A stretch of 64,000 bases of DNA from Acidobacteriota bacterium (GCA_965249245.1 CBDFLV010000006.1:1927628-1991627); one strand, 5' to 3'. Shown: positions 1 to 64,000, numbered from the stretch's first letter. The notes: generated by a model from the sequence alone, not told the origin. A program made the numbers and translations.

Positions 1-87
1 CCTGCCCTGCGCAGGATGGTTCGCGAAAGCTCGCTCGAGATCCGCCATCTGACCCAGAATCTTTTCGCTTCCCTGAAGAAGCACTAG
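1..87 (+). CDS. 3' end of an upstream gene (partial, unknown product)
   Basis: Frame 1 is open from the window edge (PALRRMVRESSLEIRHLTQNLFASLKKH) to TAG at 85-87. Confidence 0.4.
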   Translation, partial: PALRRMVRESSLEIRHLTQNLFASLKKH

Positions 88-94
88 CTTCTTG

Positions 95-117
95 TTGAAA
101 ATGACTGTCAATTTCAA
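95..117. promoter_or_regulatory. Fur-box-like operator
   Basis: TTGAAAATGAC-T-GTCAATTTCAA is an AT-rich 11-1-11 inverted repeat with one mismatch, about 45 bp upstream of an iron-type TonB receptor. Confidence 0.7.
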
Positions 118-160
118 TTAGACTTGCGGCGGCCGGATTTGAACCATCTGATTCATCCTT

Positions 161-2668
161 GTGAGCAACGGTGTTCAAGTGATCCAGCACAAGCTCAGTT
201 TCAATCTTCTGCCTCTCCTGTCGGTCCTTTTTTTCGTGTGCATGACCGGGATCGAGGCTCAAGACCGGACCCGGGTCCCGGGCCGAATCTCAGGAGCGGT
301 CATGGACCGGGACGGCGCTCCTCTCGTCAATGTGCTGGTTGCCCTGAAAGACCAGAACTCGCCTGACGGATCCGCCACCCGGACCGATCAACAGGGCTGC
401 TTTCACCTGGAAACAGAGCAGCTTTCCAGACTCCGGGTGGCCTTCCAGAAAGAGGGCTTCAGGAGCGTCTCGCGGGATCTTCTTGTGCCGGAAGGCGGAT
501 CCGTCCAGATGGAGATTGTGATGCTGGGATTGGCCGAGGCCGTTGTTCAGGAAAGGGTCATGGTCATTGGCGATGCCTCCGGGGTCGCTCGCCTGCCCGG
601 CTCGGCCCACTATCTGGATCGACTCGAAGGCGAGAACCTGGCCTTCGACGACATTCATCAGGTGCTGCGCCGGGTGCCCGGTGTCAACATTCAGGAGGAG
701 GAGGGATTTGGCCTGCGACCCAACATCGGGATCCGTGGTACCGGCTCCGAACGCAGCTCCAATATTACTCTGATGGAAGATGGAGTCTTGATCGCACCGG
801 CACCCTACGCTGCGCCTGCCGCCTACTACTTCCCGGTCACCGGGCGAATGAAAGCGGTCGAGGTGCGCAAGGGTTCCAGCCAGATCAAGTACGGACCGCG
901 CACCAACGGCGGCGCCCTGAACCTGATTTCGCGCGACATTCCCAGCCGCTTCGAAGTGAACGGAAGCCTCGGGGCAGGTGCCCATACAACGGGCAAGGCT
1001 CAACTCATGGCCGGCAATTCGAGCGCCAGTTTCGGGTGGCTGCTCCAGACCTACCAGCTTTCCACCAACGGGTTCAAGCAGCTCGACAGTGGGGGAAGCA
1101 CCGGCGTGAAGATCGGAGATTATCTGGCCAAAGTCCGTTTCAACAGTGACGCTTCGTCTTCTGTCTATCAGCAACTGGAACTGAAAGTGGGAAAAACTTC
1201 CCAGGAGTCCAGAGAAACTTACCTGGGCCTCACGGATGAAGATTTCGATCGGGATCCGCTGAGACGATACAGTGCCTCCCAGCGGGACCGTTTCGATTCG
1301 GACCACCAGCAGTACCAGCTGACCTATCTGCTGGCACCCTCCCAGAAGCTGGACATCACGACCTCCGCTTACAATAACGTTTTCCGCCGAAACTGGTACA
1401 AGCTCAATAGCGTCGCCGGATCGGACATCTCCGACGTCCTGGAGGACCCGGATGATTTTTCCAACGAACTGGCGGTTCTTAAAGGTGCCGATAGTCAGGA
1501 AGACGCACTGAAGGTGCGAGCCAACAACCGCCGCTACTACTCCCGGGGAATTCAATCGGTGGCCGGCCTCCGCCTGGACAGCGGCCGTTCCAGGAACCTC
1601 CTCGAAATCGGGTTCCGTTATCACCAGGATCAGGAAGATCGCTTCCAGCACGAAGATGGTTTCCAAATGCAGGAAGGTCACATGGTCTCCACCAGCTCGG
1701 GAGCTCCCGGAAGCCAATCCAACCGTATCGGGGATGCCACGGCCGTGGCGTTTTTTGCCCAGAACACAATGGAAAGAGGACGATGGAGCGTGACACCCGG
1801 ATTCCGGTTCGAAAAAATCAGGTTGCTCCGAACTGATTTTGCGGGCACCGACCCGGATCGCGAAACTCCCACAGCAACTCGCCAGAACAAAGTCTCGGTT
1901 TTCATTCCGGGAATCGGCTTCCGTTTCGACTGGCGTGCCGATTTACAGTTCTTTGGGGGCCTGCACAAGGGTTTCTCCCCTCCGGGAGCCGGTTCAGCGG
2001 AAGAGACGCGCGCCGAGATGAGCCTGAACTATGAAGGCGGTCTGCGCTGGACGGGACGCGGCCTCCACCTCGAAGCGGCCGGCTTTTTCAATGACTACAG
2101 CAATCTCCTGGGAACCGATTCGCTGGCTTCAGGAGGCACCGGCAAAGGGGATTCATTCAACGGCGGCCGGGCTCGTGTGTGTGGGGCGGAGGCTTCCGGC
2201 TCCTTCGATCTGTCGGCTTCTCGCCTGGGCGGAATTCGGCTTCCTTTGCGTTTTGCCTACACCTTGACACAGGGGCAGTTTCGACACGACTTCCACAGCG
2301 ACTTCCAACCCTGGGGCACGGTGCAGGAAGGAGATCATATTCCCTATCTGGCCCGGCACCAGCTCTTCACCGGGCTCTCCCTGGAGGCCTCCCGGTGGCG
2401 TCTCCATGTGGACACCAGCCTGGTCAGTCGCATGCGCACGCAAGCGGGCCAGGGAGCCATTCCCGAGCGCCAGAGCACCGACGCTCACCTGGTATTCGGC
2501 TTCTCTGCAGAATACGACCTGAAGGCCGAGAAACAGACGGCGACTCTTTTCGTAGCGGTACGAAACCTGACCGATCAAGCCTACATTGTGGCCCGAAGAC
2601 CGGCAGGCGTCCGCCCCGGATTGCCGCGGACTCTGATGGGTGGAATCAAGTTCAATATCGGGCGGTAA
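161..2668 (+). CDS. TonB-dependent receptor, FecA-like, with N-terminal carboxypeptidase-regulatory-like domain
   Basis: Signal peptide, plug motifs (LRRVPGVNIQEEEGFGLRPNIGIRG; VEVRKGSSQIKYGP) and C-terminal NLTDQAY..RPGLPRTLMGGIKFN. Confidence 0.92.
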   Translation: MSNGVQVIQHKLSFNLLPLLSVLFFVCMTGIEAQDRTRVPGRISGAVMDRDGAPLVNVLVALKDQNSPDGSATRTDQQGCFHLETEQLSRLRVAFQKEGFRSVSRDLLVPEGGSVQMEIVMLGLAEAVVQERVMVIGDASGVARLPGSAHYLDRLEGENLAFDDIHQVLRRVPGVNIQEEEGFGLRPNIGIRGTGSERSSNITLMEDGVLIAPAPYAAPAAYYFPVTGRMKAVEVRKGSSQIKYGPRTNGGALNLISRDIPSRFEVNGSLGAGAHTTGKAQLMAGNSSASFGWLLQTYQLSTNGFKQLDSGGSTGVKIGDYLAKVRFNSDASSSVYQQLELKVGKTSQESRETYLGLTDEDFDRDPLRRYSASQRDRFDSDHQQYQLTYLLAPSQKLDITTSAYNNVFRRNWYKLNSVAGSDISDVLEDPDDFSNELAVLKGADSQEDALKVRANNRRYYSRGIQSVAGLRLDSGRSRNLLEIGFRYHQDQEDRFQHEDGFQMQEGHMVSTSSGAPGSQSNRIGDATAVAFFAQNTMERGRWSVTPGFRFEKIRLLRTDFAGTDPDRETPTATRQNKVSVFIPGIGFRFDWRADLQFFGGLHKGFSPPGAGSAEETRAEMSLNYEGGLRWTGRGLHLEAAGFFNDYSNLLGTDSLASGGTGKGDSFNGGRARVCGAEASGSFDLSASRLGGIRLPLRFAYTLTQGQFRHDFHSDFQPWGTVQEGDHIPYLARHQLFTGLSLEASRWRLHVDTSLVSRMRTQAGQGAIPERQSTDAHLVFGFSAEYDLKAEKQTATLFVAVRNLTDQAYIVARRPAGVRPGLPRTLMGGIKFNIGR

Positions 2669-3290
2669 CTGAGGGCCGGAAGCCCGTAGTGTGGCTTTGT
2701 CAACTTAATCGGCGATCAGTGTAGTGGTCCAGCGATTTTTAGTCGCCTATTTGGGCTGGCAGCGTGGCCTGTAACAGCGATACGTCTCGTCTTGAAGAAT
2801 ATTAATCCGTTTCTTGGCAGTGGGCATTTCCAAAGTGTATCACTTTTGCATCACTCAATCAAAACGGCCTAGAGCGCCTGAAGACTCCGGCTTCAGCCGC
2901 CGCTCGGGTCTTTCCGACGGCCGCGGCCAGCCCGCTCGGGTTCCAGCGAGTTTGATCAGCATGTGGTCCGAAGTTCAGTTTCCCGCGATCACGGTGGGCA
3001 GCGCCGGGAGGCGCTACTCCTGCCTACGAGAGGTTTGGCTGAGTTTCGCCCCATTGCTATACTCAGGCCCTCCGTAATACATAACGTCCGAAGTAAGCAA
3101 AGTGTGATGGCCCCTGGAGGAGTGCTAGGCAGAGCGCTTTTGTTAAGAGCGCCGCTAGACAGCCTGTGGCCGTTCAACACATGTTGTGCATCTTCTCCGA
3201 GAGGACTACGTTGACTCGTCCATCCACCGAGCCGCGGAACGTGTCAACAACTTTGAGACACTTTGGTGAATAAATTACAGTAGCGTCATC

Positions 3291-4289
3291 TCAGGGGTCC
3301 TTCTTTTCGGGAGGGTTGATCCAAACCGCCTCTGGAAGAGCGGGAGGAACGGGTTTGCCATTGGGAAATCTCTCCTGGAAGAGTGCATGGGCGGCCTCCA
3401 GTGTTTGGGCTCGATTGCGACGTGTGGCGATGGCGGTGAGGTAGTGCACGTCCTCGGGAGTGTGCAGGCCGATACCCGAATGGCGATGGTCGCGGTTATA
3501 CCAATCGAAGAACTCCCGGCAAAAGGTTCTGGCTTGCTGGATGGTGCCGAATCGAGCCGGGAATTCGGGCCGGTACTTGAGGGTCTTGAATTGGGCCTCC
3601 GAGTAGGGATTGTCGTCACAGACGTGAGGCCGAGAGTGAGACTTGGTCACTCCCAGATCGGCCAGCAGCAAGGCCAGTGCCTTGGAACTCATCGACGACC
3701 CTCGATCAGCATGGAGGGTGAGATCTCCCGACACGATCGCCTGCTTGGAGTAGCTCTGGGCGATCAAAGCCTTGGCCAGGCGTGAGTTCTCCTGGGTGGC
3801 CACCATCCAGCCCACCACGTAGCGGCTGAAGATATCCAGAACCACATAGAGGTAGTAATAACTCCATTTGACGGGACCCTTGAGCTTGGTGATGTCCCAT
3901 GACCAACATTGGTTGGGGCCGGTGGCCAGGAGTTCTGGCTTGGCGTATTGGGGATGGCGGCGCTGGCGGCGACGCTCCTTGACTTCCAGACGTTGGGACA
4001 GAATGCGATACATGGTTCGGATCGAGCACAAGTATCGCCCTTCATCCAGTAGCTCCGCCCACACTGTGGCGGGAGCTTTGTCGACAAACCGCTGGCTGTG
4101 CAGGACCTCCACGACAGCTTCCTTCTCGGGCGGGCTCAAGGCGCGTGGGGATGCGGGCCGAGGTCGAGGATCCATCGCCGGCCGTTCCCGCCGAAGTTTC
4201 TCCCGATACAGACTGGATGGCGGCAGATCCAGAGCCTGACAGCCGGCCCGGACTCCGTGGGATTGTGAGAATCGCAAAGCTTCGTCCAT
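3291..4289 (-). CDS. IS3-family transposase OrfB (DDE/rve)
   Basis: Motifs WSWDITKL, LDIFSRYVVGW, HADRGS, DNPYSEAQFKTLK, YNRDHRHSGIG. Confidence 0.93.
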   Translation of the reverse strand: MDEALRFSQSHGVRAGCQALDLPPSSLYREKLRRERPAMDPRPRPASPRALSPPEKEAVVEVLHSQRFVDKAPATVWAELLDEGRYLCSIRTMYRILSQRLEVKERRRQRRHPQYAKPELLATGPNQCWSWDITKLKGPVKWSYYYLYVVLDIFSRYVVGWMVATQENSRLAKALIAQSYSKQAIVSGDLTLHADRGSSMSSKALALLLADLGVTKSHSRPHVCDDNPYSEAQFKTLKYRPEFPARFGTIQQARTFCREFFDWYNRDHRHSGIGLHTPEDVHYLTAIATRRNRAQTLEAAHALFQERFPNGKPVPPALPEAVWINPPEKKDP

Positions 4290-4789
4290 CAGCTCTCGTC
4301 TCCGTTCTCTTCGCTGCTCGCCAGAGAGATCCCCAACAGTTGCGAGACTTTTTTTTGGAGATCCAGCATGGCTTCAAACTTCTCGAGCTTGCGCTTCAAC
4401 TTCCGATTCTCGGCCTGAACTTGCCTCAATTGATGATCCAGAGGATTGACCGGCTTGGACTTGCGCCCCCGCTTGCGAGGAGTCAGCGCCTGCAGCGTTC
4501 CTTCCTCGCGTTGTCGTCGCCAGGTCTGAAGATTCGACCAGTAAAGTCCTTCTCGGCGCAGCAAGGCTCCCACTCCGCCCGACTCTTCACATCCATCGGC
4601 CTGCTCCAGGATCCGGAGCTTATAGCGGGCTGAAAATCGGCGACGCGTGGCCTTGCTGGGAACTTCCGGATCGGGTCTAGGAAGAACCCTGTCGGGCTCA
4701 GTCCGTTCCGCACCGATTTTGGGGACCTCTCCGCTTCGCTCCGAAGTCTCCAAAATCCTCAGTTTCTTATCGCTCCTGTTTACCATCAT
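4289..4789 (-). CDS. IS3-family transposase OrfA (HTH)
   Basis: RRRFSARYKLRIL..GALLRREGLY plus a coiled coil ending LQKKVSQLLG. Its TGA overlaps the orfB ATG. Confidence 0.88.
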   Translation of the reverse strand: MMVNRSDKKLRILETSERSGEVPKIGAERTEPDRVLPRPDPEVPSKATRRRFSARYKLRILEQADGCEESGGVGALLRREGLYWSNLQTWRRQREEGTLQALTPRKRGRKSKPVNPLDHQLRQVQAENRKLKRKLEKFEAMLDLQKKVSQLLGISLASSEENGDES

Positions 4790-4858
4790 CGTGTGATCCA
4801 GCTTCTCACCCTCTAGTCTAATTTAGTGGGGAAGAAGTGTCTCACCCATGTTGGCACA

Positions 4859-5445
4859 GAGGGCCGCTTGTGCTGGAGAATCGGCACACCGAAGAACGCT
4901 TGGAGCTTCGGCGAATTGCGAAAGGCGGTGAGGTCTGGCTGGAGCTTCGTGGCTCGTTGCCCCCACATCGCGAGGGTCCACCCCTGCACATCCACTTCTT
5001 GGAAGACGAGGGAGGCAGGGTCACGTCCGGCACACTCTCCGCGGTTGTGGATGGTCAGCGCATCGATGCGGGACCGGGCGAGAGCTTGGCTTTTCCTAAG
5101 GGAACGGCGCATCGTTGGTGGAACGAGGGCGATGAGGTCCTCGTGTTTGAAGGATGGGCACGTCCTGTGGTCGATCTCGATCGCTACCTCGATGCGGTTT
5201 TCGAGGTCGTCAACGCCGGTCCGTCCGGACGCCCTTCCCTTTTCTATATGTCCCATCTCACACTTCGGCATCGCCAGACGCAGGCAGTCCTGTTTATGCG
5301 GCCTATCCAAGCCGTGTTGTTCCGTGCCGTGGTGCTCCTCGGGACCATCCTCGGCCGGTATCGGGGTACCGATTGGCCGGGTTGCCCCACCCGATGTCTG
5401 GGGGCACCAGTGGTCCAAGCGGAGCTCTCCACAGCGACATTCTAG
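4859..5445 (+). pseudogene. Cupin-domain protein, 5' end abutting or truncated by the IS3 element
   Basis: Cupin motifs GPPLHIH..EDE and PKGTAHRWWN. The ORF-track start at 4837 lies inside the IS inverted repeat. Confidence 0.7.
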
Positions 5446-5911
5446 ACTTTGGGTGTCGAGTTGCCGTCACTGAACAAAAGCTCTATCTGTCGGGGTGCCT
5501 CGGCGGTCATCGGTGATCTCAAGTTGCCGACGAGTGTAGCTGGTCCCGTGCGGATCGGCTGACCCGAGGGTGCGCCGGGCAGAGTTCGCGCTCGCAGGGG
5601 TCCCTTAGCCCGTTGAGAATTCTGGTCCTGATCAGGCAGCCTCTGATTCCTCTTCCCTTGGGCAGACTGAACAGTACATCATTCGGTTTAGTTCCAGCCA
5701 TGCCCTCCGGGAGGCAAGGCGTGCTTGCTGGAGTTCTCGCGGCACATGATCGTCCCTTCCCTAGTACATTTCATCGGGCGTTTGCCCACGAAATGCCGAG
5801 TGGGGAAGCCGCGAACCGGGCGAAGGCGCTTCCCCCTCCACCCAAGATCGCCGCTCCTGCGATTAGCACGTTCCCCAGGGCTCGGTGCGGCATGATCTGC
5901 TTTCGCCAAAA

Positions 5912-6022
5912 TCCAACCCCAGAAACGTGACTCTGTATGAGCGGCATGGCTTCGAGGTGCTGGGGGAGGTTCAGGTAGGGACGTCTCCTCCCTTCATTCC
6001 GATGGTGCGACCGGCGCGGTAA
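5912..6022 (+). pseudogene. C-terminal remnant of a GNAT N-acetyltransferase
   Basis: Translates to SNPRNVTLYERHGFEVLGEVQVGTSPPFIPMVRPAR*, the typical GNAT end motif. No N-terminal part is present. Not in the ORF track. Confidence 0.7.
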
Positions 6023-6073
6023 TTCGGGTCTGAGTTCGGAGGCCAGGAGCAAGGAACGGGGAATGTTTCCCGA

Positions 6074-9000
6074 TCAGTTCACAGGCGTCAGCACCTGTGC
6101 CCCCCAATTGGGCCCCCCGAAAACCATCACGATGTGTCCATTGTTGCTGATTCGGGCCGGGGCACCCAGGACCACGCCACGCGTGATAATCAAATCGTTC
6201 AGGGTGAATATCTTCCCGTCCACCCACAGCGAGGCAACGTCGAACGGACCGTTCCTCGTGGTGCCCACCGCGCCAAAGTCGGAAAAGTCGAAAACCCTGA
6301 AGCCCGGAATCTCCGTACTCAGCCCATCCTCCCAGAGCCAGGTCTTCCCCCCACCGGCCATGATCTGGCCGCGGTCGTTTAGAAAGAGTCGCGCAGGTTG
6401 GGCCGCCAGATCAGTCAGGGCTCGAGCCGACCCGGGGCCGTTCTCCCAGAACAGATAGGACCGGGGGTCCGAATCCTCATACCCGACAGCCTGGCCCAGT
6501 TCATTCAGATCCACCGCTTCCCCCCAGAACCCCCCCGGGGTTCCGAGTGGAGTCGGCCCGCCGCCGGAAATGATGTAGGGCTCGAACGTCGGGTCGCCAC
6601 TTTCGCAGTTCCCGAACAGTCCTCCGCCTACCGCCTGTCCCGCGTTATTGATATCCCAGACGGAAATCCCGCAGAGTTCATTCACCGAGGCCAGGTCGCT
6701 GAAGCTGCCGTTTTGCCAGATGACGACCCTGTCCTGAGTCGAGTGACCCGGTTCGTCCAGGAAGGCGACAATCTGACCGGAGTCGTTGATGGCCGATGGC
6801 CAGACCGTCCCGTCCGGATGTTCCAGCAGGTGAAGGCCCGCACCCTTGCCGTATGCCGGTTCAGGAAGCCAGAGGAGGCCCCCTGGTTCAACATTCCACG
6901 CTCCCACCCAGGCTCCGATATTGTTTACGTCGTTGACCCGGAAACCAAACAAGTCGTCGGGAAGCTCGATCTCCGTGACTGTATAGGCGAGAGTCTGTTC
7001 TTCATCAGGAACACCGAAAGCCAGTAGCACCCGCAATTGATCCTGCCCGCCGGTGGCTCTTGCGCTGAAGTCGAGCCTTTTCTGATCGCCCGAGATTGAA
7101 AAGGAGTCCGGCACCTCGTCGGAGGGCCCCCACAGACGTCCCTGTGTCCCGCTGTAGTCCGTAGTGGGGGAGCCCAGAAGGGCATCGGTTGCATCCAGCG
7201 TCTCCGTCTGGTTGATGACTCCCAGGATCTCATTATCAAAACGGACGAAGCCGGGATCCAGCACTCCACCCGCTGTTCCCGGTGGATCGTAGTGGAAAAA
7301 GTAACTGCGTATCCTCGATCCCAACGGGATCACTTTTCCCGTGTCCGGGGTCAGATCCTGAGTCAGCGTGAGGACTCTCTCCAGAAACACATGCACGTGA
7401 TCCGGATCCGTCAGATCTTCGTCCCCCACCGCCGGGGGCGGAGTGTTCAGCAGTTTTACATTCGACGAATAACCGACAATGCCGGTGAGAAGCTGATTAC
7501 CGGCCACCGGATTGATGGCATCACCCTCGTACAGGTCCATCGGCACCAGGGCCACCTGGCCCACCTGCTCGGTCACTTCACCCAGCAGGATTCCAGGCTG
7601 ATCGGGCAACACGCTGGCCGGGGCCCCTTCCTGCGAGGTGTCTCTAAGGGCCAGGTCCTGAATTCCCGGGGAGGACACCCACGGCTCGGGTCCGATCCTC
7701 GAGGTCAGTATCAATATCCGATCCGCTCCCCTTTCCGTGATCAGTAAGTGGAAACTCTCCCAGCAACTGATCCCGCTTCGGTACAAACCCAGCAACTGTC
7801 CCGGATCGGCCAGATCTTCGGCGACCGTGACCTCTGCTCCAGAGAGTCGCTCCACCTTGCGGACCTCTCCGCTGGCCCTGTCACTGACGTAAATATCTCC
7901 CGTACACCGGTCCACCGTCACTCCCGCCGGAGTCAACCCCTCGATCACGTTACCCAGTGGTCTGCGGGCCACTCCCGCCGGCGCTCCCGCCAGCCCCTGA
8001 TTCAACTCGGCCCCAGCCACTCTCGTCACTCGGTCTCTCTCCGCCACCAGCAGATCTCCGCTTACACTTACAGGATCCAGCACCAGCGACACCGGCTCAT
8101 CCAGCCCCGTCACCACCGTCGTCGTCTGCCCGGTCTCTGGATTCAGCCGGATCACTCTTCCCGTCGTCCTGGCTGCCAGCAGCAGATACTCCTTGTCATC
8201 AATTCCCTGAAAAGGAATCATCTTGGGGATGTCCTCTCCTGCAAACTGGGCCACCTGGGCCGGCAACCCTGCCGTCACATCAAAGATCGTCGAACTCTCA
8301 CTCACCCCGCCGGCCACGCTCTTGCCGGGCCCGGCTCCCAGACTCAACTCCGCCGTATACACTTTGGCCAGCCCGGACAGATAGGCCACCGACTGGACAA
8401 TCCCCAGATCTCCTGCCAGCACTTCCCGGCTCAAAACATCCGTCGAGGCCCCGGCCGTGTCTTCTCCGATCCGTGCCGTCACCACCACCGGCAGCGCTGT
8501 GGGGATCTGCGGCGGTGCCGTGTAGCGCCCTGTTGGATCTACCGTCCCCTGCAATGCTCCTCCTCCCTCTTCCCCGTTCACACTCCAGGTCGTCTCACCA
8601 TCCGGTCCCATCACCTCGAACTGCTGCATCCCCGCCACCGCCACAATCGCCAGCGGTGGACTCACTTCAATGGGCTCCGTAGCAGTCTCGACTTCAAACT
8701 CTTCCGGTGCCGGCGGCGGCGGTACATTCGAGAGCACTCTACCGTCCAGGTCCCCGAAGACGTTCGTCAGGAACACGGGCACATCACTCTTGATCAGAAT
8801 GAATCCCCCCGCCTGATCGGCTGCCGCCGGGATCATCTCCGTCAGGGTCCGGCTCAGTCTTTGCCCCGGGGCCAGCGTCGTCCGAAAGCTCCCAAGTACC
8901 GTCCCGTCCTGCTTCACCGCCACGATCTGGACATTCGCCACCAGTTTTCCACCATTGAGAATCGCCACTCCCGTGAAAAAGTTAGACGTCGTCGCTATGT

Positions 9001-10120
9001 GGGAAAACACCGCCGAGCGTGTCCCCGAGGCTACACTGGCCACCGAGGCAATCGATCCCAGGGTCGGTATCGAGTAGCTGATCGCTCCGTGAATTGCTTC
9101 CGACGTCGATTCCACTCGCAGCCATCCATCCAGGATCGACTCACCCGCGAACCCGAACATCTGCTCCAGATCCTCACGCAGGACCTCTCCTGCCTCCAGT
9201 ACCCGGGTCACTGGATTCATCTGCAGATCGCCCGCTCCAAACGGCACTCCATCCGGCTGATAGGCCGTAACCGTGAGAATCACCGGCTCTTCTTCGGCCA
9301 GGCTGACAACCACCAACTCGGTCTCGAACAGATCCAGTACGGCCAGTTGTGGGAAAAACAGACTGTTGAGCAACTCCGCAGCCGGTCGTGCGTTGAGTCC
9401 CAGCAGATCCGTCCCCGGCTGGACGAACTCAAACCCGGCCAGTTCCTGGTTCGACTCCACCAGTACATAGACCGGATCATCCGCCAGCACTCCTGCCGGG
9501 GCTGCCTGCTGGGAGAAAAACTCCTCCACGTCCAGCCGCGCTGCTCCCCGCGGCGGCAGGTCCAGCATCCTCGAGGCCGAATCCTCATTCGACACCAGCT
9601 TCACCTCGGCCGTAACGGCCTGACCGGTCGGGTTGATCAGGTTCAGCTCGGTGCTCTCCCCTTCCCCCACCCGGACATCACTGAAGATCAGTCGGGAAGA
9701 CAGAGACGGCAGATCGGCTCCGTCCAGAAAGCTGGAGGCCGTATCCAGGTACAAAAAGAATCCCGTCAACCCGTCCGTCTCACTCACCGCCTGAAACCAG
9801 GCCGCTTCCCCCAGTTCCGGTCCCGATCCAAACAGGGAGACCGTGATGGTTCCACTTTGCGTCCCCGCCTTGACTTCCAGGGCCACCGGGTTTTCAATCC
9901 CCTCTCCCTGCAGTAATCCACCCCCGGAGAGGTAAGCCGTCACCTCCACCTGGGCATCTTCTTCACCCAGGTTCACAATCGCCACTCCTGTGATCGTGTC
10001 TTTCTCAAACGTCAAAAAGGGAAAGTTCAGGATGCTGCGGGCCTCGAGTACCCCGACCGGCATTAGAAACAGACTCAGTAAACACAGACTGCCGCGCAGT
10101 AAGTCTTTCATTCGGTACAC
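6074..10120 (-). CDS. Large secreted multi-domain protein (repeated beta-sandwich domains, Ig-like, beta-propeller, C-terminal HAF-like repeats)
   Basis: 1348 aa with a signal peptide. Repeated TGVAI(V/L)N..A.V modules, WSVNG..GG...GTVD..G.YTAP Ig-like motif, and repeats INDSGQIV/INNAGQAVG/LNELGQAVG. Confidence 0.8.
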   Translation of the reverse strand: MYRMKDLLRGSLCLLSLFLMPVGVLEARSILNFPFLTFEKDTITGVAIVNLGEEDAQVEVTAYLSGGGLLQGEGIENPVALEVKAGTQSGTITVSLFGSGPELGEAAWFQAVSETDGLTGFFLYLDTASSFLDGADLPSLSSRLIFSDVRVGEGESTELNLINPTGQAVTAEVKLVSNEDSASRMLDLPPRGAARLDVEEFFSQQAAPAGVLADDPVYVLVESNQELAGFEFVQPGTDLLGLNARPAAELLNSLFFPQLAVLDLFETELVVVSLAEEEPVILTVTAYQPDGVPFGAGDLQMNPVTRVLEAGEVLREDLEQMFGFAGESILDGWLRVESTSEAIHGAISYSIPTLGSIASVASVASGTRSAVFSHIATTSNFFTGVAILNGGKLVANVQIVAVKQDGTVLGSFRTTLAPGQRLSRTLTEMIPAAADQAGGFILIKSDVPVFLTNVFGDLDGRVLSNVPPPPAPEEFEVETATEPIEVSPPLAIVAVAGMQQFEVMGPDGETTWSVNGEEGGGALQGTVDPTGRYTAPPQIPTALPVVVTARIGEDTAGASTDVLSREVLAGDLGIVQSVAYLSGLAKVYTAELSLGAGPGKSVAGGVSESSTIFDVTAGLPAQVAQFAGEDIPKMIPFQGIDDKEYLLLAARTTGRVIRLNPETGQTTTVVTGLDEPVSLVLDPVSVSGDLLVAERDRVTRVAGAELNQGLAGAPAGVARRPLGNVIEGLTPAGVTVDRCTGDIYVSDRASGEVRKVERLSGAEVTVAEDLADPGQLLGLYRSGISCWESFHLLITERGADRILILTSRIGPEPWVSSPGIQDLALRDTSQEGAPASVLPDQPGILLGEVTEQVGQVALVPMDLYEGDAINPVAGNQLLTGIVGYSSNVKLLNTPPPAVGDEDLTDPDHVHVFLERVLTLTQDLTPDTGKVIPLGSRIRSYFFHYDPPGTAGGVLDPGFVRFDNEILGVINQTETLDATDALLGSPTTDYSGTQGRLWGPSDEVPDSFSISGDQKRLDFSARATGGQDQLRVLLAFGVPDEEQTLAYTVTEIELPDDLFGFRVNDVNNIGAWVGAWNVEPGGLLWLPEPAYGKGAGLHLLEHPDGTVWPSAINDSGQIVAFLDEPGHSTQDRVVIWQNGSFSDLASVNELCGISVWDINNAGQAVGGGLFGNCESGDPTFEPYIISGGGPTPLGTPGGFWGEAVDLNELGQAVGYEDSDPRSYLFWENGPGSARALTDLAAQPARLFLNDRGQIMAGGGKTWLWEDGLSTEIPGFRVFDFSDFGAVGTTRNGPFDVASLWVDGKIFTLNDLIITRGVVLGAPARISNNGHIVMVFGGPNWGAQVLTPVN

Positions 10121-10232
10121 TGGTTTCCTCCCTCACTCGCTGCTTTGAAGTGGGAATCTCTTGTCCAGGGTAGTTTCTCGGGTTGAAAGTTGAAAGTTAA
10201 AGGTTAAAGTGGGATCGCCTCGATTGGCCGTG

Positions 10233-10290
10233 TGGAGTGCGGAAGTCTGACTCCCGCTCTTAAAAGCGGCACTCTAAGTGCCGCACTCCA
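10233..10290. repeat. REP-like palindromic doublet (GGAGTGCGG...CCGCACTCC type)
   Basis: TGGAGTGCGG...AAAGCGG...CCGCACTCCA, preceded by a GTTGAAA heptamer run (about 10182-10210). Confidence 0.7.
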
Positions 10291-10394
10291 GGGGGAGAGT
10301 AGGATGTCCCCCTTTTGTTTTCAGGCGGTCGAAGCGTTCTTGAGTGACGGGATTAGGGGTTTTCCGCGGTGGCCTCAGTTAGACTGGAGGTCAA

Positions 10395-12047
10395 ATGAAT
10401 CGTTTCTCTTTGTTGGCGGCGCAGGCTGTTTTGATATTGCTGAACGCCACTGTGCTTGGGCATGAACCGCTGGCTCATGGTTTTGATGCGCCCACCTTTC
10501 GGATCCAGGCGCCTGCGGTACTGAAAGCGGGGACTCGTGTGGTGAGACTACGGGTGGTTGATGAGGAGACAGGGCGGGATCTTCCATCGCGCTTTTCGCT
10601 GGAATGGGACGGTGATCCCTATGTTCCTGCTCATCTGGACAAGAACGGCATTCACTTTACTTCGATCCATACGGGCAAGAAACAGCGCGAGACCTTTCTC
10701 TACGCCCGCGGCAAAGGACCTGTCACGATTCCACTGCCAGATGATTCAGGGGACAGCGGAAGAGTCTGGGTTACGAAGGGATATCAGTATCTGCCGGCTG
10801 AGATGGACTTCTTAAAGGGCGACGAAGTGACGGTCCGCCTGAAGCGATGGAGCGACCTTTCGGCTCGCGGCTGGTTTGCGATGGACGAACACCTGCACTT
10901 CGAGCGGACCGAAAGAGGGATGGATTCAACCTGGTTCGAGATGATCGAAGCCGATGGATTGGAGCATGCCCTGTTCATGGTCCTGAAAGGGGGGAACTTT
11001 GCCGGCGTCTGGGCCCAGCAACCTGCTTATAACAGAACCGGAATGGGCAAGAGTAAGAAGTCGTTGTTGATCCCTGGCGAGGAATTCCGTGGCACCTATC
11101 AGGGACACCACAACCTCTTTCTGCCGGGAAGCCTGCTCGAACCCATCTCCGTGGGAGGAATAGGTGAGCCTCCGCAGCCGGATTCCTGGCCTACGGCCTA
11201 CAGCGTACTCAAGCAAACCCGTGAAGCCGGCGGGATTGGAGGTGCGGCCCATGGCGGCACCTTTGGCCGGGCCTCGACGGCGACTCTGGATGCGTTGTTG
11301 GGGGCCAGTGGATTCATCGAACTGGCGAACACCCGCCTTTATCGCGTCGATGTCTGGTATCGATTGCTGAACTGCGGCGTAGTCCTTCCGCCGGTGGCGG
11401 GGACGGACCTTCCGAACAACCCGTATCGCGAATCCTGGCAGCCGTTTTTCGGCGAAACGCGGACCTATGTTCAATCAGAGGATCCCACTGACTTCGAGCG
11501 CTGGAAGAGTGCTCTGAAGAGTGGGAGAGTCTTTGTCTCCAGTGGACCGATTATCAACCTCAAGGTGAACGGGCAAGGTCTCGGTTCAACCATTCGCCTC
11601 CCCGCGGGCGGCTCGCGAGTCGAGATTGAGGCTGAAATCATGAGTCCACAGCCGATCCGCCTGTTGGAGATCGTGCACAACGGAGCGGCGCTGGAGGTCG
11701 AATCCAAGAAGGAAACCAGCAAACTCGGCGTCTTCCGCCAATCGATCCGTCATCAGTTGGAGATCGACAGGAGCTGTTGGTTGGCGGCCAGGGGAGAAGG
11801 CAGCCGCAAGAATCTGCTTCTGGCTAACACCGGTCACTTGCAATACACTAGGGCACACACAGCGGCCATTCCGGTTGTTGTGGGCGACGAGCCCATTCGT
11901 GTCGCCAAAGACATAGAGGCGCTCAAGGCAGAACTCAAAGCGAACAAAGAGAAGTACCGTACTGAAGCGATATATCCCTCCGATGAAGTGCGGAGTCAGA
12001 TGCTGGAACTTTTTGATCGTGCGCTCACCAGACTCGAGTCCTTTTAG
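10395..12047 (+). CDS. CehA/McbA-family metallohydrolase (secreted)
   Basis: GWFAMDEHLH, GEEFR..GHH, WYRLLNCG..PVAGTD, RTYV, GRVFVSSGP, SCWLAAR, AHTAAI. Confidence 0.82.
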   Translation: MNRFSLLAAQAVLILLNATVLGHEPLAHGFDAPTFRIQAPAVLKAGTRVVRLRVVDEETGRDLPSRFSLEWDGDPYVPAHLDKNGIHFTSIHTGKKQRETFLYARGKGPVTIPLPDDSGDSGRVWVTKGYQYLPAEMDFLKGDEVTVRLKRWSDLSARGWFAMDEHLHFERTERGMDSTWFEMIEADGLEHALFMVLKGGNFAGVWAQQPAYNRTGMGKSKKSLLIPGEEFRGTYQGHHNLFLPGSLLEPISVGGIGEPPQPDSWPTAYSVLKQTREAGGIGGAAHGGTFGRASTATLDALLGASGFIELANTRLYRVDVWYRLLNCGVVLPPVAGTDLPNNPYRESWQPFFGETRTYVQSEDPTDFERWKSALKSGRVFVSSGPIINLKVNGQGLGSTIRLPAGGSRVEIEAEIMSPQPIRLLEIVHNGAALEVESKKETSKLGVFRQSIRHQLEIDRSCWLAARGEGSRKNLLLANTGHLQYTRAHTAAIPVVVGDEPIRVAKDIEALKAELKANKEKYRTEAIYPSDEVRSQMLELFDRALTRLESF

Positions 12048-12251
12048 AGATTGCCAGAAATGGGCTGGCTACCCTGAATACGAATGGCCGGAACGGGCTC
12101 ACGGAAGAGACCGGACACCCGGCAAGCGGTCGGCCATGGCAGCTCCGGTCCGCCGCAGCTCATCCCGGGTCGCCTGGCGGAAGCGCAAGAGCGTGGCACG
12201 ATGATTCACGTCCAACGCTAAATTGGTTAGACTGTCCCCTCTTTTCCCATC

Positions 12252-12640
12252 CTAAAATACCTTTCTGAAAACCCGTTCCGCGCGGTCCAGGGTCTCATCC
12301 ACATCTTCATCGGTGAGACCTCCGGTGGGATACCATCTGCCACTTCTGATAAGCATAATCCCCTCTTCAAGAAACGCGTCTACCATTTTCTGATGGAGTT
12401 CCTTGTCCATGCCTTTAAGGTCTGCCGGACTGTGCGCGATATCAATATCAAGCTTTGTCATGAAAACACCGCCTGCGGAGGGTCCCTGAATAAACAGCGG
12501 GACATTATTGCGGCTGCCGATCTCTTTCAGTTCTTTCATCAGTCTACCCTGAAGACACGCCATGTGTTCATAGTACGCGCCATCATCTTTTTCCAGGATG
12601 GACAGATTCGCCAGGCCCGCTGCCATGCCGAATGGATATG
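12252..12640 (-). pseudogene. C-terminal fragment of a class-III (HemL-like) aminotransferase
   Basis: YPFGMAAGLANL...EEGIML...LTDEDVDETL. Lower GC than its neighbours, and the N-terminal part is missing next to the IS1 remnant. Confidence 0.72.
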
Positions 12641-12657
12641 CGGTGCTTTTTCAGGGA

Positions 12658-13440
12658 AGTGTTGTTGACTTTGTCCAACAGCCTCCCAACACATGATTCT
12701 AACTGGATTTCCTCCTCGTTTTCTGGCAACAAACATGTATCAAACGGAGCAAGAGCTCATCTCGCTGCTGTCCCAACCCCAATTGCTGCTTCAATGGACT
12801 GACCGGCAAAGGCAACATTATCCGACACTCCTTCTACATCACAACGCAAGGAAGACGCCGACGTTTCCGTTGCAAACAATGCGGCGGGACCTTCTCGTCC
12901 ACCCACGGCACGCCTTATTATTGGCTGCACAAACCCAGGTCCTTGTTCGATGAAGTCGTCCACATGTGTGTTCACGGGCTTGCGATATCTACCATCGCTC
13001 GCATCAAACGCATGGCCTGGGGCACCGTCGCCAGATGGCTTGAATCCGCAGCAATATATGCAGAGCGGTTCAATGTTCAGATGCTGAAAGGGTTCGTTAT
13101 CCGTGAGCTTCAAGCCGACGAGATCAGGACATTCGTAGGAGCAAAGAAGCGGGTGAGTTGGGTGCTGACCAGCCTGGAAGTGTGGTCCAGACTGTGGGTC
13201 TCGGCAAGGGTTGGCCGCCGCAACTTCCGGAGCATCAAGCGAGTGATTCTCAATATTTGTCTTATTCCGAGGATTCCAGCACCCTGAACACCAGTTTCAT
13301 CGAGCGCCACAATCTAGCCATGCGCCAAGGCTGTTCCTATCTTGGCCGTCGTGCACCTTGTCACGCCCGCCGTACGAAATTCCTGGAAGGTCAGGTGGCC
13401 CTCCTCATGGCGTATTACAACTTCGTGCGTCCGCACTCGG
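12658..13440 (+). mobile_element. IS1-family transposase remnant (internal deletion/frameshift, 3' end cut by the next transposon)
   Basis: Zn ribbon CCPNPNC..RFRCKQCG from 12766, then HTH and LQADE, then a frame change to LNTSFIERHNLAMRQ..YYNFVRPHS, which ends at the TGTAA of 13441. Confidence 0.8.
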
Positions 13441-13654
13441 TGTAATACGTCACAAACTTCTCTGCCTTTTGCAGCCGGAATTGTATAGATTGTCTTAGCC
13501 CGCAGCGGGTGAAAAGAATATGACAGTGTGACAGCTGTCTTGGCTGCGGAGAAGAAGGGAAAGGAGCAGCCGGGAGCCCGTGGTTTGAGCTTCGGATAAC
13601 TCCCGGCTTTTCGAAGACAAACTTCAGATTCAGGATCGCTTCCAAGACAGGTCT

Positions 13655-14290
13655 TTGTCAAGTCTTTCCTCTCTGGGACTGGGGCTGTACGAGCTGTTGC
13701 CCGACTACCGGGACCGCTGTCCGCTGTGCCGGGGAAGTGAATGCGCCGTACGCCACGGTCTGTATTTCAGGTGCTTGGTGGATGAGGAGGGGCGGACCTA
13801 TCAACGGTTTCCAGTGGCTCGCTTCCGCTGCCGGCGGGGGGGCCCGGATCAGCCACGAGATGTCACCTTCAGCGTGCTGCCGGCTCAAGTGGTGCCGCGC
13901 CGACGCTTCAGCCTGGGGTTGATGAGCTGGATGGTCGAAGTGGTGGTGAACGGCAAACGGACGATGCGCCAAGCGCTGGACGAGGTGGCCACGGCCGGCA
14001 GCCAAGGTGAGGAAGCTGTGCTGTTGGAGGAGTTGACGCTGCACCGCATGCTGCTGCTGTTGGCGGCCGTCTATGGGCGACTGCTCTCTTTTCCGGTGGC
14101 CGAGGTCGAGTTGCCCGGAGCCGTCCAAGGGGTGCGGCGGCAGGCCCAGCAGGTGGCCGCGCTGCTGGCGGCCCAGCCCCGAGGCTCTCCACCCCGAGTG
14201 GTGCTGCGTTTTCATCGGCGTTACTTCCCCCACCTGCTGTTCGACCTACGATTGGCTCTCGGGCCCCGCTCTGGCTTGCTGACGGGCTGA
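13655..14290 (+). CDS. DUF6431-like Zn-finger protein of the transposon
   Basis: CPLC....C..RHG.Y.R....RFRC....TFSVLP...P.RRFS, located upstream of the transposase. Start codon uncertain. Confidence 0.7.
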   Translation: MSSLSSLGLGLYELLPDYRDRCPLCRGSECAVRHGLYFRCLVDEEGRTYQRFPVARFRCRRGGPDQPRDVTFSVLPAQVVPRRRFSLGLMSWMVEVVVNGKRTMRQALDEVATAGSQGEEAVLLEELTLHRMLLLLAAVYGRLLSFPVAEVELPGAVQGVRRQAQQVAALLAAQPRGSPPRVVLRFHRRYFPHLLFDLRLALGPRSGLLTG

Positions 14291-14461
14291 CTCACCGGCA
14301 TCCGCTGTGTCTGCAGCACAAGTCGCTCAATCCCCTTTTTGCGCCACGTTGTTTGGACCCGGCTGGCAGCCGCGTCATGACAAGAATCGATCCTCCACAC
14401 TGCGTGATAGGGGCCCAGCGGTAGGGTTGTGGCACAAAGGGTTGGCCAAAGGAGCCTCAGG

Positions 14462-15715
14462 ATGAAGGGAAAACAAAAACGCCAGGCCGTGGCGCTGTTC
14501 CGCTACGGCGTCATCGCGCCGGTGCTGCACGCCGCCGCCGGCAGCCAAGCCCGTTACTTCGGCCGCATGGCCCGAAAAGAGCTGGATGTGCCGGGTCTGG
14601 GCAGACGCCGCTACTCAGTCGCCACTTTCAAGAGCTGGTTGCGCCGCTACCGCCAAGAAGGACTCGACGGACTCTTGCCCAAGCGGCGTTGCGATGCGGG
14701 CCGAAGCCGGGTCATCTCCGAGCAGCTGAGCGCCCACATCTCCGAGCTGCTGGCCCGCCATCCCCGGGTGCCGGTCAACCGACTCCGTGAACAGCTGGTG
14801 GCCTCGGGCCACATCACTTCGCGCCGCATCTCCGAATCCACTTTGCGTCGTCACATCAAGCGGGCCGGTCTGCGGCCCCAGGTCAAGCCGGCGCCCAAGG
14901 CCCGCAAGCACTTCGAAAAACCCCACGCCAACGATCTGTGGGTGATGGATTTTATGCACGGCCCCAAGGTGCCTCTCGGCCGCCGCCGCCGCAAAACCTA
15001 CCTGGCTGCAGCCATCGATGACCATTCCCGCTTCCTGACCCTGGCCCGCTTCTACACCCGGGAAAACTCCGCAGTGGTCGTCTCGGCACTCCAAAAAGCC
15101 TTCTCGCGCCATGGTTTACCCCAGATCCTTTACTGTGACAACGGCTCGGCCTTCTCCTCCAAACAACTCACCTTGGCCTGCGCCCGTCTGGGTGTGGCTC
15201 TGGTGCATTCCAAGCCCTATGACAGTCCTTCGCGCGGAAAAATCGAGCGCTGGTTTCGCACCCTGCGCCAGGGTTTTCTAAGCCTTCTCGATCTCGAGGC
15301 CTTGACCCTCGACGATCTCAATGCTCGCTTGTCTCAGTGGCTGGAGCAGGACTATCACCGGCGCCGCCACTCGAGCATCTGTGAGACGCCACTGGAGCGT
15401 TACCTGCGCTCGCTCGCCTCCATTCGCCGCCGTACGGTCAGCCGGGCCGAGTTGGACCGGGTCTTTTACCGCACGTTGCACCGCACCGTCCGCAACGACT
15501 GCACCGTCTCCATCGCCCGCCGGCTCTGGGAAGTGCCGCCCCAATACACTGGCCTGCGCATCGAGATCCGCCATCCCGAAGGACGTCCCAGTGAGCTGTT
15601 TCTCTTCGAAGACGACCAGCCGGTGGTGCGTCTGCACCGGGTCGACGCCGCCCAAAACGCCACTTCCCCCCGAAGACCCCGTTTTTCCCTTCCCGACGAG
15701 GAGGATGAATCGTGA
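14462..15715 (+). CDS. DDE integrase/transposase with Mu-transposase C-terminal domain
   Basis: ALFRYGVIAP, LWVMDFMHGP, IDDHSR, YCDNGSAF, GKIERWFRT. AAGGAG precedes the ATG at 14462. Confidence 0.92.
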   Translation: MKGKQKRQAVALFRYGVIAPVLHAAAGSQARYFGRMARKELDVPGLGRRRYSVATFKSWLRRYRQEGLDGLLPKRRCDAGRSRVISEQLSAHISELLARHPRVPVNRLREQLVASGHITSRRISESTLRRHIKRAGLRPQVKPAPKARKHFEKPHANDLWVMDFMHGPKVPLGRRRRKTYLAAAIDDHSRFLTLARFYTRENSAVVVSALQKAFSRHGLPQILYCDNGSAFSSKQLTLACARLGVALVHSKPYDSPSRGKIERWFRTLRQGFLSLLDLEALTLDDLNARLSQWLEQDYHRRRHSSICETPLERYLRSLASIRRRTVSRAELDRVFYRTLHRTVRNDCTVSIARRLWEVPPQYTGLRIEIRHPEGRPSELFLFEDDQPVVRLHRVDAAQNATSPRRPRFSLPDEEDES

Positions 15716-16506
15716 TCCACACTTTTTACGGCTTCTCCGACACTCCCTTCGCCAAGGACATCCCGGCCCAGAAACTGCTCCCCACTGCGGCCTTTGACGA
15801 ACTCGCCCGGCGCCTGGACTACATGCGTACCCGTCTGGGGCTGATGCTCGTGCTGGGGGAGGCCGGAACCGGCAAAACGGCCGCCGTGCGCGCCTTCGTC
15901 GAGCAACTCAACTCCTCCGTCTACAAGCTCTTCTACGTGCCCCTGTCGACGGTCACTCCCCTGGATTTTTGGGCCCAGCTCAACAGCGAGTTCGGCGGTG
16001 AGCCCTCCAGCCGCAAGTCCACTCTGTTTCGAAACCTGCAAACGGCCGTGCGCGACTATGTGGAGAACGCCAAAAAGACCCCGATTCTAATTCTCGACGA
16101 GAGCCAGTGTCTGCCCGACAAAACACTGGACGAAATACCTGTACTTCTTAATTTTAGGATGGATTCAATCGATCCCCTGCTCATGATCATGATCGGTCAT
16201 CCCGACCTGGGCCGACGGCTCGGGCGCCCCATGTTCCGCAACATCCACCAGCGCATCCTACTCTCCTACAAGCTGCCTCCCCTGGATGAGGCCGAAACCA
16301 AAAACTACGTCTGCCACCATCTCCAGCTGGCCGGAGCTAAACCCGACATCTTCACCGACTCGGCCTACCTGGCCCTTTACAAAACTTCGGGCGGCGTCTG
16401 CCGGCTGCTGAACCGCCTCTGCCTGGCCGCGCTCAACCGGGGCGTGCTCGAGCAAAAGGCCACTCTGGACGAAGAGGACATCTACCGGGCCTCCGACGAG
16501 CTGTGA
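15712..16506 (+). CDS. ExeA-like AAA+ ATPase (transposition helper)
   Basis: Walker A GEAGTGKT, Walker B ILILDESQ, GGVCRLLNRLC. Overlaps the transposase stop. Confidence 0.9.
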   Translation: MIHTFYGFSDTPFAKDIPAQKLLPTAAFDELARRLDYMRTRLGLMLVLGEAGTGKTAAVRAFVEQLNSSVYKLFYVPLSTVTPLDFWAQLNSEFGGEPSSRKSTLFRNLQTAVRDYVENAKKTPILILDESQCLPDKTLDEIPVLLNFRMDSIDPLLMIMIGHPDLGRRLGRPMFRNIHQRILLSYKLPPLDEAETKNYVCHHLQLAGAKPDIFTDSAYLALYKTSGGVCRLLNRLCLAALNRGVLEQKATLDEEDIYRASDEL

Positions 16507-16769
16507 ATAGCGCCGACATGTTCTTCGACAACTCTCCCGAGAAGATCCTCGCCTACCTGCAAGAGCAGCTGCCCGATTACCCTTACCGCCCCGAGCTGGA
16601 TGCGGCTTTCATTGCCGAACTGACCGCCGACTTCCCCGACGTAGACATCCTGGAAGAGATCAAAACCTTCCGCTGGTACTTCGACAACGCTCCGCTGAGT
16701 CGCGTCAACAACGTCCGCGTCGCCCTGCGTCGCTGGATCGCCAACGCCAACGGCTCCCGCTTCCGCTAG
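16503..16769 (+). CDS. Small hypothetical protein inside the transposon
   Basis: 88 aa, translationally coupled (GTGA) to the ATPase, with the same codon style. Confidence 0.75.
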   Translation: MNSADMFFDNSPEKILAYLQEQLPDYPYRPELDAAFIAELTADFPDVDILEEIKTFRWYFDNAPLSRVNNVRVALRRWIANANGSRFR

Positions 16770-16819
16770 CTCCTCTCCTACCAAGGGCTGGCCTCAACCA
16801 CCAGCGCTCCTCTAATCCG

Positions 16820-18220
16820 TCATTTTCTGCTTACCCAATCCAGGTCAAAACAGCCTGACTTCACCCCCTCTAAACAATCTGCTGTCTTACAGGGTCCACG
16901 TCGGGACTGACAGATCTGCGCGTGGGCTATGGCCATGGTAAATAGCCCCTGCTCGATAAAGTAGGCATTGGGCCAGCGTTGATGATCGCTCCCTCGGGCT
17001 CGGCCTCTCCGTTTCCGGCGCTTTCGCAGAATCGATCGCAGACGCCCTCGTACCCATCCATCCACCCCCTTAAACGTCGCTGGATGGCTGTGTTGAAAGT
17101 ACCCAAACCAACCCCGTAGGATTGGGTTGAGCGTCTCAATGGTCTGCTTCAGACTGTGGCCATTCGTCCTTCGGGTCAGTGGGCGGACTCGCTCCCGCAG
17201 CTTCTTTTCACTGCTTTTGCGAGGCCATTTAAGCCCTCTTTCAAAGTGGTAACCCAGAAAGTCGAACCCACCCTTTTGGCGAGCATCCACTACCCGGGTC
17301 TTGTTCGGGTTCAGTCGTAATCCACGCTGCGCCAGCTCCTTTCGAAGCTTCCTCAGCGCTTCTCGCGCCTGTCGCTCATCTCGGCATAGAATCACCCCAT
17401 CATCGGCATAGCGGATCATCACTTCCCCGGCACGCTCCATCTCTTCATCCACTGGATGTAAATACAGATTAGCCAGCAACGGACTGATCACCGCACCTTG
17501 AGGAGTTCCTCTCTCCGGCTTCCACTTCTTCATCCCATCCAGAACTTCTTGTTCCAGATAGCTTCGAATCAGCTTCAGCACTCGACCGTCTGAGACTTCC
17601 TTCTCCACTTCTTGCATCAAGATCTCCGGGTCAATGCAGTCAAAGTATTTCTCGATGTCTGCATCAACCACCCAGTGATAGCCTTCTTCCAGTCGTCGTT
17701 GCACCTCGCGCAGTGCATCCTTGCAGCTTCGCTGCGGCCGGAATCCATAACTGTGCCGGCAGAACTTCTTTTCGAAGATTGGTTCCAGCACCTGGCGAAG
17801 GGATGTCTGCACCACTCTGTCCCGTACTGTCGGGATCCCCAGCGGTCGCTTCTTCCCTCCTCCTTTATCGATCCAGTGTCGGCGCACTGCTCGCGGTTGA
17901 TAGCGATCGTCTTTCAGTTCCTGGTGCAGTTGCTCCAGTTCCCTTTCCAATCGCCACTCAAACTTCTGGATACTTTGGCCATCCACTCCACCGGCTCCTT
18001 TCCGTCGGCGTACCTTTCGCCACGCCGCTTCCAGACTCCGATTTCTGTAGACCTTGTCAATCAAGCTGAACCATTTGCCTCCTTTCACTCCTGTTTCCAG
18101 GGTCGTCAGCATGCGTTCGGTCCACACTTCCGCTTCCACCCAGCTCCATTTCTGGCTCTCGGCTTCTCTGCCTTGCTTAGGAGTCTCCTCCACTTTCGAC
18201 AGTTCCTCTTGCTTCGTCAT
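16820..18220 (-). CDS. ltrA: Group II intron reverse transcriptase/maturase (no endonuclease domain)
   Basis: GAGGVDG, RPLGIPTVRDR, SYGFRP, VVDADI, GTPQGAVISPLLANLYL, YADD, FDFLGY and domain X. The last 23 aa are read from the transposon end. Probable ATG at 18220. Confidence 0.95.
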   Translation of the reverse strand: MTKQEELSKVEETPKQGREAESQKWSWVEAEVWTERMLTTLETGVKGGKWFSLIDKVYRNRSLEAAWRKVRRRKGAGGVDGQSIQKFEWRLERELEQLHQELKDDRYQPRAVRRHWIDKGGGKKRPLGIPTVRDRVVQTSLRQVLEPIFEKKFCRHSYGFRPQRSCKDALREVQRRLEEGYHWVVDADIEKYFDCIDPEILMQEVEKEVSDGRVLKLIRSYLEQEVLDGMKKWKPERGTPQGAVISPLLANLYLHPVDEEMERAGEVMIRYADDGVILCRDERQAREALRKLRKELAQRGLRLNPNKTRVVDARQKGGFDFLGYHFERGLKWPRKSSEKKLRERVRPLTRRTNGHSLKQTIETLNPILRGWFGYFQHSHPATFKGVDGWVRGRLRSILRKRRKRRGRARGSDHQRWPNAYFIEQGLFTMAIAHAQICQSRRGPCKTADCLEGVKSGCFDLDWVSRK

Positions 18221-18654
18221 TGACTCTACACATCCACCTTCCTGGCGGGCCTTCGCTCCACCGGCATTACCCGGCTTCTTCACTACTACGCCGCCTCTGA
18301 CTTCTGCGGGTCTCTTACCAGACCGACCTTTCGCAGACCTCCTCGCTTTACGTCACTTGAACTTCCCACCATTCCATCTCCAACCACCCCAAGGGTTAAC
18401 AAGATGCCTTTTTCACGTTACCCATCAGGCTCTTGTCCGTGTCAGGTTTCCCTTCCATTCGAGCTTCGCCATTTCCCAGCAGGCTCGCTGTCCCCTCTGA
18501 GCCGAATCGAGTTCGTCTCCTACAGACTGGTGGTTCTCCTTCGGCTGCTTCCCACCCCACCTCACGATGACGCAGTTGCCGTCGAATACGGGCCGGAGAA
18601 CGTTTGCCCGGTAGGGACTTTCACCCTACTGTTCAAGTGCGCTTACGAGCGCAC
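16892..18654 (-). mobile_element. Group II intron copy 1, 3'-truncated (domains V-VI missing)
   Basis: 5' end GTGCG at 18654. DI-DIII match copy 2. The sequence switches to the transposon end at GGACCC|TGTAA. Confidence 0.9.
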
Positions 18655-18706
18655 TAGGAGGACCCTCCGTGGTCCGATCAGATCGCCGCGCGGAGGCGGC
18701 TCCTAC
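18655..18706 (-). repeat. GTAG-type REP doublet forming the 5' exon of intron copy 1
   Basis: GTAGGAGCCGCCTCCGCGCGGCGATCTGATCGGACCACGGAGGGTCCTCCTA|GTGCG. An intact copy is at 29579-29631. Confidence 0.85.
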
Positions 18707-18741
18707 ATTCAGGGTTCAGCGTTCCAAACGGCGTACTGGAA

Positions 18742-19428
18742 TCAAAAAAGATCCAGGTTGCGGGGGCGCCGTGGCGGCGGATCGAGACATTTGGGTGAAT
18801 CGAAATCGGTGCGATTGACCGCCGGGTTTACGGGCACCTTCTCCATTTGGCGGGACGGAAAAGGGCCCAGCATCTCCTTTAGCCGGGCCGGACTGGATGC
18901 GGCATCCAGCCACAAATCCAGCATCGATCGATCCAGGATGGCGGGCATTCGATCATGCATACCGGCAACCAGGTCGTTGGGAGGAGTGGTCAGAATAGTG
19001 CAGGTCTCGATGCTTTCCCCTGCTTCATTGAGCCAGCGATCCCAGAGCCCTGCAAAAGAGAACAACTCTCGATCTTTCAAACGGAAGTGAAAGGGCTGCT
19101 TGAAACCACGCTCCCGCCGCCACTCATAGAACCCATCCGAGGGAATCAGGCACCGGCGGCTCCGGAATGAGTCCCGAAAGGAGAGCTTTCGATCCACGGT
19201 CTCAGAGCGGGCGTTGATGAAAGACGAAAGATCGGACGACCGGCTGAAATGGGGGATCAGTCCCCACTTCATGAACCTGGCCATCCGAGGCCCCTCCGCA
19301 GGCGGGAGAACGACCAGAACATCTTGAGAGGGAGCGATGTTGTAACGCACTTCCAACTCGGGCCGCTCGTTCAGTTCGAAGAAAGTCAGAACTTCATCAA
19401 CTCTGGTCAGAGTAAAGCGCCCGCACAT
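18742..19428 (-). CDS. SOS response-associated peptidase (SRAP/YedK, abasic-site protection)
   Basis: Starts MCGRF (catalytic Cys2). RYNIAPSQ, INARSET, GFYEW, HDRMP. Confidence 0.93.
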   Translation of the reverse strand: MCGRFTLTRVDEVLTFFELNERPELEVRYNIAPSQDVLVVLPPAEGPRMARFMKWGLIPHFSRSSDLSSFINARSETVDRKLSFRDSFRSRRCLIPSDGFYEWRRERGFKQPFHFRLKDRELFSFAGLWDRWLNEAGESIETCTILTTPPNDLVAGMHDRMPAILDRSMLDLWLDAASSPARLKEMLGPFPSRQMEKVPVNPAVNRTDFDSPKCLDPPPRRPRNLDLF

Positions 19429-19661
19429 TGGCTCGTGTTCTCTCCTTCGTGACGGCCCGACCTGTGACCCCCTGATCAAGGTCCCGGACAAGCTCGGATC
19501 CCTGCTATTATAGGGGAATCGTGGCCACATTGATGTTGATTCCCAGGCACTGCAAATCCTTGCTTTTTGGAACTCTATGGATCATGATTTTCGGAACATC
19601 GCTGCCCGGGACAGCGTCTATAGGACCTGAAAATCTGTCCTGAGGGCAGGCGAAGGACTTT

Positions 19662-20042
19662 ATGAGCTCTGAGGTGAAATCTCCTCCTGAGGAGTCAGAC
19701 AAGAAGCAGAAGTGGCCTCCGTACAGCATGGTCGACCCGCGCATGCGGCGGATTTACTTCAAGTTCTACAAAGAGACCTACAAGTCTTCTCAGATCGACC
19801 GCAAGACCAAAGAACTCATCGCGATTGCGGCTTCTCTGGGTTATCAATGTGAGGGCTGCCTGGAAGGGCACATCAAGAAGGCTATCGAGTACGGAGCCAC
19901 CAAAGAGGAGATCAGCGAGTCCATTGCCATCACCATGGGTGTCGCGGCCGCCTCAGTCGTAGATCAAACTGACCTTATTTCCGAGAAGCTGGGAATCGGT
20001 CATTTCAAACCGTCCGTTGATTCTGAGTGCGATTCCAAGTAA
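19662..20042 (+). CDS. Carboxymuconolactone decarboxylase/AhpD-family protein
   Basis: KTKELIAIA...CEGCLEGHIKKAIEYGATKEEI. Confidence 0.85.
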   Translation: MSSEVKSPPEESDKKQKWPPYSMVDPRMRRIYFKFYKETYKSSQIDRKTKELIAIAASLGYQCEGCLEGHIKKAIEYGATKEEISESIAITMGVAAASVVDQTDLISEKLGIGHFKPSVDSECDSK

Positions 20043-20190
20043 CACTTGAAAGTTTCCTGAGAAGTGCTGCCGCAACCTGTCCCGTGACGGCTCCAAAGAG
20101 CAGGCAACCCTCCTCTTGTGGGTTACAATGCCAAATGGAAATCAAACAGGCCCGAGGCCGGGCTGAAATCCAGGTGCAATGGAGGATCCG

Positions 20191-21756
20191 ATGAAGTTCA
20201 GTATCTTATCAGCCATCCTGATCAGCGGACTCTTCACTCCCTGGCTTGCCGCCGCTTAAAAGACGCTCGAAGTTGTCCGTTTTCCCGAACGGCGCAACGT
20301 CGAGCTTCAGATGATTCACTCTAAGCGTGTGCCGACTGCCACCATGAAGGCCAAGTTCCGCTTCCAGGAAGGACAGATGCGGATCGATGTCTCCTACACG
20401 AAGATGAAGCCGGCGGTCCTGTTTGGGGGTGAGATTACTTCCTATGTTCTGTGGGCGGTCAGCCGCGACGGAAAAGCGGAGAATCTGGGCGAGCTCTGGG
20501 TGCGACCGAAAAAGACCGACGACACCCTGCGTTTTTCAACCGGGCAGCGCACCTTTGCGTTGATGGTCACGGCAGAGCCGTACTACCAGATCGACAAGCC
20601 CTCCGACTCGCTCATATTCTGGAATGCGGGAAGCCGGGATCCACAGGCGCCGAGTTCCCCGATCAGTTTCACCGATCTGGGGGAGCCTTCGCGGATCGCT
20701 ATCCAGCGGCTCGACTTCGTCAAATACGACGGCAAGACGCCACTGGATGTTCTGCAGGCGGAAACGACTTACGAGACGGCTGAGCGGATGAAGGCCGGGG
20801 ATTACGCGTCTGCTCTGATGGGAGCCGCTTTGACTACGTTGCAGCAGGCCCGACAGATGGCGCGCACCAGCGCTTCGCGCAGGGGTGCGCAGGACTATGC
20901 TCGCAGATCGGTCGCCTCCAGCAACGAGGCCATCCGGATCACACTGCGCAGACTCGAGGCCGACCAGCTTGATGCGGAGATCCGGGAGCGACGGGCGGAG
21001 ATAGACCGGCTGGAGAAACGGGCCCGGGAGGCTGAGGATCAAGCCCGGAGGGTTCGGGAAGAGGCCGACCGCCAGGTGGCTGCCCTGAAAGGCCAAAAAA
21101 GCGCAGCGGAACAGCAAGTCTCATCAGCGCGGGCCCTGCTGAGCCAGATCCAGTCCGACAAGGAACGCATCGAAGGAGAGCGGGACAGCCTCAACGAGGC
21201 CACAGTGGAGCTGAAAAGCCAGAGACAGGCTCTGACCCGCTCCATTTCCGACCTGGAATCGGAGAGCGACCGGCTCAGGGCAGAGAAAGAGCGCCTGGCC
21301 CGGGAAAAAGCCGAGGTGGAACTGGACAGACAGAAGACTGAGGAGCGGCTTCAGGCGGCTCTCTCGCAGGTAGCAGACACTCGTGACTCGGCCCGGGGAA
21401 TGATTCTCAACCTGCCCGATATTCTCTTTGACGTGGACAAGGCAACTCTCAAGACCGAACTGAAAACGGCGGTTGCCAAACTGGCCGGAATCCTGCTCAT
21501 TATGTCTGAACTTCGCGTGCGAATCGAAGGACACACCGATTCCTCCGGGTCCGAAGAATACAATCTTGCGCTCTCCACTGAGAGGTCTCAGGGCGTGCTC
21601 TCTTTTCTGGGGGGAGAAGGTATCGACGAATCCCGCATAACGGCGGTCGGCTACGGCCTGACCCGTCCCATTGCAAGTAACGACACGCGCGAAGGGAGAC
21701 GAAAGAATCGCCGTGTCGAAATCATCATCAGCGATCGGGAGATTGGGGAGGAGTAG
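20191..21756 (+). pseudogene. OmpA-family protein with coiled coil; in-frame TAA immediately after the signal peptide
   Basis: GGAGG then ATG 20191 MKFSILSAILISGLFTPWLAAA, TAA 20257-20259, then in frame with the 20311 ORF. C-terminal OmpA motifs IEGHTDS..YNLALS.ER and NRRVEI. Confidence 0.8.
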
Positions 21757-22495
21757 GGGCTGAGGCCGGGACGGGCTCTTCCGTATCGAACGTGATGGAG
21801 GTGTCCACTTCGAAGCGCTTGAAACTCTCGTAGGTGATCACCATCTTGATCCGACGTGGACCCTGGCTAAAATTGAGATAGTCGTCGGCCCCCGTCCACG
21901 TCGGGAACCAGAGGCCTTCCTCCACCTCCTCGCGAATCGTTTCGAAGGCTGGATATTTGTTGTTCTTGTGATCGGGGACGATTTTCCCACGGGTCATGAC
22001 GATCAGGAAATCGACGTCGTCCACGTAGATGCGACCCTGGAAGTAACGCATTCCTTTTTTCTTGTGCCTGGGTTCTACGTCAAAAACGAAGGTGTTCAAC
22101 TCGTCGACCAGTTCCTTGCCGACGTAGTCAATCTCATATTCGGAAGCCGTCTCCCTCGTGAGCATGAAGGGCTGCCGCGAAATCGCGTCGTCGAAGTCCT
22201 CCTGGGTAACCCGGATGTTGGGCATGCGCCCCCGGTCGTGGGTCTTGCGGAGCTGCCGCTGTCCAGCCGTATCGAAATAAATGTCATACTCTACAATCCG
22301 CTCCCCCCGGACGTAGCCATCGTCACTCAACTCCTGAAAGACGATGGTCTGAGAATAAGTGTAGTGCTGAAACTCCGCCTCGAGGCGGGACTCCGCCTCC
22401 AGAAAACGATCGATGACCTCTCCGGGTCGCACTCCTTCGCCGAGGGCAGCGCCGCCACTCAAGACAATCAAAGGGATCAGGCTTTTCAACTTCAC
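21728..22495 (-). CDS. Secreted hypothetical protein (outer-membrane sorting-protein-like)
   Basis: 255 aa with signal peptide and YVGKELVDELNTFVFDVEP..YFQGRIYVD motif. Confidence 0.7.
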   Translation of the reverse strand: MKLKSLIPLIVLSGGAALGEGVRPGEVIDRFLEAESRLEAEFQHYTYSQTIVFQELSDDGYVRGERIVEYDIYFDTAGQRQLRKTHDRGRMPNIRVTQEDFDDAISRQPFMLTRETASEYEIDYVGKELVDELNTFVFDVEPRHKKKGMRYFQGRIYVDDVDFLIVMTRGKIVPDHKNNKYPAFETIREEVEEGLWFPTWTGADDYLNFSQGPRRIKMVITYESFKRFEVDTSITFDTEEPVPASAPTPPQSPDR

Positions 22496-22502
22496 AACAG
22501 TC

Positions 22503-22667
22503 CTAGTGCACTGTCCGGAAAGTTCACGCCGCTACTTCGGGCGTCTTTTCGCCGACAGCTTTGTTGCGCTACCTCGAAAGACTCCCGGCCTTCCTGCGTC
22601 GCGCGCCTCACTGTCGACGAAAATTCATCCCGAATTAACACCGCGAACTTCCCGGACAGTACACTAG
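22503..22667. mobile_element. 165-bp MITE, copy 1
   Basis: CTAG-TGCACTGTCCGGAAAGTTC...GAACTTCCCGGACAGTACA-CTAG. Near-identical copy at 35256-35420. Confidence 0.88.
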
Positions 22668-22850
22668 ATGCAAAAAATCAGTCGGCGTACTCATTTTTTC
22701 TATTATTACGCAGTCGCTGGCATTCCTGCCTTCTCCGTAGTTTCCTTGATTTCCAAGGGGCCTTGCGGCTTTTCGGCCGGTCTGTCGGCTTTAACTTTCA
22801 ACCTTTAACCTTCAACTTCCAACCGGTAACGGCGCTCGCGCCAGCGAGCG

Positions 22851-23801
22851 CTATCCAGAGCGGCTCGCCAAAAGATCCTCCACTTCCTGAACCGTCGGAA
22901 TCCCACCACGGGCCCCCGCGCGTGTGCAGGACAGGGCACCCGCAGCGTTGGCAAAGCGCAAGCAGTCCCACACATTCCCTTCGTTCAAGAGGGCATAGAT
23001 AAAGGCGCCGTGGAACACATCTCCAGCCCCGGTGCTGTCTACCGCCTGAACCTCGAAACTCGGAACTTCGTAGATCTCGCCATTCCAGAGCGCGGCGCAT
23101 CCGCGGTGGTCGCGTGTGATCGCGGTGAATCCACGCGAAGCTTCGGCAACACCCAGCAGAGCCTCTCTCCAGTCCGATGCTCCGGTAAACTGCAGGGCGA
23201 AAGTCTCGCTGGGTAAAGCAAAATCAGTCAGGGCCAGCAACTCTCCGGTTCTGCTCTGAACCTTGTCCACATCCAGGCAGACTTTCATGCCCGCATCGCT
23301 GGCCCACCGGGCGCACTGAATGGAAGCCTCCTCGTCGTGGCCGTCCAGATGCAGAATCTGGCCAGCCGCGATCCACTCCGGCTTGATTTCGTCGACCCGG
23401 TAGGAAAGAGCCGGGTCTCGGTCCCACAGAATCGTGCGCTGGCCTTCGGGATCAACCAGTATGATGGCGTACTGGCTGGAGGCTCCGGCTACGACCTCCA
23501 CCAGATGAATATCCATCGGCTCGGGCTGCAGGGAAGAAAGCGAAAACTGTCCGATCTCGTCGTCTCCCACCCGACCGATGTAGCGGGCTTTGAGCCCGTA
23601 TCGTCCACAAAGCGCCATTGCTGTGGCTACCTGGCCGCCGGGCAGTCTCCTGAATTCTTTGACCTGGACCTTGGAGTTGCGGCGCGGAAAGTTGGGCACG
23701 TGCACGATCCAGTCCACTGCATTGAGGCCCATGCCCACCACTTCGAACGGCCTGTGCCCAGGCAGTTCCATATCAAAACGGGCTTCTTCCAATCGATGCA
23801 C
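22851..23801 (-). CDS. PfkB-family carbohydrate kinase
   Basis: PGGQVATA, GRVGDDEIG, DSTGAGDVFHGAF. Confidence 0.9.
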   Translation of the reverse strand: MHRLEEARFDMELPGHRPFEVVGMGLNAVDWIVHVPNFPRRNSKVQVKEFRRLPGGQVATAMALCGRYGLKARYIGRVGDDEIGQFSLSSLQPEPMDIHLVEVVAGASSQYAIILVDPEGQRTILWDRDPALSYRVDEIKPEWIAAGQILHLDGHDEEASIQCARWASDAGMKVCLDVDKVQSRTGELLALTDFALPSETFALQFTGASDWREALLGVAEASRGFTAITRDHRGCAALWNGEIYEVPSFEVQAVDSTGAGDVFHGAFIYALLNEGNVWDCLRFANAAGALSCTRAGARGGIPTVQEVEDLLASRSG

Positions 23802-23816
23802 GACGCCTCAATTCTG

Positions 23817-24473
23817 TCAAATCATTCCCTCATCGGCAAAGCTGAAGTACTCTTTCTCCCCAACGATGACGTGATCCAGCACACGGATCCCGATCAGGCG
23901 GCCTACTTCCACGAGCCGGCGTGTAATCTGGAGATCTTCAGGACTGGGAGCCGGGTCGCCGCTCGGGTGATTGTGAACACAGAGCAGGCCGGCTGCGGCC
24001 GCCAGGATGGCTGGACGAAAGACCTCCCTGGGATGAACCAGCGAAGCCGTCAGCGACCCCTCCGAGACCCGAGCCAGCTTCAGGAATCGGTTCTTTCCGT
24101 TCAGAAGTACGGCCCAGAAACACTCTTTTCTGAGGTGGATCATGCGGGGCTGGAAATGACGGAATATCTGCAGGCTGCACGAGAACTTCTGACCCGGTCG
24201 CAAAGCAGGAAAGTCGAGTCGGCGAACAAGATGAAGGCCTGCCACGAGGGCCCGGGTCTGACAACGCCCAAATCCCTGATCCTGAAGTTCTCGAGTCAGT
24301 GTTCTGCAGTCTGAGCTCTCCTCCAGGACACGCAGCAGAATACGAGCTTGCCTGAGAGCAACCTCCCCCTGGCAGTTATGGGAAAGAAAGGTGGCTGCCA
24401 GCTCCAGATCCGTGAGTTCCTCGACTCCTGCAGTGAACCATCTTTGTTGAACTTCGGTGAAAGTTTCGCCCAC
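23817..24473 (-). CDS. radC: RadC/JAB-domain protein
   Basis: GSLTASLVHPREVF, HNHPSGDPAPSPED, LDHVIVG. Confidence 0.93.
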   Translation of the reverse strand: MGETFTEVQQRWFTAGVEELTDLELAATFLSHNCQGEVALRQARILLRVLEESSDCRTLTRELQDQGFGRCQTRALVAGLHLVRRLDFPALRPGQKFSCSLQIFRHFQPRMIHLRKECFWAVLLNGKNRFLKLARVSEGSLTASLVHPREVFRPAILAAAAGLLCVHNHPSGDPAPSPEDLQITRRLVEVGRLIGIRVLDHVIVGEKEYFSFADEGMI

Positions 24474-24518
24474 ATGGTTATTAACGCCGCTACTTCAAAA
24501 TGGGCGAGGATTCTTAGC

Positions 24519-24650
24519 GGTTGCTGGTTACCGGTTACCGGTTACCGGTTGGTTACTGGTTGCTGGTTGTTGGTTGTTGGTTGTTGGTTGGAAGAAGTTA
24601 AAAGTTGAAAGTTGAAAGTTGAAAGTTGAAGGTTGAAGGTTGAAGGTTGG
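24519..24650 (+). repeat. Heptamer tandem array (GGTTRCY / GGTTGTT / GTTGAAR)
   Basis: About 18 consecutive 7-mers. Related arrays occur at about 22790, 33343, 35150, 35590, 51120, 57608 and 57737. Confidence 0.9.
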
Positions 24651-24686
24651 TTTCAAGCCGGGCGACTGGGCAAGGCAGTAGTTTTC

Positions 24687-24743
24687 GTAGGGGCCGGTCT
24701 TGTGCCGGCCCGCTCAACGGGCGGCCACAAGGGTCGCCCCTAC
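24687..24743 (+). repeat. GTAG-type REP doublet (GTAGGGGCCGG...CGCCCCTAC)
   Basis: 57 bp. Further copies at 46471-46527 and 46632-46688. Confidence 0.88.
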
Positions 24744-24831
24744 GAGTCGAATCCCGGCGGTCGCGGCCCTGAGGCCAGCTTTCAAGTCCTCAACGAGGAA
24801 TGCAACCCGGAACCGTTAGAATAAACCGACA

Positions 24832-27348
24832 GTGTCAGACCTGAAGGAGTATCGAGACAGGAGGGACTTTGAGAAGACGGGCGAACCCGAGGGACCCTCG
24901 ACGTCCGATTCCGGCGGCGCTTTGCGCTTCGTTGTGCAAAAACATGCGGCCCGTCGACTTCACTACGATCTCAGACTCGAAATGGAAGGTGTCCTGCGAT
25001 CCTGGGCGATTCCCAGGGGGCCCTCCCTGGATCCATCCGAAAAACGTCTGGCTGTCCACACCGAGGACCATCCCCTCGAGTATCTGCACTTCGAAGGCGT
25101 CATCCCTCGAGGACAGTACGGAGCCGGAAACATGATTGTCTGGGATCAGGGAACCTACGAATGCGTGGGCAAGGAGGCCCCATCCGGTTCGGGCCTGGCA
25201 CCAGGGCACGCTCGATCTTCGGCTCTACGGCGAGAAGCTGCAGGGTCACTGGGTTCTGGTCAAGATCAAGGACTCACAAAACGACTGGCTGCTGATCAAG
25301 AAGGACGATCCGTACGCTGATCCACAGAAAGACCTGTTGGAGGAAATGCCCGAGTCGGTTCTGTCGGGCCTGGAGGTTGACGAACTGGCCGAAGGGATCA
25401 CCGTCGCTGATCAGCATCGTTATCAGAGACTCCTCTCGGAACTGCAGTTGGAGCCGTCCCCAATCGATCAAGTGCCTCCTCCCATGCTGCCGAGCCTGGT
25501 CCGGAAGGTGCCGGCCGGGACCGGCTGGCTGTATGAACTCAAGTACGACGGTTTTCGAGCATTGGCGGAAAAAAAAACGGCGAAATCCGGCTCCTCTCTC
25601 GAAACCTGAAGCCTCTGGATCGGCACTTCCAGGAACTGCTCCCCCCCCTTCTGGCCCTGCCCTCTGAAGACTTCCTGCTGGATGGAGAGATTGTGATTTT
25701 CGACAGCGAGGGCCGTTCCCGGTTTCAGCTGCTCCAGTCGAGACTGGGCATCGGCAAGCGTTTCCGGAGTTCGGAAGAGACCGGGCCCGCCCGCTACCTG
25801 GTTTTCGATGTGCTCTCCTGCGATGGCTTCGATCTGCGCACCGTCACCCTGTCCGAGCGCAGGAGGATCCTCGAAGCTCTGGTTCCACAGTCCGAGCTGA
25901 TCAAGAAAGTGGATATCCTGTCGGAGCAAGGGGAAGACTTCTTCAATCTCGTCACCGAACAGGGACTGGAGGGAATTGTAGCGAAGCAGGCAGCCAGCCG
26001 CTATGTGTCCGGGAGGAGCTCCCGCTGGCTGAAGATTAAAGCCACCCGGGAGCAGAGCTTTGTGATCGGTGGGTTCACGGCTCCCGCAAAGGGCCGCAGG
26101 CACTTTGGCGCCCTGGCGATCGGTCTCTTTGAAAACGATCGACTCCGCTTCGTTGGCAGGGTTGGAGGTGGATTCAACGCAGACCAACTCCGGGAGGTGC
26201 ACGAACCACTGGAGGCCCTCCAGAGCAGGCAGGTGCCATTTCACCAGGTTCCACGCGAAATCGCCGGGGCAACCTGGGTGAAACCGACGCTGGTCTGCGA
26301 TGTCAAGTTCAACGAGTGGACTCGTGACTGGATCCTTCGCGCTCCGGTGTTCTTGAGACTGCGGCCGGAGCTGGAGGCGGCCGACTGCCGATTCGAAGCC
26401 GGTCCGGACAGTGCTGCGGGGGGCAGTGATGAAGACGCAGGGCTGGAACCATACGATTTCCTGAGTAACCTGGACAAACCCTTCTGGCCCAGAGAAGGCT
26501 ACACGAAACGCGACCTGGTGGAGTACTACCACCGCATAGCACCGGTTCTGCTCCCCTACCTGAAGGATCGTCCCATGAACCTGGAGCGTTATCCGGATGG
26601 CTATGAGGGCAAGAGCTTTTACCAGAAGGACGCCCCGGACTTCCTCCCCGACTGGATCGACACGGCGGTCGTCCCTTCCGGGTCTAAGGGAAAGGCCAAC
26701 CGGCACATTCTGTGTAACGATCGGCGAACCCTGGTGTACCTGGCCAACCTGGCCTGTATCCCATTGCATCCATGGAGCAGCCGGGCGGGTTCCATCGAGT
26801 TCGCGGATTTCATGATCATTGATCTGGATCCGGGTGACGGAGTTCCGTTTGCGGCGGTCTGCCGGCTGGCCCTCAGGGTGAAGGAGATCCTCAACCAGTT
26901 GAGCCTCAACGGCTATCCCAAGACATCCGGATCGAAGGGAGTGCACGTCGTGGTGCCCCTTGACTCCAGGAACGACTACAAGTCAGTCTGCCGGTTTGCA
27001 GAAGTCATCGCTCGCCTCGCCGTTCACAGTATGGGAGACCTGGCCACGATCGAGAGGGGAATGGAAAAAAGGAAAGGAAAGATCTACATCGACTACCTCC
27101 AGAATGGCTTTGGCAAGACGATCGTCAGCCCCTATTGCCTCAGACCGAGGCCCGGGGCACCCGTCTCTACACCACTCACCTGGAGTGAGGTATCCGCGAG
27201 CCTTCGGCCTCAGGCTTTCAACATTCGCAGTATTTTTCGCAGGCTGAAAGTCAAAGGTGATCCCTTCAAACCGCTCCTGACCGAGAAACAGTCGCTCCAG
27301 GACGCCCTGCAGCAACTCGACAACCTTCTCTCCGATGAATCCCCATGA
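24832..27348 (+). pseudogene. ligD: NHEJ DNA ligase D (PE-LIG-POL), split by two frameshifts
   Basis: PE domain ([18 protein letters not shown]), ligase (YELKYDGFR, GLEGIVAK) and polymerase (RYPDG, FYQK, KTSGSKG, IDYLQN) lie in three ORF pieces. The shifts are at a C4 near 25178 and an A9 at 25569-25577. Confidence 0.9.
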
Positions 27349-28382
27349 AACAGGGTTCCCAACATCCCATTGCGCCGATTTCAAGCTTCACAGAATTCCT
27401 GCTGAGCCGTCCCTTCCTGCCCCATCGTGTCATTCCCCATCCCCACCTGCAGACCGTGGTAGCGGCTCTGGCCAGGAGGAATTTCAGCTGGGGGGCACCC
27501 AACACCCAAACCGTGATTCTCGAGCTGCCCGAACAGTCACGCGTCCGTACTGAGTGCTATTTCGGAGAACCTGGCGCACCCACTCTTCTGGCCATCCACG
27601 GAGTAGGAGGGTCCAGTCAGTCCCCCTACATGCAGGGCTTTCTGCACAAGGCCTGCCTGGAGGGGTGGAACGCCGTTCTTCTGAACCTCTACGACCTGAA
27701 CCTGGCTGGACGCAGGCCGCATATATTTCACTCCGGGTCCAGTCGAGAATTAGATGGTGTTATCCACGGTGTGCTCAATCTGGACCAGTGCGGGGCGCTG
27801 GTTCTGGTAGCCGTCTCGATGGGTGGAAACATGCTGCTCAAGCTCCTGGGAGAGTGGGGCGAGGCGGCACCGGACGGAGTTCGAGCCGCCGCGGTGGTCT
27901 CACCGCTGGTCGACCTGGTGGCCAGTTGGAACACTCTCGACCGCTTCACGAACCGTCACTACCGCTGGCACTTCGTCCAGGGATTGAAGGATGTGATCCG
28001 CAGGAACGAAGGTGACCTTGGTCAACACATCGATGTCGAGGGCATCCGGAAGATCAAGACGATCCGCGAGTTCGACGAAATCTTTACCAGTGTCCTGGGA
28101 GGATTCCAGGATGCCTTCGACTACTATCGTCGAGCCAGCGCCGCGCCCTGGCTCGGCAGCATCCAGGTGCCCACACTGGTCCTTCACTCGAAGCGGGATC
28201 CGATACTTCCGTGGAGACCGTTGATGACACCGGGCCTCCTCAAGAATCCGAATGTCCTGCTGTGGCTGCCCCAGGAAGGCGGCCATGTCGGATTCATCGA
28301 GCAGGACAGGAACGACATTGACCGGCACTGGGCCGAAAACCGCATCATCGACTTTGCACGCTGGCGATTTGGGCAGGAATAA
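27345..28382 (+). CDS. YheT-like alpha/beta hydrolase
   Basis: PHLQT, HGVGGSS.SPY, VSMGGN, IREFDE, DYYRRAS, GGHVGF. Confidence 0.88.
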   Translation: MKQGSQHPIAPISSFTEFLLSRPFLPHRVIPHPHLQTVVAALARRNFSWGAPNTQTVILELPEQSRVRTECYFGEPGAPTLLAIHGVGGSSQSPYMQGFLHKACLEGWNAVLLNLYDLNLAGRRPHIFHSGSSRELDGVIHGVLNLDQCGALVLVAVSMGGNMLLKLLGEWGEAAPDGVRAAAVVSPLVDLVASWNTLDRFTNRHYRWHFVQGLKDVIRRNEGDLGQHIDVEGIRKIKTIREFDEIFTSVLGGFQDAFDYYRRASAAPWLGSIQVPTLVLHSKRDPILPWRPLMTPGLLKNPNVLLWLPQEGGHVGFIEQDRNDIDRHWAENRIIDFARWRFGQE

Positions 28383-28397
28383 CAGAAGGATTCGAAT

Positions 28398-28474
28398 GTG
28401 GGAGGCGCCTTGGCGCGGCGACCTGCAATCCTGAACGTGGCGACCCGGCGGTCGCGGCCTGAGGCCCCTCCCAC
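28398..28474 (+). repeat. GTGG-type REP doublet (GTGGGAGGCG...CCTCCCAC)
   Basis: 77 bp. Copies at 35210-35447 (MITE-interrupted), 51960-52034, 53980-54056 and 62378-62454 (inverted). Confidence 0.88.
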
Positions 28475-28495
28475 TCTGGACGTGGAACGTGGAAC

Positions 28496-28870
28496 TCATT
28501 TCCGTCGTCGCAGCAGCAGCAGCCAACTCCCGGATATCCCCACCAGGGCCCCGACTGCGTCGGCCAGTAGATCCGCCAGAGATGGTGTGCGGCCCAAAAC
28601 GAAGCCCTGGTGAAACTCGTCGGAGAACCCGTAGGATGAGGCGACGATCCACAGAAGCAGGGCAGTGGAGGCAGCGAGCTCCTTCCTGAAACCGGAGGTC
28701 TTGCCCCAGACCAGGGTCAGGCTGAAAATCAGGTATCCAAGGAAGTGCCCTGCTTTGTCCGGAACCCCCCCCATCACCCTGGGAACACGACTCTGGTGCG
28801 AGAGCCAGAAAATGAGGGCAGCACAGGCTACCGCTGGAAGCCACCGAATCCAGTGAAGATAAACCGTCCG
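28496..28870 (-). CDS. VanZ-family membrane protein (start uncertain)
   Basis: IFWLS, DKAGHFLGY, YGFSDEFHQGFVLGR..DLLADAVG. Confidence 0.82.
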   Translation of the reverse strand, partial: RTVYLHWIRWLPAVACAALIFWLSHQSRVPRVMGGVPDKAGHFLGYLIFSLTLVWGKTSGFRKELAASTALLLWIVASSYGFSDEFHQGFVLGRTPSLADLLADAVGALVGISGSWLLLLRRRK

Positions 28871-28884
28871 ATTTCTAATGAAGC

Positions 28885-29055
28885 CTACCAGGGGATCGCC
28901 GCCATGACCCAGGCACCCGCCAGGGAGCCCAGAATCATGTAAGCCAGCAGTTTGAAAAAATAGCGGATTCGAGCCCGGCGATCTTCTTTGGCAATCAGGG
29001 CAAACACAAGGGCGATGCAGAAAGCCAGGACGATGAGACCGGTGAAGTGATTCAT
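28885..29055 (-). CDS. Small two-helix membrane protein (56 aa)
   Basis: MNHFTGLIVLAFCIALVFALIAKEDRRARIRYFFKLLAYMILGSLAGAWVMAAIPW, coupled (ATGA) to the upstream gene. Below the ORF-track cutoff. Confidence 0.7.
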   Translation of the reverse strand: MNHFTGLIVLAFCIALVFALIAKEDRRARIRYFFKLLAYMILGSLAGAWVMAAIPW

Positions 29056-29417
29056 GACTTCCGCCCCAGGGCAATGTCAAAGGTGTCGACCACCAGCAGC
29101 ATGTTCAGCAGCCCGGCCGTGTAGAGATACGTGTTGCCATATTCGTAGCCCGGCGCCGTAATCTGCCCGTTTCCCAGGCCGATGAACTGTCCTGCCAGAT
29201 AAGGAAGGCCGATAGCGAGCCCGGCCATGAACTTGAGCACTCCAAAGAATCCGAAGGTAAGGCCAAAGAGGCGACCGTCCATGAACAGGCCCAGCGAGAA
29301 AAGACACAGAACCACGGCCAGAAAGACCAGGCCTCGCTTCCATCGATTCAAAAACATGTGCCCGGCCCCTGGAATCAACCACGCCAGAGTACAGGCTGCT
29401 ACAGCCTTCGCTACCAT
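29052..29417 (-). CDS. Membrane protein (DUF6677-like)
   Basis: LAWLIPGAGH...YEYGNTYLYTAGLLNML..D. Confidence 0.75.
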   Translation of the reverse strand: MVAKAVAACTLAWLIPGAGHMFLNRWKRGLVFLAVVLCLFSLGLFMDGRLFGLTFGFFGVLKFMAGLAIGLPYLAGQFIGLGNGQITAPGYEYGNTYLYTAGLLNMLLVVDTFDIALGRKS

Positions 29418-29514
29418 GCCTTTCCATCATAGAAATTAAGGTTTGACGTGGTCAAGGATCCTGTTTCATGTTCCACGTTCTTTTTGGCCGATGGGTGGTG
29501 GCTCACGGCTGGAG

Positions 29515-29631
29515 AGATCTGATCGGACCACGGAGGGTCCTCCTACACCGGGAATGTCACGGGTCGGCGAAGAGAAGAGTAGGAGCCGCTTCCATGCGGC
29601 GATCTGATCGGACCACGGAGGGTCCTCCTAC
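29515..29631 (+). repeat. BIME-like cluster of GTAGGAG REPs
   Basis: Two GATCGGACCACGGAGGGTCCTCCTAC units joined by the linker GGAATGTCACGGGTCGGCGAAG, which recurs at about 46562 (inverted) and 57678. Confidence 0.85.
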
Positions 29632-29698
29632 GCCTTGGTGGCCTGTTGTCAGATCGGGGTAGTAGCGTGTAGGGTTACCTCTTCGTCAAGAGACCAGC

Positions 29699-32062
29699 AT
29701 GGGAATCGAGCAAGTCCTTCAGAAGTGGAGCCGGCTGCGAGAAACCGGGGAAGCCACCGCCTGGATTCGACTCGAGGCCCAGCCGGCTGACTATCGGGAA
29801 CTCCCCGATGGCCTGGATTCCGGACTCGTGCAGGCCCTCGCCGCCCGCGGTATCGGTCGCCTCTATTCCCACCAGCAACAGGCCTTTGACCTGATTCGAA
29901 AGGGCGACAACCTGGTGGTCGTCACACCGACAGCCTCGGGCAAGACCCTCTGTTACAACCTGGCAGTCCTGCAGCGAATGCTGGAAGACAATCAAGCCCG
30001 AGCTCTGTACCTGTTTCCCACCAAAGCCCTGGCCCAGGATCAACTCGCCGAGCTGGCCGCCCTCACGCAGAAGCTGTCTGCGATCCCTGGAATCGATATC
30101 TACGACGGAGATACTCCGGCCGATCGGAGGCGCCGGATCCGCAAACAGGCTCGGATCGTGCTCACCAACCCGGACATGCTCCACACCGGTATCCTGCCGC
30201 ACCACCCGAAATGGATCGAGTTTTTCCAGAACCTCGAATACGTCGTTGTGGACGAGATCCACACCTATCGGGGTATCTTCGGCAGCCACGTGGCCAATGT
30301 CTTCAGACGCCTCAAACGGATCGCTCGCTTCTACAATTCCAGCCTCCAGTTCATTGCCTGCTCCGCCACCATCGCCAATCCCGACGAACTCGCCTCAGGG
30401 CTGTTCGAGGAACCGGTCGTTTCGATTGATCGAAGTGGAGCTCCCCGCGCGGCCAAGGACGTGATTCTTCTGAATCCCCCTCTTCGCAACCCCGGCCTGG
30501 GGCTGAGGCAGAGCGCCTTAACCTGCGCCCGCCGATTCGCCAGCGACCTGTTGAAGGAAGGTGTTCAGACGATTGTGTTCGCCACCAGTCGGGTGAACGT
30601 AGAGATACTGCTGCGGTACCTGCAAAAAAGCATCCCGGCAGCAGCCGGTGAGGCTTCCAGAATCCGAGGTTACCGGGGAGGCTACCTGCCACGTACCCGC
30701 AGAGAAATCGAACGGCAGCTTCGAGAGAAAGAGCTTCTGGGCGTGGTCAGCACCAACGCACTCGAGCTGGGGATTGACATCGGCAGCCTGGGGGCCTGCG
30801 TGCTGGCCGGGTACCCCGGAACGATCGCTTCCACCTGGCAGCAGATTGGACGAGCCGGCCGTCGCCGGGGCCTCTCGGTGGCCATGCTGGTGGCTCGGAA
30901 TCTTCCTCTGGACCAGTTTATCGTCAGCTGTCCGGACTACTTTTTCGACCGTTCACCTGAACGGGCTTTGATCCACCCCGACCATCTCCATATTCTTGTC
31001 AGCCACATCAAGTGTGCTGCTTTCGAGCTCCCTTTCCGCAGGGGCGAGAAGTTCGGCCACCAGGATCTCGAGGAAATCCTGACGTTCCTGGCTGAGCACG
31101 GACTGGTCACGAAGGCCGGGGATACCTGGCACTGGTCGGATGAGTCCTATCCTGCGGATTCTGTCAGTCTGCGCAGCCTGGCCGAGGAAAACTTCGTCGT
31201 CTTCAATCTAGAAAACGGAAACCGGGCGATCGCCGAAGTGGATTTCGATTCGGCACCCGAGCTGATCCACGAAGGGGCCATCTATCTTTGTGAAGGCCGG
31301 CAATACCATGTCGAAAGGCTCGATTACGCGGGACGAAAGGCCTATGCCGAGCCGGTGGACGTGGACTACTACACCGACGCCATCACCCATTCCAGACTCC
31401 GGGTTCTCACCATTGAGGAGAGCCGGGAGCACCCGCCCATGACAGTCCAACATGGTGAAGTCCACCTGGTCACGAAAGTTCCGGGCTTCAAGAAAATCCG
31501 TTTTTATACGGGTGAGAACCTGGGCTACGGAAAGGTCGAGCTTCCGGTGCACGAACTACACACCATGGGCTACTGGTTCAGCCTTCGAGAAGCCAAACTC
31601 GAGGCCATCGGCTTGACTCGCGATGAGACGATCCTGGGCTGTCTGGGACTCTCCTTTGCCCTGAACACCGTGGCCACGCTGCTGGTGATGTGCGATCCGC
31701 GAGACCTGGGCCGCTGCGTCGGCGACCGCAGCACCGCCTGGTTCGCACTCGTAGACCAGGGTGCTGTGAGGCTCTATTCATCCGGATCCTCCCCTATGGA
31801 AACCAGCCTCGACTCAGTGGGCGGCTTTGACCCCACCATTTTCCTGTTCGATAATGTGCCTGGCGGCATCGGCTTTTCCGAGAAGTTGTTCGAGAACCAT
31901 TCGGAGCTCATGCTCCAGGCACGCCGTCTGATCGAGCGGTGTCGCTGTACGGTTGGGTGTCCCTCGTGCGTTGGACCCGTCAATGAACTGGCCCAGAAAA
32001 CCCGCGGCGCCGCCCTCACAATCGCGGAGATGATCAGTACGGCGACCATTGTGACGCAGTAG
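29699..32062 (+). CDS. mrfA: DEAH helicase with DUF1998 four-Cys domain (MrfA/YprA/Hrq1 family)
   Basis: TPTASGKT, PTKALAQDQ, DEIH, SAT, TNALELGIDIG, QIGRAGR, C.C..GCPSC. Confidence 0.92.
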   Translation: MGIEQVLQKWSRLRETGEATAWIRLEAQPADYRELPDGLDSGLVQALAARGIGRLYSHQQQAFDLIRKGDNLVVVTPTASGKTLCYNLAVLQRMLEDNQARALYLFPTKALAQDQLAELAALTQKLSAIPGIDIYDGDTPADRRRRIRKQARIVLTNPDMLHTGILPHHPKWIEFFQNLEYVVVDEIHTYRGIFGSHVANVFRRLKRIARFYNSSLQFIACSATIANPDELASGLFEEPVVSIDRSGAPRAAKDVILLNPPLRNPGLGLRQSALTCARRFASDLLKEGVQTIVFATSRVNVEILLRYLQKSIPAAAGEASRIRGYRGGYLPRTRREIERQLREKELLGVVSTNALELGIDIGSLGACVLAGYPGTIASTWQQIGRAGRRRGLSVAMLVARNLPLDQFIVSCPDYFFDRSPERALIHPDHLHILVSHIKCAAFELPFRRGEKFGHQDLEEILTFLAEHGLVTKAGDTWHWSDESYPADSVSLRSLAEENFVVFNLENGNRAIAEVDFDSAPELIHEGAIYLCEGRQYHVERLDYAGRKAYAEPVDVDYYTDAITHSRLRVLTIEESREHPPMTVQHGEVHLVTKVPGFKKIRFYTGENLGYGKVELPVHELHTMGYWFSLREAKLEAIGLTRDETILGCLGLSFALNTVATLLVMCDPRDLGRCVGDRSTAWFALVDQGAVRLYSSGSSPMETSLDSVGGFDPTIFLFDNVPGGIGFSEKLFENHSELMLQARRLIERCRCTVGCPSCVGPVNELAQKTRGAALTIAEMISTATIVTQ

Positions 32063-32085
32063 ATACCGGCTTTTATGAATCAGAA

Positions 32086-33324
32086 ATGAAACTTCGCCAA
32101 CAACTGGACAGGCTATATGGCCGGGGAAACTCCCCCGTTGCAACCGAGATCGGAAGTCTGCGACTCGAACTGGAGAAGATACGAGAGCAGCAGACAAGAC
32201 ACCTGGCCGATGAAATAGACGGCTACTGGGCAGACGAAGATTCGGGCCGAACCCTCGTCATCGATCGTTCGATGCCGCTTCAGCAGCAGCATGCCGGCGT
32301 CGAGCTCGAGCACTACCTGAGCATCGACCGGAAGTCATTCGGCTTGCTTTTCGGGGACACCGATCTGTTCCATTTTGACCCTGCCAGGACGGTCTTTCTC
32401 GACACCGAGACCACCGGCCTCTCCGGAGGCGCCGGAACCTATGTCTTTCTAGTGGGGCTGGGGTACTTCGACGACTCCCGGTTCGTCATCCGCCAGTTCC
32501 TCATGCCCGGGCTGGGGGCCGAGCCGGCCCACCTCTCGGCCCTGTCCCGGCTGGTAGCTGCTAAGGGGTTTGAGCAGCTCGTGACGTTCAACGGCAGGAG
32601 CTTTGACCTGCCCCTCCTCAATGACAGGTATGTCCTCAACCGCCTGGCCAGCCCCTTTGCCGGGCTGAAGCACCTGGACCTTCTTCACCCCAGCCGTCTC
32701 CTGTGGCGCCGCAAATTCGGGAACTGCTCCCTGCAGGGATTGGAACAGTCGGTGCTGAGGTTTTACCGGGAGGGAGATATCGCCTCCCATCTGATTCCGC
32801 GCATTTTTCTGACCTTCGCCCGCTCCGGTCAGACCCACGGGCTGCGGCCCGTCCTCAGGCACAACCGGACAGATATCCTTTCCATGCTGAGCCTCTGCTG
32901 TGTCGCCTGCAGGATCCTCTGTCAAGCGGCGAAACAGGCCGAGATTGATTCGATATCTCTGGCACGCTTCTATCGAATCAGAGGCCACCGCAGCCTGGCA
33001 ATTGAATGGCTGCGGCGGGCCGTCTCGGAGCTGCCTGAAAATTCACCCGACCGCCTCCATGCGCAGTCGCGGCTGGCAGAACTGCTTCGGAAGAGCCGCT
33101 GTGAGTCCGATGCACTGCCTCTTTACCTCGACCTGATTCAGTCCTGGCCAGATCCGCCCTCCTCGATCTTCGAAGGAGCGGCGAAGATCCTCGAGCATTC
33201 AAAAAGGGACTTTGCCGCAGCTCTCGAAATTGTGGAGCAGGCTCAACGCCTTTACCCGACTTCAACCTTTGCCAGACGGCACCATCGGCTGGTCTGCCGG
33301 CGGGCCGGGAAACGGTGGTACTAG
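32086..33324 (+). CDS. mrfB: RNase H-like exonuclease with TPR tail (MrfB/YprB family)
   Basis: FLDTETTGLSGGAGT, TFNGRSFD.P, HLDLLH, HN..DI. Adjacent to mrfA. Confidence 0.88.
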   Translation: MKLRQQLDRLYGRGNSPVATEIGSLRLELEKIREQQTRHLADEIDGYWADEDSGRTLVIDRSMPLQQQHAGVELEHYLSIDRKSFGLLFGDTDLFHFDPARTVFLDTETTGLSGGAGTYVFLVGLGYFDDSRFVIRQFLMPGLGAEPAHLSALSRLVAAKGFEQLVTFNGRSFDLPLLNDRYVLNRLASPFAGLKHLDLLHPSRLLWRRKFGNCSLQGLEQSVLRFYREGDIASHLIPRIFLTFARSGQTHGLRPVLRHNRTDILSMLSLCCVACRILCQAAKQAEIDSISLARFYRIRGHRSLAIEWLRRAVSELPENSPDRLHAQSRLAELLRKSRCESDALPLYLDLIQSWPDPPSSIFEGAAKILEHSKRDFAAALEIVEQAQRLYPTSTFARRHHRLVCRRAGKRWY

Positions 33325-33454
33325 CGCTCGTTGGGCTCGCGCTGGTTGAAAGTTGAAAGTTGAAAGTTGAAAGTTAAACTCCTTCAACCTTCAACCTTTA
33401 ACCTTTAACACTGAAAGCGACAGCGAGGGGCAAATGCACTAAAATCCCGGACCG

Positions 33455-33670
33455 ATGTCTCGTAAAGTCGCGTACCGGCTGGTGATCGGTTACTTTATTG
33501 TGGCCGTGTTGACCACGATGTGGCCGATCTATCCCTTCTTCTCTCGCATCCGACCCCTGATTCTGGGGATGCCCTTTTCCATGGCCTACCTGGTCTTTCT
33601 CCTCGTTCTTTCCTTCCTTGTGCTGGTCAGTCTCTACACCTGGGAACGACGACGGGACGGGATGGAATGA
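33455..33670 (+). CDS. Small membrane partner of the symporter (DUF3311-like)
   Basis: Two TM helices with P.ILGMPF. ATGA-coupled to the symporter. Confidence 0.78.
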   Translation: MSRKVAYRLVIGYFIVAVLTTMWPIYPFFSRIRPLILGMPFSMAYLVFLLVLSFLVLVSLYTWERRRDGME

Positions 33671-35133
33671 TCGAACGCTGGGTCATCATCTTTGCGGTCA
33701 CACTTGCCTACCTTCTGGCTTCACTGGCCATAGGTCTGCTGTCGGGCCGCAAGACCAGCGCCGGAACCGAAGGTTATGTAGCCGGAGACCGGGCTCTTGG
33801 ATTCCTGGTCATGTACTTCATCATGGGCGCTTCCATTTTCAGTGCCTTTGCCTTCCTGGGTGGGCCCGGATGGGCCTATTCGAGAGGAGCCGCCGCTTTC
33901 TACATGATCGCTTACGGCCTGGCCGGTCTGGTCCCCTGGTATTTTTTCGGACCCAAGGTCGCCAGGCTGGGTCGTCGCCATCACTATGTGACCCAGGCTG
34001 AGTTACTCGCCGATCGGTATCAGAGCAGGGCTATCTCCGTTCTGCTGGCCCTGATCAGCCTGGTGGCCTTCCTTCCCTATCTGCAGCTGCAGATGCAGGG
34101 AGCCGGGTACGTCTTTTCGACGGTGACCGAGGGACGGGTTCCTGAGTGGGCCGGGGCCGCGATCGCCTATGGGGTCGTCCTTACCTATGTCTTTAAGAGC
34201 GGTGTGACGGGCGTCGGGTGGACGAACACCTTCCAGGGAATCCTGATGATGTCGCTGGCCTGGATTCTGGGTCTGTACCTGCCTTTCAAACTGTACGGGG
34301 GAGTGACCCCCATGTTCGAGCAGTTGGCCGCCAAAGCACCGGACATGTTGACGGCTCCAGGGTTGGACGAACATGGGAACCTCTGGACCTGGGGCGGCTA
34401 CTCGAGCGCCATCGCAATCTCTACGATCGGCTTCAGCGTGTGGCCTCACACCTTCATGAAAATCTATACGGCCCGCAGCATTCGCACCCTGAAACAGACG
34501 GTCGTCTTCTATCCAACCTTCCAGATCTTCCTGGTTCCCATCCTGTTCATCGGATTCTCGGCGATCCTGGCTTACCCCGGTGTGGAGCAGGCAGACACCA
34601 TCTTGCCTTTCGTCGTGACTTCCATGGATCTTCCGGCTGTGGTGGTGGGACTCTTTTGCGCCGGCGCTCTGGCGGCCTCCATGTCCACCGGAGACGCCCT
34701 GGTTCATGCGGCGGGCTCAATCCTCATCAAGGACGGCTACAGGGTCCTGCTCGAGCCCGACATGCCCGAGAAAACAGAGACCCGGTACATTCGGATTTCG
34801 GTGATCTTGATTGGCGCTGTCGCCTACTACTTCGCAGTCTTTTCCGAGGTCTCCCTGGTCTATCTGCTACTGCTGTCCTACGGAGCGATCGGCCAGTTCT
34901 TCCCGGCTGTGATCGCCACTCTCTACTGGCGGCGCTCCACGCCGGCCGGAGTTCTGGCGGGACTGGTAACGGGGTGTGTCATCACGCTGATCTGGAATCT
35001 GTTCCCGGGCCTGCAGTGGGAGGATATCCATCCCGGGATCTGGGGCCTGGTGGGCAATGTACTGGTGATGTGGACCGTGTCCCTCTCCACTCCCCCCATG
35101 CCCCCGGAACACGTGGCGCGGTTTGTGGACTAA
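33667..35133 (+). CDS. Sodium:solute symporter family protein
   Basis: FSAFAFLGGPGWAY, GALAASMST. Real start is the ATG at 33667. Confidence 0.92.
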   Translation: MIERWVIIFAVTLAYLLASLAIGLLSGRKTSAGTEGYVAGDRALGFLVMYFIMGASIFSAFAFLGGPGWAYSRGAAAFYMIAYGLAGLVPWYFFGPKVARLGRRHHYVTQAELLADRYQSRAISVLLALISLVAFLPYLQLQMQGAGYVFSTVTEGRVPEWAGAAIAYGVVLTYVFKSGVTGVGWTNTFQGILMMSLAWILGLYLPFKLYGGVTPMFEQLAAKAPDMLTAPGLDEHGNLWTWGGYSSAIAISTIGFSVWPHTFMKIYTARSIRTLKQTVVFYPTFQIFLVPILFIGFSAILAYPGVEQADTILPFVVTSMDLPAVVVGLFCAGALAASMSTGDALVHAAGSILIKDGYRVLLEPDMPEKTETRYIRISVILIGAVAYYFAVFSEVSLVYLLLLSYGAIGQFFPAVIATLYWRRSTPAGVLAGLVTGCVITLIWNLFPGLQWEDIHPGIWGLVGNVLVMWTVSLSTPPMPPEHVARFVD

Positions 35134-35255
35134 GCTCGCTCTGCTCGTGGTTATTGGTTCGGTTGAAGGTTAAAGGTTAAGAGTTGAAGGTGGTGCTCCA
35201 GATTCGAATGTGGGAGGCGCCTGTGGCGGCGACTCTGCTCTCGTGAACGTACAGG

Positions 35256-35420
35256 CTAGTGCACTGTCCCGGAAGTTCACGCCGCTACTTCGGGCGTCTT
35301 TTCGCCGACAGCTTTGTTGCGCTACCTCGAAAGAACCCCGGTCTTCCTGCGTCGCGCGCCTAGCTGGCGACGAAAATCCATCCCGAATTAACCCCGCGAA
35401 CTTCCGGGACAGTACACTAG
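35256..35420. mobile_element. 165-bp MITE, copy 2, inserted in a REP doublet
   Basis: Same terminal IRs and flanking CTAG as 22503-22667. It splits the REP at 35210-35447. Confidence 0.88.
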
Positions 35421-35667
35421 GCGGTCGCGGCCCGAGTCCCCTCCCACTCTCCCAGTTTCGAGTTTCGAGCTGGTTTCGAGCAACATGCCCACCGAGTTCC
35501 GGTTTCCCGAGTTCCGCGCAGACGAGCATTGAGTCGGCCTGAAGTGGGAGGCAGCTCGGGGCGGCGACCGGCGTTCCAGGTTCTAAGAACTTTCAACCTT
35601 CAACTTTCAACCTTTAACCGAACCGGTAACCAATAACCAGTAACCAGCAACGGCCGGGCGAGCGGCC

Positions 35668-36849
35668 CTAGAACCCCGCCCGTTCCGCCAGCCTGGGCCA
35701 GTCCCGGGCCAGGGCCAGGTTCGCCTGCAGCCCCACATCCAGATCCGCAATCGCGATCGATTCATCCACCGTGTGGGCCAGGTTTTCCTGGCCCGGGGCA
35801 AAGCCGATCACGAGCATGCCTGCATCGGCAAAGTGACCTCCGTCGGTGGCAAACCTCCACAACTCCGTCTCCTCCCGGACCTCCGTCACCGGATCCAGGG
35901 CCTGCTTGGCCCCGGTCAGCGCCGGATGGGACTCTGGAATCACATAGGCGGGCTGATAACTGGAGTATTCCATCTCCACACCCCCAAAGCTCTTCACCTG
36001 GAATTGGCGAAGTTCCACGGCGGCTGTCGAGCCTTCAATGAGACACCTCCGGGCCGTTTCCTCGAGCCGCTGCATCACATCCTCTCCTGTTTCGCCGGGA
36101 ATGTTCCGCCAGTCCAGGGTCAACCACGCCTCACCGGGGAGCACATTGGAACTCGTCTGATCGGTTCGAATCAACGTCGCAGCCAGGCTGGATGTCCCCA
36201 GCTCGGGGTCCTCTGCCATCTCCAGCGAAGCCAGTTCGTTAAGGAACCGGGCAACCACGAACAGGGGATTCACACCCGTCTCGGGAACGCTGGCATGCAC
36301 ACTGCGCCCCTGAACATGCAGGGTCAGCTCGGTACGTCCGCGATGGCCCCGTCTCAGCCGGTTCTGCGAGGCCTCGCCTACCACCACGAGCGGAACCTGA
36401 AGGTGGGTTCCCAGGTGGCGCGCACCCAGGCCACCCACTTCCTCCTGCACCACGGCACTTACGTACACATCGCCCGGCGGGGATTCCTGAGCCAGGGGGG
36501 CCACGCCATAAACCTGGGCAGCCAGGGGCCCCTTGATGTCCATGGCTCCGCGCCCCCACACCTTGCCCTCGTGAATCTCACCTCCAAAGGGGGGGAAGGG
36601 CCAGCGCGACTCGTCTCCGACGTCCACGTGGTCCAGGTGTGTGTTGAGCATGACGGCCGGTGCATCTCCTTGACCCCGGATCAGCCCGATCACGTTTCCT
36701 GCTTCATCTTCACGAACCTGATCAAAGCCGAGATGCTCCATTTCGCGGTGGACCACCCGTGCGATCTCTTCCTCCCGGCCAGGAAGACTTTGGGTCTGAA
36801 TCAGGCGTTGCAGAAACTGAACACAGGCTTCCAGATCAAATGCTTTCAT
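35668..36849 (-). CDS. M20-family metallopeptidase/deacylase (ArgE/DapE/YgeY-like)
   Basis: HLDHV, GRGAMDIKG, VQEE, HAS.P, TDG, AHT.DE. Confidence 0.9.
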   Translation of the reverse strand: MKAFDLEACVQFLQRLIQTQSLPGREEEIARVVHREMEHLGFDQVREDEAGNVIGLIRGQGDAPAVMLNTHLDHVDVGDESRWPFPPFGGEIHEGKVWGRGAMDIKGPLAAQVYGVAPLAQESPPGDVYVSAVVQEEVGGLGARHLGTHLQVPLVVVGEASQNRLRRGHRGRTELTLHVQGRSVHASVPETGVNPLFVVARFLNELASLEMAEDPELGTSSLAATLIRTDQTSSNVLPGEAWLTLDWRNIPGETGEDVMQRLEETARRCLIEGSTAAVELRQFQVKSFGGVEMEYSSYQPAYVIPESHPALTGAKQALDPVTEVREETELWRFATDGGHFADAGMLVIGFAPGQENLAHTVDESIAIADLDVGLQANLALARDWPRLAERAGF

Positions 36850-37019
36850 GGCAGTCAGCTTCCCACTCTCCCCGGAGCCTCGTCAAGTCTCTTACCGGTT
36901 CCGCGTTCCAGGGTGGGCCGCGACCTGCGGACCGAAAGAGTGGGAGCGACCTGTAACGTTTCCTCGTTCGGACCACGGAGGGTCCTCCCACCCTGGGCAT
37001 GTCACACGACGGCAAAACG

Positions 37020-37766
37020 ATAGGGGTAGGGAAAGCTCATTGGTTTGAGCCTCCCCTCCCTCCGAACCGGACGTGCGGTTCTCCCGCATCCGGCTCTCCA
37101 GTCAGTGGGGTCCACGGCGGGACTGACAGATCTGCGCGTGGGCTACGGCCATGGTAAATAGCCCCTGCTCGATAAAGTAGGCATTTTTGCCTCCTTTCAC
37201 TCCTGTTTCCAGGGTCGTCAGCATGCGTTCGGTCCACACTTCCGCTTCCACCCAGCTCCATTTCTGGCTCTCGGCTTCTCTGCCTTGCTTAGGAGTCTCC
37301 TCCACTTTCGACAGTTCCTCTTGCTTCGTCATTGACTCTACACATCCACCTTCCTGGCGGGCCTTCGCTCCACCGGCATTACCCGGCTTCTTCACTACTA
37401 CGCCGCCTCTGACTTCTGCGGGTCTCTTACCAGACCGACCTTTCGCAGACCTCCTCGCTTTACGTCACTTGAACTTCCCACCATTCCATCTCCAACCACC
37501 CCAAGGGTTAACAAGATGCCTTTTTCACGTTACCCATCAGGCTCTTGTCCGTGTCAGGTTTCCCTTCCATTCGAGCTTCGCCATTTCCCAGCAGGCTCGC
37601 TGTCCCCTCTGAGCCGAATCGAGTTCGTCTCCTACAGACTGGTGGTTCTCCTTCGGCTGCTTCCCACCCCACCTCACGATGACGCAGTTGCCGTCGAATA
37701 CGGGCCGGAGAACGTTTGCCCGGTAGGGACTTTCACCCTACTGTTCAAGTGCGCTTACGAGCGCAC
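37020..37766 (-). mobile_element. Group II intron copy 2: complete ribozyme, RT ORF internally deleted
   Basis: GTGCG 5' end at 37766, DV GAGCCGGATGCGGGAGAACCGCACGTCCGGTTC, DVI ending CCTACCCCTAT at 37020. The residual ORF joins GVKGGK directly to NAYFIEQGLF. Confidence 0.92.
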
Positions 37767-37845
37767 TGGGAGCGGCCTCCCTGCCGCGAACCTGTTCGGA
37801 CGCCGACCTGGAACTTGGAACGGCGCGAGCGTAGCGAGCGCGATT

Positions 37846-40752
37846 TTACTGTCCAGGTTCCCGGGGGTGCTGGCGAAGCATCGGCAACTCCAGCGATTGG
37901 GCCTGGATGACCAGCTTCAGAAACCCCTGGCGATAGCCGTGGGGATCCTCTCCCTTGCCGGCCAGCGCCCAGTTCAGGACCTGATCGAAGGAGGCGTCCC
38001 CCGCATAGCTCGAGTCGCGCAGAAGCATCCCGAAGGAGGCCACCGCTGCCGCAAACTTGAAACCCTGCGAGGAATCGGCAAAGCGTCGATTTCGATCCAC
38101 CAGGGGCGTCTCGATCAGACGGCTCGTTTCTCCATCGGGCTTCTTGTAGCGCAGCTTCACGAACACCATCTCGTCTCCATGGGGTGCCTTCTCGACTCGA
38201 TCCAGTTCGGTCTTCGCAGTCTCACCGGAAGGCTGATAGCGCAGTGGATCGGTACCTGGAACATTCATGTCAACTCCTGAGGGAACCACTTCGTAGAGAG
38301 CCGTGACCGTGTGTCCGGCTCCAATCTCCCCCGCATCCTTGCGGTCGTCGTTGAAGTCCTGGTGGGCAAGTACGCGGTTCTCATAACCGATCAAACGGTA
38401 GGCCTGCACCCGGGTCGGGTTGAACTCGATCTGGATCTTCACGTCTTTGGCGATGGTCACCAGCGTGGAGTTCATCTGCTCGACCAGGACCTTGCGGGCC
38501 TCGCTCTCGGAGTCGATGTAGGAGTAGTTGCCGTTGCCCTTGTCGGCCAGTTTCTCGAGGTTCGCATCTTTCAGGTTGCCCATGCCGAAGCCGAGCACGC
38601 TCAAGAAGACGCCGCTGAGGCGGCGGTTCTCGATCAACCGGATCAGGTCGCCCTGGTTGGTGATCCCGACGTTGAAATCTCCGTCGGTGGCCAGAATCAC
38701 CCGGTTGATCCCACCCCGGATAAAACCGTCCACGGCACACTTGTACGCCAGCTCGATTCCGGCCCCGCCGTTGGTGGAGCCTCCGGCGTGCAGGTTGTCT
38801 AGAGCATGAAGGATGACCCTCTTTTGATCTCCCGTAGTGGGAGGAAGGACCAGCCCGGAAGCTCCGGCATAAACCACCATGGCCACCGTGTCGTTCTCGG
38901 TCAGCCGGTCCGCCAGCATGCGCATCGACTTCTTGAGCAAGGGCAGCTTGTTGGATGGCCGCATGGAACCGGAGACATCGATCAGGAAGACCAGGTTGCT
39001 GGATGGACGCTTTCCCTCCCGAATTTCGCGGCCTTTCAAACCGACCCGAACCAGACGGTGCTCCTTTCGCCAGGGGGCTTCGGCCACTTCCAGCGAGATG
39101 GAAAAAGGTGGCTCGCCATGAGGCTGCGGGTAATCGTAGGAAAAGTAGTTGATCAGCTCCTCGATACGGACCGCATCCTTCGGAGGGCGCGTTCCCTGCT
39201 CCAGAAAGCGCCGCACGTTGGCGTAGGAGGCCGTGTCGACATCAATTGAGAAGGTCGAACGAGGATCGTCTTCCACCCGCACGAAGGGGTTCTCGATAAT
39301 GCGGTCATAGGACTCCGTGTTGAAATCACGCCGGGGAGGTGGCCGGTGCCATTTGCGGGGAGGATGGGGGTGCCGGTAACGATCCCGATCCTCGTAGTGG
39401 TACCCACGGACAGCGGCTTCCTCCAGCGGCTCGTGACTGACCACGGAGCCGCCAACGGGTTTTGCGGAGGCGGGCGGTGGCGACGGTGGCGGCGGTGGCA
39501 TTGCCGGCGATCCTGCTGACCTTAACTGGCCAAAAGCCATTCTCTTTCTGCCCGGCGCCGCCCGCCCGTTGGCGGCCGACTGGGCTTCTTCCCCTTCATG
39601 CCGTCGGAGCTCGCCTCCGCCCTGGGTAGCAGAGGACGAGGGGTCCGTCTGAGTTGTCAGGGCACCCCCTTTGCCGCCGGCTGAGATATCGTCGCCGATT
39701 TCAAAAGTGCTCTGGTTGACAACACTTGCAGTCCCGTTGACCACAGCGTCCGGTTCATCCCGGGAGGACTGGCCACGGGCCCGTTCGGCTTCCGTCGCGG
39801 CACCAGTGCCCGAGACCGACCCGACCCGACCTGTCATCACTTCCCCCGCATCCTGGAAAGACTCCTCTGTCGGCCGGTTCTCGGCCATTTCGGTCTCCCG
39901 GTTCCCGAACCGGCCCGCTTCGAAGTCGAATGCGGGTGTTTCCACCTGGGGTTCGGCCGGGCCGGAGGTGTCCTTGGCTCGAGCCTTCGGCTGTGCGTCG
40001 CCCAGCTGCTTGAGATCAGCTCCTTTTTCCAGAGAACTGACCAGGGCATCCGGTGCCTGTGAGGAACGTCCGTCAACGATTTTTTCCGCCAGCTGCCTTT
40101 CCATCTTCTCGGCATCAACGTCGGCATCGGTATCGGCGCGTTCCTGGTTGGGCCGATACCGGCCGGCCCCCTGATCCGAACTCCGGAGCGCCTCCCGTGA
40201 ATTGCCGTCCGGCTCCGGACCGGTCTGGGCGTGCTGCTCGTTCTGCTTATTGAACTGCTTATTGAATTCGGACTCATCGGCCGGGGTCTGATCCTCTTTC
40301 TCCGCGGCCCCCACGCCGAATTGATCTTCGCCACCAGGAGCCAGTTCCTGTCCGGCCTTCTCTTCCAGCTCGGTGAGCGGTGCCCGCTGCGGCGCCGGCA
40401 TGGCCAACTCTCTTGACGAACTCAACTGTTCCACCCAGGTCGGCCCGAAAAGTATGGCGGCCAGCAAAACCGAAGCCGCTACGGGAAGTCCGCGCCGGAA
40501 CCACCAGGGTCGAACGGTCTCCTGAGATCGCGCAGCCTGCTCGATCTGCTCGATCTGCTCCGGCTTCAGTCCCACGTCCGGGTCGTGGAGCAGGGATTCT
40601 CCCAGCAGCCCGCAGGCCTGGCGAATCTCCTCGACTTCCCTGCGCAGCTCCTCTGATTCTTGAAGTGCCGCCTCGACTGCGGCTTTTTCCGCCTGTTCGA
40701 GTTCGTTCAATACGTAAGCCGTCAATCTGGGGTCATTTCGGTCGATCGTCAT
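37846..40752 (-). CDS. Anti-sigma-like N-terminus fused to a YfbK-type VWA (vWF_A/VWA/DUF3520) protein
   Basis: LTAYVLNEL N-terminus, one TM, low-complexity linker, STFSIDVDTASY, DVSGSM, ATDGDFNVG, GAGHTVTALYE. Confidence 0.9.
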   Translation of the reverse strand: MTIDRNDPRLTAYVLNELEQAEKAAVEAALQESEELRREVEEIRQACGLLGESLLHDPDVGLKPEQIEQIEQAARSQETVRPWWFRRGLPVAASVLLAAILFGPTWVEQLSSSRELAMPAPQRAPLTELEEKAGQELAPGGEDQFGVGAAEKEDQTPADESEFNKQFNKQNEQHAQTGPEPDGNSREALRSSDQGAGRYRPNQERADTDADVDAEKMERQLAEKIVDGRSSQAPDALVSSLEKGADLKQLGDAQPKARAKDTSGPAEPQVETPAFDFEAGRFGNRETEMAENRPTEESFQDAGEVMTGRVGSVSGTGAATEAERARGQSSRDEPDAVVNGTASVVNQSTFEIGDDISAGGKGGALTTQTDPSSSATQGGGELRRHEGEEAQSAANGRAAPGRKRMAFGQLRSAGSPAMPPPPPSPPPASAKPVGGSVVSHEPLEEAAVRGYHYEDRDRYRHPHPPRKWHRPPPRRDFNTESYDRIIENPFVRVEDDPRSTFSIDVDTASYANVRRFLEQGTRPPKDAVRIEELINYFSYDYPQPHGEPPFSISLEVAEAPWRKEHRLVRVGLKGREIREGKRPSSNLVFLIDVSGSMRPSNKLPLLKKSMRMLADRLTENDTVAMVVYAGASGLVLPPTTGDQKRVILHALDNLHAGGSTNGGAGIELAYKCAVDGFIRGGINRVILATDGDFNVGITNQGDLIRLIENRRLSGVFLSVLGFGMGNLKDANLEKLADKGNGNYSYIDSESEARKVLVEQMNSTLVTIAKDVKIQIEFNPTRVQAYRLIGYENRVLAHQDFNDDRKDAGEIGAGHTVTALYEVVPSGVDMNVPGTDPLRYQPSGETAKTELDRVEKAPHGDEMVFVKLRYKKPDGETSRLIETPLVDRNRRFADSSQGFKFAAAVASFGMLLRDSSYAGDASFDQVLNWALAGKGEDPHGYRQGFLKLVIQAQSLELPMLRQHPREPGQ

Positions 40753-41297
40753 TACTTGACCCTCCTGATGGCCGGAGATCGATCGTCCCAGGAAGTCATC
40801 TCCTGCCTGAGTTTCTTGATCCCGGTGTGGATCTGAAAACCAACGTTGGACGTGCTCAGCCCGGTGATGTGGCTGATCTCCCTGTAGCTGAGTCCATCCT
40901 GGAACTTGAGCCGGATGACTTCCTGCTGGTTGGTGGTCAGATGGTTCAGGGCTCCCAGCACCTCGGTGACCATCTCGCGGGTCTCCATCTGCTGGGCCGG
41001 GCTCTTCGCCTCGTCAACCGCGATGAACCCGTCCACCTCCTGCAAAACAGTCATGCGACTCTCCTTTCTCTTTACATCCAGCGCCCGGTTCCGGCACACC
41101 GTGTAGAGCCACTGGGCCAGATGTCCTTTGATCCTGGCCGGCTCCTGTCTGCACAGTTGCAGAAAGGTGTCCTGAACCACGTCGCGGGCCTTTTCGAGGT
41201 CACCGGTAATGCGCATGGCGTAGCGAGTCAGAGCTGCCTGGTACTCCTCCAGAACATCCTGGATCCAGTCTGTCTCCAACTCTGCCGTTGACCTCAT
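40752..41297 (-). CDS. ECF sigma-70 factor
   Basis: DVVQDTF, WLYTVCRNRALD, QEVIRLKFQDGLSYREIS. Coupled to the VWA gene. Confidence 0.92.
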   Translation of the reverse strand: MRSTAELETDWIQDVLEEYQAALTRYAMRITGDLEKARDVVQDTFLQLCRQEPARIKGHLAQWLYTVCRNRALDVKRKESRMTVLQEVDGFIAVDEAKSPAQQMETREMVTEVLGALNHLTTNQQEVIRLKFQDGLSYREISHITGLSTSNVGFQIHTGIKKLRQEMTSWDDRSPAIRRVK

Positions 41298-41732
41298 TGA
41301 GTCCTCGGAAAATCCCTGGTCCTCACCTGTGTTAACGATCGACTCGATTCTTTCTTAGTACTCACTTAGACATTTTTCCACCCCGCCTGGTTCGTTTTTG
41401 GTGATTGGGTTCCGAGTGGAAGGATGTGTCAGGTTTCTCCGGCAGCTTCCGCGCTGCTGCGCAGTCACTATCGTTCCGCCTCTGTCGTTTCCTTGACTGA
41501 CAGCTTTCCTCGCGGCTTGCGGGCCGGTTTCCGAAGCTGACCTGTCCAGTTTGCCGGGTGGGCAGAGGCGCGAATGAAATGAGCGCGCCAACTTGAAACC
41601 GTCGGCGGCTCAATGTGCTTCAGGTTCTCCTCGGTTGGTGTTGAAGGCAAGGCTCAGGCGAACCGAAGAAACGCAGTGGGCGAAGTGAACAAACGTGGAA
41701 CGTGAAACGTGGAACCAGATATAGTGGCCAGC

Positions 41733-42354
41733 ATGCACTTTGAATTCACACAGGAGCAGAAGACCCTGCGCGCCAGGATTCGGGATTTTGCCCGCCGTGA
41801 AATCGCCCCGCATTGCTTGGAGTGGGATGAACAGCAAGAGTTCCCGGCCGAAGCGATCCGGCAGCTCGGGGACATGGGATTGATGGGAATCCTCGTCGAT
41901 GAAGGGAACGGAGGAGCCGGTCTCGGATACATCGAGTACGTCATCATCCTGGAGGAACTGAGTCGCGCTGACGCCGCCGTTGGTCTCGCGGTGGATGCCC
42001 ACACTTCCCTGTGCTCAGACCACATTTACAAGTTCGGCACACCGGAGCAGAGGGCGAAGTACCTCAAGCCCCTGGCCCGGGGGGAGGCTCTGGGAGCCTG
42101 GGCACTGACGGAACCGGGTTCTGGCAGCGACGCCGGGGCTGCCAGGACGCGAGCCACCCGGACCATGGCCAAATTGTATTCCAGTGAGGTCTGTGTCTGG
42201 GCTGCGGAGCAGGCGATCCAGATCCACGGGGGCTACGGGTACATCAAAAGAGTACGGGGTGGAAAAGCTGTGGCGTGATTCCAAGCTCACCACCATCGGC
42301 GAGGGGACCAGTGAGATCCAGAGAATGATCATCTCCCGCGAACTGCTGAGCTAA
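41733..42354 (+). pseudogene. Acyl-CoA dehydrogenase with large internal deletion and a frameshift
   Basis: N-terminal domain up to [20 protein letters not shown] is fused to [19 protein letters not shown] frameshift at the A4 near 42246 precedes [25 protein letters not shown]. Confidence 0.88.
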
Positions 42355-42406
42355 ACATCAGAAAGAGCCTGTCATCGAAACTGTAATCCCGGAACTTCAG
42401 CATCAG

Positions 42407-43348
42407 GTGAAAGGAATCCTGGAAGGGGATGTGCACACCATCGCCCGCTCCATTTCCCGATTGGAAGCCGGCGTGTGGTCGGACGCGTCGCTGCAACTTC
42501 TCAAGGAGCTCTATGCACACACCGGGAGAGCCTTCGTGCTGGGAATCACCGGCAGCCCGGGCGTCGGGAAAAGCACGCTGGTGGATCGGTTGATCGAGCA
42601 GTTTCGTGCGGGTGGATCCCGCGTGGCAGTCCTGGCGGTAGATCCAACCTCGCCTTTCAGTGGAGGAGCGATCCTGGGGGATCGGATTCGGATGCAGAGA
42701 CATTCGACCGATCCGGGGGTCTTTATTCGGAGCATGGCGACCAGAGGGAAGATGGGTGGTCTTGCTCCTGCGGTCCAGGAAGCCTTAATCGTTCTGGACG
42801 CTTCAGGCTACGACTGCATTCTGCTGGAGACGGTGGGAGTCGGACAGGATGAGGTGGATGTTGTTTTCGCAGCTCACATGGTTCTGGTCGTCCTGGCCCC
42901 GGGTCTTGGGGATGACGTCCAGACCATCAAAGCCGGGCTCATGGAGATTGCCGACGTCTTCGTCCTCAACAAAGCTGACCTGGAGGGCACTGACCGAAGC
43001 GAAAAGGAAATCCTGGCCATGATGGAGCTGGCGGTGGCGGATGCCGGATACCCTCTCCGTATGGTCAAAACCGTAGCCACCGAGGGCAGTGGAGTTGAAG
43101 ATCTCCTCCGGGAGATCTCGGAATACCGGCACTGGTACGAAAAGGAAAGCGCCCCGAAATCCCGGCTCGAGGTCCACAAGCACCGTCTCCGGGAACTGCT
43201 CAAAGACCGTCTCCAGGAAATGATCCGGTCCCGCCTGGCCGATGGGGAGCTGGAAGCACTGGCGGAGAAGCTCCGCAATCGCGAAACGGACCCCTATACG
43301 GCGGTCACAGACATCGTTTCCAGACTGGAGGACAGGAAGTCGCCATGA
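42407..43348 (+). CDS. meaB: Methylmalonyl-CoA mutase-associated GTPase
   Basis: GSPGVGKST, VDPTSPFSGGAILGDRIRM, ETVGVGQ, NKAD. Confidence 0.93.
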   Translation: MKGILEGDVHTIARSISRLEAGVWSDASLQLLKELYAHTGRAFVLGITGSPGVGKSTLVDRLIEQFRAGGSRVAVLAVDPTSPFSGGAILGDRIRMQRHSTDPGVFIRSMATRGKMGGLAPAVQEALIVLDASGYDCILLETVGVGQDEVDVVFAAHMVLVVLAPGLGDDVQTIKAGLMEIADVFVLNKADLEGTDRSEKEILAMMELAVADAGYPLRMVKTVATEGSGVEDLLREISEYRHWYEKESAPKSRLEVHKHRLRELLKDRLQEMIRSRLADGELEALAEKLRNRETDPYTAVTDIVSRLEDRKSP

Positions 43349-43761
43349 TTAGAAGAATCGCCCACATCGCCATCGCCACCGACTCGATTGGTGTAACCTC
43401 CCAGTTCTACAAGAGCCTCGGTCTGCAACTGGACCGGGTGGAAGTCGTTTCGGATCAGAAAGTGAAGGTTGCGGTGATGAGCATCGGGGACTCCGCCATT
43501 GAGTTTATTGAGCCAACCGAATCCGATTCTCCCATCTCCAGTTTTCTTTCCAGACGAGGCAACGGCCTGCATCACATTTCCCTGGAGGTGGATGACCTGG
43601 CTGCCCGCCTGGAGGACTTGAAGGCCCGCAATGTACGCATGATTGACGAGCAACCCCGGGTCGGGGCCGACGGCCGCCTGATTGCCTTCATTCATCCCGA
43701 TTCCACGGGTGGCGTTTTGATCGAGTTGACCGAGGCAGTGGAAGGAGAATCGGGCTCGTAG
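43345..43761 (+). CDS. mce: Methylmalonyl-CoA epimerase
   Basis: HIAIA, QKVKV, GLHHI, AFIHP..TGGVLIEL. Downstream of meaB. Confidence 0.9.
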   Translation: MIRRIAHIAIATDSIGVTSQFYKSLGLQLDRVEVVSDQKVKVAVMSIGDSAIEFIEPTESDSPISSFLSRRGNGLHHISLEVDDLAARLEDLKARNVRMIDEQPRVGADGRLIAFIHPDSTGGVLIELTEAVEGESGS

Positions 43762-43763
43762 AA

Positions 43764-44627
43764 ATGAAACTGGGACCATTTGATCTTCACCTGATATCCG
43801 ACGGGTACTTCCGTCTCGACGGCGGAGCCATGTTCGGCGTGATCCCCAAGGTTCTGTGGAATCGAACCACCGAGTGTGACGAGCAAAACAGGATTCGTCT
43901 CGCCCTCAACTGTCTCCTGGTTCGAACAGCAGAGCACAACCTCCTCATCGACACGGGCTGCGGGCACAAGTACACCGAAAAACAAATACGGATTTACGGG
44001 ATCGAGCACCCACCGGACATCCTCTCCCAGCTGGCTGCCCGGGGCCTCGACCCGGCCGACATCGACATCGTCATCAACACCCACCTGCACTTCGATCACT
44101 GTGGCGGGAATACCCTGATCCGGGCTGGCGAAGTCATTCCCACCTTCCCGGAAGCGACGTACGTGGTGGGCCGCCGGGAATTCGAAGAGGCCAGCCACCC
44201 CAACGAACGAACCGCCGCCACCTACCTGCATCACAACTGGCAGCCCGTCCTGGCCGAGGGCCGGATGGAACTGGTGGACGAGGATACTGAGATCGTATCG
44301 GGAGTCACGGTCATCGCAACCCCGGGACACACCCTGGGCCATCAATCAGTCCGAATCGAGACGGACGGACGGGTTCTGTTCTGCATCGGTGACCTCTGCC
44401 CGACTCAGGCCCACGTCCCGCTGCCCTGGATCACGGCCTTTGACGGGTACCCGATGCAGACTCTCGAATCGCGACGCCGAATCTACCGCCAGGCTGTGGA
44501 CGAGAGCTGGAACGTCTTCTTCGGGCATGATTCCGAACACCCCCTGGGCAACTTGATTGAGGAAGAAGGACGGTATAAGGTACGGCCTCTCCCCTGGGGG
44601 GACGAAGTGGAGGGGGTCCAACTATGA
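43764..44627 (+). CDS. MBL-fold metallohydrolase (YtnP-like)
   Basis: LDGGAMFGVIPK, THLHFDHCGG, GHTLGH. Confidence 0.9.
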   Translation: MKLGPFDLHLISDGYFRLDGGAMFGVIPKVLWNRTTECDEQNRIRLALNCLLVRTAEHNLLIDTGCGHKYTEKQIRIYGIEHPPDILSQLAARGLDPADIDIVINTHLHFDHCGGNTLIRAGEVIPTFPEATYVVGRREFEEASHPNERTAATYLHHNWQPVLAEGRMELVDEDTEIVSGVTVIATPGHTLGHQSVRIETDGRVLFCIGDLCPTQAHVPLPWITAFDGYPMQTLESRRRIYRQAVDESWNVFFGHDSEHPLGNLIEEEGRYKVRPLPWGDEVEGVQL

Positions 44628-45487
44628 GCGTGGCGGAAATTGGAATCATCGGCGGCAGCGGCCTTTACGACATGCCGGGACTCGAAGACGTGGCCGAAAC
44701 GGTTATCGAGACCCCTTTTGGGGATCCCAGCGATCACTATGTGACCGGGACTCTGGAGGGTCGTAGAGTTGCCTTCCTGGCCCGGCACGGCCGGGCCCAC
44801 TCCATCACGCCCACCGAACTGAACTTCCGAGCCAACATCTACGGATTCAAGAGGCTCGGGGTCCGTTACATCTTCTCGGCCAGCGCCGTGGGCTCCCTGA
44901 GAAAGAAACACGCGCCCATGGATTTTGTGCTGCCGGACCAGTTCATCGATCGCACCCGGCAAAGAGTCTCGACCTTCTTCGGAAACGGGATCGTAGCGCA
45001 CATCAGTTTTGCCGACCCCCTGTGCAGTTCACTGGCGGACGTGGTCCAGCGCGCCGCGCAGGAGCTTGAGTTCCCGATCAAGCGGGGCGGAACCTATGTC
45101 TGCATGGAAGGGCCGGCCTTCTCTACCCGGGCCGAGTCCCACCTGTACCGGAGCTGGGGGGCAGAGCTGATCGGCATGACCAATCTGCAGGAGGCCAAGT
45201 TGTCCAGAGAGGCCGAGATCTGCTACGTCACCATCGCCATGGTGACCGATTACGACTGCTGGCATGAGGAAGAGGAAGATGTCACAGTCGAAATGCTGAT
45301 CGGCTACCTCCAGCGCAACGCTGAGAACGCCAAACGCCTGATTCGCCGGGCCGTCAGAGACCTCCCCGAGGATCAGACCTGCAGTTGCCACAGCGCCCTC
45401 CACAACGCCATCATCACTTCTGCTGGGGCGATTCCGGAGAAAACCAGAAGAGACCTCGATCCGATCATCGGTAAATACCTCGATTGA
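44624..45487 (+). CDS. mtnP: S-methyl-5'-thioadenosine phosphorylase
   Basis: GIIGGSGLY, RHGRAH, EGPAFSTRAES, GMT, VTDYDCW. Confidence 0.93.
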   Translation: MSVAEIGIIGGSGLYDMPGLEDVAETVIETPFGDPSDHYVTGTLEGRRVAFLARHGRAHSITPTELNFRANIYGFKRLGVRYIFSASAVGSLRKKHAPMDFVLPDQFIDRTRQRVSTFFGNGIVAHISFADPLCSSLADVVQRAAQELEFPIKRGGTYVCMEGPAFSTRAESHLYRSWGAELIGMTNLQEAKLSREAEICYVTIAMVTDYDCWHEEEEDVTVEMLIGYLQRNAENAKRLIRRAVRDLPEDQTCSCHSALHNAIITSAGAIPEKTRRDLDPIIGKYLD

Positions 45488-45513
45488 ACCGATTGACCCG
45501 GAGGAAGATTCCA

Positions 45514-46458
45514 ATGCCCGAGATACTGGTTGTCGGATCCGTTGCTTACGACTCGGTCAAGACCCCCTTCGGGACGGCCCGGGAGATCCTGGGTGGATCC
45601 GCCACTTACTTCAGCGTGGCGGCAAGTTTCTTTACCCGGGTCTCTCTGGTGGCCTGCGTCGGCCACGATTTCAGGAGTGAAGACCTTCTTTTTCTGGAGT
45701 CGAGGGGGATCGACCTGGCGGGACTGGAACATCATTCGGGAGAAACCTTTCGCTGGAGCGGTGAGTATGGTCAAGACATGAACACCGCTCAGACCCTGGA
45801 GACCCACCTCAACGTCTTTGCGGACTTCCGGCCCACCATCCCGGAAGCTTATCGGGAGGTTGACTTCATTTTTCTCGGCAACATCGATCCGACGCTGCAG
45901 CGTTCCGTGCTGAGCCAGGTCAACCGTCCAAAGCTGGTGGCCTGCGACACCATGAACTTCTGGATCGACGGATCCTTCGCATCCCTGGTCGAGACGCTCA
46001 AAGGCGTCGATGTCCTCATCATCAATGACGCCGAGACACGACAGTTGTCGGGAGAAGGGAGCCTGCCCGGTGCTGCTCGCAAGATCCTCAACTGGGGACC
46101 ACACACACTGGTGGTCAAGCTGGGCGAGTACGGGGCCGCCCTGTACCAGCGCGACGGGGAAGGGTTGTCCGTGTTTGGGATACCCGCCTATCCGCTGGAG
46201 GAGGTGCATGACCCGACCGGAGCCGGAGACTCCTTCGCAGGGGGCTTCATGGGCTACCTGGCAGGTACCGGCAAGAGCGACCGGAAAGCGATGCGCCAGG
46301 CAGTCGTCTTTGGTGCTGTGATGGCCAGTTTCAACGTGGAGAAGTTCTCACTGGACCGGCTGCGCAGTCTCACCTTTACCGAAGTCATCCTGCGCTACCA
46401 GGAATTCGAGCAGCTGACCCGCTTCGAGCGCTTCTCGCCGGATTCTCTGGGCCGTTGA
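45514..46458 (+). CDS. PfkB-family sugar/nucleoside kinase
   Basis: VGSVAYD, LGGSATY, DTMNFWI, DPTGAGDSFAGG. Confidence 0.9.
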   Translation: MPEILVVGSVAYDSVKTPFGTAREILGGSATYFSVAASFFTRVSLVACVGHDFRSEDLLFLESRGIDLAGLEHHSGETFRWSGEYGQDMNTAQTLETHLNVFADFRPTIPEAYREVDFIFLGNIDPTLQRSVLSQVNRPKLVACDTMNFWIDGSFASLVETLKGVDVLIINDAETRQLSGEGSLPGAARKILNWGPHTLVVKLGEYGAALYQRDGEGLSVFGIPAYPLEEVHDPTGAGDSFAGGFMGYLAGTGKSDRKAMRQAVVFGAVMASFNVEKFSLDRLRSLTFTEVILRYQEFEQLTRFERFSPDSLGR

Positions 46459-46470
46459 ATGACAGCTTTC

Positions 46471-46688
46471 GTAGGGGCCGGTCTTGTGCCGGCCCGCTTG
46501 CCGGGCGACCACAAGGGTCGCCCCTACGAATCCGATCAGATCGCCGCATGGAAGCCGCTCCTACACTTCGCCGACTCGTGACATTTCCGACGTAGGAGGA
46601 CCCTCCGTGGTCCGATCAGGCCAGACATGACGTAGGGGCCGGTCTTGTGCCGGCCCGCTCAACGGGCGACCACCAGGGTCACCCCTAC
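46471..46688. repeat. Mixed REP cluster (two GTAGGGG doublets flanking GTAGGAG units)
   Basis: Direct matches to 24687-24743 and, inverted, to 29515-29631. Confidence 0.85.
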
Positions 46689-46754
46689 GAATCCAATCTC
46701 CGGCCGCGGCGCTGAGAACCACGCTCCAATGATAGAATCCAGAGATAGGTCACG

Positions 46755-48146
46755 ATGTCACTCCTGCTGTTTTGCCTCCTGTTTTCACTTCCCCAGGATA
46801 CCCCTGTGGATCCCGAGGCCGTGGCCTGGTTTCAGAAGGGAGAAGAGCTGATCGGGACCGATCAGGCTTTTTCCGAGCAGCAGGCTCACTTCTTTGAAAA
46901 GGCGCTCGAGATGGAGCCGGACTTTGTCCCGGCACTCTTCAATCTCGGCCTCATTTACCTGCACCAGGGAAAACTCGACCTGGCGCTCGAACCTCTCAAC
47001 CAGCTCATCCGGATTGAGCCTGAGAATGACAAGGCTTACTCTCTCAGGGTCGAAGCCCACCTGCGTAAAGAAGACCTGACCTCAGCACAGGCTGACATCG
47101 ATCGGCTCAAGCAACTGGCTCCACAGAGCCCCGCCACCTGGCAGGAGTCGGGACGACTCCACTACCGCCAGGCTCGGATGCCCGAAGCTGCTGCCGATTT
47201 CGAAAAGGCGCTCCAGCTCGATCCGGATGATCCAGACCTGCACCTGGACCTGGCCACGGCTCTTGACCAGACAGATCGAAAAGAGCTGGCAACGAAGCAT
47301 TATGAGCGCTTCCTGGCCCACTTTCCGGAGGACCCCCGGGCCAACTTCCTGCTCGCTCGCAACCTGATGCTGCGCGAAGAGTTCGAGCGGGCTCTGGGTT
47401 ATTTTCAGACAGCTCGGAAGCTGGGTAGAGCCGGCGCGGAAGTGGACCAGAACCTGGCCTACGTTCTCCTGCGGCTGGAGCGTCTGGACGAAGCCGAGAC
47501 ACTCTTGATGGCAGGTGAGGATTCTGTTGCCAGCCTCTTCAACCTGGGGTCCATTGCCATCGAGGAAGGAAGACTCGTTGACGCGGAGCTGTACCTGCGG
47601 AGGGCCGCCCTGCGGGATCCCACCAACATCACGATCTGGATCACGCTCGGGGATCTTTTTGAGGAAGCCGGCAGGAACGTGGAAGCCGGACGAGCCTACC
47701 AGAAAGCCGTCCAGCTGGGGGCTGCCGATTTCGACACTCTCCTGCGGCTGGGAATCGCGCAGGCGAACACCGAACAATCGAAAGCCGCGCGCAGCACGCT
47801 GGAGCGTGCTTTGAAGATCAACTCGGAGTCCCCAGAGGCGCCCTTCTTTCTGGGCCTGGTCTACGAGAGATTGAAGGAAGAAGAGCGCGCCCTGTCCAGC
47901 TATGAGAAGGCACTCGAGAACGGGGAGGATAACGCTCGGCTGCATTTTCGAGTCGGGGTTCTTTATTCCAAGAGAAACAAAGTCAGCGAGTCGATCGAGC
48001 ATTTTTCCCGCTCTCTCGAACTGGAAGCGGTTAAGTACCTCCCCATCATCCAGCAGGAGTTGCTGAACGTCACCTCGGACCTGGATGCCGTCCGCTATGA
48101 AACCCGTTTCGCCGAACTGCTCAAGAAACACGATCCCCTCAGATAA
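46755..48146 (+). CDS. Tetratricopeptide repeat protein (secreted)
   Basis: Multiple 34-aa TPR units (ALFNLG..Y, A...FEKAL.L.P). Confidence 0.9.
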   Translation: MSLLLFCLLFSLPQDTPVDPEAVAWFQKGEELIGTDQAFSEQQAHFFEKALEMEPDFVPALFNLGLIYLHQGKLDLALEPLNQLIRIEPENDKAYSLRVEAHLRKEDLTSAQADIDRLKQLAPQSPATWQESGRLHYRQARMPEAAADFEKALQLDPDDPDLHLDLATALDQTDRKELATKHYERFLAHFPEDPRANFLLARNLMLREEFERALGYFQTARKLGRAGAEVDQNLAYVLLRLERLDEAETLLMAGEDSVASLFNLGSIAIEEGRLVDAELYLRRAALRDPTNITIWITLGDLFEEAGRNVEAGRAYQKAVQLGAADFDTLLRLGIAQANTEQSKAARSTLERALKINSESPEAPFFLGLVYERLKEEERALSSYEKALENGEDNARLHFRVGVLYSKRNKVSESIEHFSRSLELEAVKYLPIIQQELLNVTSDLDAVRYETRFAELLKKHDPLR

Positions 48147-48189
48147 CCCTCTTTGACATCTGCCTGCTTCTCTGAAAGAGTACTTCCTC

Positions 48190-49812
48190 ATGAGAACAGG
48201 GCGGCTCACTTATGAGTGTCTGATTTTGATGGTCTCGATCGTGATGATCCAGGCTCAGGAAACTCCCCGATCGATTCCCAAAGCCCCGGATCGAAGCGAG
48301 GGGATGGGACCCTATCCCGGGTTGATCCTGAGAGGAGTTACCCTGATCGACGGGAGCGGATCGCCCCCGATCGGCCCGGTGGACATTGTCATCAAGAACA
48401 ATCGAATCGAACACATCAAGAGCGTGGGTAACCCGGGGCTTCCCATCAATGAAGAAGTCAGGCCCAAAGCCGAAACAGGCTTTCATGAGTTGGATCTGGA
48501 TGGGCACTACGTCCTCCCGGGCTTCGTGGACATGCACGCTCACATCGGAGGTCAGGCCCAGGGAACGCCGGCCGAGTACGTCTACAAGCTGTGGATGGCC
48601 CATGGCGTCACCACGATCCGGGACCCCCGGTGCGGAAACGGCCTGGACTGGGTTCTCGAGCAGAAGCAGCGCAGTGCCAACAATGAGATCACAGCCCCGC
48701 GGATCGAAGCCTATGTGTGGTTCGGGCAGGGAGCCGAAGAGCCGATCTCAACTGCCGAACAGGCCGCCCAGTGGGCCTCTGAGGCGGCCGCGCGAGGAGC
48801 CGACGGATTCAAGCTCAGCTCCTATCGACCCGACATCATGAAGGCCATCATTGATCAGGCTAAGAAGGCCGGTATCGGGACTGCGGCCCATCTGGCCCAG
48901 CTCAGAGTGGCCTGGATGAATACGATCAAGGCCGCGCGCCTGGGTCTGACTACTCAGGAGCACTGGTACGGCCTGCCCGAATCGCTGTTTACCGATCGGA
49001 CCATCCAGGATTTCCGACTCGACTACAACTACAACAACGAGCAACACCGCTTCGGCGAGGCGGGCCGCCTCTGGAAACAGGCTGCACCCAGGGGCAGTGA
49101 CCAGTGGAACTCTCTGATCGGCGAGTTGCTGGAGCTGGATTTCACTTTTGTCCCGACCCTGACCATTTATGAGGCCAGCCGGGACCTGATGCGGGCTCGC
49201 ACGGCGGAATGGCATGAGACCTACACTTTGCCTTCGCTGTGGGAGTTCTACCGTCCCAACCGGAGATCACACGGCTCCTACTGGTTCTATTGGACTACTG
49301 AAGACGAAGTGGCCTGGAAGCAGAACTACCGCATCTGGATGAGTTTTCTGAACGACTACAAAAACCGGGGTGGGCGAGTGGCCACCGGTTCCGATTCTGG
49401 ATTCATGTACAAGCTCTACGGATTCGGGTACATCCGCGAACTCGAACTCCTTCAAGAGGCGGGATTCCACCCTCTGGAGGTGATCCGGTCCGCCACCCTG
49501 GCAGGCTCCGAGGCTCTGGGTCGCAGCCATGAGATTGGAACCGTGGAGGCCGGGAAACTGGCCGACCTGGTGGTCGTCGCTGAGAACCCGCTGCAGAATC
49601 TGAAGGTGCTCTACGGGACCGGTGCCATCCAGGTAAACGAGAAAAACCAGCCGGTCCGCGTGGGGGGTGTTCGCTACACTATCAAGGACGGGATCGTATA
49701 CGACGCCAAAAAACTGCTGTCAGACGTCGCCCGAATCGTCCGGGAAGCGAAGCAGGAAGCAGGAACAGAGATTGTCCAACCCGGGCTGGCACCTGTGGTG
49801 GAAAGGAACTAG
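48190..49812 (+). CDS. Amidohydrolase-family protein
   Basis: PGFVDMHAH, GVTTIRD, GSDSG, GTVEAGKLADLVV. Confidence 0.9.
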   Translation: MRTGRLTYECLILMVSIVMIQAQETPRSIPKAPDRSEGMGPYPGLILRGVTLIDGSGSPPIGPVDIVIKNNRIEHIKSVGNPGLPINEEVRPKAETGFHELDLDGHYVLPGFVDMHAHIGGQAQGTPAEYVYKLWMAHGVTTIRDPRCGNGLDWVLEQKQRSANNEITAPRIEAYVWFGQGAEEPISTAEQAAQWASEAAARGADGFKLSSYRPDIMKAIIDQAKKAGIGTAAHLAQLRVAWMNTIKAARLGLTTQEHWYGLPESLFTDRTIQDFRLDYNYNNEQHRFGEAGRLWKQAAPRGSDQWNSLIGELLELDFTFVPTLTIYEASRDLMRARTAEWHETYTLPSLWEFYRPNRRSHGSYWFYWTTEDEVAWKQNYRIWMSFLNDYKNRGGRVATGSDSGFMYKLYGFGYIRELELLQEAGFHPLEVIRSATLAGSEALGRSHEIGTVEAGKLADLVVVAENPLQNLKVLYGTGAIQVNEKNQPVRVGGVRYTIKDGIVYDAKKLLSDVARIVREAKQEAGTEIVQPGLAPVVERN

Positions 49813-49817
49813 CCCTC

Positions 49818-50618
49818 ATGTACACCGTCGACCTGTCGGGAAGAAACGGCATCGTGTTCGGAGTCGCCAATCGAAGATCGATTGCCTGGGCCATCGCTGA
49901 CAAGCTCAATCAGGCCGGTGCCCGCATGCTCTTCAGCTACCAGGGTGAGCGGCTGCTCGGAACACTCGAAACGCTCACCTCAGGTTTCATCGACCCCGTG
50001 CTGGTGGAGTGCGACGTGACTGAAGATTCGCAGCTTGATCACGTCTTCGATGTCGCCAGGCAAGAGATGGGCTCGCTGGATTTCGTCGTTCATTCGATCG
50101 CGTTTGCCCCCAAAGAGACCTTCCTGGAGCCCTTTTCCAATGTTTCCCGGGAAGACTGGAAGCAGACCATGGATGTGTCGGCCTACTCCCTGGTTGCCAT
50201 CGGCCGCCGGGCTCGAGAACTCATGAACGAAGGGGGTAGCATCATTACTCTGACCTTTCTGGCCGCCCAGCGAGTCGTTCCCGGCTACAACATGATGGGA
50301 ATCGCCAAGGCGGCACTGGAGGCCTCGGCACGATTCCTGGCCTTCGAACTGGGACCGCGGGGAATCCGGGTCAACGCCATCAGCGCCGGACCTCTGCGTA
50401 CCGTTGCAGCACGCAGTATTCCAGGTTTCGGCACGACTGCCTCGAGGGCCAGCTCGGTGGCAATGTTGCGACGGAATATCCAGCAACAGGAAGTGGGCGG
50501 GCTGGCCCTTGCTCTGATCAGCGACGAGCTGGGCGGCGGCATCACTGGTGAAACCATCTACGTCGACGCCGGCTACCATGCTATGGGAATGATTCTCAAC
50601 CCGGACGACACAAGTTGA
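49818..50618 (+). CDS. fabI: Enoyl-ACP reductase
   Basis: GVANRRSIAW, HSIAFAP, YNMMGIAKAALE, VNAISAGP. Confidence 0.92.
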   Translation: MYTVDLSGRNGIVFGVANRRSIAWAIADKLNQAGARMLFSYQGERLLGTLETLTSGFIDPVLVECDVTEDSQLDHVFDVARQEMGSLDFVVHSIAFAPKETFLEPFSNVSREDWKQTMDVSAYSLVAIGRRARELMNEGGSIITLTFLAAQRVVPGYNMMGIAKAALEASARFLAFELGPRGIRVNAISAGPLRTVAARSIPGFGTTASRASSVAMLRRNIQQQEVGGLALALISDELGGGITGETIYVDAGYHAMGMILNPDDTS

Positions 50619-51124
50619 GAGATCGCAAGCCGGGAGGACTCTTACCCTCCCCTCCCCATCGCGAACCCGAGGTGATTCTGTTCACGGACGGCGCCTGCAG
50701 CGGCAACCCGGGTCCAGGGGGATGGGCCTATATTCTCCGCCTTCTGGGTACGGACGCGAACAAAGAGGAATCTGGCGCTGACCCCACAACGACCAACAAC
50801 CAGATGGAGTTGATGGCGGTGATCCAGGGCCTGAAAGTGCTCAAGCGGCCTACCGTGGTCAAGGTCGTGACCGACAGCTCCTACGTCGAAAAAGGCATCT
50901 CCGAATGGATGCATCGGTGGAAGAACAACCACTGGCGGCGAAAAACGTCGAGCGGGTACAAATCGGTCAAGAACCTCGAGCTGTGGCAGGAGCTGGACCG
51001 GCTCGACCAGTTCCACACGATCGTCCTGGAACGCGTGAAGGGTCACGCCGGACACCCGGAGAACGAACGCTGTGACGAACTCGCCGTGGCGGCTTATAGG
51101 GAACTGATGGGTCAGGGTAGTTGA
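50615..51124 (+). CDS. rnhA: Ribonuclease HI
   Basis: TDGACSGNPGPGG, TTNNQMEL, TDS, VKN.ELW, VKGHAGHPENERCD. Confidence 0.95.
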   Translation: MRDRKPGGLLPSPPHREPEVILFTDGACSGNPGPGGWAYILRLLGTDANKEESGADPTTTNNQMELMAVIQGLKVLKRPTVVKVVTDSSYVEKGISEWMHRWKNNHWRRKTSSGYKSVKNLELWQELDRLDQFHTIVLERVKGHAGHPENERCDELAVAAYRELMGQGS

Positions 51125-51196
51125 AGGTTGAAGGTTGAAGGTCCGGGAACCTGAAACCGGTAACCAGTAACCAGTAACCGCGAGCCCAGCGAGCGC

Positions 51197-51913
51197 CTAG
51201 AGTTCCTTGATCCGGATATTGCGGAACCGGGCCTTGTTCCCTTCGATCCAGCCTCCGCCCGGGTGAACCTGCACGGCGATGTAGCCTTCTGTGGGATTCC
51301 CTTTGGTGGTCTCCTCCGTGTGCTGGAAATCAGTGACCAGATGCCCGTTCAAGCGGAACTTAATGTGTGCCGGTTCGCCTTGGATCCGGATCTCGACGTC
51401 CTGCCACTCACTCGAGGTGAAATGCTCCATCCCTTCGGGGCTCTCCATCACCCCGCCCTGGGTCCAGGGGAGGTAAATAGCCCCGATCTGGCCTCCTTCC
51501 CGGTTGTCCAGGGTCACCTGATGGCTTCTTCCCGTCTCCCCCACCCGTAGAAAGATCCCACTGTCTACCGGGTAGTCAATGTTGACCTCCAGCTTGAGAA
51601 GATAGTCGCGGTACTTTTGAGTCGTGATCAAAAGGCCGCCCCTTCCGGGCGGATCCTGGTCTCCGGCAATGGCGCCGTCAATCACTTGCCAGCGACCACC
51701 GATATTATCCTCAGGCAGCCCATCGTGCCGTTTCCAGCCGTCCAGGGTCTTGCCATCGAAAATCGATTCAAAACCCTCCTCCCAGAGTTCTACGGGGGGG
51801 CTCGTTTCCCGGTGCGATACCTCGGCTGTGCAACTGAAAAAGATCGCCGCAAAGATCACCAGACAGAAGATCGTGCTCAGATTCTCTAGTCTTGAAGTCG
51901 AATACATGCACAA
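51197..51913 (-). CDS. DUF1080 (3-keto-disaccharide hydrolase-like) lipoprotein
   Basis: IFDGKTLDGW, DSGIFLR, GYIAVQVH..FRNIRIKEL. Lipobox-like FSC. Confidence 0.88.
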   Translation of the reverse strand: MCMYSTSRLENLSTIFCLVIFAAIFFSCTAEVSHRETSPPVELWEEGFESIFDGKTLDGWKRHDGLPEDNIGGRWQVIDGAIAGDQDPPGRGGLLITTQKYRDYLLKLEVNIDYPVDSGIFLRVGETGRSHQVTLDNREGGQIGAIYLPWTQGGVMESPEGMEHFTSSEWQDVEIRIQGEPAHIKFRLNGHLVTDFQHTEETTKGNPTEGYIAVQVHPGGGWIEGNKARFRNIRIKEL

Positions 51914-52152
51914 TAAATTAGTCGAAGCTATATCCCTTTGTCGACATCAAATCTGGAATGTGGGAGGCGCCTGTGGCGGCGACTGCAGTCGTGAACTTAC
52001 AGGCTCGGCGGTCGCGGCCCGAGGCCCCTCCCACTCTCATGGACACGCGCCGTGGAAACGTGCCAACGCGGACCGCGAACGCGGGTTGCCCTCAACCGGG
52101 CCATCGCATAACATCCGTCTCGGACTTCACTATTCAGTGGGAGGAGGCAGTC

Positions 52153-53106
52153 GTGTCCACTAAACTCAATCGCCGGCAGATTCTCATCTCTTCCGCAGTT
52201 GCACTTTCCGGGGCCTACTGTGGCCGGTCCGAGCAGGCCGATGAAACTGCTGCTCCGGCTCCGGTGCCCGCTGAGAGGTCGAGTGGAGGGCCTTTGACCA
52301 TTAAGAAGTCGCTCAAGTTCGGCATGTTTCGGGAAGAGGGACTTTCGATCCAGGAGAAGTTCGAGATCCTCAAGGAGGTCGGCTTCGACGGAGTCGAACT
52401 GGACAGCCCCGCCGATCTGGACCGGGATGAAGTCATCGCAGCACGGGACGGCACCGGCCTGGAGATTCCGGGAGTGATCTCTTCACTCCACTGGAAGAAA
52501 CCTCTTTCCGACCCCGACACAGCAGTCAGAAACGAGGGTCGGAGCGGCCTGGAGGGCGCCCTCCGGGACGCGGCTCTTTACGGTGCCACGACCGTTCTGC
52601 TGGTTCCCGCAGTCGTCAACAAAGAGGTTCAATACGACCAGGCCTGGGCTCGTTCCCAGGCCGAGATTCGCAAAGCCGTGCCCGTGGCACGCGAGGTCGG
52701 CGTCAAGATTGCCATCGAGAATGTCTGGAACAGTTTTCTGTTCAGTCCACTCGAGATGGCTCGCTATATCGACGAACTCAACGATCCCCTGGTGGGAGCC
52801 TACTTCGATGTCGGCAACGTCGTGAACTTTGGCTGGCCCGAGCAGTGGATCCGTATCCTGGGCTCGCGAATCATGAAGCTCGACATCAAGGAGTACAGCC
52901 GGGAAAAGAGAGACCAGGAGGGTCCCTATGCCGGCTTCCGAGTCCCGCTGGGAGAAGGGGATTGCGATTGGCCGGCAGTCGTGAGTGCCCTGGAGGAGAC
53001 TGGCTACAGTGGAGGATGGGGATCTGCGGAGGTCAAGGGTGGAGATCGTGAGCGCTTGAAGGAGATCTCTGAGCGAATGGACAGGATCCTTCCAACCCTG
53101 CACTAA
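52153..53106 (+). CDS. Tat-exported sugar phosphate isomerase/epimerase
   Basis: GGAGG then GTG 52153, LNRRQIL Tat motif, GFDGVE, IENVWN, YFDVGN, DIKEYS. Confidence 0.88.
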   Translation: MSTKLNRRQILISSAVALSGAYCGRSEQADETAAPAPVPAERSSGGPLTIKKSLKFGMFREEGLSIQEKFEILKEVGFDGVELDSPADLDRDEVIAARDGTGLEIPGVISSLHWKKPLSDPDTAVRNEGRSGLEGALRDAALYGATTVLLVPAVVNKEVQYDQAWARSQAEIRKAVPVAREVGVKIAIENVWNSFLFSPLEMARYIDELNDPLVGAYFDVGNVVNFGWPEQWIRILGSRIMKLDIKEYSREKRDQEGPYAGFRVPLGEGDCDWPAVVSALEETGYSGGWGSAEVKGGDRERLKEISERMDRILPTLH

Positions 53107-53229
53107 CCCGATCTCCGATTCACCATGAAGCTGCTCAAGGTTTCGGCTGCTGGGGTTCCTGGAATCCGAAACTCTGGCCCCTTCGGGCTGCTGATTCGGC
53201 TGTTATTGAAAAGGGGCGTTGCCCTGCGG

Positions 53230-53517
53230 GTCCCGGATGATCGAAAGCCCGCACCGGGGAGACATGTGAGCGCTTACCCCAGCCTGGCCGAAACGCTGGT
53301 CAGTGTTTTTGATTCACAGATATCAGGGGGTAAGCGCTACGACCTTGCAACAAAGGGGCGCCGCCAGGCGAACGCGACTTACCTTGACGCCCACAAAACT
53401 GATCAAGCCAAGCAACTTTCGCTGGCCCTGGACCTGACGCCCCTCATCGAGAATGAACAGCTGGACCGCTTCCGGGCAGACGTCCTGGGACAGATCCGCA
53501 AGCTGCAATCGACTTAG
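53230..53517 (+). pseudogene. C-terminal remnant of a PIG-L/LmbE-type deacetylase
   Basis: VFDSQISGGKRYDLATKGRRQANATY..H.TD...LALDLTPL. No HxDD catalytic N-terminal part. Confidence 0.6.
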
Positions 53518-53652
53518 TTCAGTACCAGAAACATGAAGGAGAGACGTGGGATTGCTTAGTCTGGGACCGGGAGTGATGTTTAAGGCAACACTTCAACGAA
53601 CCGAGGAAACGCAGTGACTAAAGTGAACAAACGTGGAACTTGGAATTGACCC

Positions 53653-53810
53653 ATGAAAGAGGCTGTGACCCGCGCCGTGGAAGGACCGGTTTCGGCTTCC
53701 CTACCAGCCTCAGCCCTCCAGCTCCATCCCCGCGTCAGGATCTTCCTGGATGAGGAAGCCGCCTCGGGCCTGAAGAACGCAGATTACTACCGCTGGATTC
53801 AAGCCGATGT
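53653..53810 (+). pseudogene. nagB: C-terminal remnant of glucosamine-6-phosphate deaminase
   Basis: K.AV..AVEGPVSAS.PASALQLHP....LDEEAASGL..ADYY, with no N-terminal domain. Confidence 0.75.
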
Positions 53811-54189
53811 CGAAAGAACACTACCAATCAAGAAAACTACAGAGGCAGGAACGACAGTGACTGCGCAGCAGCGCGGAAGCTGCTGGGGAAAGGTGACAAC
53901 CAGCAAGAGCTCATTGCAAGAACTCCAGTGACTGCGCAGCAACGCTTTTCTGGGTTGTGGGTTTTGGAGTGCCTGAAAAGTGGGAGGCGCCTTGGCGCGG
54001 CGACCTGCAATCGTGAACGTGACGACCCGGCGGTCGCGGCCTGAGGCTCCTCCCGCACTGGCCCCGTACCCACTCTGGGATTTCGGATTACTTGGAACGT
54101 TGGAACTCAAAGCCAAGGAGCTCTCCAGCGCAGCCCCATCGGGAACCATGTCGGCTCTCCCTCACTTGAGACAGAGGGAAATCAAGCGA

Positions 54190-54993
54190 CTACACGCTCC
54201 ACAGCGTTTTTTTCCTGTCGTAGAAAAGGAAGGAGCCATAGCCGACCACCCGGTCTCTGGACCCGCCTGTGTCGCCCGAGTTGCGGAGATCGACCTCCTT
54301 GACTTCCATTCCGCGCCTTTTTGCGGTCTCCAACAGCCCTCGGATCGGAATCGCTCCACAGGCATCTTCAGGAGCAATCCGCTCGGACTCAAGTGTCTGG
54401 ATCGCTCTTGAGGTCGCCCGATCCAACCGGCCGGCCGTCTCGTAGTTGTGATAGTGGCTCAAATCACTGCTGATGACCAGAACCGTGGAGTCGTCGCCCC
54501 ACAAAGCGTCCAGCACTTCTGAGACCTCTCCACAGCTGGCCCGGCTGATGAGAAGTGGGGTCACCGCAAAGTCGCCAAGGATCGTTTGCAGAAAAGGAAG
54601 ATGAACCTCCAGGCTGTGCTCCCGGTCATAGACGTGATCTCGTACACTCACCTGACTGAAGCGGAGGGCGGTCTCGACACCTTCCGGATCAACCGACACG
54701 CTTCCGACAGGCGTCATCAGAGCGTCTGCGTCGGGAAGAGCCAGGCCGGAGAAAGAGAACCAGTGGAAAGGCCCCACCAGAATCACCCTGGAGATGATCG
54801 AGCTAACGTCCTGAAGCGAGGCGTATGCGGTGGCGGCCACCGGGCCCGAGTAGATGTAACCGGCGTGGGGAGCAATCAGAGCCTTGGGAGGTGCAGGAAC
54901 GTCCTCAACACCGTCCAGAAGGCGCCCCACCATAACCGCCAGATCGCTCGCATCGCCAGGATAGAAGCTTCCCGCAACGGCCGGGCTTCGCAC
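54190..54993 (-). CDS. amrB: AmmeMemoRadiSam system protein B (Memo-like)
   Basis: R.PAVAGSFYP, PHAGYIYSG, EHSLEVHLPFLQ, SSDLSHY, CG, NSGD...VVGY. Confidence 0.92.
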   Translation of the reverse strand: MRSPAVAGSFYPGDASDLAVMVGRLLDGVEDVPAPPKALIAPHAGYIYSGPVAATAYASLQDVSSIISRVILVGPFHWFSFSGLALPDADALMTPVGSVSVDPEGVETALRFSQVSVRDHVYDREHSLEVHLPFLQTILGDFAVTPLLISRASCGEVSEVLDALWGDDSTVLVISSDLSHYHNYETAGRLDRATSRAIQTLESERIAPEDACGAIPIRGLLETAKRRGMEVKEVDLRNSGDTGGSRDRVVGYGSFLFYDRKKTLWSV

Positions 54994-55101
54994 CTTCCCG
55001 ATGAGATACCTCCTTCTCTCAGGGACAGTTGAAATCTGCTAAAGTCTAACCATACGACGATTTACCTTTCCTGGCAATCGGGAAAGAGATGGAAAATTGA
55101 G

Positions 55102-56202
55102 ATGGCTCAAAACCTCATCGAAGAGAGTCCCTCCACGGTCCCTGTCGGGTTCTGGCATCGCCTCTCGGATGGCCGGATTCAGTGCGATCTCTGCCCACGC
55201 TTTTGCAGACTTCGCGAGGGCCAGCGAGGCCTGTGTTTCGTCAGAGGGCGACTCAACGACGAGATGGTTCTGACCACCTACGGCCGCTCCAGCGGGTTCT
55301 GCATCGACCCTATCGAGAAAAAGCCCCTCAATCATTTTCTGCCGGGAACGCCGGTTCTCTCCTTCGGAACAGCAGGCTGCAATCTGGCCTGCAAGTTCTG
55401 CCAGAACTGGGATATCAGCAAGTCCCGCGAAATTGACACATTGGCAGATCAGGCATCCCCGGAGAAAATTGCCCGGATTGCCCAGGAAACCGGCTGCCGG
55501 AGTGTGGCGTTCACCTACAATGATCCGGTCATCTTCCTGGAATACGCCGTCGACGTGGCTCAGGCCTGTCATGAGAGGGGGATCAAGACCGTGGCCGTGA
55601 CAGCCGGCTATATCTGTGCCGAACCCAGAGCGCAGTTCTTCCGGCACATGGACGCGGCAAACGTCGATCTGAAGGCCTTCTCAGAACGGTTCTACAGTTC
55701 GATCACGAGCGGTCATCTGGACCCCGTCCTGGAAACGCTGGTCTATCTGCAATCAGAAACAGATGTGTGGTTCGAAATCACAACCCTTCTCATTCCCGGA
55801 GAGAATGACTCGGATGCAGAAATCGAGGAGCTCAGCCAGTGGGTTTTGAAGCATGTCGGACCGGACGTGCCAATCCACTTCACCGCGTTTCATCCCGACT
55901 GGAAAATGCTGGATAAGTCACCCACGCCCTTTCAGACTCTCGAGCGGGCTCGCCAGATTGCCCTCAAGAACGGAGTTCGCTACTGCTACACGGGAAATGT
56001 CCACGACCAAGGTGGTCAGAGCACTTACTGCCACCAGTGCGGTCAGTCCTTGATCGAGCGCAACTGGTATGTCCTGGGGAACTGGAACCTGACTCTGGAC
56101 GGCTCCTGCCAGGAGTGCGGAGCTCCCTGTGCCGGTGTCTTCGACGGCCTTCCGGGTAGCTGGGGATCCCGGCGGAAGCCGGTCAGACTGAATGCCATGT
56201 GA
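55102..56202 (+). CDS. amrS: AmmeMemoRadiSam system radical SAM enzyme
   Basis: CDLCPRFC, DPIEKKPLNHF, GCNLACKFCQNW, FTYNDP, YTGNV. Confidence 0.93.
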   Translation: MAQNLIEESPSTVPVGFWHRLSDGRIQCDLCPRFCRLREGQRGLCFVRGRLNDEMVLTTYGRSSGFCIDPIEKKPLNHFLPGTPVLSFGTAGCNLACKFCQNWDISKSREIDTLADQASPEKIARIAQETGCRSVAFTYNDPVIFLEYAVDVAQACHERGIKTVAVTAGYICAEPRAQFFRHMDAANVDLKAFSERFYSSITSGHLDPVLETLVYLQSETDVWFEITTLLIPGENDSDAEIEELSQWVLKHVGPDVPIHFTAFHPDWKMLDKSPTPFQTLERARQIALKNGVRYCYTGNVHDQGGQSTYCHQCGQSLIERNWYVLGNWNLTLDGSCQECGAPCAGVFDGLPGSWGSRRKPVRLNAM

Positions 56203-57449
56203 CCACCTTGTCGATTCAAGTCCCCTCCCTTCCCCTGGCTGCTTTGGTCGTTTTACTGGCCCAGCAGAGCTTACTCCAGACCGGTCACACTGAATACGAG
56301 TTTCCGGGGTCTGGCTGGCGCGTGTGGGAGAGCCGGAAAGAGGCTGAAGAGAGCTCTGTCTACTCGATGTTCATAAAGGCCGAAGTCGAGACCTCCGTTC
56401 CTGAGACAAGCCTTCACATCACCTGCACAGGAAGGCTCCTGGACGTCTTCGCGCGGACCTCGGCTACGGTTCTTTCCGAGCCCAGTGAACGGTATCAGCA
56501 GAACCTGGTCGCGGTGCGCCTGCGCCACTACGATGAATCCGTCACCAAGAGTTACCTGTTTACGCCACTCGAGGATAACCACGGCTTTTACTTGTACAAG
56601 TCGTTGGTACCCCTGGATGGCGCCACGCAGGGTATCGAAAGACTCCTGGGCCATCCAAGAACCAGGATGGAATTCGAAGAGAAGGGGGGGACGACAGTGA
56701 CGGCGTTCTTCGATCTGGGCGCAATGGCGGATCTTTATTCGAGTCTCCGTCAAGCCTGCCGGTCGGGCCGCCCCATGGGAAGTCTTGAATCCCGCCTCGT
56801 CGCTCTAGGGAGCCAGCCGGAACCTGGAGTCGGCGAAGAAACGGATGCAGGCGCCCCGGATCAGCAGGATCTGCCCCTGCCGCCCCCGATCCAGCCGGAA
56901 TCGACATCGGCAGGCTCCCCCTCCGCGGCAACGGTCTCGATTTTCGGACTCGCCATGGGTCTCGGACTGGAAGAAATCGAACGGCGCATCGAGGGACGGC
57001 CCGTCCCGGTACAGGAACAGCCGGAACTTTATCTTCTACCCCGCGTCCCGATTCCAAACCCCGACTTCGAATTCTATCTAGGGCTGATTCCGGCAGAAAC
57101 AGGCCTTCGCGAAGTGAGAGCCGTGGGGCAGGCGATTCACTCAGATCCCGGTGGAACGGCAATCCGGCATGCGTTTCACAACAATGTGGCAATGCTCCAC
57201 AAGCTGTTCGGTTCGTACGCCCTGGTGGACACCAATGCGGCCGGCCCCGAAGTCGGGGCGGCCCACTGGATGACCAGGCTGCACAGGGGCGAAACTCGAC
57301 TGCTTGCCGAGTGGTCCCGACCCAAAAACTCCCGCCTGGGCAACGATCTCGAAAAGATACTTCTGACGGTTCGGGCTGAAAGCGAGGTCACGGCCCGTCT
57401 GATCCTGCAGGTCACGTTTTCGAACTTCACGGCCGGACGGCGGCCGTAG
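56199..57449 (+). CDS. Hypothetical exported two-domain protein
   Basis: 416 aa ORF coupled to amrS, with an N-terminal hydrophobic stretch and a Pro-rich linker. Confidence 0.6.
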   Translation: MTTLSIQVPSLPLAALVVLLAQQSLLQTGHTEYEFPGSGWRVWESRKEAEESSVYSMFIKAEVETSVPETSLHITCTGRLLDVFARTSATVLSEPSERYQQNLVAVRLRHYDESVTKSYLFTPLEDNHGFYLYKSLVPLDGATQGIERLLGHPRTRMEFEEKGGTTVTAFFDLGAMADLYSSLRQACRSGRPMGSLESRLVALGSQPEPGVGEETDAGAPDQQDLPLPPPIQPESTSAGSPSAATVSIFGLAMGLGLEEIERRIEGRPVPVQEQPELYLLPRVPIPNPDFEFYLGLIPAETGLREVRAVGQAIHSDPGGTAIRHAFHNNVAMLHKLFGSYALVDTNAAGPEVGAAHWMTRLHRGETRLLAEWSRPKNSRLGNDLEKILLTVRAESEVTARLILQVTFSNFTAGRRP

Positions 57450-57473
57450 GTTCTGGGTTCTGATTTCGCTGGA

Positions 57474-57770
57474 GAGATCCGATCGGACCACGGAGGGTCC
57501 GCCTACGCTGCTTCGCGTTCCAAGGTTCCAAGTTCCAACGTTCCAGGTGTTGGATCTGACCGGATGGCGAAGTGTAGGAGCCGCTTCCACGCGGCGATCC
57601 GATCGAACTTTCAACCTTCAACCTTCAACTTACAACCTCACAGCGATCCGATCGGACCACGGAGGTTCCTCCTACACTGGAATGCCACGGGTCGGCGAAG
57701 TGTAGGAGCCGCTTCCACGCGGCGATCTGATCGAACTTTCAACCTTCAACTTTCAACCTGCAACCTCACA
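57474..57770. repeat. REP/heptamer mosaic with a duplicated unit of about 128 bp
   Basis: Repeated GATCGGACCACGGAGG..CCTAC, GTAGGAGCCGCTTCCACGCGGCGATC and TTCAACC runs between convergent genes. Confidence 0.85.
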
Positions 57771-57834
57771 ACGATCCTCTCTTTCTGGCTTGCGAAGGCG
57801 CGAAGCATGCCTGGAGCCAGGGAGGAGCTTCCGG

Positions 57835-58536
57835 CTATTCGGGAGCCGGTACGGCCACTTTCTCAGTAATCCGCTCCAGCGGAAGGAAGCCGGTCGGGCT
57901 GTCATTCAGGACGAACTCACCTGACTCGTTGGGAAGCATTACGTTCAACCAACGCTCCCCGGTTTCACCCACGAGCTGCGAGAGGACCAGCACCCAGCTC
58001 TCGTCTTCAACCCGAATCGTAGACTGGACAAATCGTTCTTCCTTCAAGAGATACAAAGGTGAATCGGGTGCGGCCTTCCCCAGGGTCACCATGTGGTTCT
58101 TGATAGCTTCCCGCGGAACGACCGAAAGACTTGGAGGCAGAACGGAAGCGCCGTTTGACTGGCCCTGCCACAGCGAGGTCAGGCTCGTAGTTCCAAGCTC
58201 GCCCTGTATCACCGCCGAGGAGTACTGGGGGAGAGCGACGGAGGTAGCAGTGACCGGGGCCAGCAGACTGATCAGCTTGAACAGCGCAAAGAACTTGGCT
58301 TTTTCTGCCAACAGAATCGCGCACGAGAGCAGGACGGCTCCCGACAACGCCTTCAGCATATTGTCACCGACCCTCAGCCAGGCATACATCTGAAGCCATG
58401 TGTCGGAGACAAATACGAAATAGATTGCGGTAGAGATGCCCAGACCTGTGAGACCACTCAAGCCGTAGGATTGGGCCAGCCGATAGCCCAGAAAACTGAC
58501 TAGAACTGCTACGACTGCCAACCAGATGAGCCCCAC
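57835..58536 (-). CDS. Hypothetical membrane protein
   Basis: 233 aa, with 3-4 N-terminal TM helices followed by a soluble domain. Confidence 0.6.
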   Translation of the reverse strand: MGLIWLAVVAVLVSFLGYRLAQSYGLSGLTGLGISTAIYFVFVSDTWLQMYAWLRVGDNMLKALSGAVLLSCAILLAEKAKFFALFKLISLLAPVTATSVALPQYSSAVIQGELGTTSLTSLWQGQSNGASVLPPSLSVVPREAIKNHMVTLGKAAPDSPLYLLKEERFVQSTIRVEDESWVLVLSQLVGETGERWLNVMLPNESGEFVLNDSPTGFLPLERITEKVAVPAPE

Positions 58537-58978
58537 GAGAAGCTATTGTACCCGAGAGGCGGGTCGATGAGACGTGAAAATCGTCACCCTTTTGCAAGAA
58601 TTTCTAGACCCGTTAAAAATTCCGCATTTTCAGTTGTGATCCGTTGTGATCCGTTCCGTGGGAAGGCTCTAACAGAGACGCCTTTCCGTCCCCATCCGTC
58701 TGGCAAAAACGTTCTATCGAGCGCGAAAGACACCACCAGAAGGGAGGGATCCGGTGAGATCAGTTGTAGTCTGACTCGATCGCGAACAAGTGATGTCGTG
58801 TTCTTTTCATGTCGTCAAGGTCAGCGCGCAAATCTTCCAGCGGTCCCCGGATTCATCCCCCGAGGCGGTCCCGTCACTCTAGCCTGGTTGGAACTTGGAA
58901 CGCTGGAACGTTGGAACCTTGGCACCTTCCCCCTAACCGCCACGACAGCGAGCGCTCGAGGCGGTATCATGAATCGCC

Positions 58979-59836
58979 ATGAAACTTACCAGATTCCGAT
59001 TGCCTACGGGTCAGGAAGCAGTTGGTGCTGTCCAGGACGATGTAGTGATGCCGCTGAACCTGTCAGCCCGCCCCCGCGCTTTGCTGGCGGACCTCCTGGA
59101 GGTGGAGGATCCGGAGCGGGAGGTGAACGCACTGCTGGATCCATCCGGATCCATCGCACTGTCGGATGTGACTCTACTGCCCGTTGTCGACCACCAGGAA
59201 GTGTGGGCCGCCGGTGTGACCTACAAGCGCAGTCGCACGGCCCGCATGGAAGAGTCGGAAGCGGCCGCTTCCTGTTACGACCGCGTCTACGCCTCCCCTC
59301 GGCCTGAACTGTTCTTCAAAGCCACGCCCCACCGCGTCGCCGGCCACGGCCAGCCCCTGCGTATTCGAGCGGATTCGGCCTGGAATGTTCCGGAGCCGGA
59401 GTTGACCCTGGTCATGAACTCCAGCGGGCGGCTGGTGGGCTTCACGATCGGGAATGACATGAGCTCGCGAGATATCGAAGGAGACAATCCCCTCTACCTC
59501 CCCCAGGCCAAGGTCTACAACCAGTGCTGCGGCCTCGGCCCCTGGATCACACTGGTCGACGCCATGCCTCCCCTCTCCGGGATCGGCATCGGAGTGACGA
59601 TTCACCGGGAAAGTCAGGTGGTCTTTGAGGGAAGGACCGGCGTAGATCAGATGGCTCGAACCACGGAGGACTTGATGGAGTGGCTGTGGCGGGACAACTC
59701 GTTTCCCAATGGAGTGCTTCTGATGACTGGAACCGGTGTCGTTCCCGAGAGCCACTTCACGCTCCAGCCGGGAGACCGCGTGGACATTTCAATCGATGGA
59801 ATCGGGACCCTGTCGAACCCGGTGGTTCAGGGGTAG
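58979..59836 (+). CDS. Fumarylacetoacetate-hydrolase-family protein (2-keto-3-deoxy-pentonate dehydratase-like)
   Basis: QEVWAAGVTY.RS..AR.EES, RPELFFKA, VPEPEL, GNDMSSRDIEG.NPLYLPQAK. Confidence 0.9.
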   Translation: MKLTRFRLPTGQEAVGAVQDDVVMPLNLSARPRALLADLLEVEDPEREVNALLDPSGSIALSDVTLLPVVDHQEVWAAGVTYKRSRTARMEESEAAASCYDRVYASPRPELFFKATPHRVAGHGQPLRIRADSAWNVPEPELTLVMNSSGRLVGFTIGNDMSSRDIEGDNPLYLPQAKVYNQCCGLGPWITLVDAMPPLSGIGIGVTIHRESQVVFEGRTGVDQMARTTEDLMEWLWRDNSFPNGVLLMTGTGVVPESHFTLQPGDRVDISIDGIGTLSNPVVQG

Positions 59837-59982
59837 GGGAGACGTTCCAAGGTTCCAAGGTTCCAGAGTGGGGGGTGCTCCTTGTTCCTCTGTGGTGAAA
59901 GAAGAGGAACGAATCCTACCGATCCCCGACAAAAAGAATAGCAGCGGCCAGGGCCATTTCTGTAGGATGGCTGCAAAAGGGA

Positions 59983-60954
59983 ATGAATGATATGGGTGGA
60001 GTACTCCCGACCTTGAGCAGAGGAGAATTGCGGCGAAGCGTGCCTCTGTGCGGCTACTCCACGCTGGGGATAGGGGGACCGGCACGCTATCTTGCGACCA
60101 TCCGGAAGGCGGCAGATCTACCTTCGTTGCTGGATTGGAGCGAGGCGGAAAACGTCCGTCGGGTCATCATTGGCGAAGGCAGCAATGTCCTCTTTCCAGA
60201 CTCCGGTTTCCCCGGTCTTGTCGTCCAGATTCTCATCCCGGGAATCGAACGAGAGGGTAACGAGGTCACAGTGGGGGCCGGGGAGAATCTTGGTTCCGTG
60301 ATTGAGTGGCTCAGTCAAAGCGGGTTGCAGGGTATGGAACGGATGTACGGCATCCCCGGATCCCTGGCCGGAGCGGTGGTTGGAAACGCGGGAGCTTATG
60401 GCCAGGAGATTTGCCAGGTGCTGACCGAAGCAACGGTGCTGGGGGCGGACGGCAGGATCACGTCGATGCCGGCGGCTCAGCTTGACCTTGGTTACCGGCA
60501 CAGCCTCTTCAAGCAAGACCGGACTCTGGTTCTTCTGAATTGCCGATTGCGGCTGCATCCAGGGAAAGGTAACTTGCAGAAGATATCCGATGCCATTTTG
60601 AAGGAAAGGTCCAGCAAGTACCCGCCCGGGATGAAGTGCCCCGGGAGCTACTTCAAAAACTTGAAGGTAGAGGAACTGGAAGAGGGTCAACTAGAACGGA
60701 TCCCCACCTCATTCGTGATGCACGGCAAGATTCCGGCCGGCAAACTGCTGGAGGCAGTCGGAGCCAATGGAGCACGCAAGGGAGACGCCGCTATCGCCTC
60801 GTATCACGGCAACCTGATTATGAACACCGGCCGCGCTACGGCCCGGGACGTCGTCTGGCTGGCCCGCAAGTATGCCGGGCGAGTGCACGAGAGCTTCGGA
60901 ATCCGACTCGAACCCGAGATCCGCATCATCCAGGAAAAGGGAGCACAGCTATGA
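59983..60954 (+). CDS. murB: UDP-N-acetylenolpyruvoylglucosamine reductase
   Basis: IGGPA, GEGSNVL, GIPGSLAGA..GNAGAYG, YRHS.F, GSYFKN, H.N, LEPE. Confidence 0.93.
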   Translation: MNDMGGVLPTLSRGELRRSVPLCGYSTLGIGGPARYLATIRKAADLPSLLDWSEAENVRRVIIGEGSNVLFPDSGFPGLVVQILIPGIEREGNEVTVGAGENLGSVIEWLSQSGLQGMERMYGIPGSLAGAVVGNAGAYGQEICQVLTEATVLGADGRITSMPAAQLDLGYRHSLFKQDRTLVLLNCRLRLHPGKGNLQKISDAILKERSSKYPPGMKCPGSYFKNLKVEELEEGQLERIPTSFVMHGKIPAGKLLEAVGANGARKGDAAIASYHGNLIMNTGRATARDVVWLARKYAGRVHESFGIRLEPEIRIIQEKGAQL

Positions 60955-62210
60955 ATGAGCGTCTGATTATCGAGGGTGGTCATCCGCTCCAGGGCGTCTA
61001 TCGAGTCCAGGGGAACAAGAATGCGGCCCTTCCCCTGATCGTCGCTTCCCTTCTCTCGAGCCAACCCGTGGCCCTGCACAATGTTCCGAGGATCGTCGAT
61101 GTCGAGAACCTGGTTCGACTGCTGAATGCGTTGAACGTCAAGACCGACTGGGAGCAAAGCCGCCTGGGGATCGATCCTACCCGCCTCGAGGAAAACGAAC
61201 TGCCAGCCGACATTGTCCACCGCCTCAGAGGAGCGATCCTGCTGCTGGGAGTCCTGGCCCCGCGTGTGGACCTCCTCACCTGTTCCTTACCGGGCGGCTG
61301 CCCGATCGGCCGCCGCTCCTTTCAGGTGCACTGGTCAGTGTTTCGAGCAGCCGGATTCGAGGTCCGTCAGGATCCCGAAAAGGTGGTGATTCGCCGTGAG
61401 CGAGATGTGGACGACCCCCGTGTCTTTCTCGAAGAAGCCTCGGTGACCGCAACAGAGAACGCCCTGATCCTGTTTGCCGGCCTGGGCGGCGGGACGGTCG
61501 AAAACCCGGCCCGGGAGCCCCATGTTCAGAGCCTGATCGAGTTCCTCCAACTGCTGGGCTGCTCGATTGAAGTTGACACTCTGGCGATTCACGTCCGCTC
61601 CGGCGTAGACCGTCCCGGTGCACAGAAGTTCGTTGTGCCAGGCGATTACGTTGATGCAGGGACTCTGGCCATCGCTGCTGCGGTCACTGGCGGAGATGTC
61701 GTGATCAGTGGCGTTACCGGCCGCGACCTCCTGGGAATCTGCCCGGTGCTGAACCGGTTTGGGATTCGACTCACACCGGCTCGGGAATCGGTTTGGACAG
61801 TGCGTGTTGCACCTCGCAGCTGCCCTCCCCAGATCACGGCCGGTGTCTGGCCCGCCTTTCCGACCGACCTGGTCAGCCTGGCCATCGTACTGGCGACCCA
61901 ATCGGAAGGACCATGCCTGATTCACGACTGGATGTACGAGGCCAGGATGTTCTTTGTCGACAAGCTGGCCAGGATGGGTGCCTCCGTCACCGTGTGCGAT
62001 CCCCACCGGGTACTGGTCACGGGCCCCCGTCGCCTGCGGGGAGTTCACCTGGAGTCTCCCGACATCCGGGCGGGGATGGCCCTCGTGGTCGCCGGGCTGT
62101 GTGCGGAAGGGAGGACCGAAATCGAACATGCCGAAGTGATCCGCCGCGGCTACGAAAGAGTCGACCAGCGACTGGCGGAACTGGGAGCCAGTATTGTCGC
62201 GGTCGGTTGA
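60951..62210 (+). CDS. murA: UDP-N-acetylglucosamine 1-carboxyvinyltransferase
   Basis: GNKNAALP, LPGGCPIG.R, SVTATEN, AREP, WPAFPTD, PDIRAG, RGY. ATG at 60951. Confidence 0.93.
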   Translation: MNERLIIEGGHPLQGVYRVQGNKNAALPLIVASLLSSQPVALHNVPRIVDVENLVRLLNALNVKTDWEQSRLGIDPTRLEENELPADIVHRLRGAILLLGVLAPRVDLLTCSLPGGCPIGRRSFQVHWSVFRAAGFEVRQDPEKVVIRRERDVDDPRVFLEEASVTATENALILFAGLGGGTVENPAREPHVQSLIEFLQLLGCSIEVDTLAIHVRSGVDRPGAQKFVVPGDYVDAGTLAIAAAVTGGDVVISGVTGRDLLGICPVLNRFGIRLTPARESVWTVRVAPRSCPPQITAGVWPAFPTDLVSLAIVLATQSEGPCLIHDWMYEARMFFVDKLARMGASVTVCDPHRVLVTGPRRLRGVHLESPDIRAGMALVVAGLCAEGRTEIEHAEVIRRGYERVDQRLAELGASIVAVG

Positions 62211-62253
62211 CTCAGACGTTCCAAGGTTGCAGGGTTCCAGGGACTCCTAGATC

Positions 62254-62344
62254 CCAGCGTGAGTAGGGGGCCAGCGTGAGTAGGGAGCCAGAGTGGGTAG
62301 GGGGCCAGAGTGGGTAGAGGGCCAGAATGGGTAAAGGGCCAGTG
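62254..62344 (+). repeat. G-rich 17-bp tandem repeat (5 units plus a partial)
   Basis: CCAGMRTGRGTARRGRG x5. A single inverted unit sits at about 54056-54077. Confidence 0.85.
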
Positions 62345-62718
62345 TTGCTAACGGGTCAGAGTGGGAGGGGCCTCAGAGTGGGAGGGGCCTCAGGCCGCGA
62401 ACACCGGGTCGTCACGTTCACCATTGCAGGTCGCCGCGCCGAGGCGCCTCCCACTTTCAGATTCCAACGCTCCAGCGTTCCACCCTCCCAGGGTCCAAGG
62501 TCGCGGTCGAGAGAACAGAACGGCAGCGCCTGAGCCTGCCGTTTCCCCAAGGCGGGGGAATAGAACAGGGGGTTTCATCGTATTGTTTGCAACGCCGGAT
62601 CTGAGAATTTTCAGATATGATCTCTGGTGCGAGGCCCGGCAGGAGGGTGCGGCAGTGCGATCACGATTCCGGTCATTGTGACCACCCGGAAGGAACCGGC
62701 GAGGAGATATTGATCCAG

Positions 62719-63745
62719 ATGCCCAGTCAGATCCCGGCACTCGATGCCGTCGGCCCGGCTTTTCACCACACCTGGAGCCAGCTCTTCAAGCCCTTTCGCC
62801 TGGGACTCTGGGCACGCCTGGCGCTGGTGGGAATCGCCACCGGAGAAATTCCCGGATGCGGGGGCGGTGGCGGGGACGGCACCGGATCCGGGGAGGGAGA
62901 CCAGTTTCTTTCGCTGCCGACGGATCCAATCGCCCTGTTCCTGTTGATCTTCCTGGGCGTTCTACTCGGTTTCGTCCTGGTCGTGGGACTCATCTACGTT
63001 GCCAGCGTCTTTCGGTTTGTCCTTTTGGACATTGTCCTGACCGATCGACACAAGCTCATCAAGGGCTGGTGGCGCTGGCAGAAACGCGGATTCAGCTACT
63101 TTCTGTGGCAACTGGTCTTTGCGGCGACCCTGATCGTGACCCTGGTCATCGTGGTGGGAGTTCCAGCCTTTCTAGCCGGCCTGTCCAGCGTCTTTGAAGG
63201 TTCCCGACCCAGCCTTCCGGTGGTGATCCTGCTGGGAATGTGGCTGGGCTTCAGCCTGATGGCCGTCGTGGTCGCGGGACTCGTGGTCTATACTCTGGCG
63301 CGGGATTTCGTGGTCCCGATCATGGCCCTTGAGGAAGTCGGAGCGGTGGAGGGCTGGAGCCGCTTCCTGCCCATGCTTTTGGCCGACAAACTGAATTACC
63401 TGGTTTATATGATCGCCCGGATAGTGCTGGTGATGGCCAGCCTGATCTTCTTTGGAATTCCGGCTCTCATACTGGTGATCGTCCTGTGGCTGTTCCTGGG
63501 AGGAGTGGGGCTGACCCTGTTTTTGACCGGGCTGTGGGCCGAGTGGACCTGGAACTTTTACACGATCGGCGCGGCCATTCTCTTCGGCGGGGCAGCGCTC
63601 CTCATCACGATGTACCTGGTTGCTTTCCTGTGTACACCGGTCGTCGCTTTTTTCCCCACCTATGCGCTCCATTTCCTGGGCTTGCGCTACGCCAGAGTCG
63701 CCGAGGCCCTGAACCGACATCCGCTTCTAGTCCAGGCCAGGGGTG
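62719..63745 (+). CDS. Polytopic membrane protein; no stop codon within the window
   Basis: GAGGAG then ATG 62719 MPSQIPALDAVGPAFHHTWSQLFKPFRLGLWARLALVG..., with many TM helices. The frame stays open to the window end, so it is absent from the ORF track. End coordinate is approximate. Confidence 0.75.
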
Positions 63746-64000
63746 CTAGCCCGGAGCCCGGTGTGGGACATTCCGCGGGCCGGCGTACACAGGGGACCAG
63801 CCGCGACAGCGTTCGTGAAAACGGCCCCTTCACTCGCCAGGCGATCCAGATTCGGTGTCCTCAGGTTGGAGTTTCCCCCGTAGGCATCCATCAGATCGGC
63901 CCGGAACTGGTCGATCATTATGAAGACCACGTTGGGTGGAGTGCTCTTTGGACCCCCGCACGCGATCAGGGCGAGGAGCAAAATGACGATCAGCCCGAAC
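63727..64000 (-). pseudogene. N-terminal fragment of a sulfatase
   Basis: PNVVFIMIDQFRAD, TPNLDRLA.EG..F.NA, CTPARG..TG (CxPxR motif), then an abrupt stop. Confidence 0.82.

Follow-up and report, generated by a model that had tools for sequence, protein, structure and literature searches.

The closest precedent for the introns described here is found in Thermosynechococcus elongatus, where 17 ORF-less TeI3 introns with identical breakpoints are mobilized in trans by the intron-encoded proteins (IEPs) of related TeI4 'driver' introns, as observed in E. coli assays (Mohr, Ghanem & Lambowitz 2010, PMC2882425). As far as that report describes them, the TeI3 introns and the present family share one ORF deletion whose breakpoints are identical in every copy, N- and C-terminal remnants of the ORF, and some copies hit by insertion sequences (IS). 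They differ in numbers (17 ORF-less and 11 ORF-containing introns in the TeI3 system, about 80 and 17 here), in class (IIB/CL-type versus putatively IIC-like), and in the remnant ORF, which is frame-shifted in TeI3 and in frame here. The TeI3 targets are sequence-defined sites matched by diverged EBS families, whereas one unchanged EBS1 and hundreds of REP-like hairpins are involved here; in addition, trans-mobilization is experimental in the TeI3 system and deduced from sequence in ours (PMC2882425).

Class C introns such as B.h.I1, O.i.I1, GsI-IIC and the E. rectale IIC intron insert after terminator stem-loops (PMC4424553, PMC4748821). According to the accounts given there, they have in common with the present family an IEP without endonuclease domain, a small ribozyme, a very short IBS1, and insertion a few nucleotides 3' of a variable stem-loop, in sense orientation and just downstream of genes. 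The stem-loops found here, however, belong to a REP-like tandem repeat, have no T-run and are not intrinsic terminators, and the triad of domain V (DV) is AGC. Group IIC-attC introns (Leon, Quiroga, Centron, Roy; PMC4424553) are described as likewise retargeted from terminators to imperfect palindromes folding in single-stranded DNA, but the sites used here are not attC sites of integrons, and no integron context was seen. Compact ORF-less ribozymes of IIC type with a recognition sequence of a few nucleotides are also represented by HYER, which cleaves single-stranded DNA hydrolytically (Liu et al. 2024, via 10.1101/2024.08.31.610620). Unlike HYER as summarized in that source, our mini-intron keeps ORF remnants, coexists with intact putative helper copies, and is known from sequence alone. 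Finally, abundant extragenic palindromic repeats serve as safe landing pads for the REP/BIME-targeting elements IS1397, ISPpu9 and ISPpu10, as they appear to do here, and a P. putida group II intron is listed in the same work as REP-associated in two of nine copies (Tobes & Pareja 2006, PMC1525189). The repeat association of the present family reaches 94 of 98 copies, and its insertion would proceed by RNA reverse splicing, not by DNA transposition as in those IS.

The window analyzed is a stretch of 64,000 nucleotides from an Acidobacteriota bacterium (GCA_965249245.1, CBDFLV010000006.1:1927628-1991627), in which two copies of one group II intron were identified (Table 1). A sequence-only reading had taken them for a private two-component retroelement, with an RT-bearing copy 1 that had lost its catalytic domains serving an RT-less ribozyme, copy 2. 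We consider it likely that both instead belong to one young, very large, hairpin-targeting, endonuclease-less (group IIC-like) intron family, in which the mini form represented by copy 2 has spread in trans.

Table 1. Features of the two intron copies and their surroundings; positions are those of the window.
Feature	Position	Strand	Basis or remark
Insertion sequence, 3,451 bp, TGT...ACA ends	13441..16891	+	37 full-length copies genome-wide; Pfam/NCBIfam
IS481-like DDE transposase, within the 3,451-bp IS	14429-15715		Pfam and NCBIfam matches
AAA_22 ATPase, within the 3,451-bp IS	15712-16506		Pfam and NCBIfam matches
88-aa ORF, within the 3,451-bp IS	16503-16769		
Intron-encoded RT/maturase ORF of copy 1, 487 aa	16820..18283	-	Pfam, NCBIfam
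Copy 1, intron positions 1-1763 of the 1851-nt full-length element	16892..18654	-	blastn against 8 intact 1851-nt copies
Copy 1 5' exon target motif, hairpin GGACC-ACGGAG-GGTCC then TCCTA (IBS1)	18655..18675	-	Read directly
Vacant site of target type, 3' flank of copy 2, GGACC-ACGGAG-GGTCC-TCCCA then C	36970..36990	+	
Copy 2, 747-nt ORF-deleted mini-intron	37020..37766	-	Identical to the commonest sequence among 60 intact minis
Domains V and VI: AGC triad, DVI bulged A, 3' end ...CUAU	37020..37098	-	RF00029
97-aa remnant ORF, first 70 and last 27 IEP codons	37102..37395	-	
Deletion junction (intron 581 then 582), fuses GVKGGK to NAYF	37185..37186	-	Same junction in 80 family members
EBS1 UGGGA, intron positions 177-181	37586..37590	-	Same element at 18474-18478 in copy 1
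Copy 2 5' exon target motif, hairpin GCGGC-AGGGAG-GCCGC then TCCCA (IBS1)	37767..37787	-	

Copy 2 starts with GTGCGC at 37766 on the minus strand. In blastn, its positions 1-581 and 582-747 aligned to positions 1-581 and 1686-1763 of copy 1, and the missing stretch thus corresponds to window positions 16970-18073 (1104 nt). An exact in-frame deletion of this extent, with fusion of GVKGGK to NAYF and retention of all ribozyme domains, had been read from the sequence earlier and was confirmed: the remnant ORF reads ...LETGVKGGK followed directly by NAYFIEQG..., and Rfam model RF00029 matched DV and DVI with 56.4 bits (gathering score 40), the sole match in the window. Both hairpins were also recovered in the predicted minimum free energy fold, while a Pfam search with the remnant ORF gave no protein family match. 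The termini (GUGCG at 37766 and at 18654; 3' end ...CCCUACCCCUAU) follow the 5' GUGYG / 3' AY rule. Within the sequence common to both copies there are two mismatches (mini positions 621 and 650), in agreement with the few substitutions seen before, and chance likeness is no issue since the copies are 99-100% identical across hundreds of bases. With its modal sequence, its perfect 5-bp IBS1 and its position in sense orientation close behind a gene (the target motif lies 79 nt past the stop of ORF 37846-40752), copy 2 is an ordinary and probably splicing-competent member of the family.

Copy 1, which starts with GTGCGC at 18654 on the minus strand, differs from the consensus of the eight intact 1851-nt copies at a single position (1574); its target motif is located 87 nt past the stop of an upstream ORF (18742-19530). 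It contains DI-DIV and the ORF, and at this locus it is without the final 88 nt (end of DIV, DV and DVI). That the ORF encodes an RT/maturase with a YADD motif, as the sequence-only reading held, is borne out by the sequence IRYADDGV and by matches to Pfam RVT_1 (6.8e-42) and GIIM (3.8e-18) and to NCBIfam TIGR04416 (405.8 bits, cut-off 300). The true start is more likely the ATG at 18220. Intron sequence ends at 16891/16892, where the end of the repeated 3,451-bp element starts (TGTAAGACAGC..., minus strand), and the new 23-aa C-terminus attributed to a transposon end was likewise found: residues 1-464 are native, the IS end replaces the last residue, H465, and 22 residues are added (the IEP of intact copies ends ...SRRGPH at 465 aa). 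DV and DVI had been described as replaced by the transposon end. They are indeed lost at the locus, which gave no RF00029 match, but they were separated by the insertion rather than replaced and are present elsewhere in the assembly (G000:C4:642023-642115).

The flanks of the window IS are CTCGG and GGGTC, with no target duplication, identifying it as a recombinant IS copy. A second IS copy at C4:642116-645566 has the reciprocal flanks (GGGTC and CTCGG) and adjoins intron positions 1759-1851. We propose that copy 1 was a full-length member into which the 3,451-bp IS inserted between DIV and DV, with a 5-bp duplication (GACCC), and that reciprocal exchange with the second IS copy would then have placed its last 93 nt on another contig, although the apparent exchange could instead be an assembly mis-join across the repeat. 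A missing target duplication and a partner junction on another contig are what a mis-join across the 3.45-kb repeat would give, and one or both of the intron junctions might on the same grounds be artefacts of a repeat-rich, metagenome-derived genome. This caveat, however, concerns only the location of the 3' end of copy 1, not its interruption by the IS. The 747-nt form was assembled 60 times here, two other assemblies have contigs containing it at 100% identity, and one contig from an RNA library of what is probably the source sample reads across the deletion junction by more than 31 letters in each direction, all of which makes artefactual junctions highly improbable.

In the whole genome, Rfam gave 99 DV/DVI matches, 92 of them with equal score, and blastn detected 98 intron 5' ends and 99 3' ends. 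The deletion junction is carried by 80 fragments and each ORF junction by 17. Uninterrupted are 60 minis, 37 of which are identical to one another and to copy 2, and eight full-length copies, all with an open 465-aa ORF and four of them identical. About 29 of the 97 typed copies are interrupted by IS, and about nine ORF-bearing copies are broken in this way. The deleted form is thus present 80 times, not once, beside 17 ORF-bearing copies, and each of the eight autonomous copies that are intact has a gene for the same protein and supplies both of the functions that had been divided between the two window copies. An interdependence of copies 1 and 2, with the RT of the former helping the latter to move, would be in keeping with an ORF intact to residue 464 of 465, with YADD and maturase domain kept, and with a copy 2 that keeps all ribozyme parts that full-length copies have outside the ORF. 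Copy 1 is nevertheless one IS casualty among several, its 3' end survives elsewhere and nothing ties these two loci in particular, so that we regard this pairing as extremely improbable. Copy 1 may still give rise to RT, but counts as no more than one among nine or more potential sources. The general idea of a trans-acting RT serving a mini-intron does agree with the structure of the family: ORF-less copies are found at many independent sites, with correct IBS1/IBS3 pairing and with presence/absence variation, and the gene-less mini-intron very probably owes its mobility to a related RT acting in trans.

Alignment of the copies shows that the mini form originated by a single 1104-nt in-frame deletion, in which the RT and maturase domains were lost and DI-DIII, the base of DIV, DV and DVI left. 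All 80 deleted copies share this breakpoint. Sites 621 and 650 separate the modal mini from the full-length consensus, and in nine of 58 minis the full-length base persists at one of these sites or at both, which indicates stepwise descent from one deletion. The eight intact ORF-bearing copies are 99.7-100% identical to the minis in the shared RNA. Gene conversion among the approximately 100 near-identical copies could inflate the apparent youth of the family and blur this two-SNP genealogy.

A perfect stem of at least 5 bp, represented by at least six different stem sequences, ends 5 nt upstream of the intron in 94 of the 98 5' exons, whereas such hairpins were found at 6.2% of 4000 random positions. 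The hairpins are GC-rich and come from a REP-like repeat of ~80 nt. The last five bases of the 5' exon are TCCTA in 63 copies, TCCCA in 33 and other sequences in two, and the 3' exon starts with C in 98 of 98. EBS1 (UGGGA) pairs both with UCCCA and, by way of one G-U wobble, with UCCUA, giving an EBS1-IBS1 interaction of 4-5 nt. This pairing is supported by covariation: among 36 related introns that are not identical, 35 are complementary to their respective 5' exons over the 4-nt EBS1 window of the alignment (best of 200 shuffles, 12/36). A hairpin is located just before the intron in 40 of 43 relatives (53-61% identity, many phyla) versus 10% at random positions. The three main target motifs occur 528 times genome-wide and only 90 of these are occupied, so targets are not saturated. 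The unoccupied site beside copy 2 is part of the REP-like repeat; of the 295 sites in the genome with a motif of its class, 21 are filled.

Based on these observations, mini RNA would be bound and spliced by the RT/maturase from ORF-bearing copies, eight of which are intact, and the resulting RNP would recognize single-stranded DNA hairpins of the abundant ~80-nt repeat. EBS1 would pair with TCC(C/T)A five nt past the stem, followed by reverse splicing before C, and the intron would then be copied into DNA from a replication-fork primer, which we propose because the protein is without nuclease domain. By this route the 747-nt mini-intron, itself non-autonomous, may have reached about 80 sites. 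Minis could also have multiplied or persisted without RT, through DNA duplication or gene conversion in REP arrays or by acting as HYER-type ribozymes that need no protein. In about ten places, neighbouring ~80-nt repeat units do hold two or three intron copies, spaced 80-127 nt apart, and ORF-less IIC ribozymes with protein-free hydrolysis of single-stranded DNA are among those reported (10.1101/2024.08.31.610620). However, array neighbours often differ in kind (full-length beside mini, IS-split beside intact), the flanks beyond the repeat are unrelated and unique for most copies, the junctions are nucleotide-exact at the site pairing with EBS1, and an element is not copied by hydrolysis alone. 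Spread without RT is thus improbable.

The best matches of the intron RT among solved structures are to IIC proteins (6AR1, 3.3e-68; 7UIM, 3e-65; 5HHJ/5HHL), with lower scores for TeI4h (8e-43) and LtrA (2.4e-37); the top four are all IIC RTs, classes A, B, D, E and F having no solved representative. No HNH or other nuclease family was detected in the IEP by Pfam, the ORF ending ~35 aa past GIIM, and the ribozyme outside the ORF comprises 453 nt (1851 minus 1398). The AGC triad in DV counts against class C, since DV of the best-known IIC ribozyme, that of O. iheyensis, has CGC; a review, in its statement on the triad, gives 'CGC for some introns'. The intron is therefore called group IIC-like, a tentative assignment read from RT matches, size and target.

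Evidence of recent mobility came from other bins. A contig binned with G006, with flanks 99.93% identical to contig C5 of the genome studied here (G000), carries a mini-intron between ...GCGGCTCCCA and CACTTTGCC; the insertion site is contiguous in G000 and thus empty there. One mini that is interrupted by a 1.6-kb IS in G000 is intact on a G002 contig. Core genes of bins G002 and G006 are only 70-81% identical to those of G000, and the polymorphic contigs are probably mis-binned pieces of the genome of a G000-like strain, in which case the polymorphism is within-population and not cross-species. It might be argued that the burst is over and that both window copies, like most of the family, survive only as inactive remnants under erosion by IS. 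Some 30% of the copies are IS-interrupted and 32 of the 88 termini of the 3.45-kb IS adjoin intron sequence, with the intron family making up only 1.4% of the genome, and the family may accordingly be declining rather than expanding. The large group of identical minis, the identical full-length copies with open ORFs, the occupied/empty polymorphism between 99.9%-identical DNA and the many vacant target motifs nevertheless argue against a dead family, which we consider unlikely.

Within this family of about 98 copies, the mini form probably represents a known kind of parasite of a parasite, at unusual scale; in SINE/LINE and MITE/transposon pairs, too, the autonomous parent is less numerous than a short derivative dependent on it, as is the full-length intron here. 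IS-split copies such as copy 1 are unlikely to be still working together with a DV/DVI fragment transcribed elsewhere, which would amount to natural bacterial trans-splicing. More tentatively, the family may constitute a live LINE/SINE-like bacterial system, in which about 80 ORF-less minis of IIC type would be driven by a few intact copies, with REP-like hairpins as neutral landing pads, and would still be inserting in a sponge-associated population while the 3.45-kb IS preferentially knocks copies out. If so, it would possibly exceed in size every non-autonomous family of group II introns so far seen in a bacterium.

Both intron copies of the window (C6:1927628-1991627) were used as blastn queries against the 6.67 Mb and six contigs (C1-C6) of the host genome (G000), and the matches clustered into 137 fragments. 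The first base of the intron was present in 98 fragments and the last base in 99, and the RF00029 model gave 99 matches genome-wide, 92 of them with equal score. The deletion junction that characterizes copy 2 was found in 80 fragments, and the left and right ORF junctions in 17 each. Sixty of the deleted introns, here called mini-introns, were uninterrupted (58 of 747 nt and two of 746 nt), and 37 of these 60 were identical to copy 2. We further identified eight uninterrupted full-length copies, each of 1851 nt and each with an open 465-aa ORF ending in ...SRRGPH; four of the eight were identical. The roughly 80 deletion derivatives and 17 parents make up 1.4% of the 6.7-Mb genome, and judged from these sequences the family appears to be large and young. 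The sequence-only reading had coupled copies 1 and 2 as a complementary split pair, an immobilised RT serving a mobile mini-intron. With eight autonomous full-length copies and 80 copies of the deleted form in the genome, this specific pairing falls away, whereas the general idea of a mini-intron that would be mobilised in trans is supported by family structure and precedent.

Two substitutions (621 A>G and 650 A>C) separate the modal mini-intron from the consensus of the full-length copies, and the full-length base is kept at one or both of these positions in nine of the 58 mini-introns of 747 nt. The single breakpoint of 80 copies and the stepwise pair of substitutions point to one deletion that was followed by multiplication; repeated independent deletion would fit poorly with both features. 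The mini form retains DI with EBS1 (the intron element that pairs with IBS1 of the exon), both ends of DIV, and all of DV and DVI. One mini-intron of 790 nt (C5:2145976-2146765) contains at 399/400 an insertion of 43 nt that is similar to intron positions 643-689. A lone lower-scoring DV/DVI match (C2:369849-369922; 41.9 bits) suggests one intron of another family in the same genome.

The features of the two window copies are listed in the table below. Their earlier description proved accurate, as the RT ORF, the 1104-nt deletion, the fusion and the 23-residue new C-terminus were all found again. Positions 1-581 and 582-747 of copy 2 align by blastn to positions 1-581 and 1686-1763 of copy 1, so that the stretch missing from copy 2 corresponds exactly to 16970-18073 (1104 nt) and a remnant ORF of 97 aa is left in which GVKGGK is directly followed by NAYF. 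The copy 1 ORF matched RVT_1 (6.8e-42), GIIM (3.8e-18) and TIGR04416 (405.8 bits; cut-off 300), and copy 2 holds the sole Rfam group II DV/DVI match in the window. Copy 1 lies 87 nt past the stop of gene 18742-19530 and copy 2 lies 79 nt past the stop of gene 37846-40752, both in sense orientation, which makes read-through transcription into the two copies plausible. The gene upstream of copy 1 (minus strand; start ...MCGRFTL) gave a weak NCBIfam match to PRK09951 (E 2.1e-17, below cut-off), and its product presumably resembles an SOS-response-associated peptidase (YedK/SRAP).

Positions and properties of the intron copies and the adjoining insertion sequence in the window
Feature	Position	Strand	Properties
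Insertion sequence (IS) adjoining copy 1	13441-16891		TGT...ACA ends; 3 ORFs; 3,451 bp
Copy 1, ORF	16820-18283	-	487 aa, with IRYADDGV
Copy 1, 5' end	18654	-	start same as copy 2
Copy 2	37020-37766	-	5' GUGCG; 3' end ...CCCUACCCCUAU
Copy 2, DV/DVI	37020-37098	-	RF00029, 56.4 bits (gathering score 40)

Copy 1 differs by one base from the full-length consensus and departs from the intron at 16891/16892 into a repeated element, the end of which supplies the 23 new C-terminal residues. This element is an IS encoding an IS481-like DDE transposase (211.6 bits, slightly short of the 224 required), an AAA_22 ATPase and an 88-aa ORF; it is present in 37 full-length copies genome-wide, with 4-5-bp duplications beside many of them. 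The window IS is without target duplication and has the flanks ...CTCGG (left) and GGGTC... (right), and those of the IS copy at C4:642116-645566 are reciprocal (...GGGTC and CTCGG...). The left side of the latter adjoins intron positions 1759-1851 (end of DIV, DV and DVI), followed by a 3' exon with an initial C. The reciprocal flanks indicate that the IS would have entered a complete intron, with a 5-bp duplication GACCC (intron strand), and that two IS copies then swapped flanks, either by homologous recombination or by an assembly mis-join across the repeat. Whether by exchange or by mis-join, DV and DVI of copy 1 were parted from it and never replaced; the proposal that a transposon end had taken their place is thus contradicted by the missing 3' end, found beside the second IS copy on C4. 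To the left of the window IS, at 12642-13440, a further transposase-like ORF is represented by its C-terminal part (...YYNFVRPHS), which is repeated in the genome, and the window IS consequently will have lain at first inside another mobile element before the exchange with the intron-borne copy.

IS interruption as in copy 1 is typical of the intron family. Intron sequence adjoined 32 of 88 IS termini, compared with the family share of 1.4% of the genome, and IS hits on the intron are over 25-fold more frequent than this share predicts, with recurrent sites at intron positions 362, 471-476, 516-519 and 932-936. Insertion of the IS into intron copies, or its survival there, is far above expectation. 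The site at 471-476 lies within the near-palindrome GGAGGAGACTCC.

A perfect stem of at least 5 bp with a loop of 4-6 nt, ending exactly 5 nt before the intron, was observed in 94 of 98 copies, against a background of 6.2% among 4000 random genome positions. The stems comprise at least six sequences (GCCGC/GCGGC, GGACC/GGTCC, GCGGC/GCCGC, GCGGG/CCCGC, GGGCC/GGCCC and GGCGCC), the five bases between stem and intron are TCCTA (63), TCCCA (33) or other (2), and the first base of the 3' exon is C in all 98. These hairpins are part of a REP-like unit of ~80 nt, often in tandem arrays, and as each unit contains two palindromes, sites occur on both strands. The three main motif types are present in 528 instances, of which 90 are occupied. 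Two further species of the genus are likewise rich in the REP-like repeat, though not in this intron. Next to the arrays there is often another simple repeat, of the form GTTGAAAGTTGAAGGTTGAAAGTT (e.g., C5:300306, C6:3706 and C6:822285). One intact full-length copy (C3:519709-521559) occupies a site without hairpin and with the 5' exon end AACCA, and looks like an ectopic retrotransposition. For EBS1, 36 non-identical related introns were aligned over their first 420 nt, and the exon assignment was shuffled 200 times. In 35 of the 36, one 4-nt window was complementary to the 5' exon of the same intron, while the best shuffle gave 12. This window is EBS1, and in the present intron it is UGGG at positions 177-180; it can be extended to UGGGA, which pairs perfectly with UCCCA and with one G-U with UCCUA.

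The insertion sites are also the most telling evidence for the class of the intron. IIC introns are described, in the accessible text of PMC4424553 and PMC4748821, as recognizing a hairpin by its shape, lacking an endonuclease and having a very short IBS1, and this element resembles them in its shape-based hairpin target, its very short IBS1 and its endonuclease-less IEP (the RT/maturase), in which Pfam detected no nuclease domain. Among solved structures, the IEP scored best with group IIC enzymes, namely the GsI-IIC RT (6AR1; 3.3e-68), E. rectale 7UIM (3e-65), and 5HHJ and 5HHL (~1e-55), and lower with TeI4h (8e-43) and LtrA (2.4e-37). Relatives of the IEP at 53-61% identity were identified at 79 loci in many phyla (Acidobacteriota, Verrucomicrobiota, Nitrospirota and others), and 40 of the 43 with a placeable 5' end have a perfect hairpin 1-9 nt before the intron (10% at random positions). 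Without its ORF the ribozyme is 453 nt long. Matches to the Rfam D1-D4 models were all sub-threshold (RF01998, E 0.077; RF02003, E 0.13) and were of no aid to class assignment. The DV triad is AGC, unlike that of the O. iheyensis ribozyme, which is CGC. In view of this triad, and on a comparison based on solved structures, domain content and insertion sites, we call the element IIC-like rather than a proven class C member.

In the proposed mechanism, the IEP of intact copies would bind mini-intron RNA in trans, promote its splicing and form a particle; this would reverse-splice into single-stranded hairpin DNA, with cDNA synthesis primed at replication forks. We infer mobilisation in trans from the precedent of T. 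elongatus, the experimentally studied case, where according to the available part of PMC2882425 17 ORF-less introns whose breakpoints coincide were mobilised by IEPs from related introns in assays run in E. coli, and their excess was put down by the authors to small size; the present genome, by comparison, holds ~80 copies of one deletion derivative. Bacterial ORF-less introns are nearly always accompanied by related IEP-encoding introns, as stated in the portion of PMC4424553 consulted. The sense strand lies on the locally G-rich strand in 72 of 98 copies (Fisher p ~1e-4), a bias that is a mere hint of priming or insertion at the lagging-strand template, given that genome skew is weak (~+/-0.02), that copies are clustered and that co-orientation with genes may contribute.

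Evidence that the mini form has moved recently comes from two other genome bins, G002 and G006, in contigs of which the 747-nt sequence was also found at 100% identity. The flanks of the G006 contig are 99.93% identical to C5:2113459-2116458 of the host genome, which is uninterrupted there and reads ...GCATGGAAGCGGCTCCCA directly followed by CACTTTGCC..., an unoccupied site that has the hairpin, IBS1 and C typical of the family. In the G002 contig the mini-intron is intact, and its counterpart in the host genome is split by a 1.6-kb IS. Core DNA of both bins is merely 70-81% identical to that of the host, and the mini-bearing contigs therefore probably derive, in those samples, from a strain resembling G000; they would then document presence/absence polymorphism within a population, not spread across species. 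At the copy 1 locus the flank in both bins is likewise only 70-81% identical, the match ending before the repeat. DV matches of this type numbered one in G002 and two in G006, counts that mean little in fragmented assemblies with collapsing repeats; DV matches of other types numbered seven and ~22, respectively. About ten arrays in the host genome contain two to three intron copies in adjacent repeat units, often of unlike kinds (C5:1538729-1545676: mini-intron, full-length copy and IS-split mini-intron), which fits with repeated independent insertions at a tandem target.

Contigs from four public runs (three metatranscriptomic and one of DNA) were aligned to 36800-37990, where the expected ligated-exon junction of copy 2 is CGCTCCCA joined to CGTTTTGCC. 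No joint skipping exactly 37020-37766 was present in those assembled contigs, which are uninformative on splicing. A joint from 36995 to 37773 with eight other letters between, from the DNA run X2, belongs to another repeat-array locus and is not a splice product. Intron sequence occurs at high depth in contigs of the RNA libraries, which was rejected as a sign of transcription on account of the ~100-copy repeat and possible DNA carry-over. The deletion junction was bridged only by record 16 of run X19, which is from the probable source sample, and contigs of runs X15, X17 and X2 extend 30 letters beyond it, one short of the bridging criterion. The words sampled from the copy 2 locus are present to at least 85% in 14 runs from eight studies, which play no part in the present conclusions.

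Large intron families are already known. PMC8919778 surveyed 1,790 representative genomes of bacteria, and the highest count given in its accessible part is 101, in Arthrospira platensis, with many introns flagged as short_orf or interrupted in its table, and the family total here is comparable to this maximum; the term 'ORF-less' does not occur in the part of its supplementary tables available to us. The available text of PMC4424553 calls non-autonomous group II introns rare in bacteria, and ORF-less IIC ribozymes (HYER) are already reported, going by their description in 10.1101/2024.08.31.610620. In a literature search with little coverage of subscription journals, we found no paper on a IIC family of such size aimed at REP-like repeats. 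The present family is distinguished by the scale that one non-autonomous derivative has reached (~80 copies), by targets that are REP-like arrays lacking T-runs, and by the tight nesting of intron with IS. Current concepts are left unchanged and are extended in scale and target type. The family offers a natural system for asking why shorter intron RNAs out-compete their parents, how a IIC-type particle reads DNA hairpins that are not terminators, and how repeats, introns and insertion sequences nest and drive rearrangements, and the 747-nt ribozyme, being compact and having a known helper and a simple hairpin-plus-5-nt target, could serve as a convenient test substrate.
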